Assembly (NCBI GenBank): GCA_958296125.1
Contig: OY282444.1
Coordinates: 2,697,623-2,761,622, forward strand
DNA length: 64,000 nt
Origin: an uncultured Poribacteria bacterium
GTDB lineage: Bacteria > Poribacteria > WGA-4E > PCPOR2b
Direction of reading: 5' to 3'
In this document: positions 1-64,000 of the stretch, piece by piece
How the letters are laid out: each line of letters begins with the position of its first letter
Position numbering within the stretch: the first letter of the stretch is position 1
Notes under the pieces: generated by a model
Told to the model about the DNA's origin: nothing
What the model saw: only the letters and a program-made list of their open reading frames with translations
Databases searched by the model: none
Made by a program: the position numbers and the translations under genes

Positions 1-469
1 GAAAATCCATTTTATATTCTAAAAGATACAAGAAAAGGCAAGCAGCGTGCAAATCTAAATTCTTCAGTTTGAAACTAATAGTTTCTACCTTGCAAAAATA
101 ACTTGGCTCATATTAGAAAATCGTGCAAAGAAACCGAGTTTTTTGGAAAAACTCGGTTTCTCTGAGCTATTCTGCACTCTCTTTTGACACGAGCCAATAA
201 AATGAGGAGACGGGTAAAGCAAAAACATCACCCAAGAGCTGATTTCTAGGTTTGATCACTAGGGCGTGTTGACATTTGGTTATTGCTAATTCTGTAAGCA
301 TCGGGCAATCCGCCAAAAACTGAGCTTAGATACATATCCCCCCGCTGGAGCTTTCATAACTAAATAAGTCAAACATCGCAATTCAAGAAAAGTTGGGTAT
401 ACCCCTACTTAGCATGTTTTATTAGTAACATTCAACCCAACTTACACCTGTGTCAAATGTCAACAGAAT

Positions 470-1483
470 CTAGCAAACCCCAGGGGTTGTAAGGTCTGCA
501 ATGATTCGGATTGTGCCAGAAAACGCTGCCCCCGGTTCCAGAACGATGACCCCGGCATCAATGCCTCTTGCTTCGAGATTAATCGCATCCGTTGGACAAG
601 TGTACGGTTCAAAGCAGATTGAGGGGCGGCCTGGCGGGGTGTAGACGACCAACTCTCGAAACTGCGCGTCGGATTCTAAGATCATACGGATGCCCCCGTC
701 TTGGTCGCCAATGACACAACGACTCACGTCCTCTGACAAGAGGACACCCGTCAGGACATCGTCAAACTGCCGTCCCGCGAGCGATTTTCCGAATCGGAAG
801 TCAGCATCTTCTTCCAAATCGGAGACCTCACCTGTCGGCAGGAGTTCCTCCAGTTCCCAACGCTTTGAAGCCGGCACAGTGATTAAGCATCTTTCAGCCG
901 AAGATTTCGATGACAACGGCACACGAAAATAGGGGTGGATGCCCAATCCCATCGGCATGTTACTATCGCCGGTATTCCTGATATCGATGCCCATCGTCAA
1001 GGTGGTTTCTATGAGCGTATAGGTGATCCGAATCTCAAACGGCAGCGGATACTGACGCATAATCTCTGGAAATTCCCGCGAATCTAGGCGACAAACGATT
1101 AAAGCCCCGTCCTCTGTATCCACGCTTTCAACCTGATACGGTTGATTTAGGGTGAGCCCATGAATGGAATTGGGGGTTCCCGGCGCTTTGTCGAATGTGT
1201 ATTCCTTTCCCTCAAAGGTGAATTTCCCCTCGCGGATTCGGTTCGGAAATGGGAATAGAATTGGATTCCCGTACCTTGTTGGCTCGTCTTTCAGCGTTTC
1301 CAGATCGGGAGGTGGGTCAATTAGGTCTATCCATTCACCGTTGACGGGGAGCCCAAAACTGTAGCAGTTATTTCCAAGGCTCGGCGCAATCCTCGCCTCT
1401 GCCTTTGTCGTCTCATCTCGCAAGACATAAATCTCAATACCATCAACCTCAATCCGATTGACGACATAACGCAATTCGCTCAT
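470..1483 (-). CDS. Aldose 1-epimerase (galactose mutarotase-like) family protein
   Basis: 337-aa ORF; mutarotase-like beta-sandwich signature with conserved His motifs (HGL, GIHPYF). Confidence 0.75.
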   Translation of the reverse strand: MSELRYVVNRIEVDGIEIYVLRDETTKAEARIAPSLGNNCYSFGLPVNGEWIDLIDPPPDLETLKDEPTRYGNPILFPFPNRIREGKFTFEGKEYTFDKAPGTPNSIHGLTLNQPYQVESVDTEDGALIVCRLDSREFPEIMRQYPLPFEIRITYTLIETTLTMGIDIRNTGDSNMPMGLGIHPYFRVPLSSKSSAERCLITVPASKRWELEELLPTGEVSDLEEDADFRFGKSLAGRQFDDVLTGVLLSEDVSRCVIGDQDGGIRMILESDAQFRELVVYTPPGRPSICFEPYTCPTDAINLEARGIDAGVIVLEPGAAFSGTIRIIADLTTPGVC

Positions 1484-1807
1484 TTGTTCCTCCGTGACGT
1501 AATGGTCTCATTCGTTGCTCCTTTGCTCCGTCCTATTTTTCTGCCAATCCTTTTGTCTCCTTCACTTGAGGGGGGTATCTATCATGAGTGCAAGTTGGCA
1601 CCTATCGCCCCGTCCCGATGCTGCGATCGGGATTCAAAGCAACTGGGTTTTGGATGGCAACTTAGATTATCATTATACCAAAATGTCGTGATTGTCTCAA
1701 GAAATAAAGGTGAGCTTGTGTGAAAATCCTTGATGTTAGGGCAACTTTTTGGTAAACTTATAGGTGCCACTATTGTAGGATCCACTATAATTCAGTGAAT
1801 CACGCTA

Positions 1808-2143
1808 ATGCGGAGGTTGACAATGCAATGGATGTCTCGCTGGCTCAAACCCGGCGAACCTGCTGATATTAATGCGTTGAAAAATCAGTTACAATCGGAA
1901 GGTTTTGGTGCGTATCAGTGGAAAGGAACACCCGGTGCTGCCTATCTGGACTACATCCACACACAGGATGAAGTGGTCTGCGTGTTGTCGGGCAGAGCCG
2001 ATGTGTCAGTAGAAGATGATCAGGGACAGATTCAAACCGGGGATCGCGTGGATGTCCCGGCAAATACCTATCACTCCATCACGGTGACGAGCGAGGAACC
2101 GCTGGTTGTGCTAACTGGTATGCGTTATCGAAGTGAAACGTGA
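1808..2143 (+). CDS. Cupin domain protein
   Basis: 111-aa ORF with cupin beta-barrel motif (VCVLSGRADV...TYHSI); 11-nt overlap with the downstream gene suggests an operon. Confidence 0.6.
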   Translation: MRRLTMQWMSRWLKPGEPADINALKNQLQSEGFGAYQWKGTPGAAYLDYIHTQDEVVCVLSGRADVSVEDDQGQIQTGDRVDVPANTYHSITVTSEEPLVVLTGMRYRSET

Positions 2144-2168
2144 TGCGCGAAACGTAAGGAGAATAATC

Positions 2169-4886
2169 GTGGCAATTCGACATTTCAAGGCGAGCATTTC
2201 GCTGATTACGATCCTGTTGTTGTTGAGCAGCTGTTCAATCTTCAACCGAAGCCAACCCTCTGAAAAAGTGATTGTCGATCCGCTGATCGAACGAAATAAA
2301 GAGTGGCGTGAGCAGGTCGAGACGGGAAATTTGGCACTCCAGGATGGAGACTTGGAAGGTGCCCTCGAAGCTTATCAAGCCGCCCTAGCGATTAAGCCGC
2401 ATTCGAGTCAGATCCAATTCCAAATCGCCAAGCTCTACTTCCAACAGGAGGAATACGAAAAAGCGAGGGATGCCTTCGTCGCTACAGTAACACTTGCCCC
2501 CAAGAATATGGATGCGCGTAACGCGCTTGGCCACATTTACGAGAAACTGAGTAACTATGAGGCTGCAACGCAGGTTTACGAGGATACTTTGGTGGTTGAT
2601 CCGCATAACCTGTATGCCCTCAACCACCTCGGATTGGCTTACAAGCAACTCGGCCGGCTCGACGACGCTGAACAGGTTTTACGGCAGGCGATGGGGGTTG
2701 ATCCAAAAGCTGCACGGCCTGACAGCAAAAATCTGCATAACTATCTTGGTTTGATTTACTGGGAAAAAGGCGACATCGGTGAAGCTATCGCCGAATTTAG
2801 AGAGTCGATCCGGCTTTTCCCAAAAGATATATGGCCTCGCCAAAGCCTCGCTTCTCTCTACGAAGATCATGGGCGTTACTACGAAGCACAACTCCAGTAC
2901 CATAAAATTTTGGAGATAGATCCGCAAAATCTCCTCGCTCCAACGCGCCTCCAAGCACTTGCACAGTTAGATCGATCTGCCCCGATACCCGTTCAACTTG
3001 CGCCTGTAGATCTAATCGACATTGACATTGAGGGAGTCATCGCCACCGCCCCTGATGCCGCGGATTATCCTAATGCTGATGCAATCATCCTGCTCAACCA
3101 GTTTAATCACGAAGTCACCCCAGTGGGGAAATCCCGCTATACCTCCCATCAGGTGGTCAAGATTTTGACGGAGAGGGGGGTGCAGAACTACGATGACATC
3201 GCCATCCCACATACCCCCACCGCACAACAGATAACAGTCAATGTGGCGCGGACTATCACCCCCGATGGTTCTGTTGTTGAACCACCGGAGGAGGCGTTCA
3301 ACGATGTCACACCACCGGGGCTGCTCTCCTACAACCTCTATTCCGATGCGATGTGGCGGGTCATCTCAATGCCTGCTCTCAAACCGGGGGTGTGCATTGA
3401 GTATCAAGTCACGCTTGAAGATGCAGGGGCAGAGTCGGTTGGGAGCACCTCATGGTTTTGGGGAGGCTTCAATTTTCAATCCAGAGATCCGATTCTGCAA
3501 TCCGCTTATGCCTTGCGTGTACCCAAAGGGACGAACTTCAAGTGGAAGGCGATCCATTGCCAACTCAATCCCCAAGTACTGCACGAGGGGGAAGCCAGCA
3601 CCTATCTCTGGACCTATGGCGAAACACCGGCGCTCAAGGAGGAATACAATATGCCAGCGACGAACGATATTGTTCCACGCTTGAGTTATTCATCTGTGGA
3701 ATCTTGGGACGCTGTTTACAATTGGTACCGAGACATCGCAAAGGACCGATACACCGTTGATCAAGCGATTGAGGAAATGGTTGAGGGACTCACCGCAGAC
3801 CGTCTCACGGAGGATGACAAAATTCGAGAGATATACCATTTCGTTGCATCACAGATTCGCTATGTAGGGATTGAGCTCGGTCAAGGCGCGTATCAGCCTA
3901 CGCCAGCCGATCAGGTGCTCAGTGTCCGATACGGCGACTGCAAGGACAAAACTACCTTGATGATCACGATGCTCAATCTGCTGGGTATTGAGGCGTTTCC
4001 GGTGATGCTAAATCCCACGCCATATCAGCGCGTCGATCCGGAACTTCCGTCGCTCGGACAGTTTAGCCACCTGATTGCTGCGATTCCGCGTGATGATGGC
4101 GACTATATTTGGCTTGATCCGACTGCTGATACCTGCAGCTACGGCGATCTCCCAGCGCGGAATCAAGGACGCAAAGGGTTCGTCATCCGAAGCGATCGGG
4201 GCGAGTTTGTTGATATTCCAATTTCTATGCCTGAAGCCAATCGGTTAATCATTGACACCCAGATCGCACTGACGGAAAATGGGACGGTTCAAGGAACCAT
4301 GCAGGTTGACACCCGTGGACAGTACAATCTTAAGGCACGGTTGGAGTACAAGCAGGTATCGCCGAGTGCGTGGAAGGATACCTTCGCCGTTGGACTTGGG
4401 ATACAATTTCCCGGTGTCCGGATTGATGCGGTGCGGATTTCCGACTTGGCGGACCTCAACGTACCGGTTCAGCTAAACGTTGCTTTTACCGTCAAGAATT
4501 ATGCCGAACCGATTGGTAACCGCCTGGTGTTTCCGCTGCCAAACGATGAATTTTCGGACTACGCGGAGATTTTTGCAGCCGTTGAACGTCAGCACCCGCT
4601 TGATCTGAGTTACCCGATGCGGATGAAGAAAACGATCCGGATTGCCCTGCCGGAGGGGTGGAGGGCGACGTTCCCGAAGGAGGTTCGTTTAGAAAATCGC
4701 TTTGCCACCATAGAGCGACAGTACAAACTTGAAGGAAATCAGCTCCATTACGAGCTCAATTTTGCTATCAAGGAGCGGATCATACCGCCCGAAGATTATC
4801 TCGCAGCGAAACGTTTTTTCAATATGCTAATACGAGAGGATCGGACGCAACTCATCTTGGAGAAGCACGGCAAACCTAAAGCATAA
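2169..4886 (+). CDS. TPR-repeat / transglutaminase-like (DUF3857/DUF3858-type) lipoprotein
   Basis: Long ORF. N-terminal TPR repeats (LYFQQEEYEKARDAF, LGHIYEKLSNYEAA...). Transglutaminase-like core Cys in YGDCKDKTTLMITMLNLLGIEA. Start placed at GTG 2169 after AAGGAG, giving lipoprotein signal MAIRHFKASISLITILLLLSSC. Confidence 0.7.
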   Translation: MAIRHFKASISLITILLLLSSCSIFNRSQPSEKVIVDPLIERNKEWREQVETGNLALQDGDLEGALEAYQAALAIKPHSSQIQFQIAKLYFQQEEYEKARDAFVATVTLAPKNMDARNALGHIYEKLSNYEAATQVYEDTLVVDPHNLYALNHLGLAYKQLGRLDDAEQVLRQAMGVDPKAARPDSKNLHNYLGLIYWEKGDIGEAIAEFRESIRLFPKDIWPRQSLASLYEDHGRYYEAQLQYHKILEIDPQNLLAPTRLQALAQLDRSAPIPVQLAPVDLIDIDIEGVIATAPDAADYPNADAIILLNQFNHEVTPVGKSRYTSHQVVKILTERGVQNYDDIAIPHTPTAQQITVNVARTITPDGSVVEPPEEAFNDVTPPGLLSYNLYSDAMWRVISMPALKPGVCIEYQVTLEDAGAESVGSTSWFWGGFNFQSRDPILQSAYALRVPKGTNFKWKAIHCQLNPQVLHEGEASTYLWTYGETPALKEEYNMPATNDIVPRLSYSSVESWDAVYNWYRDIAKDRYTVDQAIEEMVEGLTADRLTEDDKIREIYHFVASQIRYVGIELGQGAYQPTPADQVLSVRYGDCKDKTTLMITMLNLLGIEAFPVMLNPTPYQRVDPELPSLGQFSHLIAAIPRDDGDYIWLDPTADTCSYGDLPARNQGRKGFVIRSDRGEFVDIPISMPEANRLIIDTQIALTENGTVQGTMQVDTRGQYNLKARLEYKQVSPSAWKDTFAVGLGIQFPGVRIDAVRISDLADLNVPVQLNVAFTVKNYAEPIGNRLVFPLPNDEFSDYAEIFAAVERQHPLDLSYPMRMKKTIRIALPEGWRATFPKEVRLENRFATIERQYKLEGNQLHYELNFAIKERIIPPEDYLAAKRFFNMLIREDRTQLILEKHGKPKA

Positions 4887-4927
4887 GCAATGAACAGGCG
4901 GAAGGGAGTCCATTTTTAACGTAGCGT

Positions 4928-5338
4928 TTGATCAATGGAGGTTTCACAATGAACACATCATTTGAACGACCCTACAGACCTGTAGATCTGAACATACCGA
5001 TGACGAAGGCGTTTCCGCTTATGTCAATGGCTGAAAAACTGATGAGAGAAGCGACATTCGCCACATCAGGACGAGCCTCGCTGACACTGGCTCGCGGGGA
5101 TGAAATGACCGTCGTACTGACCGTCCTCAAAGCGGGAACCGCGCTTGAGGAGCATCCGGCACCTGCCGCCGCTACTGTTATTATGCTTAGCGGAAACATT
5201 ATATTTACAACAGGTGCTGAGAAGATTACGCTCGAACCAGGTGAGGCAGTTACCTTCACGACTGACATCCTTCACGCTGTCTATGCCAACGAAGATAGTG
5301 CATTCCTTATCGTCATTGGTGGGAGAGGGACTAGGTGA
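4928..5338 (+). CDS. Cupin domain protein
   Basis: 136-aa ORF with cupin-like core (VLKAGTALEEHPAPAAATVIMLSGNIIFTTGAEKITLEPGEAVTF). Confidence 0.5.
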   Translation: MINGGFTMNTSFERPYRPVDLNIPMTKAFPLMSMAEKLMREATFATSGRASLTLARGDEMTVVLTVLKAGTALEEHPAPAAATVIMLSGNIIFTTGAEKITLEPGEAVTFTTDILHAVYANEDSAFLIVIGGRGTR

Positions 5339-5438
5339 TACACAGAAAAGCAGTGAATTGAACGATAAAAATGATGGTAGGGATAGGACAGTTGCCTGCT
5401 CTACCTCGATCGATATATCAGAAGAAAGGACGGTCTCT

Positions 5439-6170
5439 ATGACGACCAAAGATTGGAAGATATTAGCTGAACAATTAGATAGAGAACTCGGCTTGAAACA
5501 TCCCGCCATCGCCATCACGTTCTCTGACGAAGTGCCTCAAGGCGTGTCTGCCTACGAGAGTGAAATGCCCGCCCCAACCCCCGATGGTCGAAGTGGCAAA
5601 GTTCCGGCGGGGTGCGTCTTTTGGAAGGAGGCCGTTGATCAGACGTTTACGACGGTGCCAGAAGACCACTATAACTGTAGCGTTGGGAGTGTTACACACG
5701 GGTTGAAAACGTTGGAAGAGGTAATGAATAACGGAGATGTTGGAGCCGTTGTGGAGGTGGGGTGGGTGTCCCCCGAAGAGGCGATGCAGCTTCCATTCGT
5801 AACAGATCGCCCGAACTACATCGCCTATGGGCCATTAACGGATACCCCTGTTGACCCCGATGTGATACTTTTGCGGGTAAACGCTTTCCAAGCAATGGTT
5901 ATCCATGATGGATTTAGTGATACAGTTTTCGTTGGCAAACCGCAATGCCACATCATCCCAATCTCGAAGGAGCAGGGGAAACTCGCGATCAGTACAGGGT
6001 GTATGTTAAGCCGGGTGCGGACGGGGATGGCACCGGATGAGATGACGTGCACAATTCCATCGGAACGGTTGGAGGAAGTTGTTGAAAAGTTAAAGGTCAG
6101 ACGGGAAGCGAATGCGGCGGTTGCCGCTTACGCCAACGAAGATCTGCGTCGATTTGCCGAATCCCGTTAA
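5439..6170 (+). CDS. DUF169-family protein
   Basis: ATG at 5439 preceded by GAAAGGA. Product MTTKDWKILAEQLDRELGLKHPAIAITF... matches DUF169 length and N-terminus. The longer upstream ORF extension overlaps the previous gene and is rejected. Confidence 0.55.
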   Translation: MTTKDWKILAEQLDRELGLKHPAIAITFSDEVPQGVSAYESEMPAPTPDGRSGKVPAGCVFWKEAVDQTFTTVPEDHYNCSVGSVTHGLKTLEEVMNNGDVGAVVEVGWVSPEEAMQLPFVTDRPNYIAYGPLTDTPVDPDVILLRVNAFQAMVIHDGFSDTVFVGKPQCHIIPISKEQGKLAISTGCMLSRVRTGMAPDEMTCTIPSERLEEVVEKLKVRREANAAVAAYANEDLRRFAESR

Positions 6171-6185
6171 TTTTTGGCCATTCGT

Positions 6186-7229
6186 CTAAACGGAAACCCC
6201 AACACTTTGGGCGGTTTCAACGAGGCGTTCCCATGTCGTATCGTCGAGTGGGATGCCGTCTGCCAATCGTTGCTGTCGGGTACGTGCGGAGCGTTCACCG
6301 GGAATCGAAATTTCATCGAAACCGGGAGCAGTTGGGGAGGCTTTGACGAAATCTATCAACTGTGTGACGTGCGCTTCAAAATCGGCAAGCGTCGTGAATT
6401 TCTCAATGTTGATGACGATGATAAAGAAGGCGTTGCCGACATCGGGGGGTGATGATCGGCTGCAACCGGCTTCGCACATCGCACCGGCGAGAATATCTGT
6501 CAGCAGGCTTAATCCGTAACCTTTGTGACCTGCTATGTCGCCGAATGGAAGTAGTGCCCCTTGCGGATGTTCGAGGTATGCGTTGGGATCGGTGCTTGGA
6601 ACCCCATCGGCATCGAGAATCCAACCTTCCGGCAACGGCTCGCCGCGACTGCGATACGCCCGAATTTTCCCACCGGCAACTATACTCGTGGTGAGGTCGA
6701 TGACCATCGGTCCGTCCTTGCCTATGGGGAGGGCACACGCTAGCGGGTTGGTGCTGAGTCGCCGATCGGTGCCTCCCCACGGCGCAACGCCATGATCCCC
6801 TCCATGACCATTAAGAAACAGTAAGCCAATCATCTTCGCCTCGGCGGCCATCATCACATAATCGGCGAGACGCCCAATGTGGTTGCAATTGTACACATTC
6901 ACGGTGCTGATGGTATGTTCTTTCGCTTTTGCAATGGCGATTTCCATCGCTTGTGTGGCAATGAATTGTCCCAATCCTCTATGCCCATCAATGACCGTGC
7001 TCGAAGGAGTTTCGCTGACAATCTCAATCTCCACGTCTGGATCGATTGTCTTATTCCGGATGCTCAGAACGTACTGCGGCAAGCGCAAAACACCGTGTGA
7101 ATCGTGTCCGGCGAGATTGGATTCGATGAGCAAATTGGCAATCGTTTGGGCTTTGTCCGCTTTGAGACCAAGCGCGGTAAAGATATTAATGCTGATGGTT
7201 CTGAGTTGGGCGACAGGAATCAGTGGCAT
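6186..7229 (-). CDS. Ldh_2 family (malate/L-lactate/ureidoglycolate-type) dehydrogenase
   Basis: 347 aa with the AGHDSHGVLRLPQY motif typical of Ldh family 2 oxidoreductases. Confidence 0.75.
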   Translation of the reverse strand: MPLIPVAQLRTISINIFTALGLKADKAQTIANLLIESNLAGHDSHGVLRLPQYVLSIRNKTIDPDVEIEIVSETPSSTVIDGHRGLGQFIATQAMEIAIAKAKEHTISTVNVYNCNHIGRLADYVMMAAEAKMIGLLFLNGHGGDHGVAPWGGTDRRLSTNPLACALPIGKDGPMVIDLTTSIVAGGKIRAYRSRGEPLPEGWILDADGVPSTDPNAYLEHPQGALLPFGDIAGHKGYGLSLLTDILAGAMCEAGCSRSSPPDVGNAFFIIVINIEKFTTLADFEAHVTQLIDFVKASPTAPGFDEISIPGERSARTRQQRLADGIPLDDTTWERLVETAQSVGVSV

Positions 7230-8305
7230 TAGTTGAGGAGCTCATAGAGGAAATTCCGTTGCTTCGGAACATATCTTAACTCAGTGATCGTTCGCTCGAT
7301 TTCTTCAATGGGCATACAGTAGACCGTCCCTGCCTGGCTAACGACGTTCTCCTCGATCATCGTACCGCCCATATCGTTTGCCCCAAACTTGAGCGACAGT
7401 TGACCGATCTTCGGTCCTTGGGTGACCCATGAGGATTGGAAGTTGTCAAAGTTGTCGAGCATCAGCCGGGAGATTGCAAGTGTCTTGAGGTATTCAAAAC
7501 TGCCCGCGGGGGCGATATGTTCGAGGCGCGTGTGGTTGGGCTGAAGCGACCAACAGATGAAAGCAGTGAAGCCGCCCGTCTCGTCTTGCAATTCGCGCAG
7601 GCGGAGGAGATGCTCCACACGTTCACCGTAGCTTTCGACGTGTCCGTACATCATCGTTGCGCTTGAACGGAGGCCCACGTAGTGACCTTGCCGCATCACT
7701 TCCAGCCACTCGTCGGAGGTACACTTTTTCGGACTGATTTCGTCGCGGGCGTGGTCAGTCAAAATCTCCGCTCCGCCGCCGGGAATGGAATCTAAGCCGG
7801 CATCGCGTAAACGGATTAAGGTCTCTTCGAGGGAGAGTCGATTGATTTTGGCGAACCAATCAAGCTCTGGTGGGGAGAAGCCGTGAATATGGATTTTGTA
7901 ATTTGCTTTAATCCACTGGAGGAGGTCTTCGTACCAATCCAGTTTCAGTTTGGGGTGTAATCCGCCCTGCATAAGGATGAGTGCACCCCCGAGATCAATC
8001 GTCTCTTGGATTTTATGCCCCAACTCCGCCTTGGACATCACATACGCATCGGGGTCGGTTTTATGGCGATAGAAGGCACAAAAGTCGCAATCGACATAGC
8101 ACCAGTTTGTGTAGTTGATATTGCGATCAATGATATAGGTGATGTGGTTTTCCGGGTGCTTCCGTTGTCGAATTACATCGGCGGCCGCTCCGATTGACAG
8201 GAGGTCATAACTCTTGAAAAGAGTCAGTCCATCATCAAAACCCAAGCGTTCACCGGCTAACACCTTTTCCAAAATCGGTTGAATGGTTGCGTCCATACTT
8301 CTCAA
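7229..8305 (-). CDS. Radical SAM enzyme, MqnC/MqnE/CofH-like (futalosine or F420 family)
   Basis: CxxxCxxC cluster (CYVDCDFCAFY), about 358 aa, with GG/ENxxxxAG motifs shared by the MqnC/MqnE/CofG/CofH subfamily. Confidence 0.65.
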   Translation of the reverse strand: MRSMDATIQPILEKVLAGERLGFDDGLTLFKSYDLLSIGAAADVIRQRKHPENHITYIIDRNINYTNWCYVDCDFCAFYRHKTDPDAYVMSKAELGHKIQETIDLGGALILMQGGLHPKLKLDWYEDLLQWIKANYKIHIHGFSPPELDWFAKINRLSLEETLIRLRDAGLDSIPGGGAEILTDHARDEISPKKCTSDEWLEVMRQGHYVGLRSSATMMYGHVESYGERVEHLLRLRELQDETGGFTAFICWSLQPNHTRLEHIAPAGSFEYLKTLAISRLMLDNFDNFQSSWVTQGPKIGQLSLKFGANDMGGTMIEENVVSQAGTVYCMPIEEIERTITELRYVPKQRNFLYELLN

Positions 8306-8353
8306 TTACCTCGTTTCATCGTGTGGGTCTTCGCCATCTCTGAGTTGGACATT

Positions 8354-8857
8354 TCAATCGTTGTCATGACCCTCGTCGTGTTGCTCTCCGGCGCCTTGTT
8401 CACTTGAGCCAGTCTCTGGATGGGCAGACCATTTATTAAAGTCCTGTCCTGCTGCGTTGAGTTCAACGTTTATCTTTTGACTGGGGGCAAGGTCGGTCGG
8501 TGTTGTGGGTCCCAGTTCTATTCCGTTAGATAGGTGAACTTCAACGCGCACTTTGGGCAAGGTTTGGTTCGTCGTATTTTCTACCGTTCCAACGAAGGCA
8601 TTTGTTTTCGCATCATAGACAAGCTTTAACCGCGCACCGTTTCGCACTTGGTCGTAAGGTTCGTCTTTAGCAAACTGTTGCCCAGATTCCTCCCCTTCGC
8701 CGCCTGCTTCTTCATGACCTGGTAGGTGCCCTGTCAGTTCACCATTTGCCCCATGCTCTCCATCTTCTTCATCGGTAGATGATGCACAGTTGATGCCACT
8801 GATAAGGGCCAAGATAATAAGCATGATTATGGTTAGTGTCTGCATGTTGACTTTCAT
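8354..8857 (-). CDS. Secreted acidic His/Glu-rich hypothetical protein
   Basis: N-terminal signal peptide (MKVNMQTLTIIMLIILALISGINC) followed by H/E/G-rich segments; possible periplasmic metal-binding protein. Confidence 0.5.
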   Translation of the reverse strand: MKVNMQTLTIIMLIILALISGINCASSTDEEDGEHGANGELTGHLPGHEEAGGEGEESGQQFAKDEPYDQVRNGARLKLVYDAKTNAFVGTVENTTNQTLPKVRVEVHLSNGIELGPTTPTDLAPSQKINVELNAAGQDFNKWSAHPETGSSEQGAGEQHDEGHDND

Positions 8858-9054
8858 TTGATAGTCCTTTCTAATTATCTGAATTGTCTGCCGTAACTTA
8901 GCAACATTGAATGGAAAAAATTATACCACAACTGCAGAAAAGTAACAACCGAAAGACCTGATGGTAAGGCTATTTAGTTTTCGGTTTTTTGACCAATTTT
9001 GGCGGAACGGGAGGCGATCTATCGGGGAGCCCAGGGAATGCCCCTCCTCGAATC

Positions 9055-9135
9055 CCCCTGCCTGTGCTACCCTCCTTAATTCCCTCGCCTGCGCTACCCC
9101 TCTTAATTCCCTCGCCTGCGCTACCCCCCTTAATC
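9055..9135. repeat. Tandem repeat, 3 x 27 bp (unit about CCCTCGCCTGCGCTACCCCTCTTAATT)
   Basis: Periodicity of 27 read directly: units start at 9055, 9082, 9109. Followed by hairpin CCCCCCGC-AA-GCGGGGGG (9135..9152). Confidence 0.85.
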
Positions 9136-9190
9136 CCCCCGCAAGCGGGGGGAGGGGGGCCACATCGGAGGCGGGTCAGGCTGCCCCGCC

Positions 9191-9208
9191 CCTGGTCTCG
9201 GAACGGAC
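9191..9208 (+). repeat. Dispersed 18-bp repeat copy (CCTGGTCTCGGAACGGAC)
   Basis: Exact core match, intergenic, preceded by the GCTGCCCCGC module also seen at the 56533 locus. Confidence 0.7.
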
Positions 9209-9242
9209 TGAAGAATTAAATGACCCTACCTGATGGCTCCAG

Positions 9243-10748
9243 TTATTTCCCTTTCTTGAATATTCCGCGTATCGTTTGAATCAGGGTGCCTTCGGCAAGC
9301 CACTTGCCTGCAACGCGCCAAACAATGCTCGAAAACGTCGGATAAACGTGGATGATTCTCGCCAACTTCCGCAAGGGGATGCCGGCACTCATCGCCAAAA
9401 CAAACTCGTGGATGACTTCCCCCGCATTTGGTCCGACTAGGTGGACACCTAAGAGTTTGCCCGTCCAACGGGTCGCAACGACCTTGATGAACCCTTTCGT
9501 TTCTCCCTCAGCGACTGCGCGATCGACATCGTGTAGATCAACTCTGAAAACATCGACCGCCCCGTGCTTTTTGCGGGCTTCCGCTTTGGTGAGACCGCAC
9601 CGAGCGACCTCCGGATCGCAGAAAGTGGTCCAGGGGACGACGGAATAATCTATCGCACTAGAGCCGGGGAAGAAAATATTCCGAACAATCTGCGTCGCTT
9701 GAGAGGCCGCAACATGTGTGAAGAGGTAATGTCCAACCACATCGCCGGCAGCGTAAATATTTTCAACGGTTGTCTGCAACTTATTGTTGACCTCAACCCC
9801 CCTTTTTCCAACCTTGATGCCAATTTTCTCAAGCTCCAACCCTTCGATGTTTGGCTTCCGTCCCGCCGCAATCAGGATTCGATCGACGACGATTTCGCGC
9901 TCGTTCTCCGTATCCACTGCTTTGAGTTGGACGCGATACTCTTCCGCTGTTGAGGCGTGTTGTGGTTCCCAGATGGCTATATCCGGGTTGAGCTCTTCGC
10001 TAAGCGGGGGGGTAATCCTATCAATCTGAACGGGATTGGTATTTAAGAGGATTTCAACCCCATCTTCTCGAAGATAACTCAGCATTTTCTCGGAGACTTC
10101 GGTGTCCTCTTTCGTTAAAATCCGATCGCTGCGTTGCACAATCGTCACTTTCGCGCCCAGACGATGGAATGCCTGTCCCAACTCAACGCCGATGGGACCC
10201 GCGCCTATCACCAATAGCCGTTCGGGCAGTTGATTTAATTGCCAGACATTTTCACTGTCCAGATAATCGACGGAATCTATTCCGGGAATATGGGGGGCGG
10301 TTGGACGAGAACCTGTTGTGACGACGAATTTTTTGCTCTTGAGCGTGAGGGTTTGGTCGTTCTCCGTATCTTTAACGACGAAGGTTGTCGGCGACTCGAA
10401 ATGCCCTTCCCCGAAGATAACGTTTACGCCCATTTCACGGAAGCGTTCCGGATTATCATGCTCGTGCTCGATGGTGTGCTGGGTGCTGCGGACGTACTCC
10501 ATAACGCGTGCAAAATCCACCTGCGCGTCTTTCACGAGGACACCGTATTTTTCAGCTTCTTTGATGTAATGAGCAATCTTTGCTGACTTGAGGATGGCTT
10601 TCGATGGCACACACCCTGTCCAGAGGCAATCGCCCCCTAATCGGTGCTTCTCGACGAGGGTTGTTCTCACCCCTAGCTTCGCACCTGCCACCCCCAGAAC
10701 AAGGCCTGCGCTTCCTCCACCGATGATCGTTAGATCATATTCGTTCAT
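9243..10748 (-). CDS. FAD-dependent pyridine nucleotide-disulfide oxidoreductase (dihydrolipoamide dehydrogenase / mercuric reductase-like)
   Basis: N-terminal GxGxxG (IIGGGSAGL), redox-active disulfide GGDCLWTGCVPSK, second NAD-binding GAGPIGVE, C-terminal HVYPTFSS dimerisation motif. Confidence 0.8.
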   Translation of the reverse strand: MNEYDLTIIGGGSAGLVLGVAGAKLGVRTTLVEKHRLGGDCLWTGCVPSKAILKSAKIAHYIKEAEKYGVLVKDAQVDFARVMEYVRSTQHTIEHEHDNPERFREMGVNVIFGEGHFESPTTFVVKDTENDQTLTLKSKKFVVTTGSRPTAPHIPGIDSVDYLDSENVWQLNQLPERLLVIGAGPIGVELGQAFHRLGAKVTIVQRSDRILTKEDTEVSEKMLSYLREDGVEILLNTNPVQIDRITPPLSEELNPDIAIWEPQHASTAEEYRVQLKAVDTENEREIVVDRILIAAGRKPNIEGLELEKIGIKVGKRGVEVNNKLQTTVENIYAAGDVVGHYLFTHVAASQATQIVRNIFFPGSSAIDYSVVPWTTFCDPEVARCGLTKAEARKKHGAVDVFRVDLHDVDRAVAEGETKGFIKVVATRWTGKLLGVHLVGPNAGEVIHEFVLAMSAGIPLRKLARIIHVYPTFSSIVWRVAGKWLAEGTLIQTIRGIFKKGK

Positions 10749-11062
10749 TCGTTATCCCCCTCTTCGTTTGTGCTATGAGTATACTGCTAAGAGAAAAGTT
10801 TAACAAGTAGAGAAGATGCTTCAGATTGGGCAGACTTGGGCGTGGTTTTTCGAGATGAAGTTGTCGTTCAGACAGAGGGAGGAAAATATTAGATGGGTTG
10901 GCGAACTTTTGAACTGGCTCGCTTGGACTTCTGACATGGTCGGGAGGCTATTGTGGATTTCTTCGTCATTTTTATAGGGAGGTGCTGCTTGTGGTGAGCC
11001 ACACCCCGCTGGATGCGCCCTGACATCGAGTTATCAAGCGCATCCAGCATGTTGGTTGTGCT

Positions 11063-11545
11063 TTACATTCGACCTATAGATTTAATCCGCCCCCACAGGG
11101 CGAAGCGTTTGTCTTTCGGGTGAACTGCCACCGTGATTTCAATCGGATAGCCCGCCCTCCGCCATCTGGGAAAACCCCCTTCGAGCACTTTCACCCGCTC
11201 TGGGGGAAAACCAAACTCCTCTATTAACATTCGTGCCGCCCCGGCACTTGTGGCTTCCGCCGGTCAGCTTCAGTATAAAACAATCAGCCCATTTGCGGGA
11301 AGTGTTTGATGTCTCGATTCAATCTCATCCGGAAATGACATCGAGATAGCACCAGGAATATGTCCGACGTTGTAATCAATCTGACTACGCACATCAATTA
11401 GAGTCACATTCGCTTTGGCATCTAATAAACGTTTGAGTTCTGCCAAGGCAATCCGCTCCGGTTCAGCGGCAAATATCTGAACGAGTAATTGCGAGTAAAG
11501 GAACAACACAATTGCCCAAACAATGGCTTTGTTTAATCGTTTCAT
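11063..11545 (-). pseudogene. Periplasmic rhodanese-domain protein interrupted by tandem in-frame TGA codons at the catalytic-Cys position (pseudogene or possible Sec recoding)
   Basis: ORF 11270..11545 carries a signal peptide plus the rhodanese N-half and ends ...LIVLY. Same frame continues TGA-AGC-TGA, then PAEATSAGAARMLIEEFGFPPERVKVLEGGFPRWRRAGYPIEI, the rhodanese C-half, ending at 11063. Confidence 0.5.
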
Positions 11546-11633
11546 AAGTTAATCTCCTTGGTTGCGAATTGGCTTCAATCGTCGGTTCCTATTGCGTTGC
11601 CCTTTTGGGGCTTACGCAACCGTGAATCCCGAT

Positions 11634-13319
11634 TTAATTGAACTGCATCATCTCAACAGAGAACCACAGGGCCAAACTCCCCGTACGGTCATCATAGCCA
11701 CTTAGTGCTTCTCGAATGATGTAATCGTGTTCCGTTTCTAACGCGCCTGTCCCCGTACATCCATCAACCACATCGCCCGCTTCAGTAATCCTAGCTTTAG
11801 CCCCATTCCATAGAGCTTCTAGGGGGGGGAGATACGATTGATCCAGCAGTCCCAATTTAACCCCTCTGGCAATCCCGTAACCGATCATACAGGTGCTCGT
11901 GAGTTCTTGATAACTACCCGGTAACGTGATTACTTGGTGGTAACAACCCGATAGATTTTGGTGTTTTAACAACCCACTCAACAATTTCTCATAGGTCAAA
12001 AATATATCAGCGTGTAAGGGATGGAATTGCGGCAGATAGGTCAATGTTTCTGCAAGCCCTAAAACAGCGAATCCGTTTCCCCTGCCCCAATAAAAGGGGG
12101 TTGCTCTGTCATGCCAAAACAGGCCTGAAATCTGTTGTGTCCCCATTTCGACGAGGAAGTTGGTCAGGATATCTAGGTATTGCCCCTCTTGGGTCAACGC
12201 ATAACTCCTCCCCATCATTGACCCAAGCATGAACATATCCTCCGTTCTCCACTTCGGATCCGCCGGAGCGGGGGGATTTGCCCCACTCGAATCAAACCGA
12301 TTTGCCAGATCTAAGAGATAATTTTTGTATTTTGGGCCTTTGGTCACTCGAAACAGATCATCTGCCCATACCGCCCCGGCAAGTGAAGCGGAACCGGGGG
12401 CATCACCAAAACTGGTGGAGGGATCATCAACATAGGGATCGACAAGTTGAAAAATATCATCAGGCACGTCTTGATTCGTGTATTCTGCCAATCGAATTCT
12501 GCCGCTCACACCGACCCCTTGAATATAGTTAATCGGAGAATCTAGCTTATACCCAAACTGTGATGCTAACGCTTCGCTCACCTCTTGCGCGGTTCGATTC
12601 CTTCGTTTGCGGATGGCATCTGCGGCATGACTCGATGGAGGTTGATCCGTCGCTCTAGAATCTACCACTTTATGCAATAACTCAAGTGTCTTTGATACGA
12701 CCTGCTCCTTTGTTCCCGTTATCCTGACTCCGGGTGTCGATCCCAGATTAGATTCATGTTTCCGCCCCAACGCTCCGATTAAACTGTCGTTGGAAACAAG
12801 ACTCGCCGTATCCATATCAGTGATAAAAGCGGGAGAAGCCGCGTTGGGCGCAATCCGGATAGATTCTCCAAGAGACAACTCAATCACTAAATCCGGGGCT
12901 TGGTAGGACACCCACCGCCAGATGTATCTGCTCTCCGGTATTTCTGAATCAAAAAAGTAGTTTCCATCGGGCGGGTATCCATGCGTCAATTTCGTTTGAG
13001 CTTGAAGAGTTTGTAGATTACCTATATATGCGTCATAGTTCAAACAGGGAATATAACTGATTGATAGTGAGCTGAAATCATTAGAGTGGTCCGTAACTGT
13101 TTCAATTACGTCGAGTATTAACTGAACCTCACCATCAGTCCCGTTGACCCCTCCGATAATCAGTATTCGAGTACAATCCCCAGAAAAATCGTAAGCGTGT
13201 TTGCCGAGGATGACAGGGATTTGGTATCCATTTTTAGTTATCCCACAATAACTGATGTCCGAAGCAGCCAAATCTCGGCTTACCAAGTTGTGTATTGCCG
13301 ATTCCAATAATTTACTCAT
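11634..13319 (-). CDS. Glycoside hydrolase family 88/105-like (unsaturated glycuronyl hydrolase-like) protein with N-terminal domain of unknown function
   Basis: C-terminal half has WGRGNGFAVLGLAETL and surrounding alpha/alpha-barrel motifs typical of GH88/GH105. N-terminal ~300 aa unassigned. 4-nt overlap with the upstream PhyH gene. Confidence 0.55.
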   Translation of the reverse strand: MSKLLESAIHNLVSRDLAASDISYCGITKNGYQIPVILGKHAYDFSGDCTRILIIGGVNGTDGEVQLILDVIETVTDHSNDFSSLSISYIPCLNYDAYIGNLQTLQAQTKLTHGYPPDGNYFFDSEIPESRYIWRWVSYQAPDLVIELSLGESIRIAPNAASPAFITDMDTASLVSNDSLIGALGRKHESNLGSTPGVRITGTKEQVVSKTLELLHKVVDSRATDQPPSSHAADAIRKRRNRTAQEVSEALASQFGYKLDSPINYIQGVGVSGRIRLAEYTNQDVPDDIFQLVDPYVDDPSTSFGDAPGSASLAGAVWADDLFRVTKGPKYKNYLLDLANRFDSSGANPPAPADPKWRTEDMFMLGSMMGRSYALTQEGQYLDILTNFLVEMGTQQISGLFWHDRATPFYWGRGNGFAVLGLAETLTYLPQFHPLHADIFLTYEKLLSGLLKHQNLSGCYHQVITLPGSYQELTSTCMIGYGIARGVKLGLLDQSYLPPLEALWNGAKARITEAGDVVDGCTGTGALETEHDYIIREALSGYDDRTGSLALWFSVEMMQFN

Positions 13320-14347
13320 GCAACCTGCTCACTTTCAAATCCTTCAAACAGCGATGGGAAGAAACGATGGGGATCTCCGGGGTCACTAAAAAGGATCTCC
13401 TGACGGGGTGTCAGTTCCACATTCGCCGGTAGTTGTACACGTCGGGAGGTCCACACCATGTGCGACACACAATATTTATACAGCAGGGAGCGTCTCTCGT
13501 GCTTGCCGCGCCACGCTGCCGTTCCATGCGTCAGTGCCTCGGTAAATAGAATCACTGAACCGGCTGGCGCACTTGGGATAATCACGCACGGTGCATCTTC
13601 GGGAGACTGGTTTATCTGTTGAGGCAACTTAAAATTGCTTTTGTGGCTGCCGGGTATACAACAAAATCCACCATAGTCGGGCCCTGTGTCGGACAGCACC
13701 CATGTCACCACGACAAACCCGTTGGTGACTTGGTTGTCGCGGAAAGGGTAGTATTCCCCCGGTTGAGCACCAGAGGTTGAGGAGGTGGCACCGTAATCGG
13801 CGTGCAGGTGCCCCTTTGGCATCCCCTCACGCATATACATCCCGTAAATCCGATCCAGGCGAAAGCAGTCGCCCAACCGGAATCGAAGAATCGGCATAAT
13901 CTTTTGATGGGTCAGCAACTCGCAGAACGGTTTTCCCCATTCGAGAAATCCCGATCCGTCTGGTGCACTGCCAAATCTTTGAACCTTTCCCGGTGTGGGT
14001 AATTCTTGCTGGTCGATCAGCCGGTTGAGTGTTGCGAGTTCTTCTGGACTCAAGACATTTTCAATCACCAAGTAGCCTTGTAAATCGAATAGATACTGCT
14101 GCAGTTCAATATCATTCATAACGTTGTTCGCCTGTTGTCCCTGAGTTTCAAGCGGCTTCTCAAGGAGGGTGTTGTAATAGCTTGACTCTGTCACATTGAT
14201 TAGTGGCTTTTCAAAGATTTCTATCGTTCGTTTTTGTAATTCTTCCTTTTTTAGCTTTAAGTAATTAACGTGCTCAACACCCGCTGACACACCGGCATGT
14301 GCGGCAGACCCCCGTCGACGAGTCGCACTGTCGTGTTTGCCCCTCAC
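13316..14347 (-). CDS. Phytanoyl-CoA dioxygenase (PhyH) family Fe(II)/2OG oxygenase
   Basis: PhyH-like N-terminus (LQQYLFDLQGYLVIENVLS) and His/Asp...His iron triad region (HADYG...HGT). True start may be the internal Met at 14119. Confidence 0.75.
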   Translation of the reverse strand: MRGKHDSATRRRGSAAHAGVSAGVEHVNYLKLKKEELQKRTIEIFEKPLINVTESSYYNTLLEKPLETQGQQANNVMNDIELQQYLFDLQGYLVIENVLSPEELATLNRLIDQQELPTPGKVQRFGSAPDGSGFLEWGKPFCELLTHQKIMPILRFRLGDCFRLDRIYGMYMREGMPKGHLHADYGATSSTSGAQPGEYYPFRDNQVTNGFVVVTWVLSDTGPDYGGFCCIPGSHKSNFKLPQQINQSPEDAPCVIIPSAPAGSVILFTEALTHGTAAWRGKHERRSLLYKYCVSHMVWTSRRVQLPANVELTPRQEILFSDPGDPHRFFPSLFEGFESEQVA

Positions 14348-14362
14348 GGATTTTCACCATGC

Positions 14363-14587
14363 TCATTCCTTTAGCTCATTCGCTTTGAGCGCGGTAAATT
14401 CGCTCTCGGCATCCTCAACGAAAACCCCGAAGCGTCCTTCCTTATAGTCGTGAACAGCATGCGAGATTACTAGCTTGTCGTTCAGGTAAACGTCTAAGAT
14501 GTGCCTGTGGAGCAGGCCTTTTAAAGCCAGGGGCCGATTATAGTCAACATCGGGCGTAAGCTTCATCGCCATCGAGCGGGAGACCAC
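14363..14587 (-). pseudogene. Orphan fragment resembling the C-terminal beta-sandwich of GH32/GH43-type hydrolases
   Basis: 74-aa ORF (HILDVYLNDKLVISHAVHDYKEGRFGVFVEDAESEF) resembles the terminal strands of GH32/43 accessory beta-sandwich; no upstream catalytic domain present. Confidence 0.3.
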
Positions 14588-14693
14588 CCATGGCCTAGGG
14601 GAGTGCCACAGCGAGATGACACCGTTCCCAGGCTCTAAACGCAGGAAGTAACCCCCGCGCCCCTCGCATTGTCCACGTTTCCTGTTTCCCGTT

Positions 14694-15494
14694 TCACATA
14701 ATTGATCGAAGATAGTTCAAAGCTTTCCGCATCGATTCCACTCGATCGGACTCACCCTCGTAAACCACTGACAGGCAGCCGTTATAACCGATTCCGCGCA
14801 GAATATCAAGGATGCGCGGATAGTCAAGCCACTCCTCCACGCCACTGTCTATCTGATAAAACTTCGTGCGAGTGTACACGGCATAAGGGGCTGTCTGTGC
14901 GATACTATCGTAGCAGTCGTAATTCGGGTGAGCTGACCCCCGGTGGCCACTCGCGCCGGGCGAACCCGCGTACTGTCCGGTATCGACGATGTGTGTGAAG
15001 TACGGGTGATCCGTTTCACGAAGAGCGCGAAGCAGATCCGCGCCGGTACGGGTGACATTGTTGTGATTGTGATTCTGTAGGCCGACGAGGATTCCTTTTT
15101 CGTAGCCGTACGCTGCAACTTCCTTGAACCCGGCAATCATCGGTGGCCAGAGTGCCGCCTCATCTTCGTGCTCTTCCCGGAGGTATGCGGCAAAGACGCG
15201 AACCAATGGACAACTCATGAAATCCGCGACATCGATCCACTTCTTAATTAATGCAATCTGCTCCGGATGCTCCTCAACCGGCTGTCCAAAATCGTTGCTG
15301 ATTCCGATGTATCCGAGTGGCAACCCCTTTTTCATCAGGTCTTTTTTGACTGCTCGCAGATAATCAATGTCGGTAGATTCAAACGCGCTCGAATGCAACT
15401 CAATCATGTCATATCCCAGGTCATAGACAATTTGTGCAAAGGCGGTGGCGGTTGTGTTCCTGACATTCAAAGACATGGCACCGATTTTCATCAT
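14694..15494 (-). CDS. Sugar phosphate isomerase/epimerase (xylose isomerase-like TIM barrel)
   Basis: 266 aa with AP-endonuclease-2/xylose-isomerase-like TIM barrel pattern (conserved E/H/D metal residues; LVGLQNHNHN). Confidence 0.8.
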   Translation of the reverse strand: MMKIGAMSLNVRNTTATAFAQIVYDLGYDMIELHSSAFESTDIDYLRAVKKDLMKKGLPLGYIGISNDFGQPVEEHPEQIALIKKWIDVADFMSCPLVRVFAAYLREEHEDEAALWPPMIAGFKEVAAYGYEKGILVGLQNHNHNNVTRTGADLLRALRETDHPYFTHIVDTGQYAGSPGASGHRGSAHPNYDCYDSIAQTAPYAVYTRTKFYQIDSGVEEWLDYPRILDILRGIGYNGCLSVVYEGESDRVESMRKALNYLRSIM

Positions 15495-15781
15495 GGCAAC
15501 TGCTCCGTATCTAGAAAACAGATTTTCAATAATAAATTTTCATGTTAGTGCCGAGTTTAGCACAGAAGATTCACTCCGTCAAGTCCAAAAGTAAATTGGC
15601 ACACCTTTCGTTTGACAACCGGATCACAAGCGATTTGATGCCGGTTAAGAACCCTCATCCACACACACAAATTTTGTTGAGTTGCGATTCCAAACGTGGT
15701 AAGATACCCTTCGGTTGGCTTTGAGGGTTGCAGCGAGCGACTGCGAAATTTTAATGCAATATAAGAAAGGGAGAAATAACC

Positions 15782-16624
15782 ATGCGTATTGCTCATGTCC
15801 ATCGGGATGAATTGAGTATGGGAGAAAGCGTTCATGGCGGGGCAGGTCATCTTTTGTTTAAGAGTCTCTGGGGCGAGGGGGATTTTGAGACACCGTGGTG
15901 GTTTGTCCATTTCGCGATTTTGCCGCCCGGCGGCGGGATTGGTCATCACCGCCACGATGAGTGTGAGGAGATGTTCACGATTTTGGACAACGCGGCGCAG
16001 TTCACCCACAATGGCCGAACAACAGAGGTGGTTGGGGGGGCGACTGTGCCTTGCCGGAAAGGGGAATCGCACGCGATCTACAATCATACGGACAAAGAGA
16101 CGCGATTCATGAATTTCTGTGTCGCAAATCCGGGGGGCGGATATGACTGCACAGACTTTGGGGAGACGCGGGTTGGTGCTTCATTGGAGGCAGTTGATAG
16201 ACTTCCCGTTGGGCGGCTTGACCGCAATCTACTAACGTTCCTCCCAAACGTCCACGAAGGTGCAGGGGGAGTAGGCGTGAGACAAGTTTGGGGGTATCAG
16301 GATTTCCGAACAAATTGGGGATTCGTCACTCACTGCGTGGTCCCACCCGGTGCGTCGATCGGCTATCACCGCCACGACGTGATAGAAGAGACCTATATCA
16401 TCATGGCGGGCAGCGGTCGAATGACGGTGGATAACGAAACGGAGGAGGTGCATGTGGGTGATGCCATACCAAACAAGCTGGGGGGATCGCACGGTATTTA
16501 CAACCACACGCAGGTGGAACACTCTCGGGACGGAGAGAACTTGGAAATACTCGTGATGGCTGTCTGCATGGAGCCGGGGCAGTTTGATACCCACGACTTA
16601 GGGGACGATTTGACTGAGCGATAG
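15782..16624 (+). CDS. Bicupin (two cupin_2 domains)
   Basis: Two repeated HHRHDxxEExF/Y...G(E)SH(A/G)IYNHT modules within 280 aa. Confidence 0.7.
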   Translation: MRIAHVHRDELSMGESVHGGAGHLLFKSLWGEGDFETPWWFVHFAILPPGGGIGHHRHDECEEMFTILDNAAQFTHNGRTTEVVGGATVPCRKGESHAIYNHTDKETRFMNFCVANPGGGYDCTDFGETRVGASLEAVDRLPVGRLDRNLLTFLPNVHEGAGGVGVRQVWGYQDFRTNWGFVTHCVVPPGASIGYHRHDVIEETYIIMAGSGRMTVDNETEEVHVGDAIPNKLGGSHGIYNHTQVEHSRDGENLEILVMAVCMEPGQFDTHDLGDDLTER

Positions 16625-16720
16625 TAACCAATGCTGCTAGTTTGCAACCGTTAATAAGATGAAACGTGATCGGTTTCTGTTGCACGATTTCTTAACATGA
16701 GCCAAGATTGAAAGGAGCAA

Positions 16721-17464
16721 TTGATGGGACAACTTGAGAATAAAACTGCCATTGTCACCGGTGCGAGCCAAGGCATCGGCAGAGCGATTGCGCTAGCATT
16801 CGGGCGGGAAGGTGCCAACGTCGTCGCTACTGCCCGCACGACAGCGGCAATTGAAGCGGTGGTCGCTCAGGTCGAGGAGGCGGGTTCGGCAGGGTTGGCG
16901 GTGACTGCGGATTTGAGCGTTGAACGAGATATCCAACGCATTGCCGATGAAACGGTGGCAAAATTTGGAGGGGTTGATATCTTGGTCAACAACGCTGCCA
17001 TCATCCATCCTCCCATAGATCTGGTGGACTTAGACGCGGATTTATGGCGGCAGGTCATGGATGTGAACCTAACCGCCGCTGCATTGCTCACAAAGTTCGC
17101 CCTACCGAGCATGATCGAAAACCGATACGGCAAAATCATCAACATCTCAAGCATTGGTGGGCGCAAAGGGGGAAAAGGTCGTACTGCCTATCGAGTGACG
17201 AAAGCTGCGTTGATTAGCCTGACGGAGAGTGTTGCAGCCGAGGTCAAGCAGCACGGTGTTGATGTCAACTGCATCTGCCCCGGCGGAGTTGACACAGAGG
17301 GTTTCCGCGAGGCATTTGGGAGCGGGGGCAGAGAGGATAATCCGAAATTGATGCTGCCCGAAGAGATTGCGGCACTCGCGGTTTTCCTAGCCTCGGACAT
17401 AAGTTCGGCGGTTACGGGGACGGCGGTAGACGCATTTGGTACGACCAATCCGCTATTTGGATAA
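16721..17464 (+). CDS. SDR family oxidoreductase
   Basis: TGASQGIGRAIA Rossmann motif, NNAA, and the catalytic YxxxK region. Confidence 0.85.
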   Translation: MMGQLENKTAIVTGASQGIGRAIALAFGREGANVVATARTTAAIEAVVAQVEEAGSAGLAVTADLSVERDIQRIADETVAKFGGVDILVNNAAIIHPPIDLVDLDADLWRQVMDVNLTAAALLTKFALPSMIENRYGKIINISSIGGRKGGKGRTAYRVTKAALISLTESVAAEVKQHGVDVNCICPGGVDTEGFREAFGSGGREDNPKLMLPEEIAALAVFLASDISSAVTGTAVDAFGTTNPLFG

Positions 17465-17470
17465 CGGGTG

Positions 17471-18811
17471 TCAAAGCTCGGCTTCCAATTGACTCAACCC
17501 CTCATCAATGATGGTGATTACCTCATCGATTTGGCTGCGCGTGATGATGAGCGGCGGATAAAAACGTAAATCATCACCGTTCACCCAATCCGCTACACCG
17601 CCGGCACTCCCCACAGAAAGCCCCTTGTCCAGCAGAATCTTGTTGAGACGTTTGTGAAAGCCAAGCGATGCGGGGAAGGGTTCCTTCGTCTCTTTGTCGC
17701 GTACCAGTTCGATACCGAGAATCAGTCCGAGCCCCCGAATCTCGCCGACGCTTGGGTGGGTGTCTAACGCGCTTGCCTTTTGTAGTAGATACTCGCCCAT
17801 CTGCGCGGTATGCTCAAGAATCCCTTCCTCCTCGATGATGTCCAGCACCTCCAGTCCAACCCGCATTGCTATGGGATTATTGACATAGGTGAAGACGTGG
17901 GCGAAGGGTGCGCCGCCCGCAGCAAAAGTATCACGAATACTGTCCCGAATAATTACGCCACTCAAAGGAGAATAGCCACTACTGGCTGCCTTTCCAAAGA
18001 CAATCATATCCGGAACAACATTCCAGTGCTCAATGGCGAAATATCTGCCGCTGCGCCCGAAGCCGGTGATGATTTCATCTGCAATAAATAGAACATCATA
18101 TTTATCGCAGATTTCGCGGACGAGTGGGTAGTAATCCTTGGGCGGTATCGCCGCAGCAACCCCGCCGAGCACCAACGGTTCCGCCACGAAGGCCGCCACA
18201 TTCTCCGGACCGGTCTGCAAGATCATCTGCTCCAGTTCATGGGCACAGGTCAGGTTGCATTTTCCTTCACATCCCGCAAACGCGCAGCGATATGGATAAC
18301 AAGGCGCGATATGCGGAAAATTGGGAAGCAAAGGCGCGAAAGGAGCGCGCATCCCCGGTGCCCCTGTGACTCCCAAAGCGCCAAGTGTCGCGCCGTGGTA
18401 GCCGCGCCAGCGGGCAATGACTTGGTGCTTCTGTCCCTTCCCACGCTGTATATGGTATTGCCGGGCAATCTTGATCGCGGTTTCAATCCCCTCCGAACCG
18501 CCCGAAACAAAGTAAGCGTGGTTCAGGTCGCCGGGGGCTATTGCGGCAATCCGATCGGCTAAGTCGAGTGCCGGTTGGGTCGTAAAATGGGTAGCGAAGC
18601 AATAGGCGAGTGTCTTGCCTTGCTCTGCCATCACATCCGCTATACGCTGCTGTCCGTGTCCCAAGGTGACATTACTCGCACCGGCGGCACCGTCGATGTA
18701 GCGTTTACCCGTTTCATCATAGAGGTAGATCCCCTCCCCGCGCACCAGTAGGGGATAATTGTAACTCAAATCGCGGTGGAACAGCGCGTTTTTTGTATCG
18801 GTATTTGACAT
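17471..18811 (-). CDS. Class III (omega) aminotransferase, PLP-dependent
   Basis: LLVRGEGIYLYDETGKRYIDGAAG... characteristic class-III AT N-terminus, with the PLP-lysine region. Start chosen at ATG 18811 after GGAGACAGC RBS; the longer ORF reaches 18853. Confidence 0.8.
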   Translation of the reverse strand: MSNTDTKNALFHRDLSYNYPLLVRGEGIYLYDETGKRYIDGAAGASNVTLGHGQQRIADVMAEQGKTLAYCFATHFTTQPALDLADRIAAIAPGDLNHAYFVSGGSEGIETAIKIARQYHIQRGKGQKHQVIARWRGYHGATLGALGVTGAPGMRAPFAPLLPNFPHIAPCYPYRCAFAGCEGKCNLTCAHELEQMILQTGPENVAAFVAEPLVLGGVAAAIPPKDYYPLVREICDKYDVLFIADEIITGFGRSGRYFAIEHWNVVPDMIVFGKAASSGYSPLSGVIIRDSIRDTFAAGGAPFAHVFTYVNNPIAMRVGLEVLDIIEEEGILEHTAQMGEYLLQKASALDTHPSVGEIRGLGLILGIELVRDKETKEPFPASLGFHKRLNKILLDKGLSVGSAGGVADWVNGDDLRFYPPLIITRSQIDEVITIIDEGLSQLEAEL

Positions 18812-18879
18812 TTTGCTGTCTCCCAAAGTCAAATCAGGATTTACAAGATTCAAGGATTTTCAGGATTACGAGAAGCAAC

Positions 18880-19905
18880 TTAGAACCCTGAGATGAATTG
18901 CCCAAATTGTTCCTTCCATCTTGCTGCCAACCCTAACTCGTCCTCCCGATATTCATAGCCCTCTGAATTATCGCCTTTGTATTGTTCTCGATACCAGTCT
19001 ACAGTCGTATGAATCCATTCTGCTACGGGTGTGGTGCTGAAACCGAACTCACGCTCGGCTTTGGACAGGTTGTAGATGTATGAAACAGATCGACTCATCG
19101 GCGGGGCGTAGGCGTTCAGGTGAGGCTGCTTGTGGATAATTTCGCTTGGAACATAGGTAATCTGGCATTCGTGACCCGCTACCTCCCAAATCAAATCTGC
19201 CCAATGCTCAATGGTCATTATCTCTTGCATGGCGATGTGATACGTCTGGTTGGCGGTTCCCGACACATCAAGGACACGGATGAAAGCCCCCGCAGCATCA
19301 GCAGAATATAGGGTGCGGAACAGTCCACGATTTTCTAGCGGCATGACCACACCGCGTCCGTCCAATGCCCGTTGGACCCACCACCACATCCGGCCGGTCG
19401 GGTCGTCCCAGCCCATAACTGCCGGAATACGGATAATTGTGTACGGAATGTTGCTGTGTTCTTGGATCCATTTTTCGCAGTGTCGTTTACCGACACCGTA
19501 AGGGTCTTCTCCTGCAGGGTAGGTATAGTCAAGCGATGACCAATCCACGACCGACTCTTGGAATGTGCAGTGTTTGGAAAAGTCTACCGCTCCTTCCAAA
19601 TATACCGATCCGGTGCTGACCATGACGTAACGCCCCACATTTCCATCGAATGCCCCCGCCACAGATTCGACATCTTCCTTACGGTAAGCTTGCGTATCAA
19701 TGACCGCATCAAAAGATTTCCCTTTCAGCTTTGCTGCAAAATCTGCCCGATCTTCACGGTCTCCCTGAATATGGTCAACCTGATCCCACCATTCGGGTTG
19801 GGTACTCCCTCTGGAAAAGATGGTGACCTTGTCTCCGCGCTCAAGCAGTTTTTGCACAACAATCCGACCCATATATCGTGTGCCACCGATAATAAGAACG
19901 TCCAT
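18880..19905 (-). CDS. NAD-dependent epimerase/dehydratase (extended SDR)
   Basis: MDVLIIGGTRYMGRIVVQKLLERGDKVTIFSRG Rossmann N-terminus; 341 aa. Confidence 0.75.
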   Translation of the reverse strand: MDVLIIGGTRYMGRIVVQKLLERGDKVTIFSRGSTQPEWWDQVDHIQGDREDRADFAAKLKGKSFDAVIDTQAYRKEDVESVAGAFDGNVGRYVMVSTGSVYLEGAVDFSKHCTFQESVVDWSSLDYTYPAGEDPYGVGKRHCEKWIQEHSNIPYTIIRIPAVMGWDDPTGRMWWWVQRALDGRGVVMPLENRGLFRTLYSADAAGAFIRVLDVSGTANQTYHIAMQEIMTIEHWADLIWEVAGHECQITYVPSEIIHKQPHLNAYAPPMSRSVSYIYNLSKAEREFGFSTTPVAEWIHTTVDWYREQYKGDNSEGYEYREDELGLAARWKEQFGQFISGF

Positions 19906-20391
19906 ATTAACAAATTTTCCTGTAGGATGAGGAGTACATCAAATTTCTACTAGGGCTATTTTCGGGATTCTCTTGAAACGGAAGGTTCCTCTCGGACTTG
20001 CCCCACAGTTTGTAGTAGCGCAATTCATTGCGCGTTCTGATGCCGATTGTCGTGGGCATCTGTTATCCGTGTCATCCCTTAATCCGTAATCTCTACGCGT
20101 TAGAATATAGTATATCACATCATGGTGGGATTGCAACGTCGGAGTTGCCAACAGAGATTAGGGAGGAGTGCCTATCCTTTGCGCGGGAAACGCTCGTGGC
20201 AAGTTGGGGTACTGAAGCTGCAGATACGGTTATGGCTGAGGTGCGTTCACACTTAGGGCTATAGATGATGGTAATTTGTCGCATCTAAGAACGTGCCCCT
20301 GCTAAAATCGTCCCAATCAGTGCCATAGCTTTAACGGTATCATTCCTTTTTCCAGGGCTGATACCGCTTTTTTGTGCTCACAAGTTATTGC

Positions 20392-21084
20392 TCAGATCTC
20401 CGGTTCCGCGTCCGACTTATCCTGTGGGTGGTAGTCGATGACCTGCCGCCCATGTTCCAGATCATAAAGTGCCCATGTGCTATCTGAAACGCCGAACACA
20501 ACCTCGAACTTCACCCCCGGCTGTGTCACTGCCTGCTCGAACACACGAGCCGCGTCGCCGTGGCTCAGTTGATGGGGGTGTGTAGGGAGATCGCGATCTC
20601 GCTTGAAATTACCGATCCGAACCGAGACACATTCCATGTTGAACCGGGCTGAGTACATATAGCCCAGACTTTCTCCGAAGACTTTGCTGATGGAATAGTA
20701 GGTCTCCGGTCGGGGCATCATATCAACCGTCCGCATGATGTCCTTGGGGTATGGTGCGAGCAGGCCTGCACGGCTAGCGAAGGCGATGCGACGCGCACCG
20801 TTTTGTCGTGCGGCTTCAAAGACATTGTAGGTGCCGATAATGTTATTCTGAAGTATATCTTCCCACGGTGCGCCGCCGGAGGGGTTGCCTGCGAGGTGAA
20901 TCACAACCTCCATGTCCTGAGTGGCTTGGAGCACAGCGTCAAAGTCCGTGACATCCCCAACAATCGCATCTTCAATATCTGGCATTGGTACGCGGTCAAA
21001 CCCGCGCAGCGTATACCGGTCTTTCAGTCCTTTCACGACCGCCGTACCAACAGCCCCGGCGGCACCGGTGACGAGGATTTTCAT
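20392..21084 (-). CDS. NAD(P)-binding epimerase/dehydratase-like protein
   Basis: Start at ATG 21084 after GGAGAGGGAG RBS gives MKILVTGAAGAVGTAVVKGL. The longer ORF to 21291 would overlap the next gene. Confidence 0.7.
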   Translation of the reverse strand: MKILVTGAAGAVGTAVVKGLKDRYTLRGFDRVPMPDIEDAIVGDVTDFDAVLQATQDMEVVIHLAGNPSGGAPWEDILQNNIIGTYNVFEAARQNGARRIAFASRAGLLAPYPKDIMRTVDMMPRPETYYSISKVFGESLGYMYSARFNMECVSVRIGNFKRDRDLPTHPHQLSHGDAARVFEQAVTQPGVKFEVVFGVSDSTWALYDLEHGRQVIDYHPQDKSDAEPEI

Positions 21085-21136
21085 CTCCCTCTCCTTTTCT
21101 AACACCAATCCGCTAATCGCGCAAATTCGCGTGGAT

Positions 21137-22033
21137 TCATGGTTTCCAAATCTCTCTGAGTCTCGGCAAGAGAATTTCCGTGTTCCGGTCATGAATTTCG
21201 CCACACCAAACGTTATTCGTTTCAACACTAGATTTGTCGTATGACGCTTGGATAAGTGCTGGTAGCGGGAGTTGATGAAATCGAGTCTCAAAATATCCGT
21301 CGTCCCGGAGTTGAATCTCCCGAAACCCCATCGGAAAACCGATCAGACATGCGGTGTCAACAATGAGGAAATCACGATACATCCGGATCCGGTTGATATG
21401 CCGATGCCCTGTGAAGAGCGCGACGATGGCAGGACTCTCCTTCACGGTTTCCAACAACCGATCTGCACCGTTGAGGATTCCCTTTCCTTCCGCATCGCTT
21501 GGCAGCACCCATGTATGGAGAAACAGCAGCATTGCATACCCTTCGTCATGAGCCTTTTCCGCTTCCTTGCGGAGGGCATTGTCGAGGGTATCAGTCCAGA
21601 TGCCGTTGCCATCTTGGATTGGGTCGCATTGGTGATAGATGTTGGCGAGCGCGAGGCGAAGGCGTGGGGCGGCATCAACAACCTTGAGCGTTTCGGGGAT
21701 GTCGAATCTTTCCGCAAACGCCTCAAAAGACCCCTGTTGGGCATCGGAATCGTGGTTGCCGGGGACACAATACATCGGTGCCTCAAAGTTGGCAAAAGTT
21801 GTCGCAACATCCTCAATCGATTGCAGATAGGTCGTCCACGGCAGATCAAACGCACTACCACCACAGAGAAAATCACCGCCGTGAACGATGAAATCAGGTT
21901 TGATCGGATTGACCGCTGGCGCGATTGCGTCGAGGACGGTCTTGCTCTGCGTCAGCATTTTCGGTGCGCCGTAATCTTTCGGCGCACCGGGGTAATAATG
22001 GCTGTCGGTCAAAAAAGCGAAATGAACAGACAT
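21137..22033 (-). CDS. Metallophosphoesterase (calcineurin-like)
   Basis: DSHYY...GGDF...GNHDSD...GHRH metal-ligand motifs. Confidence 0.75.
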   Translation of the reverse strand: MSVHFAFLTDSHYYPGAPKDYGAPKMLTQSKTVLDAIAPAVNPIKPDFIVHGGDFLCGGSAFDLPWTTYLQSIEDVATTFANFEAPMYCVPGNHDSDAQQGSFEAFAERFDIPETLKVVDAAPRLRLALANIYHQCDPIQDGNGIWTDTLDNALRKEAEKAHDEGYAMLLFLHTWVLPSDAEGKGILNGADRLLETVKESPAIVALFTGHRHINRIRMYRDFLIVDTACLIGFPMGFREIQLRDDGYFETRFHQLPLPALIQASYDKSSVETNNVWCGEIHDRNTEILLPRLREIWKP

Positions 22034-22046
22034 AATATCTCCAAAC

Positions 22047-22640
22047 TTAGATGTGTGGACCGCGTTCCCGGATGATTCTAATTGCCAAATCTGGGTCGAT
22101 CTGGAAAATCATCTCAGGTTCAATCTTGCAGTGTCCCGGTAGATCGAAGCCTGCGACAGCACTTCGCGCGTGCCAACCCGATAGTGAGGAGTCCATACCA
22201 TCTTCAGCCGATTCGGATAACGGCCCGCCAAACACATCATGAAACGCCTTCGTATAGCCATCCACAACTTGGGGCGATTTTGAGAAAGACCCTCCACCGT
22301 GTGAGTTGACCATCCCGATACACTTGACGCAGTACCAGACATCGTTCAAGTTGCCAAAAGGTTCCAATCCCCAGTGCAGGGAAAGGATGTGGCTGATGCC
22401 TGCCTCTCGACCAGCCTGGTAACCGTCTTCCACATCTTGATCGTCGTTGGTCACCGGTCCTGTGCCAGCACCCGTCCCCGAAGCGAAGACCAGACCAGAC
22501 GGGGTAAAGGTGAGGTTACAGATACGCCGACCGCGGGGATCGGAAATTGCATCGGCTTTTGTTCCTAGGTCAATGCCGAGCGCGCTGAGTCTGTCGTATA
22601 CATCGAAATCACGTTTCCAAGAACTATGTATTTCTGTCAT
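22047..22640 (-). CDS. RidA/YjgF-family protein (long form)
   Basis: C-terminal SGWHARSAVAGFDLPGHCKIEPEMIFQI matches the RidA signature (ARSav...LP...vEie). Start at ATG 22640 after GGAGG RBS. Confidence 0.55.
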   Translation of the reverse strand: MTEIHSSWKRDFDVYDRLSALGIDLGTKADAISDPRGRRICNLTFTPSGLVFASGTGAGTGPVTNDDQDVEDGYQAGREAGISHILSLHWGLEPFGNLNDVWYCVKCIGMVNSHGGGSFSKSPQVVDGYTKAFHDVFGGPLSESAEDGMDSSLSGWHARSAVAGFDLPGHCKIEPEMIFQIDPDLAIRIIRERGPHI

Positions 22641-22783
22641 TTCATTTCCTCCGTAGGAAGTTTTGGTTTTGATAAAGTAATTCAAATTGCTAGTAGTAGG
22701 CATACTCTGTATGCCGTAACCTTCATTAACTTAACGCAAATTGCTAGTTATTGAAATTTCATCAATTTCCTTGATTGTGGCGT

Positions 22784-22799
22784 AGGTTTCCTAACCTGT
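22784..22799. repeat. 16-bp palindrome CAGGTTTCCTAACCTG-type motif (copy 1)
   Basis: AGGTTTCCTAACCTG shared exactly with 57342..57357. Confidence 0.5.
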
Positions 22800-22944
22800 G
22801 GGACGATTGGGTTGTATAGTTATTCAGTTGACTTTTCAAAATCAACATTTGGGGTGTCGAGATATGAATCTCAACCTACTACCTGTATTGGACCGAGTGG
22901 CAGAGTCGGGCTAGGAAGCCCAACCTACGGAAGTTGGGAATCCG

Positions 22945-23847
22945 CTATTGGACAATGCTTTCGGGCGAGAAGGCTCCCACCGCTAACCGGGTGATCTCTG
23001 CAATCGCCTCATCCCCACGGATGCCATCACCGTTGGCAAGTGCAAACGCAGAGACAACGAGGGGACCCGTTAGGAGAAAGATAAGACCAACATCCCCTTT
23101 GATGCGTCCACTCGATCCAATCTTGTGCCCAATTGGGATGTCGGGTTTTAAGTCGCGAGCGATCATACGGCGGTCATTGCAAAGTTTGAGCATTTCGATC
23201 ATCGTTGTGGATGCCTGTGGACTGACAATCTGACCGGCGTGAAGTTGTTTCAGGATACTCCCCATGTCCCTTGGAGTGGCGACGTTGTTCTCCAGAGAAT
23301 CCTGAAAGGATATGCTGTTAAAGTCAACGCCCTGCGTCTGTGCCCGTTTGTGTTGCAATACATCGTTTTCTCGATTGCACGGCACATCATCCATGCCGAA
23401 CATCCGATAGTGATAGCGGCCTAGGGTCACACTGGTTCGGGTATTGGGGAAGCCCATCGCATCCAGCGTGGTGTTGACAGATTCCAACCCAACCACCCTT
23501 AAGAGAAAATCGGTCGCCATGTTATCGCTGATGCCAATCATCAACCGACAATAATCGCGTAGCGTCAGCTCCGGCGCATCTTCCATCAGCTTTAGCGTCC
23601 CTGATCCGTGGGTAGAGATGTTTCCTTGCAGCCGATAACGTTCATCAAGAGAAAGACTGCCAATCTCAACCTGACGAAACAACTCAATCATCACTGGAAT
23701 TTTGCAGACACTCGCAGTGGGGAAGCGTTGGTCTGCGTTATATTCATGCGTGATGCCAGTAGTCAGGTCTTCAATGTAGAAGCCGATTCGTCCGCGAAAA
23801 TCCACCGCAATTTGGTCACATACTGCTGTTGGAAACTGCTTGTTCAT
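22945..23847 (-). CDS. Serine hydrolase, class A beta-lactamase-like
   Basis: SxxK (SVCK), SDN, and KxG-like (KIGSSG) motifs in the order expected for class A beta-lactamase-related hydrolases. Confidence 0.65.
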   Translation of the reverse strand: MNKQFPTAVCDQIAVDFRGRIGFYIEDLTTGITHEYNADQRFPTASVCKIPVMIELFRQVEIGSLSLDERYRLQGNISTHGSGTLKLMEDAPELTLRDYCRLMIGISDNMATDFLLRVVGLESVNTTLDAMGFPNTRTSVTLGRYHYRMFGMDDVPCNRENDVLQHKRAQTQGVDFNSISFQDSLENNVATPRDMGSILKQLHAGQIVSPQASTTMIEMLKLCNDRRMIARDLKPDIPIGHKIGSSGRIKGDVGLIFLLTGPLVVSAFALANGDGIRGDEAIAEITRLAVGAFSPESIVQ

Positions 23848-24062
23848 TGTTTACCAATGGCATCTTTCTGTTGGCGGGAAAATGTGATCACAGATGAGAC
23901 AGATGACATAGATGAACACGGAGGTGGGAATTTCGTAGAGAACAACAATCGTTATCCCCTACACCAGCATAGTGTCACTCAAGGGAGCAGCTTCCAGCGG
24001 TGTCCACGAGATGTAGTTGAAATCTATCTTTATCCGTTAATCTGTGCTATCCGTGATCGAAT

Positions 24063-25175
24063 TTAACCGGCGAGTAAGGCTCTCAACCTCTGGGCGATGG
24101 TGTGTTCATCGCCTTCCTCTAGGTTGTCAACCCTGACGACCACGGTATCTTCGCCTTCGCCGCCGACTTTGATGCAGGGATTACTGGCATCAAGTGCCTC
24201 AATGAGTTCGCGAGCACTACGCGCCGACTCCGCTGCATTAATGACGACGTGGAGTTCGACCCCCCAATATCTCTGTGTGGAGACTTCTTTCGTTTCTTCC
24301 ACACCGGGTGCTCCCTCAATTGCGCGCTCAATGACAGCGAACTTTTTACGGTATTCGTCGAAGCGTTCCTCATGGTCCATCGTGAACCATTCATCGAGGG
24401 CGACAGTCAGTCCGATGATTTCCTGTCGGTCTATTTTCATCCCGCGTCCCAAGGGGCGGGGCCCGATAAAACCGTGGGCTGCTACTGCTTGGATCAGGTC
24501 CTTCTTTCCAGCCACAAACCCAGCCGAGTGGGGACCGTGGACATATTTGCCGCCGAAACAGACCAAGTCAGCCGATGTAGCGGTGTCTTGAAAGTAATCG
24601 ATCGGGAAGATTTGTGAAGCGGCATCGGCGATGACAAGCACGTTATGCGCGTGTGCGATTCTGACCGTATCTTCAAGCGAGACAACGACGGTGTCCGGAT
24701 CGGGACTGACAAAGTGGATAACAGCCGCGGTCTGCGGACCGATTGCAGCTTCCAACTGCTCCGCCGTGCACCCATTTTCGTCGCCAGCCACCACTAGCTT
24801 GCTCCCCGGCAAGGTGTAAGCTCGGTCAAAGCCGTATCGCTGCTTTGCTTGGATGATGATTTCGTCTTTCATACCGGTGGTGTCTGGGAGCTGATCCATT
24901 TTTTCTGGGTCATTGCCGGTGATACACGCGGCGGTAGACAGCACCATAGCAGCATAACAGCCAGCCGTGACATAAGCAGCTTCTGCACCCACCAGAGAAG
25001 CGATGTGGTCTCCAGATTTTTCGAGCAGCTCCTCCATGTCCACGAAGTGCTGTTCCGCTTCTTCCATTGCCTGCTTGACTATCGGGGTAGGGGTTGAGCC
25101 ACCCATAGCGGTAGAATTGCCCGCAGCGTTGATAATTGGGATTGCCCCCAGTCTCGCGTAAATATTTTCACTCAT
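24063..25175 (-). CDS. SelA-like PLP-dependent enzyme (L-seryl-tRNA(Sec) selenium transferase-related / DgaE-like ammonia-lyase family)
   Basis: GGKYVHGPHSAG resembles the SelA/DgaE PLP-lysine loop; 370 aa, lacks the SelA N-terminal domain. Start at ATG 25175 after AAGGAGAT RBS. Confidence 0.6.
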   Translation of the reverse strand: MSENIYARLGAIPIINAAGNSTAMGGSTPTPIVKQAMEEAEQHFVDMEELLEKSGDHIASLVGAEAAYVTAGCYAAMVLSTAACITGNDPEKMDQLPDTTGMKDEIIIQAKQRYGFDRAYTLPGSKLVVAGDENGCTAEQLEAAIGPQTAAVIHFVSPDPDTVVVSLEDTVRIAHAHNVLVIADAASQIFPIDYFQDTATSADLVCFGGKYVHGPHSAGFVAGKKDLIQAVAAHGFIGPRPLGRGMKIDRQEIIGLTVALDEWFTMDHEERFDEYRKKFAVIERAIEGAPGVEETKEVSTQRYWGVELHVVINAAESARSARELIEALDASNPCIKVGGEGEDTVVVRVDNLEEGDEHTIAQRLRALLAG

Positions 25176-25291
25176 CAAAAATCTCCTTAATTGTGTATTG
25201 TGTCCCGATTCCGTTGTATCGTTTCGATGCACTGAACAACGATCGCTGTTTCCCACGGAATCGAGATTTACATGCAATCATCCCAAAAGGA

Positions 25292-26098
25292 CTAGGCGGC
25301 AAGCAATTCGCGTAGATACTTAGCCGCTCGCCTGAAGGTTTCCTTATCATCGCATTCGTTGGCATCTTTGCCTTCAAATGTGATGGACATACAGCCGTTA
25401 AAATTCGCTGATTTCAAAATTTCAACGATGCGCTCATAATCTAGCCACTCCTCGTGCCCGCTATCCACTTTATAAATTTTAGCACGGACATACGAAGCGT
25501 AGGGGGCGGTCTGCTCCATAAACTTGTAGGTATCTATGTCCGGATTCAACATCCCGCGGTTCTGTGAAGGGGAGCCCACCCACTGACCGGTGTCCAGAAT
25601 AAAGGTGAAATTCTCGCGGTTTGTCTCATGCAGGAGGCGCAGAACCCCGTCTCCGGTGCACGGATGGTTCTGTACCCCAACAATAACGCCCTTTTCAGCC
25701 GCGGCATCACAAAGCTCTTGGAAACATTCGACTTCACGCGCTTTCCCTTGGTCGGTCTCCGGCGTGACTCCACAGAATGATCTGACCATCGGTGCACCTA
25801 AGAAAACCGCCATCTCCAAATCCGCTTTGCACCGGATCATTTTCTGCTGTAATTCATCTTCCGTACCTACAAAATGACCGCCGGTCGCTAGGTAACCAAT
25901 GGGGAGTCCGGCTTTGAGGCACTTAATCTTGATAGCGCGCAGATAATCGGGACCCTGCGAGCGAAAGCCTACATCGGCACGGAAATCGATGACATCTAGT
26001 TTCAACTCGTAGGCAAAGTCGATTACATCTTCAACATAAGGAAGTGTTTTTGGATCGTCCTTGCCAAAATACGAACCGTAAATACCGAGTTTAATCAT
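25292..26098 (-). CDS. Sugar phosphate isomerase/epimerase (xylose isomerase-like TIM barrel)
   Basis: Paralog of 14694..15494; overall similarity is visible (IGVQNHP vs LVGLQNHNHN; ...YERIVEILKSANFNGCMSITFEG). Confidence 0.8.
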   Translation of the reverse strand: MIKLGIYGSYFGKDDPKTLPYVEDVIDFAYELKLDVIDFRADVGFRSQGPDYLRAIKIKCLKAGLPIGYLATGGHFVGTEDELQQKMIRCKADLEMAVFLGAPMVRSFCGVTPETDQGKAREVECFQELCDAAAEKGVIVGVQNHPCTGDGVLRLLHETNRENFTFILDTGQWVGSPSQNRGMLNPDIDTYKFMEQTAPYASYVRAKIYKVDSGHEEWLDYERIVEILKSANFNGCMSITFEGKDANECDDKETFRRAAKYLRELLAA

Positions 26099-26142
26099 AA
26101 AGACTCCTTAACTGCAATGTTGAGAAGGATTGCGTTGCCGAG

Positions 26143-26511
26143 CTAGAGCTCAACAGGCGCACTGATATTCAGGTACTCAATCTCGTCTTCGCCATCGTTG
26201 ATGACCCCATGCTTTGTCTTGGGAGGTAGATGCACGGCATCACCTGCTGTTACTGGGTATTCCTTACCATCAATCAACATTTTGCCACGTCCTTTGATAA
26301 AGTAGTAGACCTGTTCTTTGTCTTGATGATCGTGGTAATCCGTCGTGATCCGTCCTTGAACGACGTGGCGCGTGAAATTGCTCAGTCCTAGCAGACACGC
26401 CACTTCCGGTGGATCGGCACTTTCACTCCCAGCGCGTGTCAGTATGGGCCAAATAATCTTGCTCTCGTGCCCGACATAAGGAATTGAATCACGCCAATTT
26501 CGTATAATCAT
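26143..26511 (-). CDS. Cupin domain protein
   Basis: 122 aa; the two-His cupin motif region (HDHQDKEQVYYFIKGRGKM...GDAVHLPPKTKHGV). Confidence 0.65.
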   Translation of the reverse strand: MIIRNWRDSIPYVGHESKIIWPILTRAGSESADPPEVACLLGLSNFTRHVVQGRITTDYHDHQDKEQVYYFIKGRGKMLIDGKEYPVTAGDAVHLPPKTKHGVINDGEDEIEYLNISAPVEL

Positions 26512-26691
26512 GATGACCTCCTGCTTGGTTTGTGAAGTTGTTGCCTATTGGATAGGATAATATTTGCTAGGGCTTGATTACCAGTGTGTCTATCGAATCC
26601 TGACTGTAATACCGCAAAAAGCTTCAAGCAAACACCTCAACCGCATCGTGTCGTAGGTGCACCTCCAGTTGAGGATTCTTTACATCTAACA

Positions 26692-26889
26692 TCAACTCCA
26701 AAACTTCGCGCATATTACGGAGGGTTTCTTGGAGTGTTCTTCCTTGCGTGAAACAGGAGTTCTTATGCTGCAGCGCGAGTATATTGTATGTCGTCTGCCT
26801 TCACGCAGGACTTCAAAGCCATGTTCGCGGAGTGCTTGGAGGATGTTGCGCCGCTTGTCTTGTAGCTCATGATTTTTCCAATCGGACAT
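26692..26889 (-). CDS. Possible HicA-family toxin-like small protein (orphan)
   Basis: LQALREHGFEVLREGRRHTIYSR resembles the HicA (YcfA) dsRBD-like motif GFxxxRxxGSHxxY. No HicB partner adjacent. Confidence 0.3.
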   Translation of the reverse strand: MSDWKNHELQDKRRNILQALREHGFEVLREGRRHTIYSRCSIRTPVSRKEEHSKKPSVICAKFWS

Positions 26890-26896
26890 CTCACCC

Positions 26897-27760
26897 TTAT
26901 TCCCGGACTGAATGAGCAATCGGATTTTCGCCGATCCAGCGGTCATCTACCGGCTCCAACGCCAATTGATAACGCGTGTCGGAAGATAACCGAATCCGAT
27001 CTGAGCGATTGTCAAGCGAGCAGTGCATCGTATACATACTGAACACTAGCAGATCTCCGGCGCGAAAGTCGGTTGTTAGCCAGCGGCATCCGAGTTCCTT
27101 CTGAATCGCTGCGGGGTCTTTGCCGTATTGCCCGCCTGTCTTTTTCCAGTTACCTTGCTTATCTACGTCCATCTGCCCATAAGTTGCTTTGAGCTCTTCC
27201 AGACGATGGGACTTTTCAAGCACCATCAGCGCGGCATCGCTCAAGGGAGCATCCCCCAACGGTGTCCACGAGGTGTATAGATTCGGGGTGCCTCGTCCCA
27301 TATACACGATGTCGTAATGCGGCGCGCTAGATCTGCCGGGGCCCATCACGCGCATCCAGATAAAATCAAACGATCTGACCTCACCGCCGAGGAATGCGGT
27401 GTAGAAATCGATCATCCGACCGGAATGCACCAACTTCCGCACAGCGGGTAACTTCCCCAACGCCGCATGGCTGCCGATTGCCGAGCGAAATTTACCGTTA
27501 TTGCTCTTTGCTGCTCGTGCCTCCATGAGAGGATGGTTTTCATCGATCATTTCATGTTCAGCCAACACCTCAAGCACAGATCGCCGGGCATCCATGACCC
27601 ACTTTAGATCCAAGTAGTCGTGGAGTAGGAGATAGCCGTCCTCTGCCATTCGTTCCCTCAAGGCGGGCATGTCATCGAGCAGATCGTTTGATTCACGCAA
27701 CTCGCCGAATGCATCCGGTGCCATATCTAGCGGTATACCGTTTGAAGTCAGTTGTTCCAT
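26897..27760 (-). CDS. Phytanoyl-CoA dioxygenase (PhyH) family protein
   Basis: PhyH-like fold motifs (HYD...H). Start at ATG 27760 after AGGAG RBS. Confidence 0.75.
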   Translation of the reverse strand: MEQLTSNGIPLDMAPDAFGELRESNDLLDDMPALRERMAEDGYLLLHDYLDLKWVMDARRSVLEVLAEHEMIDENHPLMEARAAKSNNGKFRSAIGSHAALGKLPAVRKLVHSGRMIDFYTAFLGGEVRSFDFIWMRVMGPGRSSAPHYDIVYMGRGTPNLYTSWTPLGDAPLSDAALMVLEKSHRLEELKATYGQMDVDKQGNWKKTGGQYGKDPAAIQKELGCRWLTTDFRAGDLLVFSMYTMHCSLDNRSDRIRLSSDTRYQLALEPVDDRWIGENPIAHSVRE

Positions 27761-27814
27761 TGCTCCTATCCTTCCTGTTCCAATGCCCTGATCCGGACTT
27801 GCCGCTTCTGGCAA

Positions 27815-28582
27815 TTAGACCGCAGTCCATCCGCCATCAACGAGGAGTGTGTGTCCGGTGACCATACCAGCTACGTCGCTTGCGAGGTAGATGACCGCTG
27901 CCGCTATTTCTCTCGGCTCTGCAATCCTCCCCATCAGAACGTTTTCGATTACTATTTTGTGAAATTCCGGATTCTGCATCGCTATTTCCGAAAGCGGCGT
28001 ACGGGTGACGGTTGGTGCGACCGAGTTGACCGTGATGCCATGCGGTGCCCATTCTGCGGCTAACGATTTGGTGAGTAGGCAAACGGCACCTTTCGCACCA
28101 CTGTAGGGTGCTCGAAGCGGTCCACCCACAACGCCAACCTGTGAACTGATGTTGATGATGCGCCCCTGAATACCCCCCTCAATCATCGATTTCGCCGCCA
28201 TCTGGCTCATGAAAAACGTGCCCTTAAAGTTTACGTCTACAATGTAATCAAAGTCTTCTTCAGTGAAATCAAGCGCGGGTTGGACTTTGTTGACTCCGGC
28301 ATTGTTAACTAACACATCAATTCTGCCAAAGGTATCAAGTGTTTTCCGTACAAATTCCTCAATGCTTGAAACCTCTGCAACGTCCAACTGCCACGCTTCT
28401 GCACGTTGACCCGTTTTGCGAACCGCCTCCGCCACTTGTTCAACCTCACTTACGGTGCGGCTCCCTGCAACGATGTCCGCTCCGGTGCCTGCACAAGCCA
28501 GCGCAATTTCCTTACCGATACCTTTCCCCGCACCGGTTACGAGAACAACCTTGTTGGTCAACGAAAAATCGATTGATGCCAT
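27815..28582 (-). CDS. SDR family oxidoreductase
   Basis: VTGAGKGIGKEIAL, NNAG, SxnYxxxK catalytic signature. Confidence 0.85.
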   Translation of the reverse strand: MASIDFSLTNKVVLVTGAGKGIGKEIALACAGTGADIVAGSRTVSEVEQVAEAVRKTGQRAEAWQLDVAEVSSIEEFVRKTLDTFGRIDVLVNNAGVNKVQPALDFTEEDFDYIVDVNFKGTFFMSQMAAKSMIEGGIQGRIINISSQVGVVGGPLRAPYSGAKGAVCLLTKSLAAEWAPHGITVNSVAPTVTRTPLSEIAMQNPEFHKIVIENVLMGRIAEPREIAAAVIYLASDVAGMVTGHTLLVDGGWTAV

Positions 28583-28618
28583 CTATTCATTTCCTTCTAA
28601 ACCGTTATGACAGTGTAT

Positions 28619-29491
28619 TTATGGTGTCTGGGGCCAACGATAACGTGGCCATTCAGGGTATCTACTTGCGTTTCGATCGACGCGTTCAACTTCGGTGACC
28701 CATGCCTGGCAGTTGGGTGTCTCCAATTCGGGGTTTGAGCGACTCCGGGCGACAAAGCCGGGGACATACCAACGTCCCGTCGGTTTCCCAAGTGCTTGGT
28801 AGCGCAAGTCCATGCTCCAACGGATGGTATCCGTGTGATTGACCCGCGAACCGTGCGGGGTCATACTGCTGAACATCACCATGCTGCCTACCTTTGTGGG
28901 GAGTGGCTGCCGCTCTGCCTCTGAGACATCTTCGAGCGGGATATTCAGCCCGCCTTCACCCCAGAGATGGCGCAAAACCCCCTCTTTATGCCGACGTGGG
29001 GCAACCCATATGCATCCATTCTCAATCGTGGTATCGACGAGCGGTATCAAGCACGCCAGAATCAACGTCTCATCACCATCGGGCAGGTAGTATCCCGCAT
29101 CCTGATGCGGACTGGTATATCCTCCCGGTAGCCGTGGATGGATGTTATAGGAGGGATGGCACAGGATATCGGGCCCCACTAGTGACTCCACCCGGTCAAG
29201 AATTTTGGGATGTTTCATGAACTGAAACAATCCCTCATCTTTATGAGCACGGGTTTGGAGTGCCGAGGCTGCTTCAGGTGCTGCGGCAGCAATCTTCGCC
29301 AACCGCCGCTCAAATGACTCATTTTCGTACAAGCTATTCACTCGTCCATCTTGATAAAGTTGCTGCGCCTGCACTTCGACAACAGCACTGAACTCGTCCT
29401 TCACCGGGCGCAGATCATCGGCGGTGAAAAGGTTCTCGATGATCAGGTAGCCTTCTTCTTTGAATGCTGCAATTTGTGAATCGTTAAGCAT
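28619..29491 (-). CDS. Phytanoyl-CoA dioxygenase (PhyH) family protein
   Basis: N-terminus MLNDSQIAAFKEEGYLIIENLF plus HQD...H iron-binding triad. Confidence 0.75.
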   Translation of the reverse strand: MLNDSQIAAFKEEGYLIIENLFTADDLRPVKDEFSAVVEVQAQQLYQDGRVNSLYENESFERRLAKIAAAAPEAASALQTRAHKDEGLFQFMKHPKILDRVESLVGPDILCHPSYNIHPRLPGGYTSPHQDAGYYLPDGDETLILACLIPLVDTTIENGCIWVAPRRHKEGVLRHLWGEGGLNIPLEDVSEAERQPLPTKVGSMVMFSSMTPHGSRVNHTDTIRWSMDLRYQALGKPTGRWYVPGFVARSRSNPELETPNCQAWVTEVERVDRNASRYPEWPRYRWPQTP

Positions 29492-29708
29492 GTCGCAAAT
29501 GGTTCCTCACTCATTTTACGGAGGAAAAACTCCGTTGATCTGGCAGACATTATAGCACGATTAGAAAAAAAAGGGTAAAAAAATCAGACCAAATTAACAA
29601 ACGGCTTGCGATCTGTCCCCCAAAAGTGTAACATAGTAAATAGGCACACACAAAGTGTATAAGTCTGACAGAGTGGAAGCGCGTTCATCCGCGCAGAAAG
29701 GAATCAGT

Positions 29709-30419
29709 ATGGCAAACGTATTGGCGAATATAGGGGGCGATGTAGAACTTTTAGAACATGGCATTCAATATGTTCAAGTGAGTGCCCCTGAACCCGACAA
29801 GGTTGAAGAACTTCAGGCAGACCTCAAAGCGAAGGGACTGCAGGCCATCGGATTGACCGCGTTGTATCTCGAAGAGGATACCGTTGCCACTGAGGCGGCA
29901 AGCCAAGCGTGGATAAACGCCTTTGATGCGGCGGTCAAAATGGGCGTAGATCTCGCACTCAGCAGTATCAAAGCCGATGAGGAGATGAGACCGAGGGTCT
30001 GCGACTGGCTGAAAACGATGGGCGATGCGGCGGCACAACGAGGCATCACCGTCGCGCTCGAAACGCACCCGTCGCTGGTTCATAATGCCGAAGTTGCGTT
30101 GAAAACCATGGCGGCGACCGACCACCCGAACATCAGAATCAACTTTGATACGGGGAATATCAGTTTCTATACGGATGGGACGGATGCGGTCACAGAGTTA
30201 AAAAAGATTGCACAGTATGTCGTGAGCACCCATTTGAAAGACCACAGCGGTAATTTTAACGAATGGGATTTTCCCACGCTTGGCACAGGGGCGGTGGATT
30301 TCGCTGGCATCCGGCAGGTCCTTGAAGGCGTGGGTTTTCAGGGGCCTTGGATTATGCAGGTACCCGGGGATATGAAGCAAGCTGTCGCACATCTTCGCAG
30401 TCTGGGATACGGTCAGTGA
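29709..30419 (+). CDS. Sugar phosphate isomerase/epimerase (xylose isomerase-like TIM barrel)
   Basis: Start at ATG 29709 after GAAAGGAATCAG. TIM-barrel metal-ligand pattern (E...D...H...E). Confidence 0.75.
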   Translation: MANVLANIGGDVELLEHGIQYVQVSAPEPDKVEELQADLKAKGLQAIGLTALYLEEDTVATEAASQAWINAFDAAVKMGVDLALSSIKADEEMRPRVCDWLKTMGDAAAQRGITVALETHPSLVHNAEVALKTMAATDHPNIRINFDTGNISFYTDGTDAVTELKKIAQYVVSTHLKDHSGNFNEWDFPTLGTGAVDFAGIRQVLEGVGFQGPWIMQVPGDMKQAVAHLRSLGYGQ

Positions 30420-30545
30420 AGCGTGATTCGTCTACGGATCTGCACCAACCGTGACATCTCGTCACCAAGAATCCATCTATCTTAACGCAAGGGCGCAAAG
30501 AAGAATCTTTATTATTTTTCGCGCCCTTGCGTTCCTTTTCGCGTG

Positions 30546-31817
30546 TTACGTTTCGCGTTTCATTCTTTTGCCCAGCCACATCGCCCACAGAACCGCTGGA
30601 ATCGGTGTCAAACCCGCCATCCACCAGAAAATTGCAGGGATGCTCAGCGAAGCATCGAGTGCCCCGCCGGCAATTGCGGAACCGACAGTGCTCAGCAGCG
30701 TGAAAAGGGCATAGTCGGTGGCGAAAACCCGCCCCCGCACCGAATTGGGGACGAGATGCAATAACAGCTGCGTCGAGAACACCCAGATAATGCCCCCGCC
30801 AATCCCACGGAGGGTGACACCCAAAAGCACCCAACCGAAGTGAATTATCGGAGCGACGATGGCTAGCCCTACAGTGCCCATCAGGTAGCCCAAAATGATG
30901 GCATACCGCAACGGGCGGTCCCTGTCCCCGGTGAAATGACGGGCAACGATGGGGCCCACGCCTGTTCCAACGCCACCCATCCCAAGCATAAGACCGAGGC
31001 TGATACCTCCACCTTTTCCAATTACAAAGATATCTTTGGCGATGACGACCATTGCCACCTGAGCCCCAGAGCCCATCATCAACGCACTGGCGGCCTTATG
31101 CAGCGCAATGACCAGTGTGTCGGTGTGCCTACCGAGGTAACGTAAACCGTCGAGGTACTCTTTGAAAGCCCCCTCCATGGTTTTATCCGATGCGGTGAGA
31201 TCTGGCTCCACATCGAGTTTAATCTGGGCGATGAATGCGGCTGAGAGGAGGAATGTCAAGCCGTCAATGACAAAGACGGGGTAGATGCCCCATGCGCCGG
31301 ACACAATTCCACCGATGGCGGCACCCAAAGCGAGCATAACCGACCAAGTAGCCGATCCCAAGGCGTTGGCAGCACCGAGTTCCTGTGATGAAACAACGTC
31401 GGGCAAAATCGCATTTCGCGTGGGAAAGAAAAAACCACCGATCCCAAGTTGGAGAGCGGTCAGGGCGTAAAGCAACCAGACATCGTCCGCACTCCGAACC
31501 AAAAGAAAGCCGAATGCGACTACGACGCGCGCCAAGTCAGTTATGATAAGGGTATATTTACGATTATAACGGTCAGCAACCACGCCAGCGATGGGACTGA
31601 CGAAGAATGGTGCGAGCATACGGACGACAAAGAGGCTCCCGACAGCGAACCCGGACTGGGTCAGTATCGCGATGAGCGAAGCCGAAGCAACAAAATTAAA
31701 CCAATCTCCCAGCAGGCTGATGATCTGTCCAAACCAGAGCAGGCGAAAGTTACGATTGCCACCAATCAATTCACGGTATCCAATTGATCCGCTGCTATTG
31801 GTTGTCGTTGTGCTCAA
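30546..31817 (-). CDS. MFS transporter
   Basis: 423 aa, about 12 predicted TM helices, MFS motif region G-x-x-x-D-R-x-G-R-K-like (VVADRYNRKYTL). Confidence 0.8.
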   Translation of the reverse strand: MSTTTTNSSGSIGYRELIGGNRNFRLLWFGQIISLLGDWFNFVASASLIAILTQSGFAVGSLFVVRMLAPFFVSPIAGVVADRYNRKYTLIITDLARVVVAFGFLLVRSADDVWLLYALTALQLGIGGFFFPTRNAILPDVVSSQELGAANALGSATWSVMLALGAAIGGIVSGAWGIYPVFVIDGLTFLLSAAFIAQIKLDVEPDLTASDKTMEGAFKEYLDGLRYLGRHTDTLVIALHKAASALMMGSGAQVAMVVIAKDIFVIGKGGGISLGLMLGMGGVGTGVGPIVARHFTGDRDRPLRYAIILGYLMGTVGLAIVAPIIHFGWVLLGVTLRGIGGGIIWVFSTQLLLHLVPNSVRGRVFATDYALFTLLSTVGSAIAGGALDASLSIPAIFWWMAGLTPIPAVLWAMWLGKRMKRET

Positions 31818-31861
31818 GGAGAATCTCCTAGGCTGCGTTGACGAACTTGGAAAAATCCTGA

Positions 31862-33961
31862 TTAAATTCGGGTGAGGATCAGGTTGCCGAACCTGTCAAC
31901 TTGTGCACGGTAGCCGGGGTGGATGACCGTGGTGGAATCGATCTCTTCGACGATTGCTGCTCCTGTCAAGACACAGCCGGGACCCAAGCGATAGCGGTCA
32001 TAGATGGGGCATTCAACGTAGCCGTCACTCTCAGCAAAATAAACGGACCGGGTGGCTTTCTGGGCTGCAGCGATGTCTATGTTGCTGCTTTCTAACTCGC
32101 GTAGGCGGGGCTTGGCGATTTTGCCGATTGCAGTAAGTCTCAGGTTCACGAACTCGACCGGTTCTTCAGGTGCACTATAGCCGTAGGCGCGGTCATGCTC
32201 GATGTGAAACTGTTCAAGCACACGGTCAATCTTTGAAACATCCAGCTGTTCCGCCGGTAACGGCACTGTCAACTCGTAGCTTTGGCCTACATAGCGCATA
32301 TCCACCTGCCGTAGGTAACTGATGTCCTCCTGACGCACTCCCTCCCGCTCTAGACTTGCACCTCCCTGTGCTTCCAACTCTTGGTAGGTCTTCTCTACCG
32401 CTGCCGTATCCAATTGATTGACGTGTTGAATGAGGGTCGTGGAGTAGTCATGCTTGAGGTCAGTCACCAGCAACCCCATGGCTGAAGTTGTGCCGGGGCT
32501 CATGGGGATAATGGTGGTGGGTACGTCAATTTCTGCCGCCAAGCGGTTGGCGTGTACCGGACCCGCACCGCCAAACGCCGTTAGCACGAAGTCTCTAGGG
32601 TCGTAACCGCGCTGAACAGAGACAAGTCGCAAAGCATTGACCATTGCAGCATTCGCGATCTCCACGATGCCGTGAGCTGCCTCTACAACATCAAGATTCA
32701 ACGGATCCGCGCACTTTTCTTGGATGGCGCAACGCGCTGCCTCGACATCTAATTCAATCCGACCGCCCAAGAAAAAGCTGGGGTTGAGTCGCCCTAGGAC
32801 CAGATTGGCATCGGTGATGGTCGGTTCGGTACCGCCCGTTCCATAGCACACCGGACCTGGATCCGCACCTGCGCTCTGCGGCCCCACTCGCAGCACCCCG
32901 CCGGAGTCCACCCAAGCGATAGAGCCGCCACCGGCACCAATCTCCACAAGATCGATGACGGGGGTGCGGATAGGATAGCCTGCACCACGGGAGGCACCCA
33001 TGCCGGTTTGAGCCGCTGTCCCTACCTCGTAGTCCTTGGTGACTCGTGGTGTCCCGTTCTGGATAAGGCCCGCCTTCGCTGTGGTGCCGCCCATGTCGAA
33101 GGAGATGACATCCGGGCATTCCAATGTCGTGCCTAGATAGGTCGCGGCAATAACGCCTGCTGCGGGCCCCGACTCCACCATGAAGACCGGTTTCTCGCTC
33201 GCTGCCGCAAATGTGAAAACTCCGCCACTGCTTTGCATCACAAGCAATTCTGCCTCCAATCCTTCCGCCCGCAGCCGTGCTTCAATGCTCTGGAGGTAGC
33301 GCCCAACGACGGGCCTAATGGAAGCATTGATGACCGTCGTACTTGCCCGGAAATACTCCCGAAACTCTGGTGCTACCTCTGACGAAAGGGAGATAACAGT
33401 GTCAGGGAGGGCTGCACGTAGAATCTCCCCGGTCCGTTTCTCATGGCTCGGATTGATATAGGCGTGAAGAAAGCAGACAGCAATCGACTCCACGTCCTCT
33501 TGACGAAGTTGGTCTGCGACTGCCCTGACCGTGCCCTCATCAAGTGGTGTGAGCACATTCCCGTGGGCATCCAATCGCTCAGGTACGCCGAAGCATAGGT
33601 AACGCGGTGTCAGGGGGCGAGGCTTTTCAAAGTGTAAATCGTAGAGCGATGGTCGTATCTGTCGCTGAATCTCCAGTAGATCGCGAAAGCCGTCGGTTGT
33701 AATGAAGCCTGTGCGCGCAACCTTCCCTTCAATGATTGAGTTGGTTGCCACAGTGGTGCCGTGAACGACATAGCCGACCCCGTCCGGCGACACGCCGGCT
33801 TCGCGTAATATGCGATGGGTTGCCTCCATGAAACCCTGTGACGGGTCTTGGGGTGTTGAAGGCACTTTGCTGACGCGGATCTCACCTGTTTCCTCGTTGA
33901 TCAGGGTTGCATCGGTGAACGTTCCCCCAATGTCTACCCCCAGACGATACCTGAAAGTCAT
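31862..33961 (-). CDS. Hydantoinase/oxoprolinase family protein, A subunit (HyuA-like)
   Basis: 699 aa; N-terminal LGVDIGGTFTDA actin-like ATPase motif and a second DxGGTT motif. Confidence 0.85.
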   Translation of the reverse strand: MTFRYRLGVDIGGTFTDATLINEETGEIRVSKVPSTPQDPSQGFMEATHRILREAGVSPDGVGYVVHGTTVATNSIIEGKVARTGFITTDGFRDLLEIQRQIRPSLYDLHFEKPRPLTPRYLCFGVPERLDAHGNVLTPLDEGTVRAVADQLRQEDVESIAVCFLHAYINPSHEKRTGEILRAALPDTVISLSSEVAPEFREYFRASTTVINASIRPVVGRYLQSIEARLRAEGLEAELLVMQSSGGVFTFAAASEKPVFMVESGPAAGVIAATYLGTTLECPDVISFDMGGTTAKAGLIQNGTPRVTKDYEVGTAAQTGMGASRGAGYPIRTPVIDLVEIGAGGGSIAWVDSGGVLRVGPQSAGADPGPVCYGTGGTEPTITDANLVLGRLNPSFFLGGRIELDVEAARCAIQEKCADPLNLDVVEAAHGIVEIANAAMVNALRLVSVQRGYDPRDFVLTAFGGAGPVHANRLAAEIDVPTTIIPMSPGTTSAMGLLVTDLKHDYSTTLIQHVNQLDTAAVEKTYQELEAQGGASLEREGVRQEDISYLRQVDMRYVGQSYELTVPLPAEQLDVSKIDRVLEQFHIEHDRAYGYSAPEEPVEFVNLRLTAIGKIAKPRLRELESSNIDIAAAQKATRSVYFAESDGYVECPIYDRYRLGPGCVLTGAAIVEEIDSTTVIHPGYRAQVDRFGNLILTRI

Positions 33962-34086
33962 GCGTACTCCCTTTTATGTTCGCTATTATCAAAAGCTAAA
34001 CCTGCATTACCATGCTCAACCGAATGTACTATAAACTAAGTTGCTACCCATTGAACGTTGGGATGTTTTGCACGGATCATCCCTTT

Positions 34087-34917
34087 TTAAGCAAAGGGGC
34101 CTGGGTCATGTTCGCCCAACAGCCTGCGCTGGCGCGGCGTTGCTTTCGATAGAATTTCCGGGTCAAATTGAAAGCTCAAAAAAGGGGGGAATCGTTGCGA
34201 AATCCACCGATTCGCGTAATGGACCTGCAGCAGGTAACGTACCTGATCGGTACGATTGGCACCCCCTCGATGCCACACATCGCTCCTAAAAACAATCACG
34301 TCACCCGCTTGGCAGAGAATTGATTGTTCCTCAGTGTCGTTCCACTTCCCCTGATCTCGTTCCGGGCTTACGCCAGCCCGGTGGCTGCCGGGGATGACCC
34401 GCGTTGGGCCAAGGGCTTCGTACATATCATCTAGATAAAAGTGGGCGGTCATAATCAGTGCCGGGATCTCAACCCGCGGATCAAGTGCTACATCGTCGGG
34501 CAGCAGGACTGGTTTCCAATCGGTGTGCATTTTCTGCTCCTCCCGCTTCCCTGTATTCCATTGAGTCATCTGGATGATGTGGCAGTCTGCGCCTAGAGTA
34601 TCTTCGACCAATTCGATGATGCCCGGTTTGTCTAGGAAATCAAGATAGAGTGGGTCTCGATTAAACGCATTCTGGATGGTTTTAATCCCGCTACCGTTGG
34701 GGTCGATAAAATCCCATCTCGGCGTTCCGACGGTTTGGATGCGGTCTGAACATGTACGCAGTTCTTGAACCTCTTCGGCACTGAGAACCGCGGGAAGATA
34801 AACAAAGCCATCGCGTTCCATTGCCTGTGCTCGTTCTTCTCGACTATTGTAAGCAATCAATTCAGCGGCTGGCCTTGAGGGCACCTCTGCTGCGGAAGTA
34901 TTCTGGGTTGGTTGCAT
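34087..34917 (-). CDS. Phytanoyl-CoA dioxygenase (PhyH) family protein
   Basis: 276 aa with PhyH His/Asp...His pattern (HTDW...H). Confidence 0.7.
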   Translation of the reverse strand: MQPTQNTSAAEVPSRPAAELIAYNSREERAQAMERDGFVYLPAVLSAEEVQELRTCSDRIQTVGTPRWDFIDPNGSGIKTIQNAFNRDPLYLDFLDKPGIIELVEDTLGADCHIIQMTQWNTGKREEQKMHTDWKPVLLPDDVALDPRVEIPALIMTAHFYLDDMYEALGPTRVIPGSHRAGVSPERDQGKWNDTEEQSILCQAGDVIVFRSDVWHRGGANRTDQVRYLLQVHYANRWISQRFPPFLSFQFDPEILSKATPRQRRLLGEHDPGPFA

Positions 34918-34943
34918 CGGTTAATGCTCCTTCCTATGATGTC

Positions 34944-35777
34944 TCAAGCCAGTCCGGGGGGTAGCCCCTCGGTCGTGTTATAGCCCCCGCCAGCGGTGAT
35001 GGGCCAGGATTGGCCTCCTTTGAAATCGAAATCGTCACCGAGGCCACACAACCACTGGAACAATCGGGCGACATGGATGGAGTCGTACCACTTTTCAAGG
35101 ACTGAAACGTCTGGCATGAACCGCGTCTGCATAAAGTCAATAGAGGGATCGACCACCCAATCACGTTGAGGCTGAACTGTCCGCCAATAGTTGTATTTAA
35201 GCAGATTGCGGATGCCGCTGCCGGTGGAGGAGGTAGCGCGGTGCCAAATACTGTAGTGCGTGATAAAAATTGAGCCCGCTGGTGCTACCGTTTTCACGCC
35301 CTTTCGGATGTTGCCGTAGTGACTCATAAAGCGGCGTTTGGCGCGGACCAAATGTGAGCTCGGCACCAATTCGGTCGGGCCCATTTCTTTCGGCGTGTCT
35401 TGGGGGTAGTAAAATACTTGTAAAAATTCGAGCCGTGTTGCGTCAACGGCACCGCCGTCCCGATGCCAGCCACAGCTCAGCGTCCTAGGGCACTCAACAC
35501 GGTGGTTGCTCATGATCATCGGCAGCTTGAAGTTCTTTCCCAGCAGCGACCGCACCGCACCTGCTGCCTGTGGATTTTTGAGGACACCTTCGACGAACCA
35601 GTCTTCAGCAAGGATTTCGACCGGTTCTAAGTGAGGGTGCCCAGCCAGAAAATCCGAGACGCGGCGATTGACTTCATCTGACACCACGCTTTCGAGGATG
35701 ATAAATCCCTTCTGACAAAATTCGATTACCTGTTGATCCGTTAGTGTCGGTTCGCAATCGTATGTTTGGTCAATCAT
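34944..35777 (-). CDS. Phytanoyl-CoA dioxygenase (PhyH) family protein
   Basis: Start at ATG 35777 after GAAAGGA RBS (MIDQTYD...). HRDG...H triad. Confidence 0.7.
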   Translation of the reverse strand: MIDQTYDCEPTLTDQQVIEFCQKGFIILESVVSDEVNRRVSDFLAGHPHLEPVEILAEDWFVEGVLKNPQAAGAVRSLLGKNFKLPMIMSNHRVECPRTLSCGWHRDGGAVDATRLEFLQVFYYPQDTPKEMGPTELVPSSHLVRAKRRFMSHYGNIRKGVKTVAPAGSIFITHYSIWHRATSSTGSGIRNLLKYNYWRTVQPQRDWVVDPSIDFMQTRFMPDVSVLEKWYDSIHVARLFQWLCGLGDDFDFKGGQSWPITAGGGYNTTEGLPPGLA

Positions 35778-35830
35778 TGATAAAATCCTTTCGTGGAAGC
35801 GAGTTAGGAGCTTCGCCTGTGGTTGTGGGC

Positions 35831-36199
35831 TCACTTTTCGAGGATAAATTCGCAGCCGAGCCCATAGGTTTCGTTTTCGCCCACCAGCATCAGGGTCATT
35901 TCGGGAAACTTGACGATACGCCAACCGTCAAGTATTGCCTCATGTACAGTCTGGTAGGGCCAATCCTCGGGCTCGTCGGGCCCGTTGTGCACACCGTCAC
36001 TATCCACGATTGATATCCCCTCAACCGACGAGGTGACTGACGTATTCGTGGCTTGAAGATATAACAGGCACTGGGGCTTTGCCGCTGCGTTCGGTTCATT
36101 GGTGACGTTTTCCAACGCCTGCTGCAAATCCCGCTCCGTCAACGTCCCCGCGCGAAATTTGTCCAAGCATTGTTCTAGCTGTTCCTTCACTTGAATCAT
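35831..36199 (-). CDS. Hypothetical protein
   Basis: 122-aa acidic ORF between the PhyH and FAD-oxidase genes; no recognisable motif. Confidence 0.4.
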   Translation of the reverse strand: MIQVKEQLEQCLDKFRAGTLTERDLQQALENVTNEPNAAAKPQCLLYLQATNTSVTSSVEGISIVDSDGVHNGPDEPEDWPYQTVHEAILDGWRIVKFPEMTLMLVGENETYGLGCEFILEK

Positions 36200-36317
36200 A
36201 TTTAAGCCTCTTTCAGTTTGGTAGCTTCTTATGATTGGCAGAGCAAGTTGAAAACTCTCGGCTCGCCGGAGCTGCCAGCAATGTAACGGAGACTACTGTA
36301 ATTGTTTCACTGTTTTG

Positions 36318-37484
36318 CTATTCGGTCCTAAACCGTTCCGGACGATACGGAGCAAGCATTTCAACACGGGCACCATCAACAATTTCTAGCGTTGCTAATT
36401 CTCCCACCAAAGGTGCCAACGTGACCCCACTGTGCATCAAAGCGATATACAAATTCGGTGCCGCAGCACAAAATCCTATGACCGGTAATTCGTCAATCGG
36501 CATTGGACGGTAGCCCACTGGCGTTGGAATCGCTTGTGCACCGGCGAGGGTTGGTAAATAGTGTACGGCGCGACTCAATAGGTCATCCGCGTGTTCTTGG
36601 GAGTCATCTTGGTCCACGCTTTCCTGTGAGCCTTGACCGATGGCAAGCGTCCCGTCAGCGGATTGCCGCAGGTGAATTTCATGCCGGTCTTTGTCAATGG
36701 GTGGTAGATGAAGCACCGAAACGTTCTGTAGTATCCGTGGCTGTGGATCGGTGCGAACCACCACGCCGGGGCTATTCTGCTGGGGGATGTAGACACCGGC
36801 GGTGGCGGCGAGCACCGTTACGGCAACCCCATTTGCTAATACCACCACATCACAACTGATTTCGCCCCTCGGGGTATTAACCGCCTCTATCTTTCCTCGC
36901 CCGTTGATACATAATTCGGTGACTGGGGTATGGGTATGCACCACAGTTCCACTCTCACGCGCACGCTGTAAACAGGCTTCGATCACTTTGAGTGTGTCCA
37001 CCCGCCCATCAATCTCCGAAAAAGAGGCTGTCGTCACAGGACCGGGGGAGAGGCCAGGTTCAAGTTCACAAAGTTCGTCGCTCGAAATGATGCAGATGGG
37101 ATACCCCCATGCTTGTAGTTGCTTGATGCGTTGATGCAACGCCCCAGCTCGCTCCGGCGTGTTTTCCCACCGAAGTTCACCGCCCCAGTGGAGGTTGAGG
37201 TCTGTCCCCAGCTTGTGAGCAAATCGACCCCAGATGTCCATTGACCGGCGGTTGAAGTGGTGATAGCTCACGGGATCTTTACCGAAGGAATTCAGCCACG
37301 CAAAGGAATGGCCTGACGCTCCCGCGCCCGGTTCATCTCGCTCAAGGACGGTCACGGCAATATCTTTGCGACGCGACAGATGATAGGCTATCGATGCCCC
37401 AACAATCCCTGCGCCTACCACAGCGATCTTTAACTTTTGCGCGTCAGAATAATCTCGATCGATTGTTGCCATTTCAATTCTCAT
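36318..37484 (-). CDS. FAD-dependent oxidoreductase (DAO family, D-amino-acid/glycine oxidase-like)
   Basis: KIAVVGAGIVGASIAYHL dinucleotide-binding motif; 388 aa. Confidence 0.8.
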   Translation of the reverse strand: MRIEMATIDRDYSDAQKLKIAVVGAGIVGASIAYHLSRRKDIAVTVLERDEPGAGASGHSFAWLNSFGKDPVSYHHFNRRSMDIWGRFAHKLGTDLNLHWGGELRWENTPERAGALHQRIKQLQAWGYPICIISSDELCELEPGLSPGPVTTASFSEIDGRVDTLKVIEACLQRARESGTVVHTHTPVTELCINGRGKIEAVNTPRGEISCDVVVLANGVAVTVLAATAGVYIPQQNSPGVVVRTDPQPRILQNVSVLHLPPIDKDRHEIHLRQSADGTLAIGQGSQESVDQDDSQEHADDLLSRAVHYLPTLAGAQAIPTPVGYRPMPIDELPVIGFCAAAPNLYIALMHSGVTLAPLVGELATLEIVDGARVEMLAPYRPERFRTE

Positions 37485-37655
37485 TTGCAGCAGGCTAATG
37501 CCCTTGACCGGATATTGTTAAATTCAACGCAAGGAGGCTAAGACGCTAAGAAGAATTTTTAAAATCTTCCTTGCGGCTTTACGTTCCTGTCCGCGTTTCT
37601 CCGCGCTATCCGTTTCATCTGGGAGCCGGTTTGCAATCTGATGTTGGTTTGTCCC

Positions 37656-40292
37656 TCAACCCAACATCTCCAGATTCGCTACTAACTTCTCTTGCTCTGA
37701 TTCAAGGACTGCAAGCCGGGCGCGTTTCTGCTTGACAACCGCTTCCGGGGCACGGTCAACGAACTTTGGGTTGTCCAGCGTTTTTTGGGTGCCGATGAGT
37801 TCTTTGAGTACTTTGTCCAATCGCTTCTGCAAGCGGGCCCGCTCCTTTTCAATGTCAATGATACCCGCAAGCGGGATATAGATCACAATGTCGCTAATCA
37901 CTGCTACGGCAGCGGCAGCAGGCTTCTCCTGATGTTCAGCGATAGAAATTTGTGAGAAACGCCCAAACGCCGGCAGGTATTCCTCCAAATGTTCAGTGAG
38001 AAGTTCAACCGTTTCCGGATTTGGGACTTGAATCCGGATTTCAACTTCGCTGGAGGGTGGCACATTCATCTCACCACGGACACTACGGATGCCATCGATA
38101 ACGCTCATGATTGTCTGCATCGCCTCTTCCACCTTTGCATCCGTTTCATCTACCGGTGGCTTGGGCCAAGAGGCGACCATGATGCTTTCACCTTCGTGAG
38201 GGAGTCGCTGCCAAATCTCTTCTGTGATGAACGGCATGATTGGGTGTAGCAGCCGCATCGTACCTTCGAGAATTTCAGAGGCGACTGCCTGTGCAGTGTG
38301 TTTCGCCGTTGGATCGTCGGTATAATAGAGGCGCTGCTTGATAAGTTCAACATACCAATCACAAAACTCGTGCCAGAGAAACTCATAGAGCGCGTGCGCC
38401 GCATCACTAAAGCGGAACTCCTCAAGACATGTCGTCACCTTTTCCACAGTTGCGTTAAAACGGCTGCGAATCCATCGATCACACAGGATAAGATTCGTTG
38501 GCTGTCCGGGCTGAAAGTCGTCGAGATTCATCAGTAGCAAGCGCGAGGCATTCCAGATTTTGTTGGCGAACCGTTTCCCCGCCTCGATTTGGGATTCAGC
38601 CAAGGCGATATATGGATTCGGCGCAGCGGAGAATACCAGCGCGAAGCGAAACGCATCGGCACCATATTGATGAATGGTTGGCACCGGATCCATCGCGTTA
38701 CCTTTCGACTTGCTCTGTTTCTGTCCGTGTTCATCAGCGACCAATGGATGGAGATAAACACGGCGAAATGGGACTTCGTCCATACACTGGAGCCCGAGCA
38801 TCGCCATCCGGACGACCCAGAAGAAGAGGATGTCCCACGCAGTTACCAATACGGAGGTCGGATAGAAAGTTTTGAGGCAATCTGTATCATCGGGCCAACC
38901 CAATGTCGAGAAGGGCCAAAGCCCCGAACTGAACCATGTATCGAGAACCTCCTCATCTTGCCGAATTTTCTCAGAGTTACAGTGAGCACACCGCGAAGGA
39001 GGGGCCACCGGCACTGTGATGTCGTTGCAAGCCTCGCAGTGCCAGACTGGGAGTTTGTGGCCCCACCAGCGTTGACGGGAAATCGGCCAAGGTTCAATAT
39101 TTTCCATCCATTGGTAAAATCGTCTTTTCTCACGTTCCGGGAGAAATACAATTTCACCGCGTTTCGTCGCTTCAATCGCACGCTCCGCGAGCGGTTTGAC
39201 GTTAAGATACCACTGGGGTGAGATATAGGGTTCGATAATCTGATTGCACCGATCATGATGTCCGACCGCATGGGGGTGCGGTACAATCTTGAGTAAATAC
39301 CCTTGTTCACGCAGATCTTCGACCAACACTTCGCGACATTTGAACCGATCCATGCCTTGATACTTCGTGCCCGCATTCTCATTCAAGCTCCCGTCCGGAT
39401 TCAGTATATTGACCTGCTCAAGTTCGTGTCGTTGACCAATTTCGTGGTCGTTTGGATCGTGAGCGGGCGTGACTTTCAATGCTCCCGTGCCAAATTCCCG
39501 ATCGACATATTCATCCGCGATGATCGGAAGTTCACGTCCAAGGATCGGTAGGACTGCTGTTTTGCCGATGAGGTGTTGATAACGCATATCTTCCGGGTGG
39601 ACAGCAACTGCCGTGTCGCCGAGCATCGTTTCCGGACGCGTCGTCGCAATTTCAACGGATACCTCTGAATCCTTAATCGGATACTTGATGTGGTAGAAGT
39701 TTCCGTCAATCTCAAGCGGTTCAACCTCAAGATTGGAGATAACAGTGCGGCAGTGTGGACACCAATTGACTAGATTTGCGTCGCGATAGATTAAACCTGC
39801 GTCGTAGAGTTTGACAAACGCAGTACAGACTGCTCTGGATAGTCCTTCATCCATCGTGAATCGTTCGCGCTCCCAATCACAGGAACAACCGAGTTGGTAT
39901 AACTGATCGACGATGGTCGCGTGCGTTTCATCCTTCCAAGCCCACATCCTCTCAATAAATTTTTCGCGACCCAGTTCATCACGATCTGTCCCCCAAGCGG
40001 CGAGCTGCCTTTCCATGATGATTTCCGTGCCGATGCCTGCATGGTCTGTCCCCGGCATCCAGAGCGTATTGTAACCCTGCATCCGCCGCCAGCGGATCAA
40101 CGTGTCTTGCAATGTATTGTTGAGGGCGTGCCCGATATGTAGACTCCCTGTGATATTCGGGGGCGGAATCACAACCGAGTAAGGGGGTTTGTCAGATATG
40201 TCAGCGGCATGGAAATAATCCTTGTCCCGCCAGAATTTGTACCATTTTTCTTCGATGTCGTGCGGTGAATATGTTTTTGGAATGTCGGTCAT
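37656..40292 (-). CDS. valS: Valine--tRNA ligase
   Basis: 878 aa. HIGH motif (PPNITGSLHIGHA), KMSKS variant (KQSKSKGN), editing domain, C-terminal coiled-coil. Confidence 0.95.
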   Translation of the reverse strand: MTDIPKTYSPHDIEEKWYKFWRDKDYFHAADISDKPPYSVVIPPPNITGSLHIGHALNNTLQDTLIRWRRMQGYNTLWMPGTDHAGIGTEIIMERQLAAWGTDRDELGREKFIERMWAWKDETHATIVDQLYQLGCSCDWERERFTMDEGLSRAVCTAFVKLYDAGLIYRDANLVNWCPHCRTVISNLEVEPLEIDGNFYHIKYPIKDSEVSVEIATTRPETMLGDTAVAVHPEDMRYQHLIGKTAVLPILGRELPIIADEYVDREFGTGALKVTPAHDPNDHEIGQRHELEQVNILNPDGSLNENAGTKYQGMDRFKCREVLVEDLREQGYLLKIVPHPHAVGHHDRCNQIIEPYISPQWYLNVKPLAERAIEATKRGEIVFLPEREKRRFYQWMENIEPWPISRQRWWGHKLPVWHCEACNDITVPVAPPSRCAHCNSEKIRQDEEVLDTWFSSGLWPFSTLGWPDDTDCLKTFYPTSVLVTAWDILFFWVVRMAMLGLQCMDEVPFRRVYLHPLVADEHGQKQSKSKGNAMDPVPTIHQYGADAFRFALVFSAAPNPYIALAESQIEAGKRFANKIWNASRLLLMNLDDFQPGQPTNLILCDRWIRSRFNATVEKVTTCLEEFRFSDAAHALYEFLWHEFCDWYVELIKQRLYYTDDPTAKHTAQAVASEILEGTMRLLHPIMPFITEEIWQRLPHEGESIMVASWPKPPVDETDAKVEEAMQTIMSVIDGIRSVRGEMNVPPSSEVEIRIQVPNPETVELLTEHLEEYLPAFGRFSQISIAEHQEKPAAAAVAVISDIVIYIPLAGIIDIEKERARLQKRLDKVLKELIGTQKTLDNPKFVDRAPEAVVKQKRARLAVLESEQEKLVANLEMLG

Positions 40293-40571
40293 GGGTTTTA
40301 ATCCTCAACTTGTTTATGTTTGATAAAATTCATCTTCAGTCAGATCAAAGGCTCTTCTGATTCCTTCAAGGGCTTTGATACTTAATTGTTGATTTAGATT
40401 ATGGCACTTTACAGGATAGAGGCGGGGCCTTCTCTGTCTGTTTTTCAATAAGCACATCAAGGTGAAATAACCGCTGCTTTAATTTTGAGTGGTCAACTTC
40501 CATTGGGGCCTCCAGTATCATTGGGGTTTACGTGTCTATTGTAAATTCCTCTTAATACGACGCATAACGCA

Positions 40572-41492
40572 TCACACTTCCCGCTTTGTCACTTTTAGCA
40601 AGGTCATCGTCACTAGCAGCAACGGCAGAATCACGAGCGCAGAACCCCACAGGGGGATCTGCACACCGATGAGACAAGGGAAAAACGTGATGGCACCCAC
40701 CATTGAACCTTTCAGGGCGCGGTAGCCGTTTTTCTCAGTCGGATTCAGGTAAAGGGGCAGACGGGTAATACTCGTCGCAAGCAACGCAAGGATAACCCAT
40801 AAGGTGTAGTGCCAACTGGCCCCTTCAAGCCAATGTGGCAACATGGCAACAATGAAGGACAGCATGGTTGATACAGCACCGCAGACAAGGGCTGGCTTGA
40901 TTCCTAGCTGCAAGGGAGTGGTGATAATACCGAGTTTTTCATCCCGTTCGAGATCTTTGAAGGTCGTTGTAATGTGTGTCCCGCAATCGTAGAGCGTCGT
41001 AGCGGCAAACGCATACCAGACCAAGCGTGGCACCCCTCCACTTACAGCGAGTGCCCCGAACACGTTGAGCAGACCGATGCCAAGCGGAAGACTGATGCTT
41101 CCCAATATTCCGCGTTCCTTAAAGAAGGCGTTATATAAATGGGAAATCATCACGAGGGAGATTACCAGAAGCCCCGCTTTGATGTGGAGTGTGAATCCCA
41201 AGATGACGCAGATGATGTAGGTGCTGCTTGCGGTGATCAGTACCTGCCGAGGCGTGAGTCGATGGGACGGGAGCGGACGGTCCGGATTCACAACGGCATC
41301 CTGCTCGCGGTGGAAGTAGTCATTCTTCATCATCCCCGCGAAGTAGCCAAGCAGTGCGATAAACAATGTCAGCCCAACCCGCCAATTCCACTTTCCCTCT
41401 GAAGCAATCAGTGCACCGGGCAGCGTCGCGACAATCGGAATGGCAAAGAGAGGGTAGCGGATTAAGTCAAGATAAGCTTTTAATGTGTTCAT
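40572..41492 (-). CDS. UbiA-family prenyltransferase (integral membrane)
   Basis: Multi-TM protein with Asp-rich motif NDYFHREQDAVVNPDRPL. Confidence 0.75.
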   Translation of the reverse strand: MNTLKAYLDLIRYPLFAIPIVATLPGALIASEGKWNWRVGLTLFIALLGYFAGMMKNDYFHREQDAVVNPDRPLPSHRLTPRQVLITASSTYIICVILGFTLHIKAGLLVISLVMISHLYNAFFKERGILGSISLPLGIGLLNVFGALAVSGGVPRLVWYAFAATTLYDCGTHITTTFKDLERDEKLGIITTPLQLGIKPALVCGAVSTMLSFIVAMLPHWLEGASWHYTLWVILALLATSITRLPLYLNPTEKNGYRALKGSMVGAITFFPCLIGVQIPLWGSALVILPLLLVTMTLLKVTKREV

Positions 41493-41497
41493 GGTGA

Positions 41498-41692
41498 TTA
41501 ACTTTCAAGTAGGAAAAGTTGCTTGGGCGTGGTGGCAATCTGTTGCAGTATTGGATCGTCAGGTAACGGCACTCGTGCAAGCTCTTTGGGTTCAATCTTG
41601 TTAAGTCCACCCCCATAAGTTCGCCCTTCATAAAGCAGATATTCATCCTTAGTCTGCTTCAGCAAATCGAATAACTGAGCAAGGAAGTCCAC
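41498..41692 (-). pseudogene. C-terminal remnant of a DNA methyltransferase-like gene (split by IS)
   Basis: 64-aa fragment (…YEGRTYGGGLNKIEPKELARVPLPD…) resembles C-termini of Eco57I/N6-adenine MTase family proteins. The upstream part of the same frame family lies at 43092..43541, beyond the TnpB element. Confidence 0.35.
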
Positions 41693-41737
41693 GTTGTTTT
41701 TACAGATAGTGGCTTTAGCCCGTAAAGCCCAAGTATT

Positions 41738-41755
41738 GTCCGTGCCGAGACCAGG
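41738..41755 (-). repeat. Dispersed 18-bp repeat copy (reverse orientation)
   Basis: GTCCGTGCCGAGACCAGG is the reverse complement of CCTGGTCTCGGCACGGAC. Confidence 0.7.
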
Positions 41756-41834
41756 TATACTTGGGATATAAGTTTCGCTTTAGCGTTTTTGCTTGATACG
41801 GTTGTCAAAATATGTTACAATTCTTTTGTCTTTC

Positions 41835-41875
41835 GTGGGAGAGTCTTACCCCTATCACACGATAGGGTCTCCCAC
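41835..41875 (+). other. Imperfect subterminal hairpin (putative IS200/IS605 left-end structure)
   Basis: GTGGGAGA...TCTCCCAC inverted repeat with inner CCTAT/ATAGG pairing, 40 bp upstream of the TnpB start. Confidence 0.4.
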
Positions 41876-41947
41876 ACCCTGTAAGACGGACATGAAAGAC
41901 AGAAAGACACCCCCATGAAAACCTACAAGTTCAAGATGTATAGCCAT

Positions 41948-41966
41948 CCCTGGTCTCGGAACGGAC
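41948..41966 (+). repeat. Dispersed 18-bp repeat copy inside tnpB
   Basis: CCCTGGTCTCGGAACGGAC; translated as PWSRNGH in the tnpB frame. Confidence 0.7.
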
Positions 41967-42129
41967 ACGGAAACGGGGAGTTGCACAAAAACATAGACGG
42001 TCACGCGCATGTATGGAATCATTGCGTTGCCCTTCAGCGTCGCTACTATGCTATCTATGGCAAATATATCGGCAAGTTTCGATTGATGAAACACCTCTCT
42101 AAACTCAAGAAACTCTCTCGTTTTGCCCA

Positions 42130-42147
42130 CCTGGTCTCGGAACGGAC
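42130..42147 (+). repeat. Dispersed 18-bp repeat copy inside tnpB
   Basis: CCTGGTCTCGGAACGGAC; translated as LVSERT, a different codon phase from the 41948 copy. Confidence 0.7.
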
Positions 42148-42482
42148 TTGGAATCAGTTGCCAAGCCAAGCGATTCAGGATGTAGCCGCTCGCATTGATA
42201 AAGGCTACAAAAAGATGTTTGAAGATCGTGCCGCGGGCAAAAAGTGTGGCAGACCCCGTTTCAAGCCCCGTCGTAAATATAAGTCGTTCACATTGGTAAA
42301 AGCGGGCTGGAAACTTCTACCCAACAACCGAATTAAAATCGGGAAACGGGTCTACCGCTATTTCAAGTCCCGTGAGATACAAGGCACTCCCAAGCGGTGC
42401 ACCGTGAAACGGGATGCCGAGGGTGATGTTTATATCTGTGTGCTAACTGACTATGTAGAACCTGACCAAAACCGAGCTATGC

Positions 42483-42500
42483 CTGGTCTCGGCACGGACA
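42483..42500 (+). repeat. Dispersed 18-bp repeat copy inside tnpB
   Basis: CCTGGTCTCGGCACGGAC; translated as PGLGTD, a third codon phase. Confidence 0.7.
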
Positions 42501-42649
42501 CGGGTCATATCGCAGGCTTCGATTTTGGTCTCAAACGGTATCTCACAGGGTCAAACGGACATGATATAGAATCCCCTCTATTTTTCAAACGCAGTCTTAA
42601 CGCTATCAAACGGTTCAACCGCAAACACAGCACCAAACGTACCTGTCCT

Positions 42650-42667
42650 GTCCGTGCCGAGACCAGG
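42650..42667 (-). repeat. Dispersed 18-bp repeat copy inside tnpB (reverse orientation)
   Basis: GTCCGTGCCGAGACCAGG; translated as VRAETR. Confidence 0.7.
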
Positions 42668-43091
42668 CGGAACGGGAAAGGTTCAAAGAATCGGGGACGC
42701 GCCCGATTGGATTTAGCCCGTAAACACCATAGAATCGCTAACCAGCGTGAGGACTTCCACTGGAAACTTGCACACCAACTCACCGATAGATATGATGAGA
42801 TACGGCCCCGATAAGATCGGGATTCAGAGCAACTTGAGGACTTGAACCTCAGAGGCATGAAAGCCCTTTGGGGACGCAAGGTTAGCGATTTAGGCTTTGC
42901 CGACTTTGTTAGGAAGTTAGTGTATATCGCTTCTCAAAAAGGCGTTAAAATCACGTTCATTGATAAGTGGTATCCTTCCAGTAAGACTTGCTCGGTTTGC
43001 GGGGCAGTGAATGAAGCGTTAAATCTGCGAGATAGAACATGGCAATGCCCAAGTTGCCACACACAGTTAGATAGAGATCGCAACGCCGCGA

Positions 43092-43541
43092 TTAATATCT
43101 ACAGGGTGGGGGCATCCACCCCTGGTCTCGGCACGGACCTTTCAGGAGAGGTCGTAAGTCCCGCTTCGGTTGGCTAACCTCGTCGATTGAACAATTCCAC
43201 TCCCAAAGGAATAGGTGAGAATCCCAATCCTTTAGGTTTGGGAGTATGTCAAAAGCTTGCTGCACCTCTTGATTCGGATAAAGCATCAGATAGACATTTG
43301 GGCTAGTTGCCTGCGAATAGTTTCGGAAGAACCGCAGGCCAGAATCCCCTGACTTGGTGCGAGACATATAACTGCATAAAATAGGAGCCGCCGGTCGATT
43401 TTCCTGTTTGAACCATGGCCGTCGATGGCGAGTTATGTACCGGTCCGCAAACCCTTGCGATTTCCCCCAAGCGAGGTAAACCTTTAGTGACGGGTAGGCT
43501 TCGACTGCGCTCTCCTCCAAATCACAATCTAACAGTACCAA
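43092..43541 (-). pseudogene. Remnant of a DNA N6-adenine methyltransferase-like gene (target-recognition/C-terminal region), 5'-truncated and split by the TnpB element
   Basis: …PILCSYMSRTKSGDSGLRFFRNYSQATSPNVYLMLYP… resembles the post-catalytic region of Eco57I/TaqI-like MTases. No catalytic N-terminal domain upstream (an ADH gene follows). 3' end runs into the IS right end. Confidence 0.4.
43121..43138 (+). repeat. Dispersed 18-bp repeat copy inside tnpB 3' end
   Basis: CCTGGTCTCGGCACGGAC; translated as PGLGTD. Confidence 0.7.
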
Positions 43542-43643
43542 AGATGGATGAATGAATGGGAAACCGTCGTAGGCAGGGTCTGATGTATATTCCTATGTTC
43601 TATTCTTGAAAATGAGCCGATCCGTCCAACACGCTTTTATGTG

Positions 43644-44663
43644 TTACCCACCCACCAGAACACTTTTCACACCGCGTTGCTGCCGAGCGTTTTCAAACCC
43701 TTCAATGGCTCCTTGGATCGGAAATCGATCCGTTAACAACGGCTTGAGGTTAATCCCGTCGTCAATAAGCATTTGACGGGATTCGTTCAAACTCCAGCGC
43801 GAGAATGCCCACGATGCCATCAGCTTGTGCCCCATATAATGAAAATGCTCAAGGTTAATCCGCAGTTCCTGCCCGCCCGGTGCCAGTCCAAAGAAATTTA
43901 CGCAACCGCCTCGCCGCACAACCTTGAAGCCGAGATCAATCGCGCGCTGATCATTGACTGTCGCAGAGATGACGGTATCCACGCCGCCGTTAGTCTTCTC
44001 GATCAGCGTTTCCACCTGCTCCGCTGTAATATCAAATGTGGTGTCTGCGCCAACTTCATCTGCTGCCCTCCGCCGATGTGCGAGTGGCTCAAGAACGGAT
44101 GTCTGCAAGCCCGCTTTTCTCGCCAGTTGGGCAAACATCAAGCCAATGGGACCCGCGCCTAGGATAGCTACACTTTTATCGAAGATTGTTTCACGCATCG
44201 CATTGATACAGCAGCCCAACGGCTCCAGAAAAATCAGTTCTTCTGGCGGAATCGTATCTGGTACGGATATGAGTTTGCCTGTGTCAATTCCGTGTTTCGG
44301 CATCCGGAGGTATTGGGCATATCCGCCATCAATGTCGTGTCCAATTCCCTCAATCTGTGAGCAATATTTGTCCATGTCCGCCCGGCAGTAATCACAGTTT
44401 CCGCAGGAGAGCATCGGATTTGCCGTTACTTTCTCACCGACTTTCACATCGGGGTGGCGGCTTTCAACGACGACCCCGGCGAGTTCATGCCCCATCACGA
44501 CGGGCGGTGAGTAGTCCGTGATATCCCCGTTGAGTGCTGCCAAGTCAGATGTACAGATACCGCATAGGTCGACTTTAATCAGGACATCTCCCGAATTGAG
44601 GGCCGGGACCGGCTTATCCTGTACGCTTAATTTTCCAGTTTCTTCAAAGACAGCAGCTTTCAT
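43644..44663 (-). CDS. Zinc-dependent alcohol dehydrogenase (MDR superfamily; threonine/sorbitol dehydrogenase-like)
   Basis: GHELAGVV catalytic-Zn motif, structural-Zn Cys cluster (CGNCDYC), Rossmann GAGPIGL. Confidence 0.85.
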   Translation of the reverse strand: MKAAVFEETGKLSVQDKPVPALNSGDVLIKVDLCGICTSDLAALNGDITDYSPPVVMGHELAGVVVESRHPDVKVGEKVTANPMLSCGNCDYCRADMDKYCSQIEGIGHDIDGGYAQYLRMPKHGIDTGKLISVPDTIPPEELIFLEPLGCCINAMRETIFDKSVAILGAGPIGLMFAQLARKAGLQTSVLEPLAHRRRAADEVGADTTFDITAEQVETLIEKTNGGVDTVISATVNDQRAIDLGFKVVRRGGCVNFFGLAPGGQELRINLEHFHYMGHKLMASWAFSRWSLNESRQMLIDDGINLKPLLTDRFPIQGAIEGFENARQQRGVKSVLVGG

Positions 44664-44876
44664 GAGTACATGTCCCCTTTATCATGCACCAAACGAAGTT
44701 GTTCAAGCAGTTGGCTACCAACTCGCACAATGGAGGCAGCGATATCATCAAGGACTTCCGCTCCATGGATCGCTTGGTTGCAAACAGATAGGCTATATAC
44801 CGCTCTATTTTTCCGCATTTTCTCCTCCTTTATCCTTTTCGATCTCATGGGGAGATTTATGTATATTGTGAGCGAT

Positions 44877-45425
44877 TCAATGGGTTAGGAACTCGTCAAA
44901 CTTCTTGAGCAACGCATCCGGGTTTTCATCAATCAATATCAGCGAACGGTGAGGCTCCTTGATAAATCCCTCCGAGACCGCATAATCGAGGAAATCCGCT
45001 AACTTGCTATAATACTGGCATACGTTCAGGAGTCCACACGGTTTTCGGTGTAGACCAAGTTGCGTCCACGTTACCATCTCAAAGAGTTCGTCAATTGTGC
45101 CGAGTCCGCCGGGGAGCGCGATAAAGGCATCCGAAAGTTCAGCCATCAATCCTTTCCGCTCGTGCATCGAATCAACGACTCGCAGATCGGAAAGCGCGGC
45201 GTGAGCGATTTCCTTTTCGACGAATATCCTAGGCACGACCCCAATCACTTCGCCACCCTCCTCAAGGGCGGCATTGGCAAGCTCACCCATCGTGCCAACG
45301 TTTGTGCCACCGTAGACAAGCCCTAAGTTTTTGCTCGCTAAGGCGTGACCGAGCTGCCTTGCGGCTTTGGCATACATCGGTTTACTTCCCATGCTTGATC
45401 CGCAAAATACACACACCCATTTCAT
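44877..45425 (-). CDS. LOG-family protein (cytokinin riboside 5'-monophosphate phosphoribohydrolase-like, TIGR00730)
   Basis: VCVFCGSS, GGTNVGTMG and PGGLGTIDELFE motifs; 182 aa. Confidence 0.85.
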   Translation of the reverse strand: MKWVCVFCGSSMGSKPMYAKAARQLGHALASKNLGLVYGGTNVGTMGELANAALEEGGEVIGVVPRIFVEKEIAHAALSDLRVVDSMHERKGLMAELSDAFIALPGGLGTIDELFEMVTWTQLGLHRKPCGLLNVCQYYSKLADFLDYAVSEGFIKEPHRSLILIDENPDALLKKFDEFLTH

Positions 45426-45545
45426 TCCAACACACTTTCTTGATTAGGTCGGTTCAATTTAGTTTATAAATTTTATCAGAAACCTCAGTTGCAATGCAAG
45501 ACAAATGCAAGACAATTGTCAATTCCAACGGGCATCTGTTTTTTG

Positions 45546-45574
45546 TTGACAGCAGCAGACCTTCGTTTTATCAT
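45546..45574 (+). promoter_or_regulatory. Candidate sigma70 promoter (TTGACA-17 nt-TATCAT)
   Basis: TTGACA at 45546..45551 and TATCAT at 45569..45574, about 40 bp upstream of the 45616 ORF. Preceded by direct repeat TGCAAGACAA x2 (45495..45520). Confidence 0.35.
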
Positions 45575-45615
45575 ATCAAAATAGGTTTAGTGGTTGTTTC
45601 GTAGCTGCCCCAAAC

Positions 45616-45954
45616 TTGTCGTTAGACAACCGAAAGGACCAAACCATGGGGAACACTCCAAAATCGGGAAACGGGTTCATGAAATATCACCGAGGCGACA
45701 GCTACGAAATTAAGTACACAACATGCCTGAACGTTCGCAAGGCAGCAGGTAAAGAGGTTCACCTCCACCGCCAATGGGATAAGCTCATCACCCAAATTTC
45801 TCGCGAAAGCAGTGGAGGCCCTGTGCTAAATGGCAAAGGCGAGGTCATAGGAGGCACCACTCAACGCTTTAGTTTTGAACCGTCGGAACTTAAGACCGTT
45901 ATGGAGGAGATAGAAGATCCGCGCGATATCGCTATTTCGTCAAACACTCTTTAG
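45616..45954 (+). CDS. Small protein with trypsin-like protease active-site fragment (possible remnant)
   Basis: SRESSGGPVLNGKGEVIGGTT matches the GDSGGP...GEVIGI serine-protease segment, but the ORF is only 112 aa and lacks His/Asp regions. Confidence 0.3.
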   Translation: MSLDNRKDQTMGNTPKSGNGFMKYHRGDSYEIKYTTCLNVRKAAGKEVHLHRQWDKLITQISRESSGGPVLNGKGEVIGGTTQRFSFEPSELKTVMEEIEDPRDIAISSNTL

Positions 45955-45980
45955 AGCACGACTCGACAGGGAGGAAAACA

Positions 45981-47246
45981 GTGAGTAAACAAATTCGATT
46001 AGCTATTGTTGGCTGTGGGGGCATGGGGCATCGTCACCTGTACGGGCTCGCAGAACTACATCGTGCAGGATGGGAACGCTTTGAGCTTGTTGGGGCATGT
46101 GATCCGGTACGCGATAACGCCGAATCCCTCGCTGATCAAGCAGCAACGCATTTTGGGGCATCCCCAACTGTCGTTGAGAATCTTGATGGACTGGCGGCAC
46201 TGAATGTTGAAGCAGTTGATGTGACGACGACACCGCGATACCACCACACGGTTGCTGTTGAGACGCTGGGGCGGGGTTGGCATACGATGGTCGAAAAACC
46301 GATGGGATTGACCGTCCGTGCCTGTAACCTCATCGCGTGTGCAGCGGAAGGGTCTGACGCAATTTTAAGTGTGGCGGAGAATTATCGACGGGACCCCATC
46401 AACCGTCTGGCGAAAGCCCTGCTAGACGCGGGGGTCATTGGTACTCCACGCTTTCTCATCCACCACGCTATTGGCGGCGGCGACCGGATGTTGATCTCGG
46501 TATGGCGGCACCAAAAGGACCAAAGTGGTGTGCTGCTTGATGTCGGTGTTCACCACTCGGATATGATGGAGTACCTGCTCGGCGACATTGAAACGGTTTA
46601 CGCGAAGACAAGACTCCATGAACCCATCCGCAAGAATCCCGCAGCAGGCGGTGGAGAAGCTGGATCGAATCCCGGCGGTGTCTATGGCCGCTGGCAGGTA
46701 GAAATGCCCGCCGAATTTGAAGCGACCGCCGAGGATGCCGCTTACGCAACGTTGACTTTCAAAAACGGTGCGGTGGGTCAATACATTGAAGACCATGCCG
46801 GACGTGGTCAGGGTGTGTGGTCACGCCAGATTTACGGTTCTGAGGGTTCGATGAGTTTGCCGGGAGATCGCAGCGGAGGAAATATCATACTAAACATTGA
46901 TGGCGAATCCCCTATTGATGATGAGAAGATACTAGAGTATGTCCCCGATTTTCGACTTGATGCAGTGACATCAGATTTGTGGGGTGAAGATCGGTTGTGG
47001 CGTTACGAATTCCCGTTCCCTGAAATAGATCGGAAAATTATCGCTATCGAATATGGGGACTTTGCACAGGCGATAGCAGGCGAGCATCCGGTCGAAGTGG
47101 ACGCTGCACAAGGGACGCGATCTGTTGCTGTCTCTTACGGGATGTTGGAGTCTGGTGAAATTGGGCGTATCGTCACTATTGACGACATGCTTGCCGAGCA
47201 GGTCGATGACTATCAGAGTGAAATTAACGAAAGCTTGGGAATATGA
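45981..47246 (+). CDS. Gfo/Idh/MocA-family oxidoreductase
   Basis: GTG start after AGGGAGGAAAACA. N-terminal IRLAIVGCGGMGHRH Rossmann motif and the EKP motif (MVEKPMGL). Confidence 0.8.
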   Translation: MSKQIRLAIVGCGGMGHRHLYGLAELHRAGWERFELVGACDPVRDNAESLADQAATHFGASPTVVENLDGLAALNVEAVDVTTTPRYHHTVAVETLGRGWHTMVEKPMGLTVRACNLIACAAEGSDAILSVAENYRRDPINRLAKALLDAGVIGTPRFLIHHAIGGGDRMLISVWRHQKDQSGVLLDVGVHHSDMMEYLLGDIETVYAKTRLHEPIRKNPAAGGGEAGSNPGGVYGRWQVEMPAEFEATAEDAAYATLTFKNGAVGQYIEDHAGRGQGVWSRQIYGSEGSMSLPGDRSGGNIILNIDGESPIDDEKILEYVPDFRLDAVTSDLWGEDRLWRYEFPFPEIDRKIIAIEYGDFAQAIAGEHPVEVDAAQGTRSVAVSYGMLESGEIGRIVTIDDMLAEQVDDYQSEINESLGI

Positions 47247-47285
47247 CTCGTGCCCCAACGGTGAAGATTGGGATGGAGGTGGAAT

Positions 47286-48734
47286 ATGGCAACTCGATCG
47301 GCGGAGGAGTACAAGACGGGCTTAAACGATGGTCGCGCTCTGTTTTTTAAGGGGAATCGCGTGGAGGATGTCACCCGCCATCCAGATTTGGGGGTTGGGA
47401 TGGAGCACGCCTCCCTCGATTTTGCACTCGCTGAGGATGCGGCGTATCAAGATTTGATGACCGTCAAAATTCCTGAAACGGGCGAAACAATCAGCCGGTA
47501 TTTCGTAAGCCCTACCAACACAGGCGATCTGCTAAAACGGCGCGAGATGATTGAAACCAGCACTCGGCTTGGCGGCGGGGTAGTGTTGCTAATCAAGGAG
47601 ATTGGAACGGACGCACTCTTTGCCCTCTCCTTGGTTGCCAAACGGATTGATGAACAGTATGGTACAGACTACCTCAAGCGGGTGGAGGCGTATCATCAGC
47701 ACTGTCAGCAGGAAGATCTCAGCATGGCGGTTGCACAAACTGATGTGAAGGGCGATCGAAGCCTTGCTCCTTCCGAGCAGACACATCCGGATTACTACGT
47801 GCGTGTGGTTGAAGAGCGGGCGGATGGGATAGTTGTTCGAGGGGCGAAAGCGCATACCACCTGCGCTCCCTACGTGGACGAAATCATTGTGCTGCCAACA
47901 CGGAATCTGACGGAACAGGATAAAAATTACGCTGTCGCCTTTGCTGTCCCTGCCAATGCCCCCGGCTTGAAAATGATTGTCAGTCCTTTTGGTGCTTCGT
48001 CATCCAGCGATTTTCATAACCCCGTCAGTTCCCATCACCGGATGATCGAAAGTCTTACAATCTTCGACGATGTTTTTGTTCCAAGGGAGCGGGTCTTCAT
48101 GAGTGGGGAGTGGGATTTCGCGGGCGGATTAGCCACCACCTTCGTTCAATTCCACCGATTTACCGCCATCTCTTACAAGCCACCGCTGTGTGACCTCCTG
48201 ACCGGTGCTGCCGCATTAATCGCCGAGCACAACGGCATCAGCCGCGCAAGCCATGTTCGGGAGAAGTTGATGCACCTGATTAACTATGCCGAAACGGTTC
48301 GCGCTCTAAGTAAAGCCGCCGCTGTCGATTGCGTCCAGATTGATGAAGTGGCGATTCCCAATTCGATCCTCACCAACGTTGCTAAGTTTTACTTTGCTAG
48401 CAACTACCATCAGATGGTCAGTTACGTGCAGGATATCGCCGGCGGGCTTGTGGTCACCGGACCTTCAGAGGAAGATGTCACAAACCCTGAAACCCGAGAC
48501 TATATCGAAAAATACTTGGGTGGTGCCGCGGGTGTTCCAACGTTAGAACGCCTGAAACTGGTGAACCTGATTCGGGACCTGACGGCTTCTGACTTTGGCG
48601 GTTACAATGAACTTCTTGCCATCCATGCCGAAGGTTCCCTTGAAGCGCAGAAGATCACCATTTATCGGGAGTATGACTTGGAACGGTGTAAATCCTTGGC
48701 TAAACAAGCGGCAGGGATAGGGGATAACGCTTAG
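47286..48734 (+). CDS. 4-hydroxybutyryl-CoA dehydratase / vinylacetyl-CoA isomerase (AbfD)-like, HpaB-family flavoprotein
   Basis: Near-identical blocks to AbfD as recalled from memory, not from a database search: DVKGDRSLAPSEQ..., EDGIVVRGAKAH, DDVFVPRERVFM. Confidence 0.8.
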   Translation: MATRSAEEYKTGLNDGRALFFKGNRVEDVTRHPDLGVGMEHASLDFALAEDAAYQDLMTVKIPETGETISRYFVSPTNTGDLLKRREMIETSTRLGGGVVLLIKEIGTDALFALSLVAKRIDEQYGTDYLKRVEAYHQHCQQEDLSMAVAQTDVKGDRSLAPSEQTHPDYYVRVVEERADGIVVRGAKAHTTCAPYVDEIIVLPTRNLTEQDKNYAVAFAVPANAPGLKMIVSPFGASSSSDFHNPVSSHHRMIESLTIFDDVFVPRERVFMSGEWDFAGGLATTFVQFHRFTAISYKPPLCDLLTGAAALIAEHNGISRASHVREKLMHLINYAETVRALSKAAAVDCVQIDEVAIPNSILTNVAKFYFASNYHQMVSYVQDIAGGLVVTGPSEEDVTNPETRDYIEKYLGGAAGVPTLERLKLVNLIRDLTASDFGGYNELLAIHAEGSLEAQKITIYREYDLERCKSLAKQAAGIGDNA

Positions 48735-48816
48735 TAGTCAGACGGGACGATGCGTTTTGGTATTCCACGGAGCGAGACCCAACCATGCCCGTCCGGAGAA
48801 AGAGAGGAACCGAACG

Positions 48817-49596
48817 ATGGAAGGAGGGAAAAGCCCGTCTGTGTTTGACCTCACCCGTCAACGTGCAATCGTGACCGGTGCATCGCGGGGATTGGGTCGT
48901 CATTTCGCTCTTACACTGGCACGAGCAGGAGCGCAGGTTGCTCTGGCTGCCCGTGGAATTGACCGCTTGCACGAGGTTGTCAAGGAGATCGAAGGGCTCA
49001 ACGGTTGTGCGGTTCCAGTCCATGTTGATGTGATCAACGGAAAGAGCGTTAGGGCGTGCGTCGAAACGGCAGAAAAGGCACTCGGACCGATTAATATCCT
49101 TGTCAATAACGCCGGTATTGCCGTGACCAAGCCGCTGCTTGAACACGCCGAGGAGGACTGGGACTCAGTGCTTGACACGAATCTCAAGGGGGTTTGGCTG
49201 ATGGGACAGGAGGTCGCACGACGTATGGTTCGCCGCGAGCAGGGCGGAAGTATCATCAATATCGCATCGGTTCTCGGAGCCCGCGGGATGTCACAATTAC
49301 CAGGATATTGTGCTTCTAAGGGCGGCATTATTAATCTGACACGGGCGATGGCGGTCGAGTTGGCACCGCACGGGATACGAGTCAACGCCATCGCACCCGG
49401 TTACATTGAAACCGATATGAACCGGCAATTCTTTGGCACACAAGCTGGTCAACGCCTGATTAAACGCATCCCACAACGCCGATTGGGGCAGGTTGAGGAC
49501 CTTGACGGCATATTGCTGCTGCTGGCTTCTGATGCGTCTCGCTATATGACCGGCAGTGTTATTACCGTTGACGGTGGCCAATCAGCTGCCCTGTAA
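48817..49596 (+). CDS. SDR family oxidoreductase
   Basis: ATG 48817 after AGAGAGGA; VTGASRGLGRHFAL, NNAG, YCASKGG catalytic motif. Confidence 0.85.
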   Translation: MEGGKSPSVFDLTRQRAIVTGASRGLGRHFALTLARAGAQVALAARGIDRLHEVVKEIEGLNGCAVPVHVDVINGKSVRACVETAEKALGPINILVNNAGIAVTKPLLEHAEEDWDSVLDTNLKGVWLMGQEVARRMVRREQGGSIINIASVLGARGMSQLPGYCASKGGIINLTRAMAVELAPHGIRVNAIAPGYIETDMNRQFFGTQAGQRLIKRIPQRRLGQVEDLDGILLLLASDASRYMTGSVITVDGGQSAAL

Positions 49597-49603
49597 TCGC
49601 CGG

Positions 49604-49867
49604 TTACTTAGGTTTGGCTAATGACCGGCACAGTTTTGCAATGAAAATCACAAGAAGGGCAACCACGTTACCGGTAAGAAATGCTCCCAAAATACCCGTC
49701 AACAGGACAAACGTGCTGACCCCTATCACACCTTCCCCAAATGGGCACGACCAATACCCCTTACCAAAGGCAAAAGCAGGAATTAGCGTTCCTAACAGGA
49801 ATCCAACCACGGCAGCAATCACTGCGATTTTTTGATATTTTCTTACCGGTAATTGAACTTCTTGCAT
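49604..49867 (-). CDS. Small membrane protein (hypothetical)
   Basis: 87 aa with three hydrophobic helices. Confidence 0.45.
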   Translation of the reverse strand: MQEVQLPVRKYQKIAVIAAVVGFLLGTLIPAFAFGKGYWSCPFGEGVIGVSTFVLLTGILGAFLTGNVVALLVIFIAKLCRSLAKPK

Positions 49868-49903
49868 TTTAGGTTTCGCGCCCCCTTTCTGATCTATACT
49901 TTT

Positions 49904-50638
49904 TTATAGTGACGGTCTTGTGCGGGTCAGTGTCAGGACATCAACGCAGTCAGGGTTTGCAACTTGTAGAACCTTGAGCGTTTCATTAATCGTTGTTCCC
50001 GTTGTAAAAATATCGTCAATCAGTAGAATCTTCCGATTCTGGATTAAGTCTGGCGACCGAATTTCAAAAGCCCCCGCGATATTTTTCACCCGTTCTTCGT
50101 GGGAGCTCAGACGGCTCAGTGGGGCTGTGTCCCTGATGCGAAAGAGAATATCGACACGGACCGGCACGCGCCAAACTTGGGCGATGCCGTGGGCAATTTG
50201 CTCGGATTGATTAAATCCTCGCTGGCGGAAGCGGTTTGTGTGGAGGGGGATTGGGAGCAGGAAATCGTAGTCTGTGGAGGAAAAATCTTCCGGAAGGTGC
50301 GCTTGCAGTAATTGGATTAGGTGTTTTGAGATGATCTGTTTCTTCTCATATTTCATCAAATGGATGGCTTCGCGCAGGGTGGGTTCGTAAAAGGTGACCG
50401 CGCGAAGTCTCCTAAATAACGGGGGACGCGCACAGCAATCTGCACAAACAGCACTCCACCCCGGCAGCCCGCAAATCCGACACCAAGGAGGCTTGAGAAA
50501 TTCGATCTGTTCCCAACAAGCATCGCAAAGGTAGGGCACCTGACCGACACCCATTGGTGTTTCACATCGTCGGCATGTTGCAGGGAATACAAACGTGATC
50601 AACGGTGCTAGCCATCTGTTCAGTTGTAATGTTTGCAA
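49904..50638 (-). CDS. ComF-family protein (phosphoribosyltransferase domain)
   Basis: N-terminal Cys4 zinc ribbon (CRRCE...CDAC...CRIC) and PRTase motif ILLIDDIFTTGTT. Confidence 0.75.
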   Translation of the reverse strand: MQTLQLNRWLAPLITFVFPATCRRCETPMGVGQVPYLCDACWEQIEFLKPPWCRICGLPGWSAVCADCCARPPLFRRLRAVTFYEPTLREAIHLMKYEKKQIISKHLIQLLQAHLPEDFSSTDYDFLLPIPLHTNRFRQRGFNQSEQIAHGIAQVWRVPVRVDILFRIRDTAPLSRLSSHEERVKNIAGAFEIRSPDLIQNRKILLIDDIFTTGTTINETLKVLQVANPDCVDVLTLTRTRPSL

Positions 50639-50719
50639 TCCGTTTTGTGCTCCTCATTTGCAGCGTGTATGTAGGGCTTCAGGTACACAATCTGGTCCTG
50701 CACGCGGATAGGTCGCGCC

Positions 50720-52165
50720 TCATGTATTCATTTCGATTCCCAAATTTTTAATCTTCTGCAATAACGTTGTACGGCTGATTCCCAAAAACTTTGCTGATTT
50801 CGTCTGGTTGTCTTGGACTTCTTCAAGGAGGCACTTGATCAACGTGCGATCAACGGCATCAATGACTTCGTCGTAGAGCGCGTCATGTGCTTGTGCCACA
50901 GCGTCTTTGACAGTTTCTTTCAATACAGATTCGAGTGCCATTTCTAGGCGAGATTGGCTTGATTGTTGCCTTCCTTTGTAATTCAGAATTTCGGATGAGA
51001 GATGTTCTGGCAGGAGGACATCTGTCCGTGAAAGGACCACCGCGCTTTTAACGGCGTTCTCTAGCTCCCTCACATTCCCGGGCCAATCGTACTGCTGCAA
51101 GAGTTCTAAACAGCGCGGCGAAACCCCTCGGACGTTTTGCCCAAGTTCGACACTGACTGTCTGTAGAAAGTGGTTGACTAGCAGTGAGATATCCGCAGCC
51201 CGCTCGCGCAGTGGTGGGAGGTTAATTGAAAGCAGGTTGAAGCGGTAGTAGAGATCTTCACGGAACCTGCCCAACCGGACCGCTTCAGCGAGGTCCTGAT
51301 TCGTTGCAGCGATGATACGCACATCTACTTTCAGCGGGCTGGTGCCGCCCAGTCTTTCGATTTCTTGTTCCTGTAAAACCCGTTGTAGTTTCACTTGTAG
51401 CACCGGGCTCATGTTACTGACTTCATCCAGAAACAGCGTACCCCCATCTGCGAGTTCAAATCTGCCGGGCTTGCCTTTGGTGCTCGCCCCCGTAAATGCG
51501 CCCGCTTCGTAGCCAAAGAGTTCGCTTTCAAGCAGGGCATCGGGAAGTGCGCCGCAGTTGACAGGGACGAAGGGTTTATCCTTTCGTGTGCTGTTGGCAT
51601 GGATCGAGTGTGCGATTAACTCTTTTCCCGTCCCATTTTCACCTTCTATCAGCACCGTGACGGTGTTGTTCGCCATCATCCCGATTAGCTTATAAATCTC
51701 CTGCATCTGTGGACTTTTCCCGACCAAGCGATGTTCCTGTGGCTGCGCCGGCAGTTCAACCTCCACCGAAGGGAGTTCAATAGGCGGCATTTTACTGCGC
51801 TCAACTTGCATCTGTGTGACGCGATCGATAATTGCTTTTACCTGATCCAGATCGATTGGCTTGGGGATAAAATCAAACGCATGCAGCTGCATAGCTTGGA
51901 TGGTGGTCTCCACGCTGTCATACGCTGTCATCACGATCACGATTGCCTCCGGCTGAAGGATTTTAATCTGCTTCAATGCCTCAAGCCCATTCATGCCGGG
52001 CAATCGCACATCAAGCAGAACGATATCAGGAGTTTCCAACTGAATCTTTCGCACGCCTTCCTCTGCATTGTTGGCAATAATGGGGCGGTGGCCCTCGTCT
52101 GTTAAAAATTGCTCGAAAGCCCAGCAAATTTTTTCGTCATCATCAATGACTAATATATTTTTCAT
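50720..52165 (-). CDS. Sigma-54-dependent response regulator (NtrC/Fis family)
   Basis: Receiver domain (ILVIDDDE...D), AAA+ sigma54 activator core (GENGTGKE, GAFTGA, ESELFGYE), C-terminal Fis HTH. Start at ATG 52165. Confidence 0.85.
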   Translation of the reverse strand: MKNILVIDDDEKICWAFEQFLTDEGHRPIIANNAEEGVRKIQLETPDIVLLDVRLPGMNGLEALKQIKILQPEAIVIVMTAYDSVETTIQAMQLHAFDFIPKPIDLDQVKAIIDRVTQMQVERSKMPPIELPSVEVELPAQPQEHRLVGKSPQMQEIYKLIGMMANNTVTVLIEGENGTGKELIAHSIHANSTRKDKPFVPVNCGALPDALLESELFGYEAGAFTGASTKGKPGRFELADGGTLFLDEVSNMSPVLQVKLQRVLQEQEIERLGGTSPLKVDVRIIAATNQDLAEAVRLGRFREDLYYRFNLLSINLPPLRERAADISLLVNHFLQTVSVELGQNVRGVSPRCLELLQQYDWPGNVRELENAVKSAVVLSRTDVLLPEHLSSEILNYKGRQQSSQSRLEMALESVLKETVKDAVAQAHDALYDEVIDAVDRTLIKCLLEEVQDNQTKSAKFLGISRTTLLQKIKNLGIEMNT

Positions 52166-52254
52166 GGCGAACCCCATCTTATCACGCTCTGGCAAAACCT
52201 TCAACCGAAAAAGAATGTCACAGATCGCGAGTCTGTTTTGCCTAATTTGTTATT

Positions 52255-54753
52255 TTACCGATTCTCCTTCTGCCTCATTTCGACCAATACGGGTCCTGAG
52301 TTCAGAAAGTCCAATTCGATTGCCTGATGAGCGTACCCCGCCGCCTCAACCACAATACGATATCGGCGCGCACGAACCCCGTGGAAAACAGCTTTTCCAG
52401 TTCGATTCGTTACTAACGGAAAGGTGTCATCTAACGCAACCCTCGCGCCAGCGACCGGCTGCTGCGAAATTCCATCAACAACTTGAATTTCAAGCTCCGT
52501 TTGAGGTAAGACTTCACCTATTGTGCGGGGGGTGAGTCCCTCTTCATCGGGTTGAGCGTTTTTCAGAAACTTCCACGTTCCCAAGAAGATTGCGTAAGCC
52601 TCTTGTGTGATTAGGGTAGGGGAGGCCACGGGATCATGAAGATGTGGGTGATTGATAGAACGGATCTCGAGTGCAAGTGCGATTTTGTTAGTTGACCGAA
52701 TCTCTGGGGATTTCTCATCCCCAAACGTTTTAATTGGGGTCCCAAAAAGTACCATGTTAAATCCCTCAAGTATCACCTTGAGGTAGTCTTCCGCGACCTG
52801 ATTACCCGGGTAGCCCGCGGCGATTACCGATGGCTCACCTTCGACCCAAACACCGTGATCAATCCGGAGGTAGTATCCGTCATGTTTGACAGCGTTGATT
52901 GTTTTGACCCGTTTTGAGGCAGGGATCTTCTCATCTTTCTCTCGAACAAGGTAAACGTTTGCCCCGGCAAGCTCCAGCATCTCCTTGAGGAATTTGACCA
53001 CGGCGAGGTTGAGATCTGCGGAGGCAACAGAATTGATGGCAGGCATCCCTCGTTCTGAACCGCCATAGCGTGCGTCGAGGACAAAGACTTTCCCAATAAG
53101 CGCACCGTCTGCAATCGGATGGAGTTGGGGCTGGAGGACCTGCGCGCTGTTTGACCGCGTCTCGGTCTTCAGTTGGAAGTTGTAATAGCCAGTCTTTGAA
53201 ACGTTAAGGGTTGCGTCCCCCGGCGAAACGTTATTAAAAAAGAAGTGTCCATCCGGATTGGTCATCGTGCTTCTGTTCTTTGCTCTCATCAGTCGCACGG
53301 TTGCATCTGAGACGATGTTCCCAGAGACATCGTGGACGCAGCCTTGAACAATACCGCCACGAATTTCCTCAAAACGGATGGCGATGACTTCTGACCTGTT
53401 CTTGTAAACCACTTTCACCTGTGCGAGACCTTCCTCTGGCTGCGTCGCGTCCGTGTGCAAGTAAAATCGCGCTTCCCCGTTCTTTGCGGATCCCTTTGTT
53501 TCAACAAGCTGCCCAAGCGATGTCTGAGCATGAATGAGCTCGTCATCTGCGATTGGTAGACCATCCTTGTCCAGAGCGGTGGCAGTGATTCCGACATAGC
53601 TCGCACCATCGGGGGGAAGGACCTTAGTCCATGCGCGGAGTTTCAGCTTTGCGGCGGGTGGGGCGACTTTGAACCATTGCCCGCTCGGCAAGCTATGATT
53701 CCCGTAGTAGTTGACAAGATTGGTTTCAACAAGATGTACACCGTTGGAGAGCGGCTTCGGTGGGATAATCACAATAAGATCTTCAACGCGGAGATACTGG
53801 TGGGGAACGACAATGCCATCGAGTTTGACGCGGATGGAATCGGAGAAAACCTGTTGCCGCTTGAGCATCCACGCGCCTCGCTCATGCAAGCCATCTGCTA
53901 CACGAATCTCGATGCGCGGTGTCTTAGTTTCGATGGACGATTCCGGCGACGGTGTCAGCAGGACCCCCTTCGGAAACCCCGCTGCAACGTAACGGGCAAC
54001 CCCAAGAAAATAGCCGTAAGCCTCGCGCTTGTTGTATGATTTCTCTTTCAAACGTTTCTCCTCTTCGGGGTCGGAATAAAACGATGCTTCACACAAAATG
54101 GCGGGCCCCTTCGTCCGACGTAGTACGCCGAATCCCGAAGGTATTACCAATCGATCCGAATAGAGTCCTGTTGGGGTAAATTGCGGCAGACGCAGTGCAT
54201 CAGCGACGCTCTGCTGAACGTAGCGGGCGAGATCTAAACTGGTGCGGGAATCATCTGCATCTTGATGATACCATGTGGAGGTGTAATTGGTTTCGGGATC
54301 GCTGAAAGAATTATGGTGGAGGGAAATAAAAAAATCAACGGCGTTCTGATTGGCGAGCTCACTACGGTCCGGGATGCTGACGAAGGAATCATCGGTGCGC
54401 GTCATGAAAACAATCGCACCCGCTTGCCTCAGAAATTCGCGTAGATACAGTGCCACGCGCAGGTTCACCTCTGCCTCACGCAGCCCGGTTGGTCCCCGCT
54501 TATAATTCGGTAGGTGAGCCTGCCCACCATGCCCTGGGTCCAAGCAGATTTTGATTCCTTCAAGGTAACGGGCGTAAGGCGGAATCGAGAAATTGGCATG
54601 GGGCAGCTTGTGCCATTCATTGAGTTCATCAAGTACTTCGTGTTTTTCACCGCAGCCAGTCAATACGATTGATACAATGCAGATGAAGGACAGGAGAGGT
54701 TTCAGACGTATCATTCTGTTGCAGCCTCGCAGAGAAAGCGTGCCGCCTCTCAA
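52255..54753 (-). CDS. N-acetylmuramoyl-L-alanine amidase (Amidase_3) multidomain protein with CarboxypepD_reg-like domains
   Basis: Signal peptide. Canonical amidase_3 core (ICLDPGHGGQ...HHNSF). Second, degenerate amidase_3-like module (VFVLDARYGG...). Carboxypeptidase-regulatory-like beta-sandwich segments. Confidence 0.75.
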   Translation of the reverse strand: MRGGTLSLRGCNRMIRLKPLLSFICIVSIVLTGCGEKHEVLDELNEWHKLPHANFSIPPYARYLEGIKICLDPGHGGQAHLPNYKRGPTGLREAEVNLRVALYLREFLRQAGAIVFMTRTDDSFVSIPDRSELANQNAVDFFISLHHNSFSDPETNYTSTWYHQDADDSRTSLDLARYVQQSVADALRLPQFTPTGLYSDRLVIPSGFGVLRRTKGPAILCEASFYSDPEEEKRLKEKSYNKREAYGYFLGVARYVAAGFPKGVLLTPSPESSIETKTPRIEIRVADGLHERGAWMLKRQQVFSDSIRVKLDGIVVPHQYLRVEDLIVIIPPKPLSNGVHLVETNLVNYYGNHSLPSGQWFKVAPPAAKLKLRAWTKVLPPDGASYVGITATALDKDGLPIADDELIHAQTSLGQLVETKGSAKNGEARFYLHTDATQPEEGLAQVKVVYKNRSEVIAIRFEEIRGGIVQGCVHDVSGNIVSDATVRLMRAKNRSTMTNPDGHFFFNNVSPGDATLNVSKTGYYNFQLKTETRSNSAQVLQPQLHPIADGALIGKVFVLDARYGGSERGMPAINSVASADLNLAVVKFLKEMLELAGANVYLVREKDEKIPASKRVKTINAVKHDGYYLRIDHGVWVEGEPSVIAAGYPGNQVAEDYLKVILEGFNMVLFGTPIKTFGDEKSPEIRSTNKIALALEIRSINHPHLHDPVASPTLITQEAYAIFLGTWKFLKNAQPDEEGLTPRTIGEVLPQTELEIQVVDGISQQPVAGARVALDDTFPLVTNRTGKAVFHGVRARRYRIVVEAAGYAHQAIELDFLNSGPVLVEMRQKENR

Positions 54754-54756
54754 ATC

Positions 54757-55299
54757 TTACGAATCTATCGACTCAGAATCTTTTTGTAGTGTCTTCTGGT
54801 AGAGTGCAGTTCCGTAAAACTCATAGGAAGCAGCCGTATCTGGGACATCAACGACATGGACTGTAAACCGAGCGGGCACACCCTTTTCCGGTAGGTAATC
54901 ACGAAAAAAGTTACTATACGCTTGAGCGTAAGCTTTGCGCAATCGTTCTTGTTCTGCTGCGTAACCCGCCGGGTCAATGAGCGGATTTGGGGCTTTGGGT
55001 TGACAACCAAAGGCGTGAACTTCAATGAAATCTATATCCTTCAGAGAATCGCAAATCCCCGCCTCTTTCAACCAAGATTCCCAGCTTTTGAATACCAATG
55101 GGATCTCCTGTTCCGGATCCATTGAAATCAGTTCATTGAGGTTCAGCACCCCTTTCGCCGAATATCCTCCTGTTAGCCCCGAAAAATAAATTTTCAGATC
55201 CCCGTCCGGCAACGTCTCGGTGACCAAAGGAGACAACACCGGATGATCGCCTTGGTAATAATAGGTCAACTTCCCACGTTTTTTGACATTAAATGCCAT
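54757..55299 (-). CDS. Hypothetical protein
   Basis: 180-aa ORF immediately downstream of the amidase (4-bp gap); no recognisable motif. Confidence 0.45.
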   Translation of the reverse strand: MAFNVKKRGKLTYYYQGDHPVLSPLVTETLPDGDLKIYFSGLTGGYSAKGVLNLNELISMDPEQEIPLVFKSWESWLKEAGICDSLKDIDFIEVHAFGCQPKAPNPLIDPAGYAAEQERLRKAYAQAYSNFFRDYLPEKGVPARFTVHVVDVPDTAASYEFYGTALYQKTLQKDSESIDS

Positions 55300-55673
55300 C
55301 GTCCGTTCCTCTGTTAAATATGAACATTAAAAAAAAACATCGAGGACAAATGCTCGATGCTTGAACTTGTGTGGGTGCCAAAAATTGATCTTTAACTTCA
55401 AACGGTTACGTACTGAGAAAGCCAAATATGCCCTGCGAGCACCATTAGCGTTTCTCTATCGTTCTGCCTACGAAGAAGATTAAGATTCCAACCACGAGGG
55501 AGGCTATCTCTGCGCCCATAGCACCGCCTTCACTCAAGCCATAGGGGTTGACACACCCAACATATAACCCCGCTCCCAGAAGCGACATTCCTATCAATTC
55601 TAATACTTTGCCGATGATAAACACTGTGAGCTCCGCGCACTTGAATCTTGAGGCATTGGTGTTAATCGCCTAA

Positions 55674-56378
55674 CTAATAAAGCTTTTTGATACGCCCCCA
55701 TTGTATCGCTTTCTGGTTTGCATCTAGCTTTATATTCGCTGTAAATACCAGATCTGCAAGAGCATCTTCCGGTTCAGTTTGACCGACCGGGCCCCAGCGA
55801 AGTTGGTGGTTTAAACGATTACCATCCATATCATAATAGTAAATTCCGAAACTGATCGTCTCCTCTTTTTTGGGTGTAAGGCCCAAGTCAAAACTCAATT
55901 CTACAGATTGCCCTGCATTTCCCCAAGTGACCAACATCCGCTGAGAATCAGCCAGCACGATGTCTTTTCCAACGGGGAGGGTGTAACGATAGAGGTCGCT
56001 CTGTTGGCCTGAATGCTCTACATCTAGATAGATCTCTAGGCGGTCTTGCAGAGTGAGCTTTTCGTGAGCGGTTTCAATTTGGTCATCGGTCAGTTCAACG
56101 GCTATGTAGAGAGAGGCGTTGCGCCATACAGCAGCAAAGGTGCCTTTGAAATCACTCGATTCAGCCCAACGCCGATCCTTTTTGACATCATGGTCTAGGA
56201 CAGCAGATGTAGCATCTTCCCATGCCGGGTCGTCGAGAAATCCATCAACGACTGGGGCGACCTCTACCAGTTTAGCTTTATATTTGAACTCCGCACCTGT
56301 CTGCGGATCTATAATACGTGCGGATCCGTAGCTGGCTGCAATCAGTATAATCAATATACAAAAGGATAACTTTTTCAC
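55674..56378 (-). CDS. Secreted protein, carbohydrate-binding family 9-like/DOMON-like (tentative)
   Basis: Signal peptide; VDGFLDDPAWEDA...LYIAVELTDD pattern resembles CBM9-like sugar-binding modules. Confidence 0.4.
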   Translation of the reverse strand: MKKLSFCILIILIAASYGSARIIDPQTGAEFKYKAKLVEVAPVVDGFLDDPAWEDATSAVLDHDVKKDRRWAESSDFKGTFAAVWRNASLYIAVELTDDQIETAHEKLTLQDRLEIYLDVEHSGQQSDLYRYTLPVGKDIVLADSQRMLVTWGNAGQSVELSFDLGLTPKKEETISFGIYYYDMDGNRLNHQLRWGPVGQTEPEDALADLVFTANIKLDANQKAIQWGRIKKLY

Positions 56379-56532
56379 AGTTTGATCGCCCGCCTTAGAT
56401 ACAAATTAAACCTTTAGGTATAGTAGACCTAATTGGTAGTATACTAGCCAGTATATTGAGTGTCAAGAAAAAATTAGGACTTACTAGGGTCATTTAATTC
56501 TTCGGACTGCGGGGGGATTAGAGGGGGGCATT

Positions 56533-56570
56533 CCCTGGTCTCGCCTGTCCCGCTCCGTGCCGAGCCAGGG
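56533..56570. repeat. Hairpin variant of the dispersed repeat (CCCTGGTCTCG...CGAGCCAGGG)
   Basis: Inverted arrangement of the CCTGGTCTCG module, flanked by direct repeats GGACTGCGGGG (56506, 56573) and modules shared with the 9020..9210 region. Confidence 0.6.
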
Positions 56571-56709
56571 TTGGGACTGCGGGGCAGCAATAAATCACCG
56601 AACTACCCCCCTGCCCCCCCAATAAGGTGCGTAGCGACAATCTTCTGTAGACTTGCAGTTAATCTAACTTGGTTTTGGTAGTAGGCACTGGCGGCATGCT
56701 CCAAAACAA

Positions 56710-56744
56710 AAAAGGGGAAACAGTATTCCACTGTTTCCCCTTTT
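56710..56744 (-). terminator. Rho-independent terminator of the atp operon (bidirectional-capable hairpin)
   Basis: Perfect 15-bp stem AAAAGGGGAAACAGT / ACTGTTTCCCCTTTT with 5-nt loop, 58 bp downstream of the atpC stop. T-run on the minus-strand transcript. Confidence 0.6.
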
Positions 56745-56801
56745 CAGATATGGATTGCACAGAATCGCGGTGTTTTTAGCAACAAAAATTGATTGAGAAG
56801 C

Positions 56802-57209
56802 CTACTGCTGCCCCGCAATTCGTAACCGATTGACAGCGCGAGCCAATGCCGCCTCTGCTCGTGCGCTGTTAATATTTGGATCGCGTGAAGCAAGAAGGTC
56901 CTGTGCACGTTGGCGAGCGGCTTCTGCACGTTCAACGTCAATTTCATACGCCCATTCAGCGGTATCCGCCAACACGGTGACACCGGTGCGTAATACTTCA
57001 AAAATACCCCCACTGGTTGCGACGGATTGGGGCGTGTCAAATGCACGGATGCGGATTTCACCAATATCCAGCACAGTCAGAAAAGGAATGTGCCCAGCGA
57101 GAATCTCAAACGATCCCAGTTCACCGGGAGCTCTCACGCCGCTAACGTCACCTTCATAAATCAACTGTTCGGGTGTTCGGATTTCGAGATGTAATCTTTT
57201 TTCAAGCAT
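56802..57209 (-). CDS. atpC: ATP synthase F1 epsilon subunit
   Basis: 135 aa; MLEKRLHLEIRTPEQLIYEGDV...ILAGHIPFLT... canonical epsilon N-terminal beta-sandwich plus C-terminal helices. Confidence 0.9.
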   Translation of the reverse strand: MLEKRLHLEIRTPEQLIYEGDVSGVRAPGELGSFEILAGHIPFLTVLDIGEIRIRAFDTPQSVATSGGIFEVLRTGVTVLADTAEWAYEIDVERAEAARQRAQDLLASRDPNINSARAEAALARAVNRLRIAGQQ

Positions 57210-57341
57210 AATTATGTGGTTGGGCAGGGCAATCGCATATAAATATTGTCAAGGACTTACTCACTCCCACTGCGAAAATCATGTCCTATTTCCTACTGCG
57301 TATGACGATAACTTTGGCATAGGAAATCTACTCGTAGCCAC

Positions 57342-57357
57342 AGGTTTCCTAACCTGG
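57342..57357. repeat. 16-bp palindrome CAGGTTTCCTAACCTG-type motif (copy 2)
   Basis: Same 15-mer as at 22784; lies in the unusual 280-bp atpD-atpC spacer. Confidence 0.5.
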
Positions 57358-57488
57358 GATCGCCCGCGGGTTAGAAAATCCCGATTTCATCGAGGACAGT
57401 CTCTGCGCCACGACAGCGATTAGCTCCAGTTTCTGATTGCTCACTTACCTAATTCCTATAACAGATGCAGTTCCCCTATGGGGTTGAG

Positions 57489-58901
<1,413 letters not shown>

Positions 58902-59225
58902 TTATCTCGCTTTCCATCAATTGTCTATATTATAACCAGTAATGTTATGTTTTTAAGGAATTATTCGACCATTAGGATTGATGCAGTTGAACGTTCAAAG
59001 CCTCGTAGGGACTGGAACGGACGCTCCCTAAATTGGGCGACTGCAATCTGAAATGCGTAACTCCTAGACCATGTTGAATCTGATGGCGAATTTACATTCT
59101 GATGTGAGTTTACAACAATTTCTTGCTCTGCCTTTTTATTATTAGATGTAAAGAGTTGTGTGAGTGGAGGCACGGCTCCCTGAACCCTCTAGGTCAGATC
59201 TGGGAGCCGAGGCCAATTTTAGCAA

Positions 59226-60062
59226 TTATTCGTTGACGTAATCTGAACGCAACTCAAAGGTAAATTGGGATGAGCGATTTACTCGATTCGGGATTTCAGC
59301 ATTAATAGCCTTTATGTCTTCCTGTTCTTGGTACGCATTGACATCTTCGATGCTATCAAACTCAAACTCAACCAACCGGTGTGGAGATGTACCGTGATAG
59401 TTGTCGTAAGATGATACTCGTTTGAGGTCAGCGGGTGCCGATAGTGTTGGAGCAATGGACGCAATCCACTCCAGATACGCCGCTTTTCCACCAAGCGGAT
59501 AGTCAATTAAGTGAACGACTTTCAACTTCCGGGTGGGATTCTCATTTTTCGAGTAATCGGAACGTTGGATAAATACATACGAGCTCGATTCACTGCTGTG
59601 GTCTGGAATTGAACCAAGGACTGCAGCGATATCGGGACGATTCAGATACGTCATCGCATCTGCGAAACTACCAAATTCAAACTCAACGAGCCGATGCGGA
59701 TTCTCGCCGTAGAAATTATCGTAAGATGCTACTCGTTTGAGCTCTTCGGGGGCTTGCAGTGTGGATGCAACAGACGCGACCCACGCAATATAGACCTCTT
59801 TCCCACCAAGCGGATAGTCGATTAACCACACCAACTTCACTGGAGCCGCTTCCATATCAGGTGGAAGATCATCCATGTCGGTATCCGTCGTGTTCATCAC
59901 ATCATCCATGCCAGCAGTATCTGTAGATGACATCGTGTCCATCACTATATCTCTAGCGACATCACAACCGCCTAAAGTAACTATTGCTATCAGAACGACT
60001 ATAAACATTGGAAAGCCTCCTTTAGTGTACAGTAGATTAACGGTTATAAGCCTTGGGCTCAC
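59226..60062 (-). CDS. Hypothetical membrane-anchored protein with tandem-duplicated ~100-aa domain, inserted in atp operon
   Basis: N-terminal TM/signal. Two repeats sharing L(I)DYPLGGK..Y..W.AS.A.TL.AP..LKRV.SYDN..G..PHRLVEFEF.S; possibly an alpha+beta barrel-like domain. Confidence 0.55.
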   Translation of the reverse strand: MSPRLITVNLLYTKGGFPMFIVVLIAIVTLGGCDVARDIVMDTMSSTDTAGMDDVMNTTDTDMDDLPPDMEAAPVKLVWLIDYPLGGKEVYIAWVASVASTLQAPEELKRVASYDNFYGENPHRLVEFEFGSFADAMTYLNRPDIAAVLGSIPDHSSESSSYVFIQRSDYSKNENPTRKLKVVHLIDYPLGGKAAYLEWIASIAPTLSAPADLKRVSSYDNYHGTSPHRLVEFEFDSIEDVNAYQEQEDIKAINAEIPNRVNRSSQFTFELRSDYVNE

Positions 60063-60239
60063 ATAATTCTTTAGGTTTTAAGGTTAAATTGTTGAATTTT
60101 CTTATTGAGTTATTGTAACCGATGCTTCTTGAATCGGTTTGTTGACGTTGTAGGGCGCGTTTTCACCTCCAATAAAATCTTTCGGCTCTTCCCACAAAGT
60201 GTGCAGACTGTTTTTCACGAACACAGTAATCTATGAAAG

Positions 60240-60677
60240 TCAATCCGAATCTGAGGGGGACAGCCCTTCAAAGTAGTAGGCTATTTGGTCGAAGCGGTCG
60301 CACGCGAAGGAAAAGACGAAGACCAGCGGCTCGCTGCCGGTACAATAGACAGCATGTTTGGCGTTGGCTGGGATATAGACGGCCGAACCCGGTCCAATTT
60401 CCGCTTCGTGACTCTCAATTTCAATGTGACCGTGGCCGCTGACCACATAATACGTCTCATCTGGTTCGTGGTGGTGAAGGGGGAGCCGGGAACCGGGTGG
60501 GCACTCCGCTATACCCGTAACGAGCCCACTGCTCGGTCCTCTCTCTCCGGTGATCAGGAGCTTCCAGCGAATCGAACTTTCAGCGGCAATGACCGGGGTA
60601 TCCCAACCTTCCCAAGTGAGCTTTGCTTCATTGATGATGATGGGTTTCTGTACGCTCATAGATTGCTTTCTCCTCAT
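60240..60677 (-). CDS. Cupin domain protein (inserted between atpG and atpD)
   Basis: HHHEPDETYYVVSGHGHIEI...GPGSAVYIPANAKHAV cupin two-motif core. Confidence 0.65.
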   Translation of the reverse strand: MRRKQSMSVQKPIIINEAKLTWEGWDTPVIAAESSIRWKLLITGERGPSSGLVTGIAECPPGSRLPLHHHEPDETYYVVSGHGHIEIESHEAEIGPGSAVYIPANAKHAVYCTGSEPLVFVFSFACDRFDQIAYYFEGLSPSDSD

Positions 60678-60703
60678 ACCTTAAGAATACTTCTCACTTC
60701 GCT

Positions 60704-61570
60704 TTAACCCTCTAAAGCCGCTGCCCCGCTCACAATCTCAGAAATCTCTGTTGTAATCTGGGTCTGGCGGGCGCGGTTACGTTGAAGAACTAAGTCGTCA
60801 ATGAGTTCATTGGCGTTGCGGGTTGCATTTTCCATCGCCACCATCCGCGCCGCTTGCTCTGCGGCATTGGAATCCAGCAGCACCTTCCACATCTGCATAT
60901 TCAGGTGTTTTGCCAATACGGATTGGAAAATTGCCTCTTGTTCCGGCTCATACAGATAATCAAGGAAGAGTTCATCGCCGGTAGGCACTTCAGGCGCGAG
61001 GGGCAGCAAACCCTCAACCAAAACCGTTTGCACAATCGCGGATTTGAAATCATTGTAGATCACTTCCACCCTGTCGACCTGCTTATCCCGATACAGATGC
61101 TCAAACTCCTCCACGATTTCAACAGCGGTCTCAAATGCAAGTTGCCGAAAAATGTTGACATACTCAGCGATAACATTATAATCGCGCCGGGCAAAATAGT
61201 CCCGGGTGCGTCTGCCAACACAAATCACTATCACTTCCGCCCCCTGTGCTTGATAGTGTTGGGTTCGCTGTGTTGTTGTTCGGATCACGTTGCTGTTAAA
61301 ACTACCGCATAGCCCACGGTCTGCAGAAACGGAGATCAGGCAAACGCGCTTAAGTTCACGCGATTCCAGCAACGGATGAGAGGGGTTTTCGATTTGGGAG
61401 ATAAGATGCCCCAGGATTGTATTGAATTTTTCGGCGAAAGGACGGGTGGCTAGGATATTTTCCTGTGCTCGGCGTAATCGAGCCGCAGCAACCACTCGCA
61501 TTGCATCTGTTACTTTCGAGATATTCTCAATACTTGCGATACGCCGTCTAATTTCACGTAATGTTGCCAT
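60704..61570 (-). CDS. atpG: ATP synthase F1 gamma subunit
   Basis: 288 aa; MATLREIRRRIASIENISKVTDAMRVVAAARLRRAQ canonical gamma N-terminus and a C-terminal helix ending with an ALEG-type motif. Confidence 0.95.
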   Translation of the reverse strand: MATLREIRRRIASIENISKVTDAMRVVAAARLRRAQENILATRPFAEKFNTILGHLISQIENPSHPLLESRELKRVCLISVSADRGLCGSFNSNVIRTTTQRTQHYQAQGAEVIVICVGRRTRDYFARRDYNVIAEYVNIFRQLAFETAVEIVEEFEHLYRDKQVDRVEVIYNDFKSAIVQTVLVEGLLPLAPEVPTGDELFLDYLYEPEQEAIFQSVLAKHLNMQMWKVLLDSNAAEQAARMVAMENATRNANELIDDLVLQRNRARQTQITTEISEIVSGAAALEG

Positions 61571-61662
61571 GGTAAACCTCTATGAGTAAATTGTTTCAAG
61601 CACTTCCCGTTCCCAATCCTCGTAATTTATCGTTTTTGGTATTACGCATTACGTATTACGGA

Positions 61663-63219
61663 TTATGTATCATGTCTGAACTGTTCCTTGAAACTTTTTA
61701 CAGCTGCATGCAAACTGTCGATAAGTTCGTCACTCAAAACACCGGTTTCAGCAATTTCTGTTAGAATGTTTGCATGTTCTCTCTCCATATATGAGAGAAA
61801 CTCGGATTCAAATCGGGCAACCTCGTTAATTCCAATATCATCCAAATAGCCATTAGTTCCAGAGAAAATCGTTACCACCTCTTTTTCAGCCGACATTGGC
61901 TCATACTGTGGCTGTTTCAGCAGTTCAACTAGGCACTCCCCGCGCCGAAGTTGGGCTTGGGTCGCAGCATCAAGATCAGATCCAAACTGTGCAAACGCAG
62001 CAACTTCACGAAAGCTGGCTAAGTCTAATCTTAGTGACCCTGCAACTTCAGCCGCACTCATTGCTTTAATCTGAGCTTTTTTATCAACCCGGGAAACCGA
62101 TGTGCCGACATCAATCGCTGGTCGGACTCCTTCGTTGAAGAGATCCGTTATTAGATAGATTTGCCCATCCGTGATGGAGATCACATTTGTTGGGATGTAG
62201 GTGGTAAGATCGCCTTCAAAAATCTCGATAATTGGCAAAGCGGTCAGCGAACCTCCTCCCAATTCATCGCTGAGTTTTGAAGCACGTTCCAACAACCGGG
62301 AGTGGAGATAAAAGACATCGCCCGGGTACGCCTCACGTCCCGGGGGGCGCCGTGAGAGCAGAGACATCTGACGATAAGCCCACGCATGTTTGGTAAGATC
62401 GTCATAAATAACGAGGGCATGCCGGCCGCTATCCCGGAAGTATTCCCCCATCGAGGTGCCTGTGTAAGGTGCAAGATACTGGAGCGGAGACGACTCACTC
62501 GCCGGTGCCGAAACAACAATCGTGTAATCCATCGCCTTATACTGCTCTAACGTATTAACAACTTGGGCAACTGTTGAGCCCTTTTGCCCGACTGCGACGT
62601 AGATACAATACATATCGATGTCTTCTTGAGCACCCGTTTCCTTCCATTTTGAATTCTGGTTAATGATTGCGTCAATAGTGATAGCTGTTTTGCCCGTTTG
62701 GCGGTCGCCGATAATCAACTCACGTTGTCCGCGACCAATTGCTGTCATACTGTCAATCGCCTTCAAACCAGTGTACATCGGCTCACTCACCGGCTGACGT
62801 TGCACAATGCCTAACCCCTTCCGTTCAACGGGGAGGGTCTGTTCGGTCTGGATTTCTCCTTTGCCGTCGATAGGTTGTCCAAGAGCGTTTACAACGCGCC
62901 CAAGCAGCCCCTCACCGACAGGCACTTCAAGCAATCTGTTAGTCCGCTTGGCGAGATCTCCCTCATGAATTAACTTATCTTCGCCGAAGAGGACGCAGCC
63001 GACATTATCCTCTTCAAGGTTAAAAGCCATGCCGGAAACACCGTTGGGAAATTCAATCATTTCACTCGCCATGACGTTGGCAAGTCCGTGGACACGGGCA
63101 ATTCCATCGCCAACTTCGAGCACAGTTCCGGAGTCGTATACGTCGACCTGCTGGCTATATTGTAGGAGTTGTTGTTTTAGAATGTTTGATACTTCGTCGG
63201 GTCTGACTTCTCTTGCCAT
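61663..63219 (-). CDS. atpA: ATP synthase F1 alpha subunit
   Basis: 518 aa; Walker A GDRQTGKT and alpha-subunit conserved blocks. Confidence 0.97.
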
Positions 63220-63234
63220 AAGCTATTTTCTCCC

Positions 63235-63777
63235 TTATCCCCTTGCAAGTAATGCTCTCATTCGTTGAAGCTGTGATGTGATGCTTCCATCAAACACGGT
63301 ATCCCCTAATCGCACAATGATACCTCCTCGGATCTCGGCATCTTCGTTCAAGTCAAGCCGCACTTCCGCCCCTGAATAATCGCTCAGTTGCTGGGTGAGG
63401 TTGGCTGCTTGTGCATTGGTAAGCGGAACCGCTGACGTTACCTGTGCGACGACACGTCCCGCTTGCAAATCAACGATTTCCAGAAACAGCTGTAAGATTG
63501 TAACTAGAAATCCCTCGCGTTGTTTCAATGCCAGCAAGAGCAGAAAATTGAGGGTGAGCGGATGAACAGTTTCGGATAGGAGTTGTTGGAACATCTCACC
63601 CTTGAATTGCGGCGATAAAATGGGATTGGTCAGAAACTGATCGAAATCTTCCGATTCTTGTGCCAATTGGAGGACCTGATTGGTATCCACAACAATGCGA
63701 TCTAAAATATCCTGCTCCATCGCTGCATCGTACAATGCTTGTGCGTAGGGCTTGGCAATGCGAATCTCTCTCATCAA
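63235..63777 (-). CDS. atpH: ATP synthase F1 delta subunit (OSCP)
   Basis: 180 aa; OSCP-like helical N-domain (AKPYAQALYDAA) immediately upstream of atpA. Confidence 0.85.
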   Translation of the reverse strand: MMREIRIAKPYAQALYDAAMEQDILDRIVVDTNQVLQLAQESEDFDQFLTNPILSPQFKGEMFQQLLSETVHPLTLNFLLLLALKQREGFLVTILQLFLEIVDLQAGRVVAQVTSAVPLTNAQAANLTQQLSDYSGAEVRLDLNEDAEIRGGIIVRLGDTVFDGSITSQLQRMRALLARG

Positions 63778-64000
63778 AATCTTCGCAGTGGAAACCCCGT
63801 CTTAACTCCCCTGACAAAGCGGCCGGGGGGTTGGCGGGGAGTCGGTTGTTAGGTGACACCTAACAATCCTACTGCGCCTCCTATACGGTTCTATACCCTA
63901 TACCTAAAGTTGAGTCGGGTGAGTATCTGACAATCCGCTACCTTTGCAGAGTGCGTGATACGTTTTCCACCGCCTACCGGTGGCAATGACAATCCGTTTC

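Follow-up and report, generated by a model that had tools for sequence, protein, structure and literature searches.

The small dispersed repeats SDR1-8, and especially SDR4-6, were reportedly described by Elhai et al. in 2008 (said to be Genome Res 18:1484) and are said to be 21-27 nt long. REPs typically flank the gene of a RAYT transposase. IS200/IS605 elements, like their miniature derivatives (PATEs), move by 'peel-and-paste', a single-strand transposition that depends on a hairpin at either end and a fixed target of 4-5 nt and favours the lagging strand. Rickettsia palindromic elements (RPEs) are palindromes of roughly 100-150 bp, and the Neisseria DUS and Haemophilus USS are over-represented oligomers. 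The passages of PMC3116915 and PMC4390886 that mention SDR1-8 place them in Nostoc punctiforme and other heterocystous cyanobacteria; SDR5 sits between nucleotides 3 and 4 of HIP1 (PMC4390886), itself an over-represented oligomer (PMC5861425, PMC4390886). GTAG- and CGTC-tagged REP superfamilies with RAYT (TnpA-REP) transposases (PMC3733652) and REPINs (PMC3116915) are also described; some REPs lie inside small palindromes and in frame in ORFs, and RPEs are selfish repeats that lie in frame in protein-coding genes, which stay open (both PMC3733652).

Here we describe an 18-mer, CCTGGTCTCGGMACGGAC, from a 64,000-nucleotide stretch of DNA (the window) of Poribacteria, which are sponge-associated bacteria. 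A literature search found no earlier description of it. We think it probable that this repeat is mobile DNA: a very small, non-autonomous element, mobilised in trans and specific to Candidatus Poribacteria, which would rank with the smallest bacterial elements that seem to move.

The 18-mer in the window and its tnpB host

The window contains seven exact copies of CCTGGTCTCGGMACGGAC (Table 1), against 0.00 expected from shuffles, and a tolerance of up to three mismatches added none. With a decayed eighth copy at 56553-56569, the count agrees with the 'at least eight' of an earlier note on this DNA, whose positions for the seven exact copies held except that 41948 and 42483 were each one base off (41949 and 42482). 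A further decayed copy claimed near 59008 had to be dropped: only the 9-mer GGAACGGAC lies there, and since lone 9-mers occur elsewhere in the window (GGAACGGAC at 47604 and, on the minus strand, at 8692; its C variant GGCACGGAC at 17679, minus strand), this match is not above chance. The 'hairpin variant' reported at 56533..56570 does consist of 18-mer material, a decayed reverse copy and a 10-nt half, but the region 56500-56600 folds no better than shuffles (z = +0.91). The mosaic around it (56485-56600) is related to that at 9000-9228, and the accessory modules said to be common to both are real. They do not, however, form a composite element with the 18-mer, which is a self-contained unit; the modules are independent small repeats nesting with it. 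For the copy at 9191, a related empty junction, gccccgcc|cgaagaattaaatg, is found in locus L019 (4 mismatches in 28 nt).

Table 1. Coordinates of the 18-mer copies and associated features in the window
Feature	Position	Strand	Evidence or remark
Empty member of the ACCGAGTTT-loop-AAACTCGGT family, 7-nt loop	119..171		carries the 18-mer at the loop centre in other Poribacteria genomes
18-mer, A variant, intergenic, amid mosaic of other small GC-rich repeats (9000-9228)	9191..9208	+	exact match
tnpB-only IS200/IS605-family element; left end approximate	41700..43252	+	DNA alignment with L054, L045
18-mer, C variant, apex of IS left-end hairpin	41738..41755	-	stem 41728-41736 / 41757-41765
18-mer, A variant, tnpB site a, reads PWSRNG	41949..41966	+	exact 18-nt gap in L054, L045
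18-mer, A variant, tnpB site b, reads LVSERT	42130..42147	+	exact 18-nt gap in L054, L045
18-mer, C variant, tnpB site c, reads PGLGTD	42482..42499	+	exact 18-nt gap; common to paralog P0002
36-nt insertion, tnpB site d, reads TCPVRAETRRNG	42641..42676		36-nt gap in L054, L045
Reverse 18-mer, C variant, inside site d, reads VRAETR	42650..42667	-	exact match
Second-family insertion, 27 nt, CCCCGATAAGATCGGGATTCAGAGCAA	42806..42832	+	27-nt gap in L054, L045
18-mer, C variant, tnpB site f, reads PGLGTD, near C terminus	43121..43138	+	18-nt gap; common to paralog P0011
18-mer 5' half (10 nt, 56534-56543) and decayed reverse copy (56553-56569; 1 substitution, 1 deletion)	56534..56569		inside mosaic 56485-56600

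Six of the seven exact copies lie in a single 1.55-kb tnpB-only element of IS200/IS605 type, that is, within 2.4% of the window, which makes the element a hot spot (binomial p about 1e-9). Its right end is the conserved ...GGGAGTATGTCAA (43240-43252), and its tnpB occupies a single frame (41915-43177) with one in-frame TAA; the product matches Pfam OrfB_IS605 and Cas12f1-like TNB and has 6216 homologs at E<=1e-30. Two homologous IS copies (L054 and L045) lack the 18-mer altogether, and in alignment with them four tnpB sites each show a clean gap of 18 nt, a fifth site one of 36 nt. The 18-mer is likewise missing from 117 of the best 120 TnpB relatives, its peptides occurring in only three, and removal of the inserts restores a protein of 375 aa, the modal length of these 120 (of 6216). 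The five tnpB copies, in three phases and both orientations, are thus no conserved protein motif, as the earlier note had argued.

Individual sites add detail. The insert at site b is missing in all ten aligned homologs, and no 18-mer peptide occurs there among the best 120 listed; the copy at site c lies five codons upstream of the RuvC-I aspartate motif GFDFG. Site d, a 12-aa gap in homologs, is laid out as 9 nt, a reverse 18-mer and 9 nt; the two outer 9-nt parts, joined, look like a diverged forward 18-mer, and by this resemblance one copy may be nested in another. Without the 18-mer at 41738-41755, the left-end hairpin becomes a perfect 9-bp stem centred on the junction, and nearby control positions fall short of this. 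The description of the host as a 'dead IS gene' applies to the window's tnpB, which is truncated, but only by a single TAA (42812-42814) that comes from the 27-nt second-family insert; the tnpB ORFs of paralogs P0001, P0002 and P0011 are intact despite their 18-mer inserts. This second family (26-27 nt) has dispersed relatives of the 27-nt insert in about 25 Poribacteria loci and, like the 18-mer, inserts cleanly (filled versus empty flanks GCCG|CTGG).

The unit, its distribution and its filled and empty sites

In the 18-mer, a 4-nt tail (CCTG) precedes a bulged mini-hairpin of 14 nt, GTC-T-CG[GMA]CG-GAC. This is one hairpin, not two, with a weak stem of 5 bp and a bulge (-1.2 kcal/mol as DNA), and it is all that was found of the REP-like or MITE-like hairpin expected earlier. 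In the eight distinct variants, all single substitutions fall on unpaired positions (2, 4, 8, 12); where pairing bases do change, they change together (G5:C18 to C5:G18, the one such case), a covariation that rests on two copies. The stem is kept in all eight variants, with all 40 pair cells paired, a state reached by 17 of 500 shuffles. Terminal inverted repeats are absent from the unit. Because it is 18 nt long and holds no stop codon in any of the six frames, it can persist in ORFs.

An exact-match search of 596 Gb returned 88 loci, 67 of them in 14 Candidatus Poribacteria assemblies; since they were gathered by exact match, the homogeneity of the family is not inferable from them. The remaining 21 are single matches in unrelated, mostly GC-rich genomes, with about 35 expected by chance: outside Poribacteria the 18-mer is at chance level. 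Within the 14 assemblies it is neither confined to the TnpB family nor absent elsewhere, the two outcomes named in advance as counting against a mobile repeat. It occurs in intergenic DNA, in hairpin loops, in other small repeats (nested, for example, in the hairpin loop of L035) and in two non-IS genes, where in-frame copies lie in a T9SS-like C-terminal domain (L044, L064) and a Wzy_C-family ORF (L003) and the ORFs stay open. GTAG-headed REP-like repeats, separate from the 18-mer, are also present in these Poribacteria genomes.

At least ten unrelated contexts are known both filled and empty, and the difference is always exactly 18 nt, in either orientation; flanking target duplications were sought in these pairs and none was found. 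Locus L078 has both a filled and an empty copy, whose 28 flanking nt agree without a mismatch. The hairpin family ACCGAGTTT-loop-AAACTCGGT comprises 22 empty copies with loops of 7-8 nt and 6 filled copies with 26-nt loops, in which the 18-mer occupies the exact 4|4 centre. Another small palindromic repeat (CCCGAT..ATCGGG) has a fixed insertion point, CCC|GAT, between nucleotides 3 and 4. Among 35 distinct contexts, C tends to stand at -1 (23) and -4 (25), and there is no consensus for a fixed 4-5-nt target beside the insertion. Placement at a hairpin apex is seen in only 3 of 34 distinct contexts. Orientation shows no bias with local GC skew, a proxy for replication direction (23 of 46 copies on the G-rich strand). 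These exact insertions and filled and empty contexts bear out the earlier proposal of a mobile or recombining repeat that invaded an IS gene and spacers. Many copies lie inside larger multi-copy repeats, so the truly independent insertions are fewer than the copies.

The 18-mer might instead not be mobile itself, having arisen once or a few times and spread through homologous recombination, gene conversion among larger repeats and carrier duplication. Many copies do sit in multi-copy composites (families A, B and D). Gene conversion would also explain why the four tnpB paralogs of the window's genome, with at least eight distinct 18-mer sites among them, share inserts in a pattern that is not tree-like (site a with P0001 only, c and d with P0002, f with P0011). 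However, the paralogs have no clear mosaic structure, and at least 18 different unrelated target sequences share identical 18-nt boundaries, with no homology between the flanks of different contexts. Moreover, filled loops retain the loop variants of their own empty counterparts (TTTC|TTGA, TTTC|GGAA, TTTC|GGCA), indicating that donor flanks were not co-converted. We consider spread by conversion of this kind unlikely.

A repair scar appears improbable to us. Here, a telomerase-like reverse transcriptase or a primase-polymerase would extend 3' ends at nicks or breaks with a fixed sequence read from an RNA or DNA template; the 18-mer would then gather at fragile sites, hairpin tips and IS DNA among them, which fits the apex cases and the hot spot in the IS. 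The exact length, the occurrence in both orientations and the missing target duplication and target consensus fit as well, and the C-rich bases left of the insert, with ACGG on its right at two tnpB sites, could be priming microhomology. Yet there is neither a template locus nor a reverse transcriptase candidate, the 26-27-nt family would require a template of its own, and the conservation of the mini-hairpin would be left unexplained; we know of no precedent in bacteria for an insertion of this type.

Still harder to credit is a selected functional word (a protein-binding site, uptake signal or regulatory or terminator module) enriched, like HIP1, DUS/USS or Chi, by selection or biased conversion rather than insertion. 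The identity of the 18-mer is very high across species whose flanks are 14-35% diverged, an estimate biased by exact-match ascertainment, and some copies lie in terminator-like hairpins. However, such words arise by substitution with length unchanged, whereas every comparison here is an 18-nt indel, and the phases and orientations of the tnpB copies suggest no obvious common function; inserted copies may have a secondary function. Adapter or linker contamination or assembly error has next to no likelihood: nothing specific favours it apart from the GGTCTC (BsaI-type) site in the 18-mer. The repeat is found in 14 assemblies that, judging by accession series and the style of contig names (k141-style short-read contigs, PYIZ, chromosome-level OZ/OY records), come from different projects and assemblers. 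It occupies orthologous positions across species and is always in phase with surrounding ORFs.

Proposed mode of movement

For the non-autonomous element that we favour, two traits are seen directly: the 18-mer goes into DNA in units of exactly 18 nt, with either orientation and no duplication of the target, as in the filled and empty pairs, and its targets are diverse, including hairpin-loop centres, CCC|GAT of a small palindromic repeat and coding sequence. Beyond these, we propose that a host- or IS-encoded enzyme acting in trans would recognise the mini-hairpin, probably on single-stranded DNA, the leading candidate being an HUH/Y1-type nuclease, as for REPs and IS200/IS605 ends. Further spread may come from larger repeats that carry copies along (IS copies, MITE-like hairpins) and from gene conversion between them. 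The RAYT/Y1 transposase suggested for a search was sought by tblastn with approximate sequences of IS200 TnpA, ISHp608 TnpA and E. coli RAYT; neither the window nor a small sample of other Poribacteria DNA (536 kb) gave a homolog. The testable predictions of an IS200/IS605-like single-strand mechanism (target, orientation, two hairpins) failed.

More speculatively, and we doubt that it is so, the 18-mer and the 26-27-mer could be substrates of previously unknown machinery that places a minimal oligonucleotide, 'tail plus mini-hairpin', in DNA that is single-stranded or broken, with no target duplication. Candidate targets would be the tips of hairpins, intermediates of IS transposition and set positions within other small palindromes, and the activity could be a new use of an HUH enzyme or a templated break-repair reaction. 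If this is true, no smaller mobile DNA unit is known, and it would offer, after the cyanobacterial SDRs, a tractable second system for settling how such elements move.

Comparison with known small repeats

Like HIP1, DUS and USS, the 18-mer is a short exact word, enriched across a lineage and also present inside genes; such over-represented words originate with no change in length, whereas the 18-mer is always an exact 18-nt indel. It is set apart from MITEs by having neither terminal inverted repeats nor target-site duplication and by its size (18 nt versus about 50-500 bp). With RPEs it has in common the in-frame insertion that leaves the host ORF open, but it adds only six codons and falls far below the size of about 100-150 bp. 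The missing target duplication, precise boundaries and hairpin recognition recall IS200/IS605 elements, and most window copies sit in an element of that very family; hairpins at two ends, a fixed 4-5-nt target and strand bias are, however, lacking.

REPs resemble the 18-mer in the short tag followed by a hairpin, in high copy number, lineage specificity and presumed mobilisation in trans. However, REPs measure 20-40 nt and form inverted doublets, whereas the 18-mer occurs as single 18-nt units, and its hairpin of 5 bp with a bulge is very weak beside the imperfect palindrome and stable stem-loop of REPs, although the stem is kept in all eight variants, with one compensatory pair. Its tail, CCTG, is neither the GTAG nor the CGTC tag, and its reverse strand reads CGTC only if the next base is G (14 of 35 contexts).

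The operational marks of the SDR class, dispersed near-identical units tens of nucleotides long, precise insertions in conserved sequence and nesting, are all seen in the 18-mer, and the position of SDR5 in HIP1 has its counterpart in CCCGAT..ATCGGG, both insertions lying at the fixed palindrome position 3|4. There was no Rfam hit, and the likeness to the cyanobacterial SDR families is one of kind. In contrast to SDRs, the 18-mer belongs to a different phylum, is shorter (18 nt), has repeatedly invaded tnpB and ordinary genes in frame, and inserts at the exact centre of loops. Among known repeats, the cyanobacterial SDRs and REPs come nearest to the 18-mer, which is a member of neither.

Copies of the 18-mer in the window and in other genomes

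The 18-mer CCTGGTCTCGGMACGGAC, with M as its A/C variable base, occurs in seven exact copies in the window, whereas none is expected from dinucleotide-preserving shuffles. The repeated occurrence reported in the earlier note is thus real, although two of its positions were one base off. Tolerating three mismatches added no copy in the window, and among 12-mers no other family is strongly repeated there. Six of the seven copies, those of the tnpB element, fall within 2.4% of the window (binomial p ~1e-9, our own arithmetic). At 56533..56570, read previously as a hairpin variant, we found a decayed reverse copy (56553-56569; one substitution, one deletion) adjoining a 10-nt 5' half, but the hairpin was rejected, as 56500-56600 folds no better than shuffles. 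The decayed copy suspected near 59008 is just the 9-mer GGAACGGAC, at chance level; it was left out of the count because two more solo occurrences of this 9-mer, and one of its C variant, lie elsewhere in the window. Both intergenic mosaics (9000-9228 and 56485-56600) consist of rearranged small-repeat modules, so the supposed accessory modules of a composite element are separate small repeats that adjoin the 18-mer and are not part of it. A larger element leaving half-sites around cargo was also rejected: solo 9-nt halves are no commoner than chance would give, and none are paired around any sequence. The window matched nothing in Rfam or in a tRNA scan. Within the ORF 59226-60062, a 169-nt stretch is directly repeated (59342-59510 and 59657-59825; 74% identity, 315 nt apart), as if a segment of the protein had been duplicated.

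An exact-match scan of one genome per species (596 Gb) returned at least 88 loci, from which, given this ascertainment, neither family homogeneity nor copy number can be read. Sixty-seven of the 88 listed loci belong to 14 assemblies of Candidatus Poribacteria (a single chromosome holds as many as 19), which places the 18-mer in other contexts and genomes, beyond the tnpB family. The other 21 are single matches in unrelated, mostly GC-rich genomes, a number in line with the ~35 matches that chance alone would give in 596 Gb. Two matches among 2.9 million IMG/VR viral contigs are taken as chance, given the number scanned. The window itself is ~86% identical to a Poribacteria chromosome along a syntenic stretch.

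Features of the window and insert sites in the tnpB paralogues
Feature	Position	Strand	Remarks
Exact 18-mer copies	9191, 41949, 42130, 42482, 43121	+	exact match
Exact 18-mer copies	41738, 42650	-	exact match
Empty member of the ACCGAGTTT/AAACTCGGT hairpin family	119-171		
tnpB ORF	41915-43177		OrfB_IS605 and Cas12f1-like TNB domain
27-nt element CCCCGATAAGATCGGGATTCAGAGCAA	42806-42832		in tnpB; carries its only in-frame stop
End of tnpB-only IS200/IS605-family element, at conserved GGGAGTATGTCAA	43240-43252		
Window tnpB element			insert sites a, b, c, d, f and left-end hairpin
P0001 (TnpB homologue)			insert sites a, e
P0002 (TnpB homologue)			insert sites c, d
P0011 (TnpB homologue)			insert sites b', f

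Insertions in tnpB

The tnpB element was aligned with two homologous IS copies from fetched Poribacteria loci (L054 and L045). Clean 18-nt gaps lie opposite the 18-mers at 41949, 42130, 42482 and 43121 (sites a, b, c and f), a 36-nt gap lies opposite the copy at 42650 (site d), and one more gap, of 27 nt, matches another kind of element (42806-42832). Because every insert is a multiple of three, tnpB stays in one frame, its sole stop being the TAA within the 27-nt element. Without its inserts, the window TnpB measures 375 aa, and the modal lengths among the best 120 of 6216 homologues (79-86% identical) are 375 or 378 aa. Peptides encoded by the 18-mer occur in just three of these 120, which, together with the exact gaps, bears out the claim that the 18-mer is not a protein motif.

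These three, P0001, P0002 and P0011, are the only insert-bearing homologues among the best 120 and share a 5,156,246-bp contig with P0121, which is identical to the window ORF; they are therefore paralogues in the window's genome. The window copy and the three paralogues carry inserts at at least eight distinct sites, shared in a way incompatible with a single tree, which requires that the same sites were hit repeatedly, that inserts were precisely lost, or that gene conversion took place. The paralogues are 10-14% apart in protein sequence, and a search among them for mosaic (recombinant) structure gave no clear signal. In other Poribacteria genomes with the 18-mer elsewhere, the tnpB genes are clean, so the invasion of tnpB is specific to the window's genome. 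A metagenome search with the TnpB protein returned only five distant loci on short contigs and is uninformative on the 18-mer.

The 36-nt insert (42641-42676) consists of 9 + 18 + 9 nt, and its outer halves, ACCTGTCCT and CGGAACGGG, resemble in sequence a diverged forward 18-mer split in the middle by a reverse one. A comparable layout, CCTGTCC followed by a reverse copy, is seen at 56544-56569. The 27-nt insert belongs to a second family, CCCCGATAA(G)ATCGGGATTCARAGCAA, dispersed in Poribacteria, whose 26-27-nt members comprise a hairpin CCCGAT-loop-ATCGGG and a tail ATTCARAGCAA; it also occurs as a clean insertion at GCCG|CTGG in another composite (filled flanks in loci L007, L024 and L070; empty, for example, in L002). 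Its two comparable target sites look similar (CSG|CTKGA). At ~2160-2200 of L045 (tnpB of OZ244950), the RuvC-I motif stretch GFDFGLK is replaced by a CCCGATAGATCGGG palindrome and reads GFDPDRSG; small palindromic repeats thus strike tnpB in another genome too. The window IS appears to split a short minus-strand ORF (halves 41498-41700 and 43253-43541), which, when rejoined, gave only a weak Pfam match below cut-off, to M.Eco57I_C (M.Eco57I-type methyltransferase C-terminal domain; E 0.045).

Filled and empty sites and the mini-hairpin

The 18-mer was deleted in silico from each copy and the resulting junction searched. At least ten unrelated repeated contexts were found both filled and empty, the difference being always exactly 18 nt; target duplications, a check that the earlier note had suggested, were looked for in these pairs and none was found. 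One locus (L078) holds a filled and an empty copy with identical 28-nt flanks. This is seen most clearly in a terminator-like hairpin family, ACCGAGTTT-loop-AAACTCGGT, which has 22 empty copies (7-8-nt loops) and six filled ones (26-nt loops, the 18-mer at the 4|4 centre). One hairpin loop, in L035, bears at that central position a nested composite of 69 nt. Every filled hairpin has the same loop variant as its own empty counterpart (TTTC|TTGA, TTTC|GGAA, TTTC|GGCA), a sequence pattern that favours independent insertion events over co-conversion of the flanking DNA.

Targets are diverse and some are recurrent. In 10 of 35 distinct contexts the insertion point lies within another small palindromic repeat, which is split at CCC|GAT..ATCGGG; no fixed target motif was found across the 35. 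Loop-centre or palindrome-centre placement was seen in three of 34 distinct contexts (the terminator-like family, the IS left-end hairpin and locus L033), so that the hairpin apex is a property of a subset and was rejected as a general target. Orientation showed no bias relative to local GC skew (23 of 46 copies). Most copies are non-coding, and a few lie in frame within ordinary genes: VRSETR, conserved between two species (L044, L064), lies within a T9SS-like C-terminal domain, and PFRDQ occupies a loop in an ORF of the Wzy_C family (L003). Neither the A nor the C variant contains a stop codon in any of the six frames.

The fold is weak (-1.2 kcal/mol as DNA), with a 4-nt tail CCTG followed by GTC-T-CG[GMA]CG-GAC, in which the A/C base occupies the central triloop position. 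In the eight distinct variants from the loci, single substitutions all fall at unpaired positions (2, 4, 8, 12), and the sole stem change, G5:C18 to C5:G18, is compensated; it was found in two loci, with both M variants represented. Pairing is kept in all 40 pair cells of the eight variants, a result matched by 17 of 500 shuffles, while slid registers of the stem are 5-40% paired. This small sample of sequences suggests that the hairpin matters.

Other small repeats accompany the 18-mer. CCCGAT..ATCGGG palindromes are abundant in Poribacteria loci, where GTAG-headed REP-like repeats are also present; several repeats that, like REPs, are GTAG-initial (GTAGTTGCCCGATTCATCGGGC, GTAGGGGTTGGG, GTAGGGGCGAGG, GTAGGTGCGGTTT, GTAGGTCGATTTT) are abundant across L002-L088, which suggests that classical REP/RAYT-type families are present in these genomes as well. 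Three tandem 27-nt units (AATYCCCYBGCCTGYGCTACCCYYCTT) at window 9051-9131, inside the mosaic 9000-9228, are each GTAG-initial on the opposite strand (GTAGCGCAGGCGAGGGAATTAAG...). MITE-like hairpins of ~130 nt carry the 18-mer near their centre. In L012 (1455-2480) and L085, direct repeats of such a MITE-like hairpin (ends AGGACTGACG / CGTCAGTCCT) enclose a two-gene cassette that looks like a toxin-antitoxin pair, its second ORF resembling, by eye only, a PIN-domain toxin.

Probable mobility and relation to known systems

The 18-mer is a discrete 18-nt unit found in either orientation, with no target duplication, a conserved mini-hairpin and tolerance by ORFs, and it is very probably a small mobile insertion unit. 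We propose that it would be mobilised in trans by an enzyme for which the hairpin, in single-stranded DNA, is the recognition signal. The natural candidate, judging from REP/RAYT and IS200/IS605, would be an HUH/Y1 nuclease, a tentative assignment that we hold rather doubtful; taken jointly, a mobile insertion unit with an HUH-type enzyme as its leading candidate mover is a reading we favour somewhat. The 18-mer departs from predictions for such an enzyme, in that it shows neither a fixed target motif nor an orientation bias against local GC skew and has one hairpin only. The RAYT/Y1 transposase that the earlier note had proposed to look for was found neither in the window nor in a limited sample (536 kb) of Poribacteria DNA. 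Since many complete Poribacteria chromosomes exist, copy number can be set against gene content to seek the enzyme.

Gene conversion and hitch-hiking on larger repeats clearly add to the spread, but they fail to account for the target range, and spread by these routes without mobility of its own is improbable. That the 18-mer is a templated break-repair scar is more improbable still. It is not a MITE, as it has neither terminal inverted repeats nor target duplication, and not a HIP1- or DUS-type word, since it is invariably an indel.

To our knowledge, reports of very small mobile repeats (few tens of nt) are confined essentially to cyanobacteria, where the mechanism has been an open question since 2008. 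The 18-mer would be an independent case from another phylum, and its evidence is unusually clean: dozens of filled/empty pairs, boundaries at exactly 18 nt, a target at the loop centre, the conserved mini-hairpin and several strikes on one IS family in one genome. By adding six codons with the frame intact, it makes ORFs longer and more varied, among them tnpB/omega-RNA loci, which are mined as genome editors, and it may mislead annotation and homology-based length expectations in Poribacteria genomes.

In the literature searched, we found no mention of such repeats in Poribacteria, and 11-mers of the motif retrieved solely unrelated primers. REPs, which can occupy small palindromes and ORFs (PMC3733652), share a tag-plus-hairpin plan with the 18-mer, but the 18-mer, when tested, had no GTAG/CGTC tag, and its bulged stem is only weakly stable, albeit preserved in all eight variants. 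The closest kind are the small dispersed repeats of heterocystous cyanobacteria: one of them, SDR5, has its exact point of insertion in the HIP1 palindrome after base three and before base four, in the account given in PMC4390886, which parallels the insertion of the 18-mer at CCC|GAT.

Follow-up and report, generated by a model that had tools for sequence, protein, structure and literature searches.

What kind of mobile element separates the two fragments of a methyltransferase gene in this Poribacteria DNA, and what are the short segments that interrupt the element itself? The locus was studied within a window of 64,000 nucleotides, the whole stretch of DNA analysed, to which all positions refer; the source is a sponge-symbiont Poribacteria genome. 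The best explanation of the locus as a whole, to which we assign a probability of about 85%, is that an IS1341-type element lies in a decayed gene of a XamI-type restriction-modification (RM) system and has been disabled by mini-repeats of 18 and 27 nt.

A TnpB-only element and its structured ends

The single frame of 1263 bp in the element had been recognised as a TnpB gene in the preliminary description, and both motifs and domains bore this out: the translation contains IAGFDFGLK, LEDLNLRGM, CSVCG..CPSCH and DRDRNAA, and Pfam assigned OrfB_IS605 (1.3e-8) and Cas12f1-like_TNB (4.5e-22). The N-terminal part is 100% identical to a database protein of 292 aa (P0004), and the window TnpB is 85-90% identical to intact paralogs of the same genome. 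The TnpB family comprised 5169 matches with a usual length of 375-378 aa, and its AlphaFold model was of low confidence (pLDDT 62). The features of the element and its immediate flanks are as follows.

41700-41703, + strand: TTAC target tetranucleotide, directly 5' of the left end of the element
41704-43252, + strand: element of 1549 bp, assigned as a TnpB-only IS200/IS605 element of IS1341 type
41728-41765, + strand: conserved subterminal left-end hairpin, CCCAAGTA / TACTTGGG, its TTTA loop split by an 18-mer
41835-41875, + strand: conserved two-part hairpin in the tnpB 5' UTR
41915-43177, + strand: tnpB pseudogene, 1263 bp, frame intact except for TAA at 42812-42814, RuvC D/E/D and zinc-finger motifs kept
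43079-43252 (at least), + strand: structured 3' region, putative omegaRNA scaffold, overlapping the tnpB 3' end and running to the right end ...GGGAGTATGTCAA
43222-43243, + strand: right-end hairpin within the conserved 3' RNA region
43253-43272, + strand: predicted omegaRNA guide, AAGCTTGCTGCACCTCTTGA, immediately following the right end

The boundaries, which the preliminary description had left to be delimited by alignment to relatives, were set by aligning L097 and L099, two relatives free of the insertions, and by reference to a syntenic relative (L108), whose empty site reads TTTTTAC|AAACTTGCTGCACC without the element. Comparison of the empty site in L108 (TTTTTAC|AAACTTGC) with the filled site in the window (TTTTTAC[IS]AAGCTTGC) revealed no target-site duplication, with an ambiguity of 1 nt (A) at the junction. 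The left end is likewise preceded by TTAC in L099 and L057, and by TTAT in L070 and L097. On the IS200/IS605 paradigm, TTAC is the predicted TAM of the TnpB encoded by the element.

A left end of 211 nt, tnpB and a tail of 75 nt make up the element, while tnpA (the gene for the Y1 transposase) is absent; as these three parts take up the 1549 bp, there is no space for a second gene. Without the mini-repeat insertions, ~1396 bp are left.

Both ends carry a hairpin, as had been proposed, at positions that had to be revised to 41728-41765 on the left and 43222-43243 on the right. The left-end stem covaries among five copies, and the stem in each copy resembles that of its own right-end hairpin: CCCAAGTA-TTTA-TACTTGGG at the left end of the window copy matches CCCAATCC-TTTA-GGTTTGGG at its right end, and parallel covariation was found in L057, L070, L097 and L099. 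The uninserted form of the left-end loop is present in the alignment in L099. The hairpin at 41835-41875 that had previously been taken for the left-end structure does exist and covaries, with compensatory changes in both of its stems (window copy, L099, L070, L057 and L097), and it is a structure of the 5' UTR, not the subterminal hairpin.

The region around the 3' end of tnpB holds a further conserved structure, detected with RNAalifold on five copies. A covariance model (R1) scored 147.7 bits at the window element and matched almost all of 80 relatives at ~50% identity (85/85 sources were counted, the five building sequences included). In the R1 alignment 87.9% of cells were paired and 32/40 pairs showed double changes, and the covariation score was 0.398; shuffles scored 0.122, and slid controls did not exceed 0.088. 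The 80 relatives, which are not Poribacteria, came from a metagenome scan with an alignment as query; the scan with a single TnpB protein as query found no relative. An Rfam scan by E-value of positions 41000-44000 matched no family. The covariance-model search that had been advised for the 3' end recovered a conserved, covarying RNA, and the putative omegaRNA, expected at 43178-43260, extends over at least 43079-43252. Like known TnpB omegaRNAs, this RNA lies over the 3' end of tnpB up to the right end of the element, has several strongly covarying helices and ends in a 3'-terminal hairpin adjoining the presumed guide; unlike them, it is without an Rfam match and, in this copy, has 18 additional nt between helices. 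The 3' flank at 43253-43272 would serve as the guide on the TnpB/omegaRNA paradigm, and in the empty site of L108 a sequence matching this guide directly follows TTAC.

The assignment of 41704-43252 to the non-autonomous, TnpB-only IS200/IS605 elements of IS1341 type, which agrees with the preliminary description, is supported by: i) the TnpB domains; ii) insertion at TTAC without duplication, as seen from the empty site in L108; iii) the matching hairpins at the two ends; and iv) the covarying 3' RNA. With the IS1341-type elements (paradigms IS608 and ISDra2; also PATE-like elements) it shares a single tnpB whose product has the RuvC and zinc-finger motifs, a target tetranucleotide (TTAC, the same as for IS608) that is left unduplicated and lies 5' of the insertion, resemblance between the subterminal hairpins of its two ends, and a structured right-end RNA. 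It differs in being without tnpA and in the foreign mini-insertions that occupy its left-end hairpin loop, ORF and omegaRNA, one of which stops the ORF. By the paradigm of the family, the element would have transposed as single-stranded DNA via a Y1 transposase acting in trans. With exact ends, an empty site, a TAM and guide prediction and a covarying omegaRNA, it offers a clean worked example for a large family of Poribacteria TnpB elements.

The interrupted methyltransferase gene

When the element (41704-43252) was removed in silico, the two fragments on the opposite strand formed a single continuous ORF. The remnant and its upstream border are laid out as follows.

41498-41703, - strand: downstream part of the methyltransferase remnant, with the stop at 41498-41500
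43253-43576, - strand: upstream part of the remnant (C-terminal domain), with 89% nucleotide identity to L108 5041-5364
43577-43580, no strand: deletion junction, at which L108 2970-5040 (2.07 kb, the RE_XamI gene and the catalytic N-part of the methylase) is missing here

PF22837 (M_Eco57I_C) was found in 46/53 homologs of the joined ORF, the best of which shares 87% identity with the query across 96% of its length. The joined ORF itself matched this domain with E = 0.058 and 13.2 bits, below the cut-off of 27, and nothing above threshold was found in Pfam/NCBIfam with the separate fragments or the joined ORF; a PDB sequence search with the remnant was without match. As the direct Pfam match is below threshold, the M_Eco57I_C assignment rests on the homologs. 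The restored ORF and the PF22837 homologs thus uphold the earlier proposal that the element splits a methyltransferase-like gene. That proposal had drawn the two fragments as 43092-43541 and 41498-41692; two methylase fragments are indeed present, and 161 nt of the ORF at 43092-43541 belong to the right end of the element, so that methylase-derived sequence begins only at 43253.

The gene order in L108 (a long-read contig at 3x coverage) is LOG-x-ADH-RE_XamI-methylase-UbiA. RE_XamI lies upstream of the methylase in both L108 and L109, directly so in L108. L109 has an Eco57I catalytic domain, and tblastn with its Eco57I-domain protein found a frameshifted counterpart in L108 and none in the whole window. 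The RE_XamI endonuclease is also absent from the whole window; a genome search for a partner endonuclease gene had been recommended, and within the window none was found. The loss of the catalytic N-terminus and the decay of an RM locus, both put forward in the preliminary description, are now traced to a mapped deletion of 2.07 kb.

These comparisons support the view that the host gene, as judged from its homologs and synteny, derives from the DNA methyltransferase of a since-decayed XamI-type RM system and represents its C-terminal (M_Eco57I_C) portion. In common with XamI/Eco57I-like type II RM systems, the homologs of the remnant have M_Eco57I_C, and RE_XamI is its neighbour in L108; unlike in a working system of this kind, only about the last 180 codons are present here, split by the element, with neither an endonuclease nor a catalytic domain. 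No function is left in the remnant. The element would have inserted 3' of TTAC in the M_Eco57I_C domain of the XamI-type methyltransferase, and the RM system would then have decayed, with the 2.07-kb deletion taking the endonuclease gene and the catalytic part of the methylase. An IS element in a decayed RM locus is in itself ordinary and routine.

Insertions of 18 and 27 nucleotides

The element carries eight precise insertions of two mini-repeats, of 18 and 27 bases.

41738-41755, - strand: 18-mer (C-type) in the left-end hairpin loop
41949-41966, + strand: 18-mer, read (H)PWSRN(G), common to paralog P0002 only
42130-42147, + strand: 18-mer, read LVSERT, found in the window copy alone
42482-42499, + strand: 18-mer, read PGLGTD, common to paralog P0001 only
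42641-42676, + strand: composite of 36 nt in which an exact reversed 18-mer (42650-42667) splits a degenerate forward one, ACCTGTCCT^CGGAACGGG; read TCPVRAETRRNG, also in P0001
42806-42832, + strand: 27-mer CCCCGATAAGATCGGGATTCAGAGCAA (family consensus CCCCGATAAATCGGGATTCAAAGCAAC), a 27-nt gap relative to L097 and L099
43121-43138, + strand: 18-mer, read PGLGTD, common to paralog P0003, in the conserved 3' RNA just 3' of the helix GGGTGG..CCACCC

The 18-mer, CCTGGTCTCGGNACGGAC, occurs seven times in the window against 0.19 expected, a number reached in 0/100 shuffles; all seven copies are exact, and the window has none at 1-3 mismatches. Six of the seven lie within the element (five in the ORF and one in the left end), where a seventh, degenerate copy is split by the nested reversed one into 42641-42649 and 42668-42676. 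Relative to uninserted relatives the insertions appear as exact gaps of 18, 36 and 27 nt with no flank duplicated. Five foreign 18-bp insertions had been counted before: the five exact copies in the ORF stand, and the copy in the left end and the degenerate split copy had been missed. Their foreign character is confirmed, as 18-mers are missing from more than 100 family members and present in unrelated contexts of many Poribacteria genomes.

The 27-mer at 42806-42832 sits just ahead of the RuvC-II strand LEDLN and brings the TAA stop. The position of this TAA (42812-42814) within a palindromic 16-mer (CCCCGATAAGATCGGG, 42806-42821) had been described correctly, and the palindrome is now seen to belong to a discrete 27-nt insertion. 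Since the TAA is the only frame-breaking lesion, the term degenerate that had been applied to this TnpB overstates the coding damage. The copy is probably dead or nearly so, with presumable loss of mobility: the 27-mer places a stop ahead of RuvC-II, and 18-mers interrupt the left-end hairpin loop and the putative omegaRNA scaffold.

Three intact paralogs of the source genome (P0001, P0002 and P0003) hold differing subsets of the insertions. The sharing of insertions among paralogs is not tree-like, and there is a signal, no more than suggestive, that the window TnpB is partly mosaic between paralogs; the shared insertions may stem from descent, from gene conversion or from repeated insertion at one site. 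Intact paralogs with identical insertions had been named earlier as a sign of native segments; P0001-P0003 do share subsets at identical positions, and these are better read as insertions within the IS lineage of this genome. Altogether, nine distinct 18-mer sites with base-exact boundaries were found in this one IS family of the source genome. In other Poribacteria genomes the IS family is without 18-mers, and the heavy load is thus specific to the source genome.

Dispersal and origin of the mini-repeats

The 18-mer is dispersed over many Candidatus Poribacteria genomes (more than 10 different genomes). Other phyla yielded single matches only, which agrees with the ~70 chance matches estimated for a collection of that size, and the two matches in viral contigs are taken as chance-level. 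The 27-mer, a short hairpin with a tail of ~12 nt, is also dispersed and mostly intergenic: the window and the fetched loci gave 27 matches at two or fewer mismatches, 25 in the loci and two in the window, where the second copy lies at 1614-1643. A restriction of the 18-mer to TnpB elements was rejected, as this TnpB is present in just 2/96 18-mer loci, in both of which the repeat lies outside the element. Our search for literature linking Poribacteria with TnpB or with repeats of 18 or 27 nt found none.

The 18-mer is nested in two MITE families (A and B) and the 27-mer in family A, of which copies both with and without the 18-mer, and likewise the 27-mer, were found. A conserved terminator-like hairpin has the 18-mer at the centre of its loop in nine sites, while 20 similar sites are without it. 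Among the TnpB relatives, the hairpin family and MITE family A, filled and empty homologous sites differ by the exact unit. The flanks of the 18-mer have C at position -4 in 20/26 non-redundant sites, a significant bias; a circularly permuted unit as its cause was ruled out by the unambiguous boundaries of the site at 42482. Sites in coding sequence showed no preference for hairpin loops (2/7 versus a background of 0.21), which weakens a simple hairpin-targeting model; general targeting of hairpin loops thus found no support at these sites, and the pattern is limited to the terminator-like hairpin family and the hairpin of the left end.

CCTGGTCTCGGNACGGAC and CCCCGATAAATCGGGATTCAAAGCAAC represent two families of very small dispersed repeats in Poribacteria. 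They insert as exact units without target-site duplication, the 18-mer being able to nest in another 18-mer, and travel further as passengers of MITEs and IS copies. We infer that a putative trans-acting enzyme moves them; a single-strand recombinase of HUH/Y1 type, or another non-duplicating recombinase, is a guess made with low confidence. Only tentatively do we suggest that the 18-mer and 27-mer are actively mobile and among the smallest such units known, with a putative dedicated enzyme, precise duplication-free insertion, a weak rule of C at -4 and possibly a preference for mobile DNA; for this reading a single-strand HUH/Y1-type recombinase and a templated process are candidates. If it is true, the mini-repeats may hit the single-strand intermediates of IS200/IS605 elements as well as MITEs, and would be parasites of parasites that disable transposons.

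It is rather unlikely that the mini-repeats are not self-mobile and have merely spread by hitch-hiking in MITEs and IS elements and by gene conversion after a few chance insertions. Such passive spread would account for the many copies whose position within MITE families A and B, and likewise within the hairpin family, is always the same, and for the partly mosaic look of the window TnpB and the non-tree-like sharing of insertions among paralogs. It agrees poorly with the 26 or more non-redundant flanking contexts, the nine distinct sites in the IS family of one genome, the nesting of 18-mer within 18-mer, the exact-unit difference between empty and filled sites, and the bias for C at -4, which points to recurrent, sequence-aware insertion.

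Much less probable is an origin of the 18-mer by point mutation, as a binding or uptake motif comparable to DUS/USS or HIP1 and maintained through selection or biased recombination. Its perfect identity across species and the lack of copies with 1-3 mismatches in the window would suit a selected motif, as would the presence in it of CCTGG and GGTCTC, both known as recognition sites of enzymes. Every testable copy, however, differs from homologous sequence by an indel of 18 nt and not by a set of substitutions, and such clean indels contradict an origin by substitution. An inserted 18-mer may still have a binding function. The reading of the 18- and 27-nt segments as native, lineage-specific parts of a TnpB subfamily, for which the positions shared with P0001, P0002 and P0003 could be invoked, is scarcely credible: each segment is missing from most paralogs, and over 100 close family members with a length of 375-378 aa have none of them; many Poribacteria genomes carry the same units in other genes, in MITEs and in unrelated non-coding contexts; and one 18-mer, that of the left-end hairpin loop, is not part of the ORF, while another is nested within its like. 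Artefacts of long-read metagenome assembly or sequencing can practically be dismissed: L108 is a 3x long-read contig and many of the Poribacteria genomes with 18-mers are judged long-read from accession style, but the same 18-mer contexts occur in short-read-style records (k141_ contigs of JAJEAL/JAJECO; PYIZ01) and in chromosome-level assemblies, more than 10 different genomes are involved, the insertions preserve the frame and annotated database proteins contain the 18-mers.

Insertion of exact mini-repeat units, our preferred reading, resembles what is seen with the small dispersed repeats (SDRs) of cyanobacteria, whose filled and empty sites differ by the exact unit and which nest mutually and sit inside MITEs and other repeats. 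To our knowledge these are the sole comparable case, and we know of no mechanism for them. SDR1-8, of 21-27 nt, were reportedly described from Nostoc and related cyanobacteria by Elhai et al. in 2008. The Poribacteria units, too, are very short (below ~30 nt), lie at many unrelated sites, have exact filled and empty sites, nest and are present in MITEs; this likeness is one of phenomenon only; the phylum is different and the sequences are apparently unrelated. The 18-mer also falls below the size range of the SDRs and is without a convincing hairpin, and it differs in its flank bias (C at -4) and its heavy colonisation of one IS family. The 27-mer, as a short hairpin with a tail, resembles a REP or a lone IS200/IS605 end; REP/REPIN elements are mobilised by RAYT transposases (Y1, IS200-like). 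In contrast to REP/REPIN elements, the 27-mer lacks a GTAG/CGTC tag, REPIN doublets were not encountered, and the 18-mer is non-palindromic. Poribacteria hold at least two ultra-short repeat families with insertion-like behaviour, and one decaying IS family records nine 18-mer events. With a second phylum unrelated to the SDR hosts, filled and empty sites, a flank bias and many complete genomes, the mechanism becomes accessible to comparative genomics.

None of the six frames of the 18-mer contains a stop, and its length is a multiple of three, which allows it to persist in coding sequence. If the units are mobile, their whole-codon sizes and the stop-free 18-mer would permit peptide additions to host proteins. 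The Rickettsia palindromic elements (RPEs) show the same in-frame insertion into protein genes that stay open; they differ in being palindromic and ~100-150 bp long, compared with 18 and 27 nt here. For annotation, mini-repeats add segments of six or nine residues to proteins, including the biotechnologically interesting TnpB nucleases, and these segments may be mistaken for lineage-specific protein features. The 18-mer was also found in frame in the FlgD_ig/T9SS-type tails of long proteins.

Anatomy of the element and of its host gene

The ends of the IS were mapped by DNA alignment with two uninserted relatives, L097 and L099, from one other Poribacteria genome: the right end is ...GGGAGTATGTCAA, with its last base at 43252, and the left end is 41704, directly after TTAC. 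Moreover, the syntenic contig L108 (~88% identical) carries the uninterrupted site, TTTTTAC followed by AAACTTGCTGCACC, and in silico excision of 41704-43252 restored one continuous minus-strand ORF. Thus a 1549-bp element lies 3' of TTAC without target duplication, and an IS with standard IS200/IS605 anatomy interrupted a methylase gene. The element has no space for tnpA and is an IS1341-type member of IS200/IS605. The preliminary description, which had read it as a TnpB-only copy inserted in a methyltransferase gene, was correct, and the element is ordinary, adding one member to a known and very large family.

Main features of the locus
41704-43252, + strand: IS element (L097/L099 alignment, L108 empty site)
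41915-43177, + strand: tnpB pseudogene frame (translation, Pfam)
43253-43576 and 41498-41703, - strand: methylase-derived sequence (L108 comparison)

The translation of 41915-43177 contains the TnpB motifs IAGFDFGLK, LEDLNLRGM, CSVCG...CPSCH and DRDRNAA and one internal stop, with Pfam matches to OrfB_IS605 (1.3e-8) before the stop and to Cas12f1-like_TNB (4.5e-22) after it, in agreement with the single recognisable TnpB frame proposed earlier. The in-frame TAA placed within a palindrome at 42812 is likewise present (42812-42814, within CCCCGATAAGATCGGG). Database relatives number 5169, with a usual size of 375-378 aa. The N-part is identical to the 292-aa database protein P0004 (5,156,246-bp contig), and three paralogs, which we take to lie on the same contig, are intact (P0001, 390 aa; P0002, 411 aa; P0003, 387 aa).

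Searches of Pfam, NCBIfam and PDB with the joined host ORF itself gave nothing significant. Several lines of evidence supported the earlier reading of a methyltransferase remnant, without its catalytic N-terminus, in a decayed restriction-modification (RM) locus: i) PF22837 (M_Eco57I_C) is present in almost all of the 53 homologs of the ORF, some of which bear the name adenine-specific DNA methyltransferase; ii) L108 has, in order, a LOG-like gene, one without annotation, ADH, RE_XamI, methylase and UbiA, and the flanking genes recur in the window, from which L108 2970-5040, with the endonuclease gene and the N-part of the methylase, is missing; iii) tblastn with the Eco57I catalytic domain and the XamI fragment of L109 (another relative) found both in L108 and neither in the whole window. 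The RM system thus lost its endonuclease and catalytic domain through deletion, and as an RM remnant it is ordinary. The two proposed fragments of one methylase gene do rejoin on IS removal, but the ORF 43092..43541, given as one of them, crosses the IS right end by chance. In L109 (1697-3859) a 720-aa gene with DruA and Tn5-type DDE transposase domains divides the homologous methylase gene, separating its Eco57I catalytic part from its M_Eco57I_C part; thus the methylase has been struck by mobile DNA more than once.

Terminal hairpins and the 3' RNA

Each end of the element carries a hairpin, as had been suggested.

Terminal hairpins
41728-41765: left-end hairpin, CCCAAGTA/TACTTGGG, kept in five copies with a covarying stem
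43222-43243: right-end hairpin, CCCAATCC-TTTA-GGTTTGGG

The two-part hairpin at 41835-41875, to which the left end had been assigned, is real, with compensatory changes in both stems among five Poribacteria IS copies, but it lies in the tnpB 5' UTR, ~40 nt upstream of the start codon and 130 nt inside the element, where it might act in translation control or be a left-end component. In five copies the left-end hairpin is similar to the right-end hairpin of the same copy, a pattern that would be expected of transposase-bound hairpins.

The 3' region folds as several helices, with seven compensatory pairs among only five copies. A covariance model of this region scored 147.7 bits on window 43079-43252 and also recognised the 3' ends of almost every one of 80 metagenome TnpB loci (~50% identity), while no Rfam family matched. 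In the alignment of relatives 87.9% of cells were paired and both-side changes were found in 32 of 40 pairs; the covariation score was 0.398, versus 0.122 for shuffles and at most 0.088 for slid controls. These results are consistent with an omegaRNA scaffold 174 nt or longer, whose predicted guide would be 43253 onward. Thus the omegaRNA expected at 43178..43260 has a covarying counterpart at the right end, but one spanning at least 43079-43252.

Short insertions within the element

Relative to the family consensus, the window TnpB contains six extra segments, each an exact gap at the DNA level without flank duplication; a further one lies in the left-end hairpin.

Insertions in the element
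41738-41755: 18-mer, interrupts the left-end hairpin in its TTTA loop
41949-41966: 18-mer, read PWSRN, also in P0002
42130-42147: 18-mer, read LVSERT
42482-42499: 18-mer, read PGLGTD, also in P0001
42641-42676: 36-nt composite, exact reversed 18-mer nested in a degenerate forward 18-mer, also in P0001
42806-42832: 27-nt insertion, brings the TAA
43121-43138: 18-mer, read PGLGTD, within the omegaRNA region, also in P0003

The 18-mer CCTGGTCTCGGNACGGAC has seven exact copies in the window versus 0.19 expected for 64 kb, and none at 1-3 mismatches; as the flanks of the copies are unrelated, the unit is truly 18 nt. Five foreign 18-bp repeats had been counted in tnpB: they are real insertions, but the element holds six of the seven exact copies, one of them in the left-end hairpin, plus the degenerate split copy. 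Nothing but the TAA introduced with the 27-mer closes the tnpB frame. The 18-mer itself is stop-free in all six frames (by inspection); seven of the nine 18-mers of this IS family are in sense orientation, with all three reading frames in use.

An intact paralog with identical insertions had been named as a sign that such segments could be native. P0001-P0003 do share subsets, and P0002 and P0003 each have one private 18-mer at a further site, but none of these insertions occurs in the other 100-odd listed TnpB relatives. Sharing among paralogs is not tree-like, and the window TnpB is nearer P0002 over residues 1-60 and nearer P0001 over 61-120, a weak signal that hints at recombination between IS copies. 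This TnpB family was present at two of 96 18-mer loci, with the repeat outside the element in both; thus their heavy 18-mer load sets the source genome's IS copies apart. With a TAA in tnpB, an 18-mer in the loop of the left-end hairpin and another in the omegaRNA, this copy is probably no longer able to move or guide cleavage. L097 has its own ~22-nt extra segment in the omegaRNA region (3650-3675; TGAACGGATGGGACTCTCGGAAC), which includes 18-mer pieces (TCTCGGAAC, GAACGGA) in rearranged order and could represent a copy that has decayed or been permuted.

Mini-repeat families in Poribacteria

Among 185,579 species genomes scanned, the 18-mer occurred mostly in Candidatus Poribacteria, at many loci per genome; in other phyla there were single matches, consistent with the ~70 chance matches estimated for such a collection. 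In a ~140-nt MITE whose terminal repeats are AGGACTTACGC it takes one constant position, at which 10 copies are filled and four are empty to the base; it lies also within a ~340-nt MITE. A widespread hairpin, GAAACCGAGTTTT..AAAACTCGGTTTC, has it in the centre of the loop in nine copies, and ~20 similar sites, including window ~124-160, are without it. Long dockerin-bearing proteins of three loci (L055 and L075, from named Poribacteria genomes, and L082) contain the 18-mer in frame within their FlgD_ig/T9SS-type C-terminal domain. A second mini-repeat family is formed by the 27-nt segment (consensus CCCCGATAAATCGGGATTCAAAGCAAC; 27 matches, 25 in fetched loci and two in the window), and the ~140-nt MITE has copies with and without it.

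The base at -4 of the 18-mer is C in 20 of 26 non-redundant sites (binomial 4e-8; 4e-6 corrected), and no hairpin-loop preference was found at coding-sequence sites. We infer that a trans-acting activity would insert the mini-repeats without target duplication under a weak target rule, and that, once inserted, they would spread further within MITEs and IS copies. With its hairpin and 12-nt tail, the 27-mer resembles a solo end of the IS200/IS605 type or a REP, and by this likeness we tentatively favour a single-strand HUH-type activity as the candidate mover. The mini-repeats match the phenomenon of the small dispersed repeats of cyanobacteria, reportedly described by Elhai et al. in 2008, but they belong to another phylum, are unrelated in sequence and have a unit that is shorter still. 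A literature search found no paper mentioning them in Poribacteria, and we regard them as a moderately interesting by-product of reading an ordinary element.

Several minor observations concern these sites. The ~340-nt MITE (terminal repeats GTTGACATTT/AAATGTCAAC; L005, L007, L052, L057, L071 and L072, all OZ244950.1) has the 18-mer in every copy, and a further 23-nt insertion (GGTGCTGCATCCCGATTTATCGG) in two suggests a third mini-repeat family. The palindrome GAAACCGAGTTTT(loop)AAAACTCGGTTTC, a recurrent 18-mer site always at loop centre, lies downstream of genes in many Poribacteria genomes (e.g. L003 4102-4140, L010 3131-3170) and looks like a shared terminator or REP-like unit. In the dockerin proteins (ORFs of 1410 codons in L082 and 1427 in L075; that of L055 exits the locus end) the 18-mer reads VRSETR/VRTETR (L055 ~1309, L075 ~3774, L082 ~6030) in the last beta-hairpin region of the FlgD_ig/T9SS-like domain, and in L075 an extra partial copy flanks it. 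An exact match at L086 ~2839 encodes the conserved KRVRTETxI motif in a glutamyl-tRNA reductase (HemA)-like protein, identified by eye from the motif, and is probably native chance sequence rather than an insertion. The second window 27-mer (1614-1643), with a longer loop (CCCGATGCTGCGATCGGGATTCAAAGCAAC), falls in the intergenic stretch flanked by ORFs 470..1483 (-) and 1808..2143 (+). The sole window 18-mer outside the IS (9191-9208) lies in an intergenic short-repeat mosaic (8990-9210) of a GGCGATCTATCGGGG unit, about three tandem ~31-nt units (CCCTCCTTAATTCCCTCGCCTGCGCTACC) and a CCCCCCGCAAGCGGGGGG palindrome.
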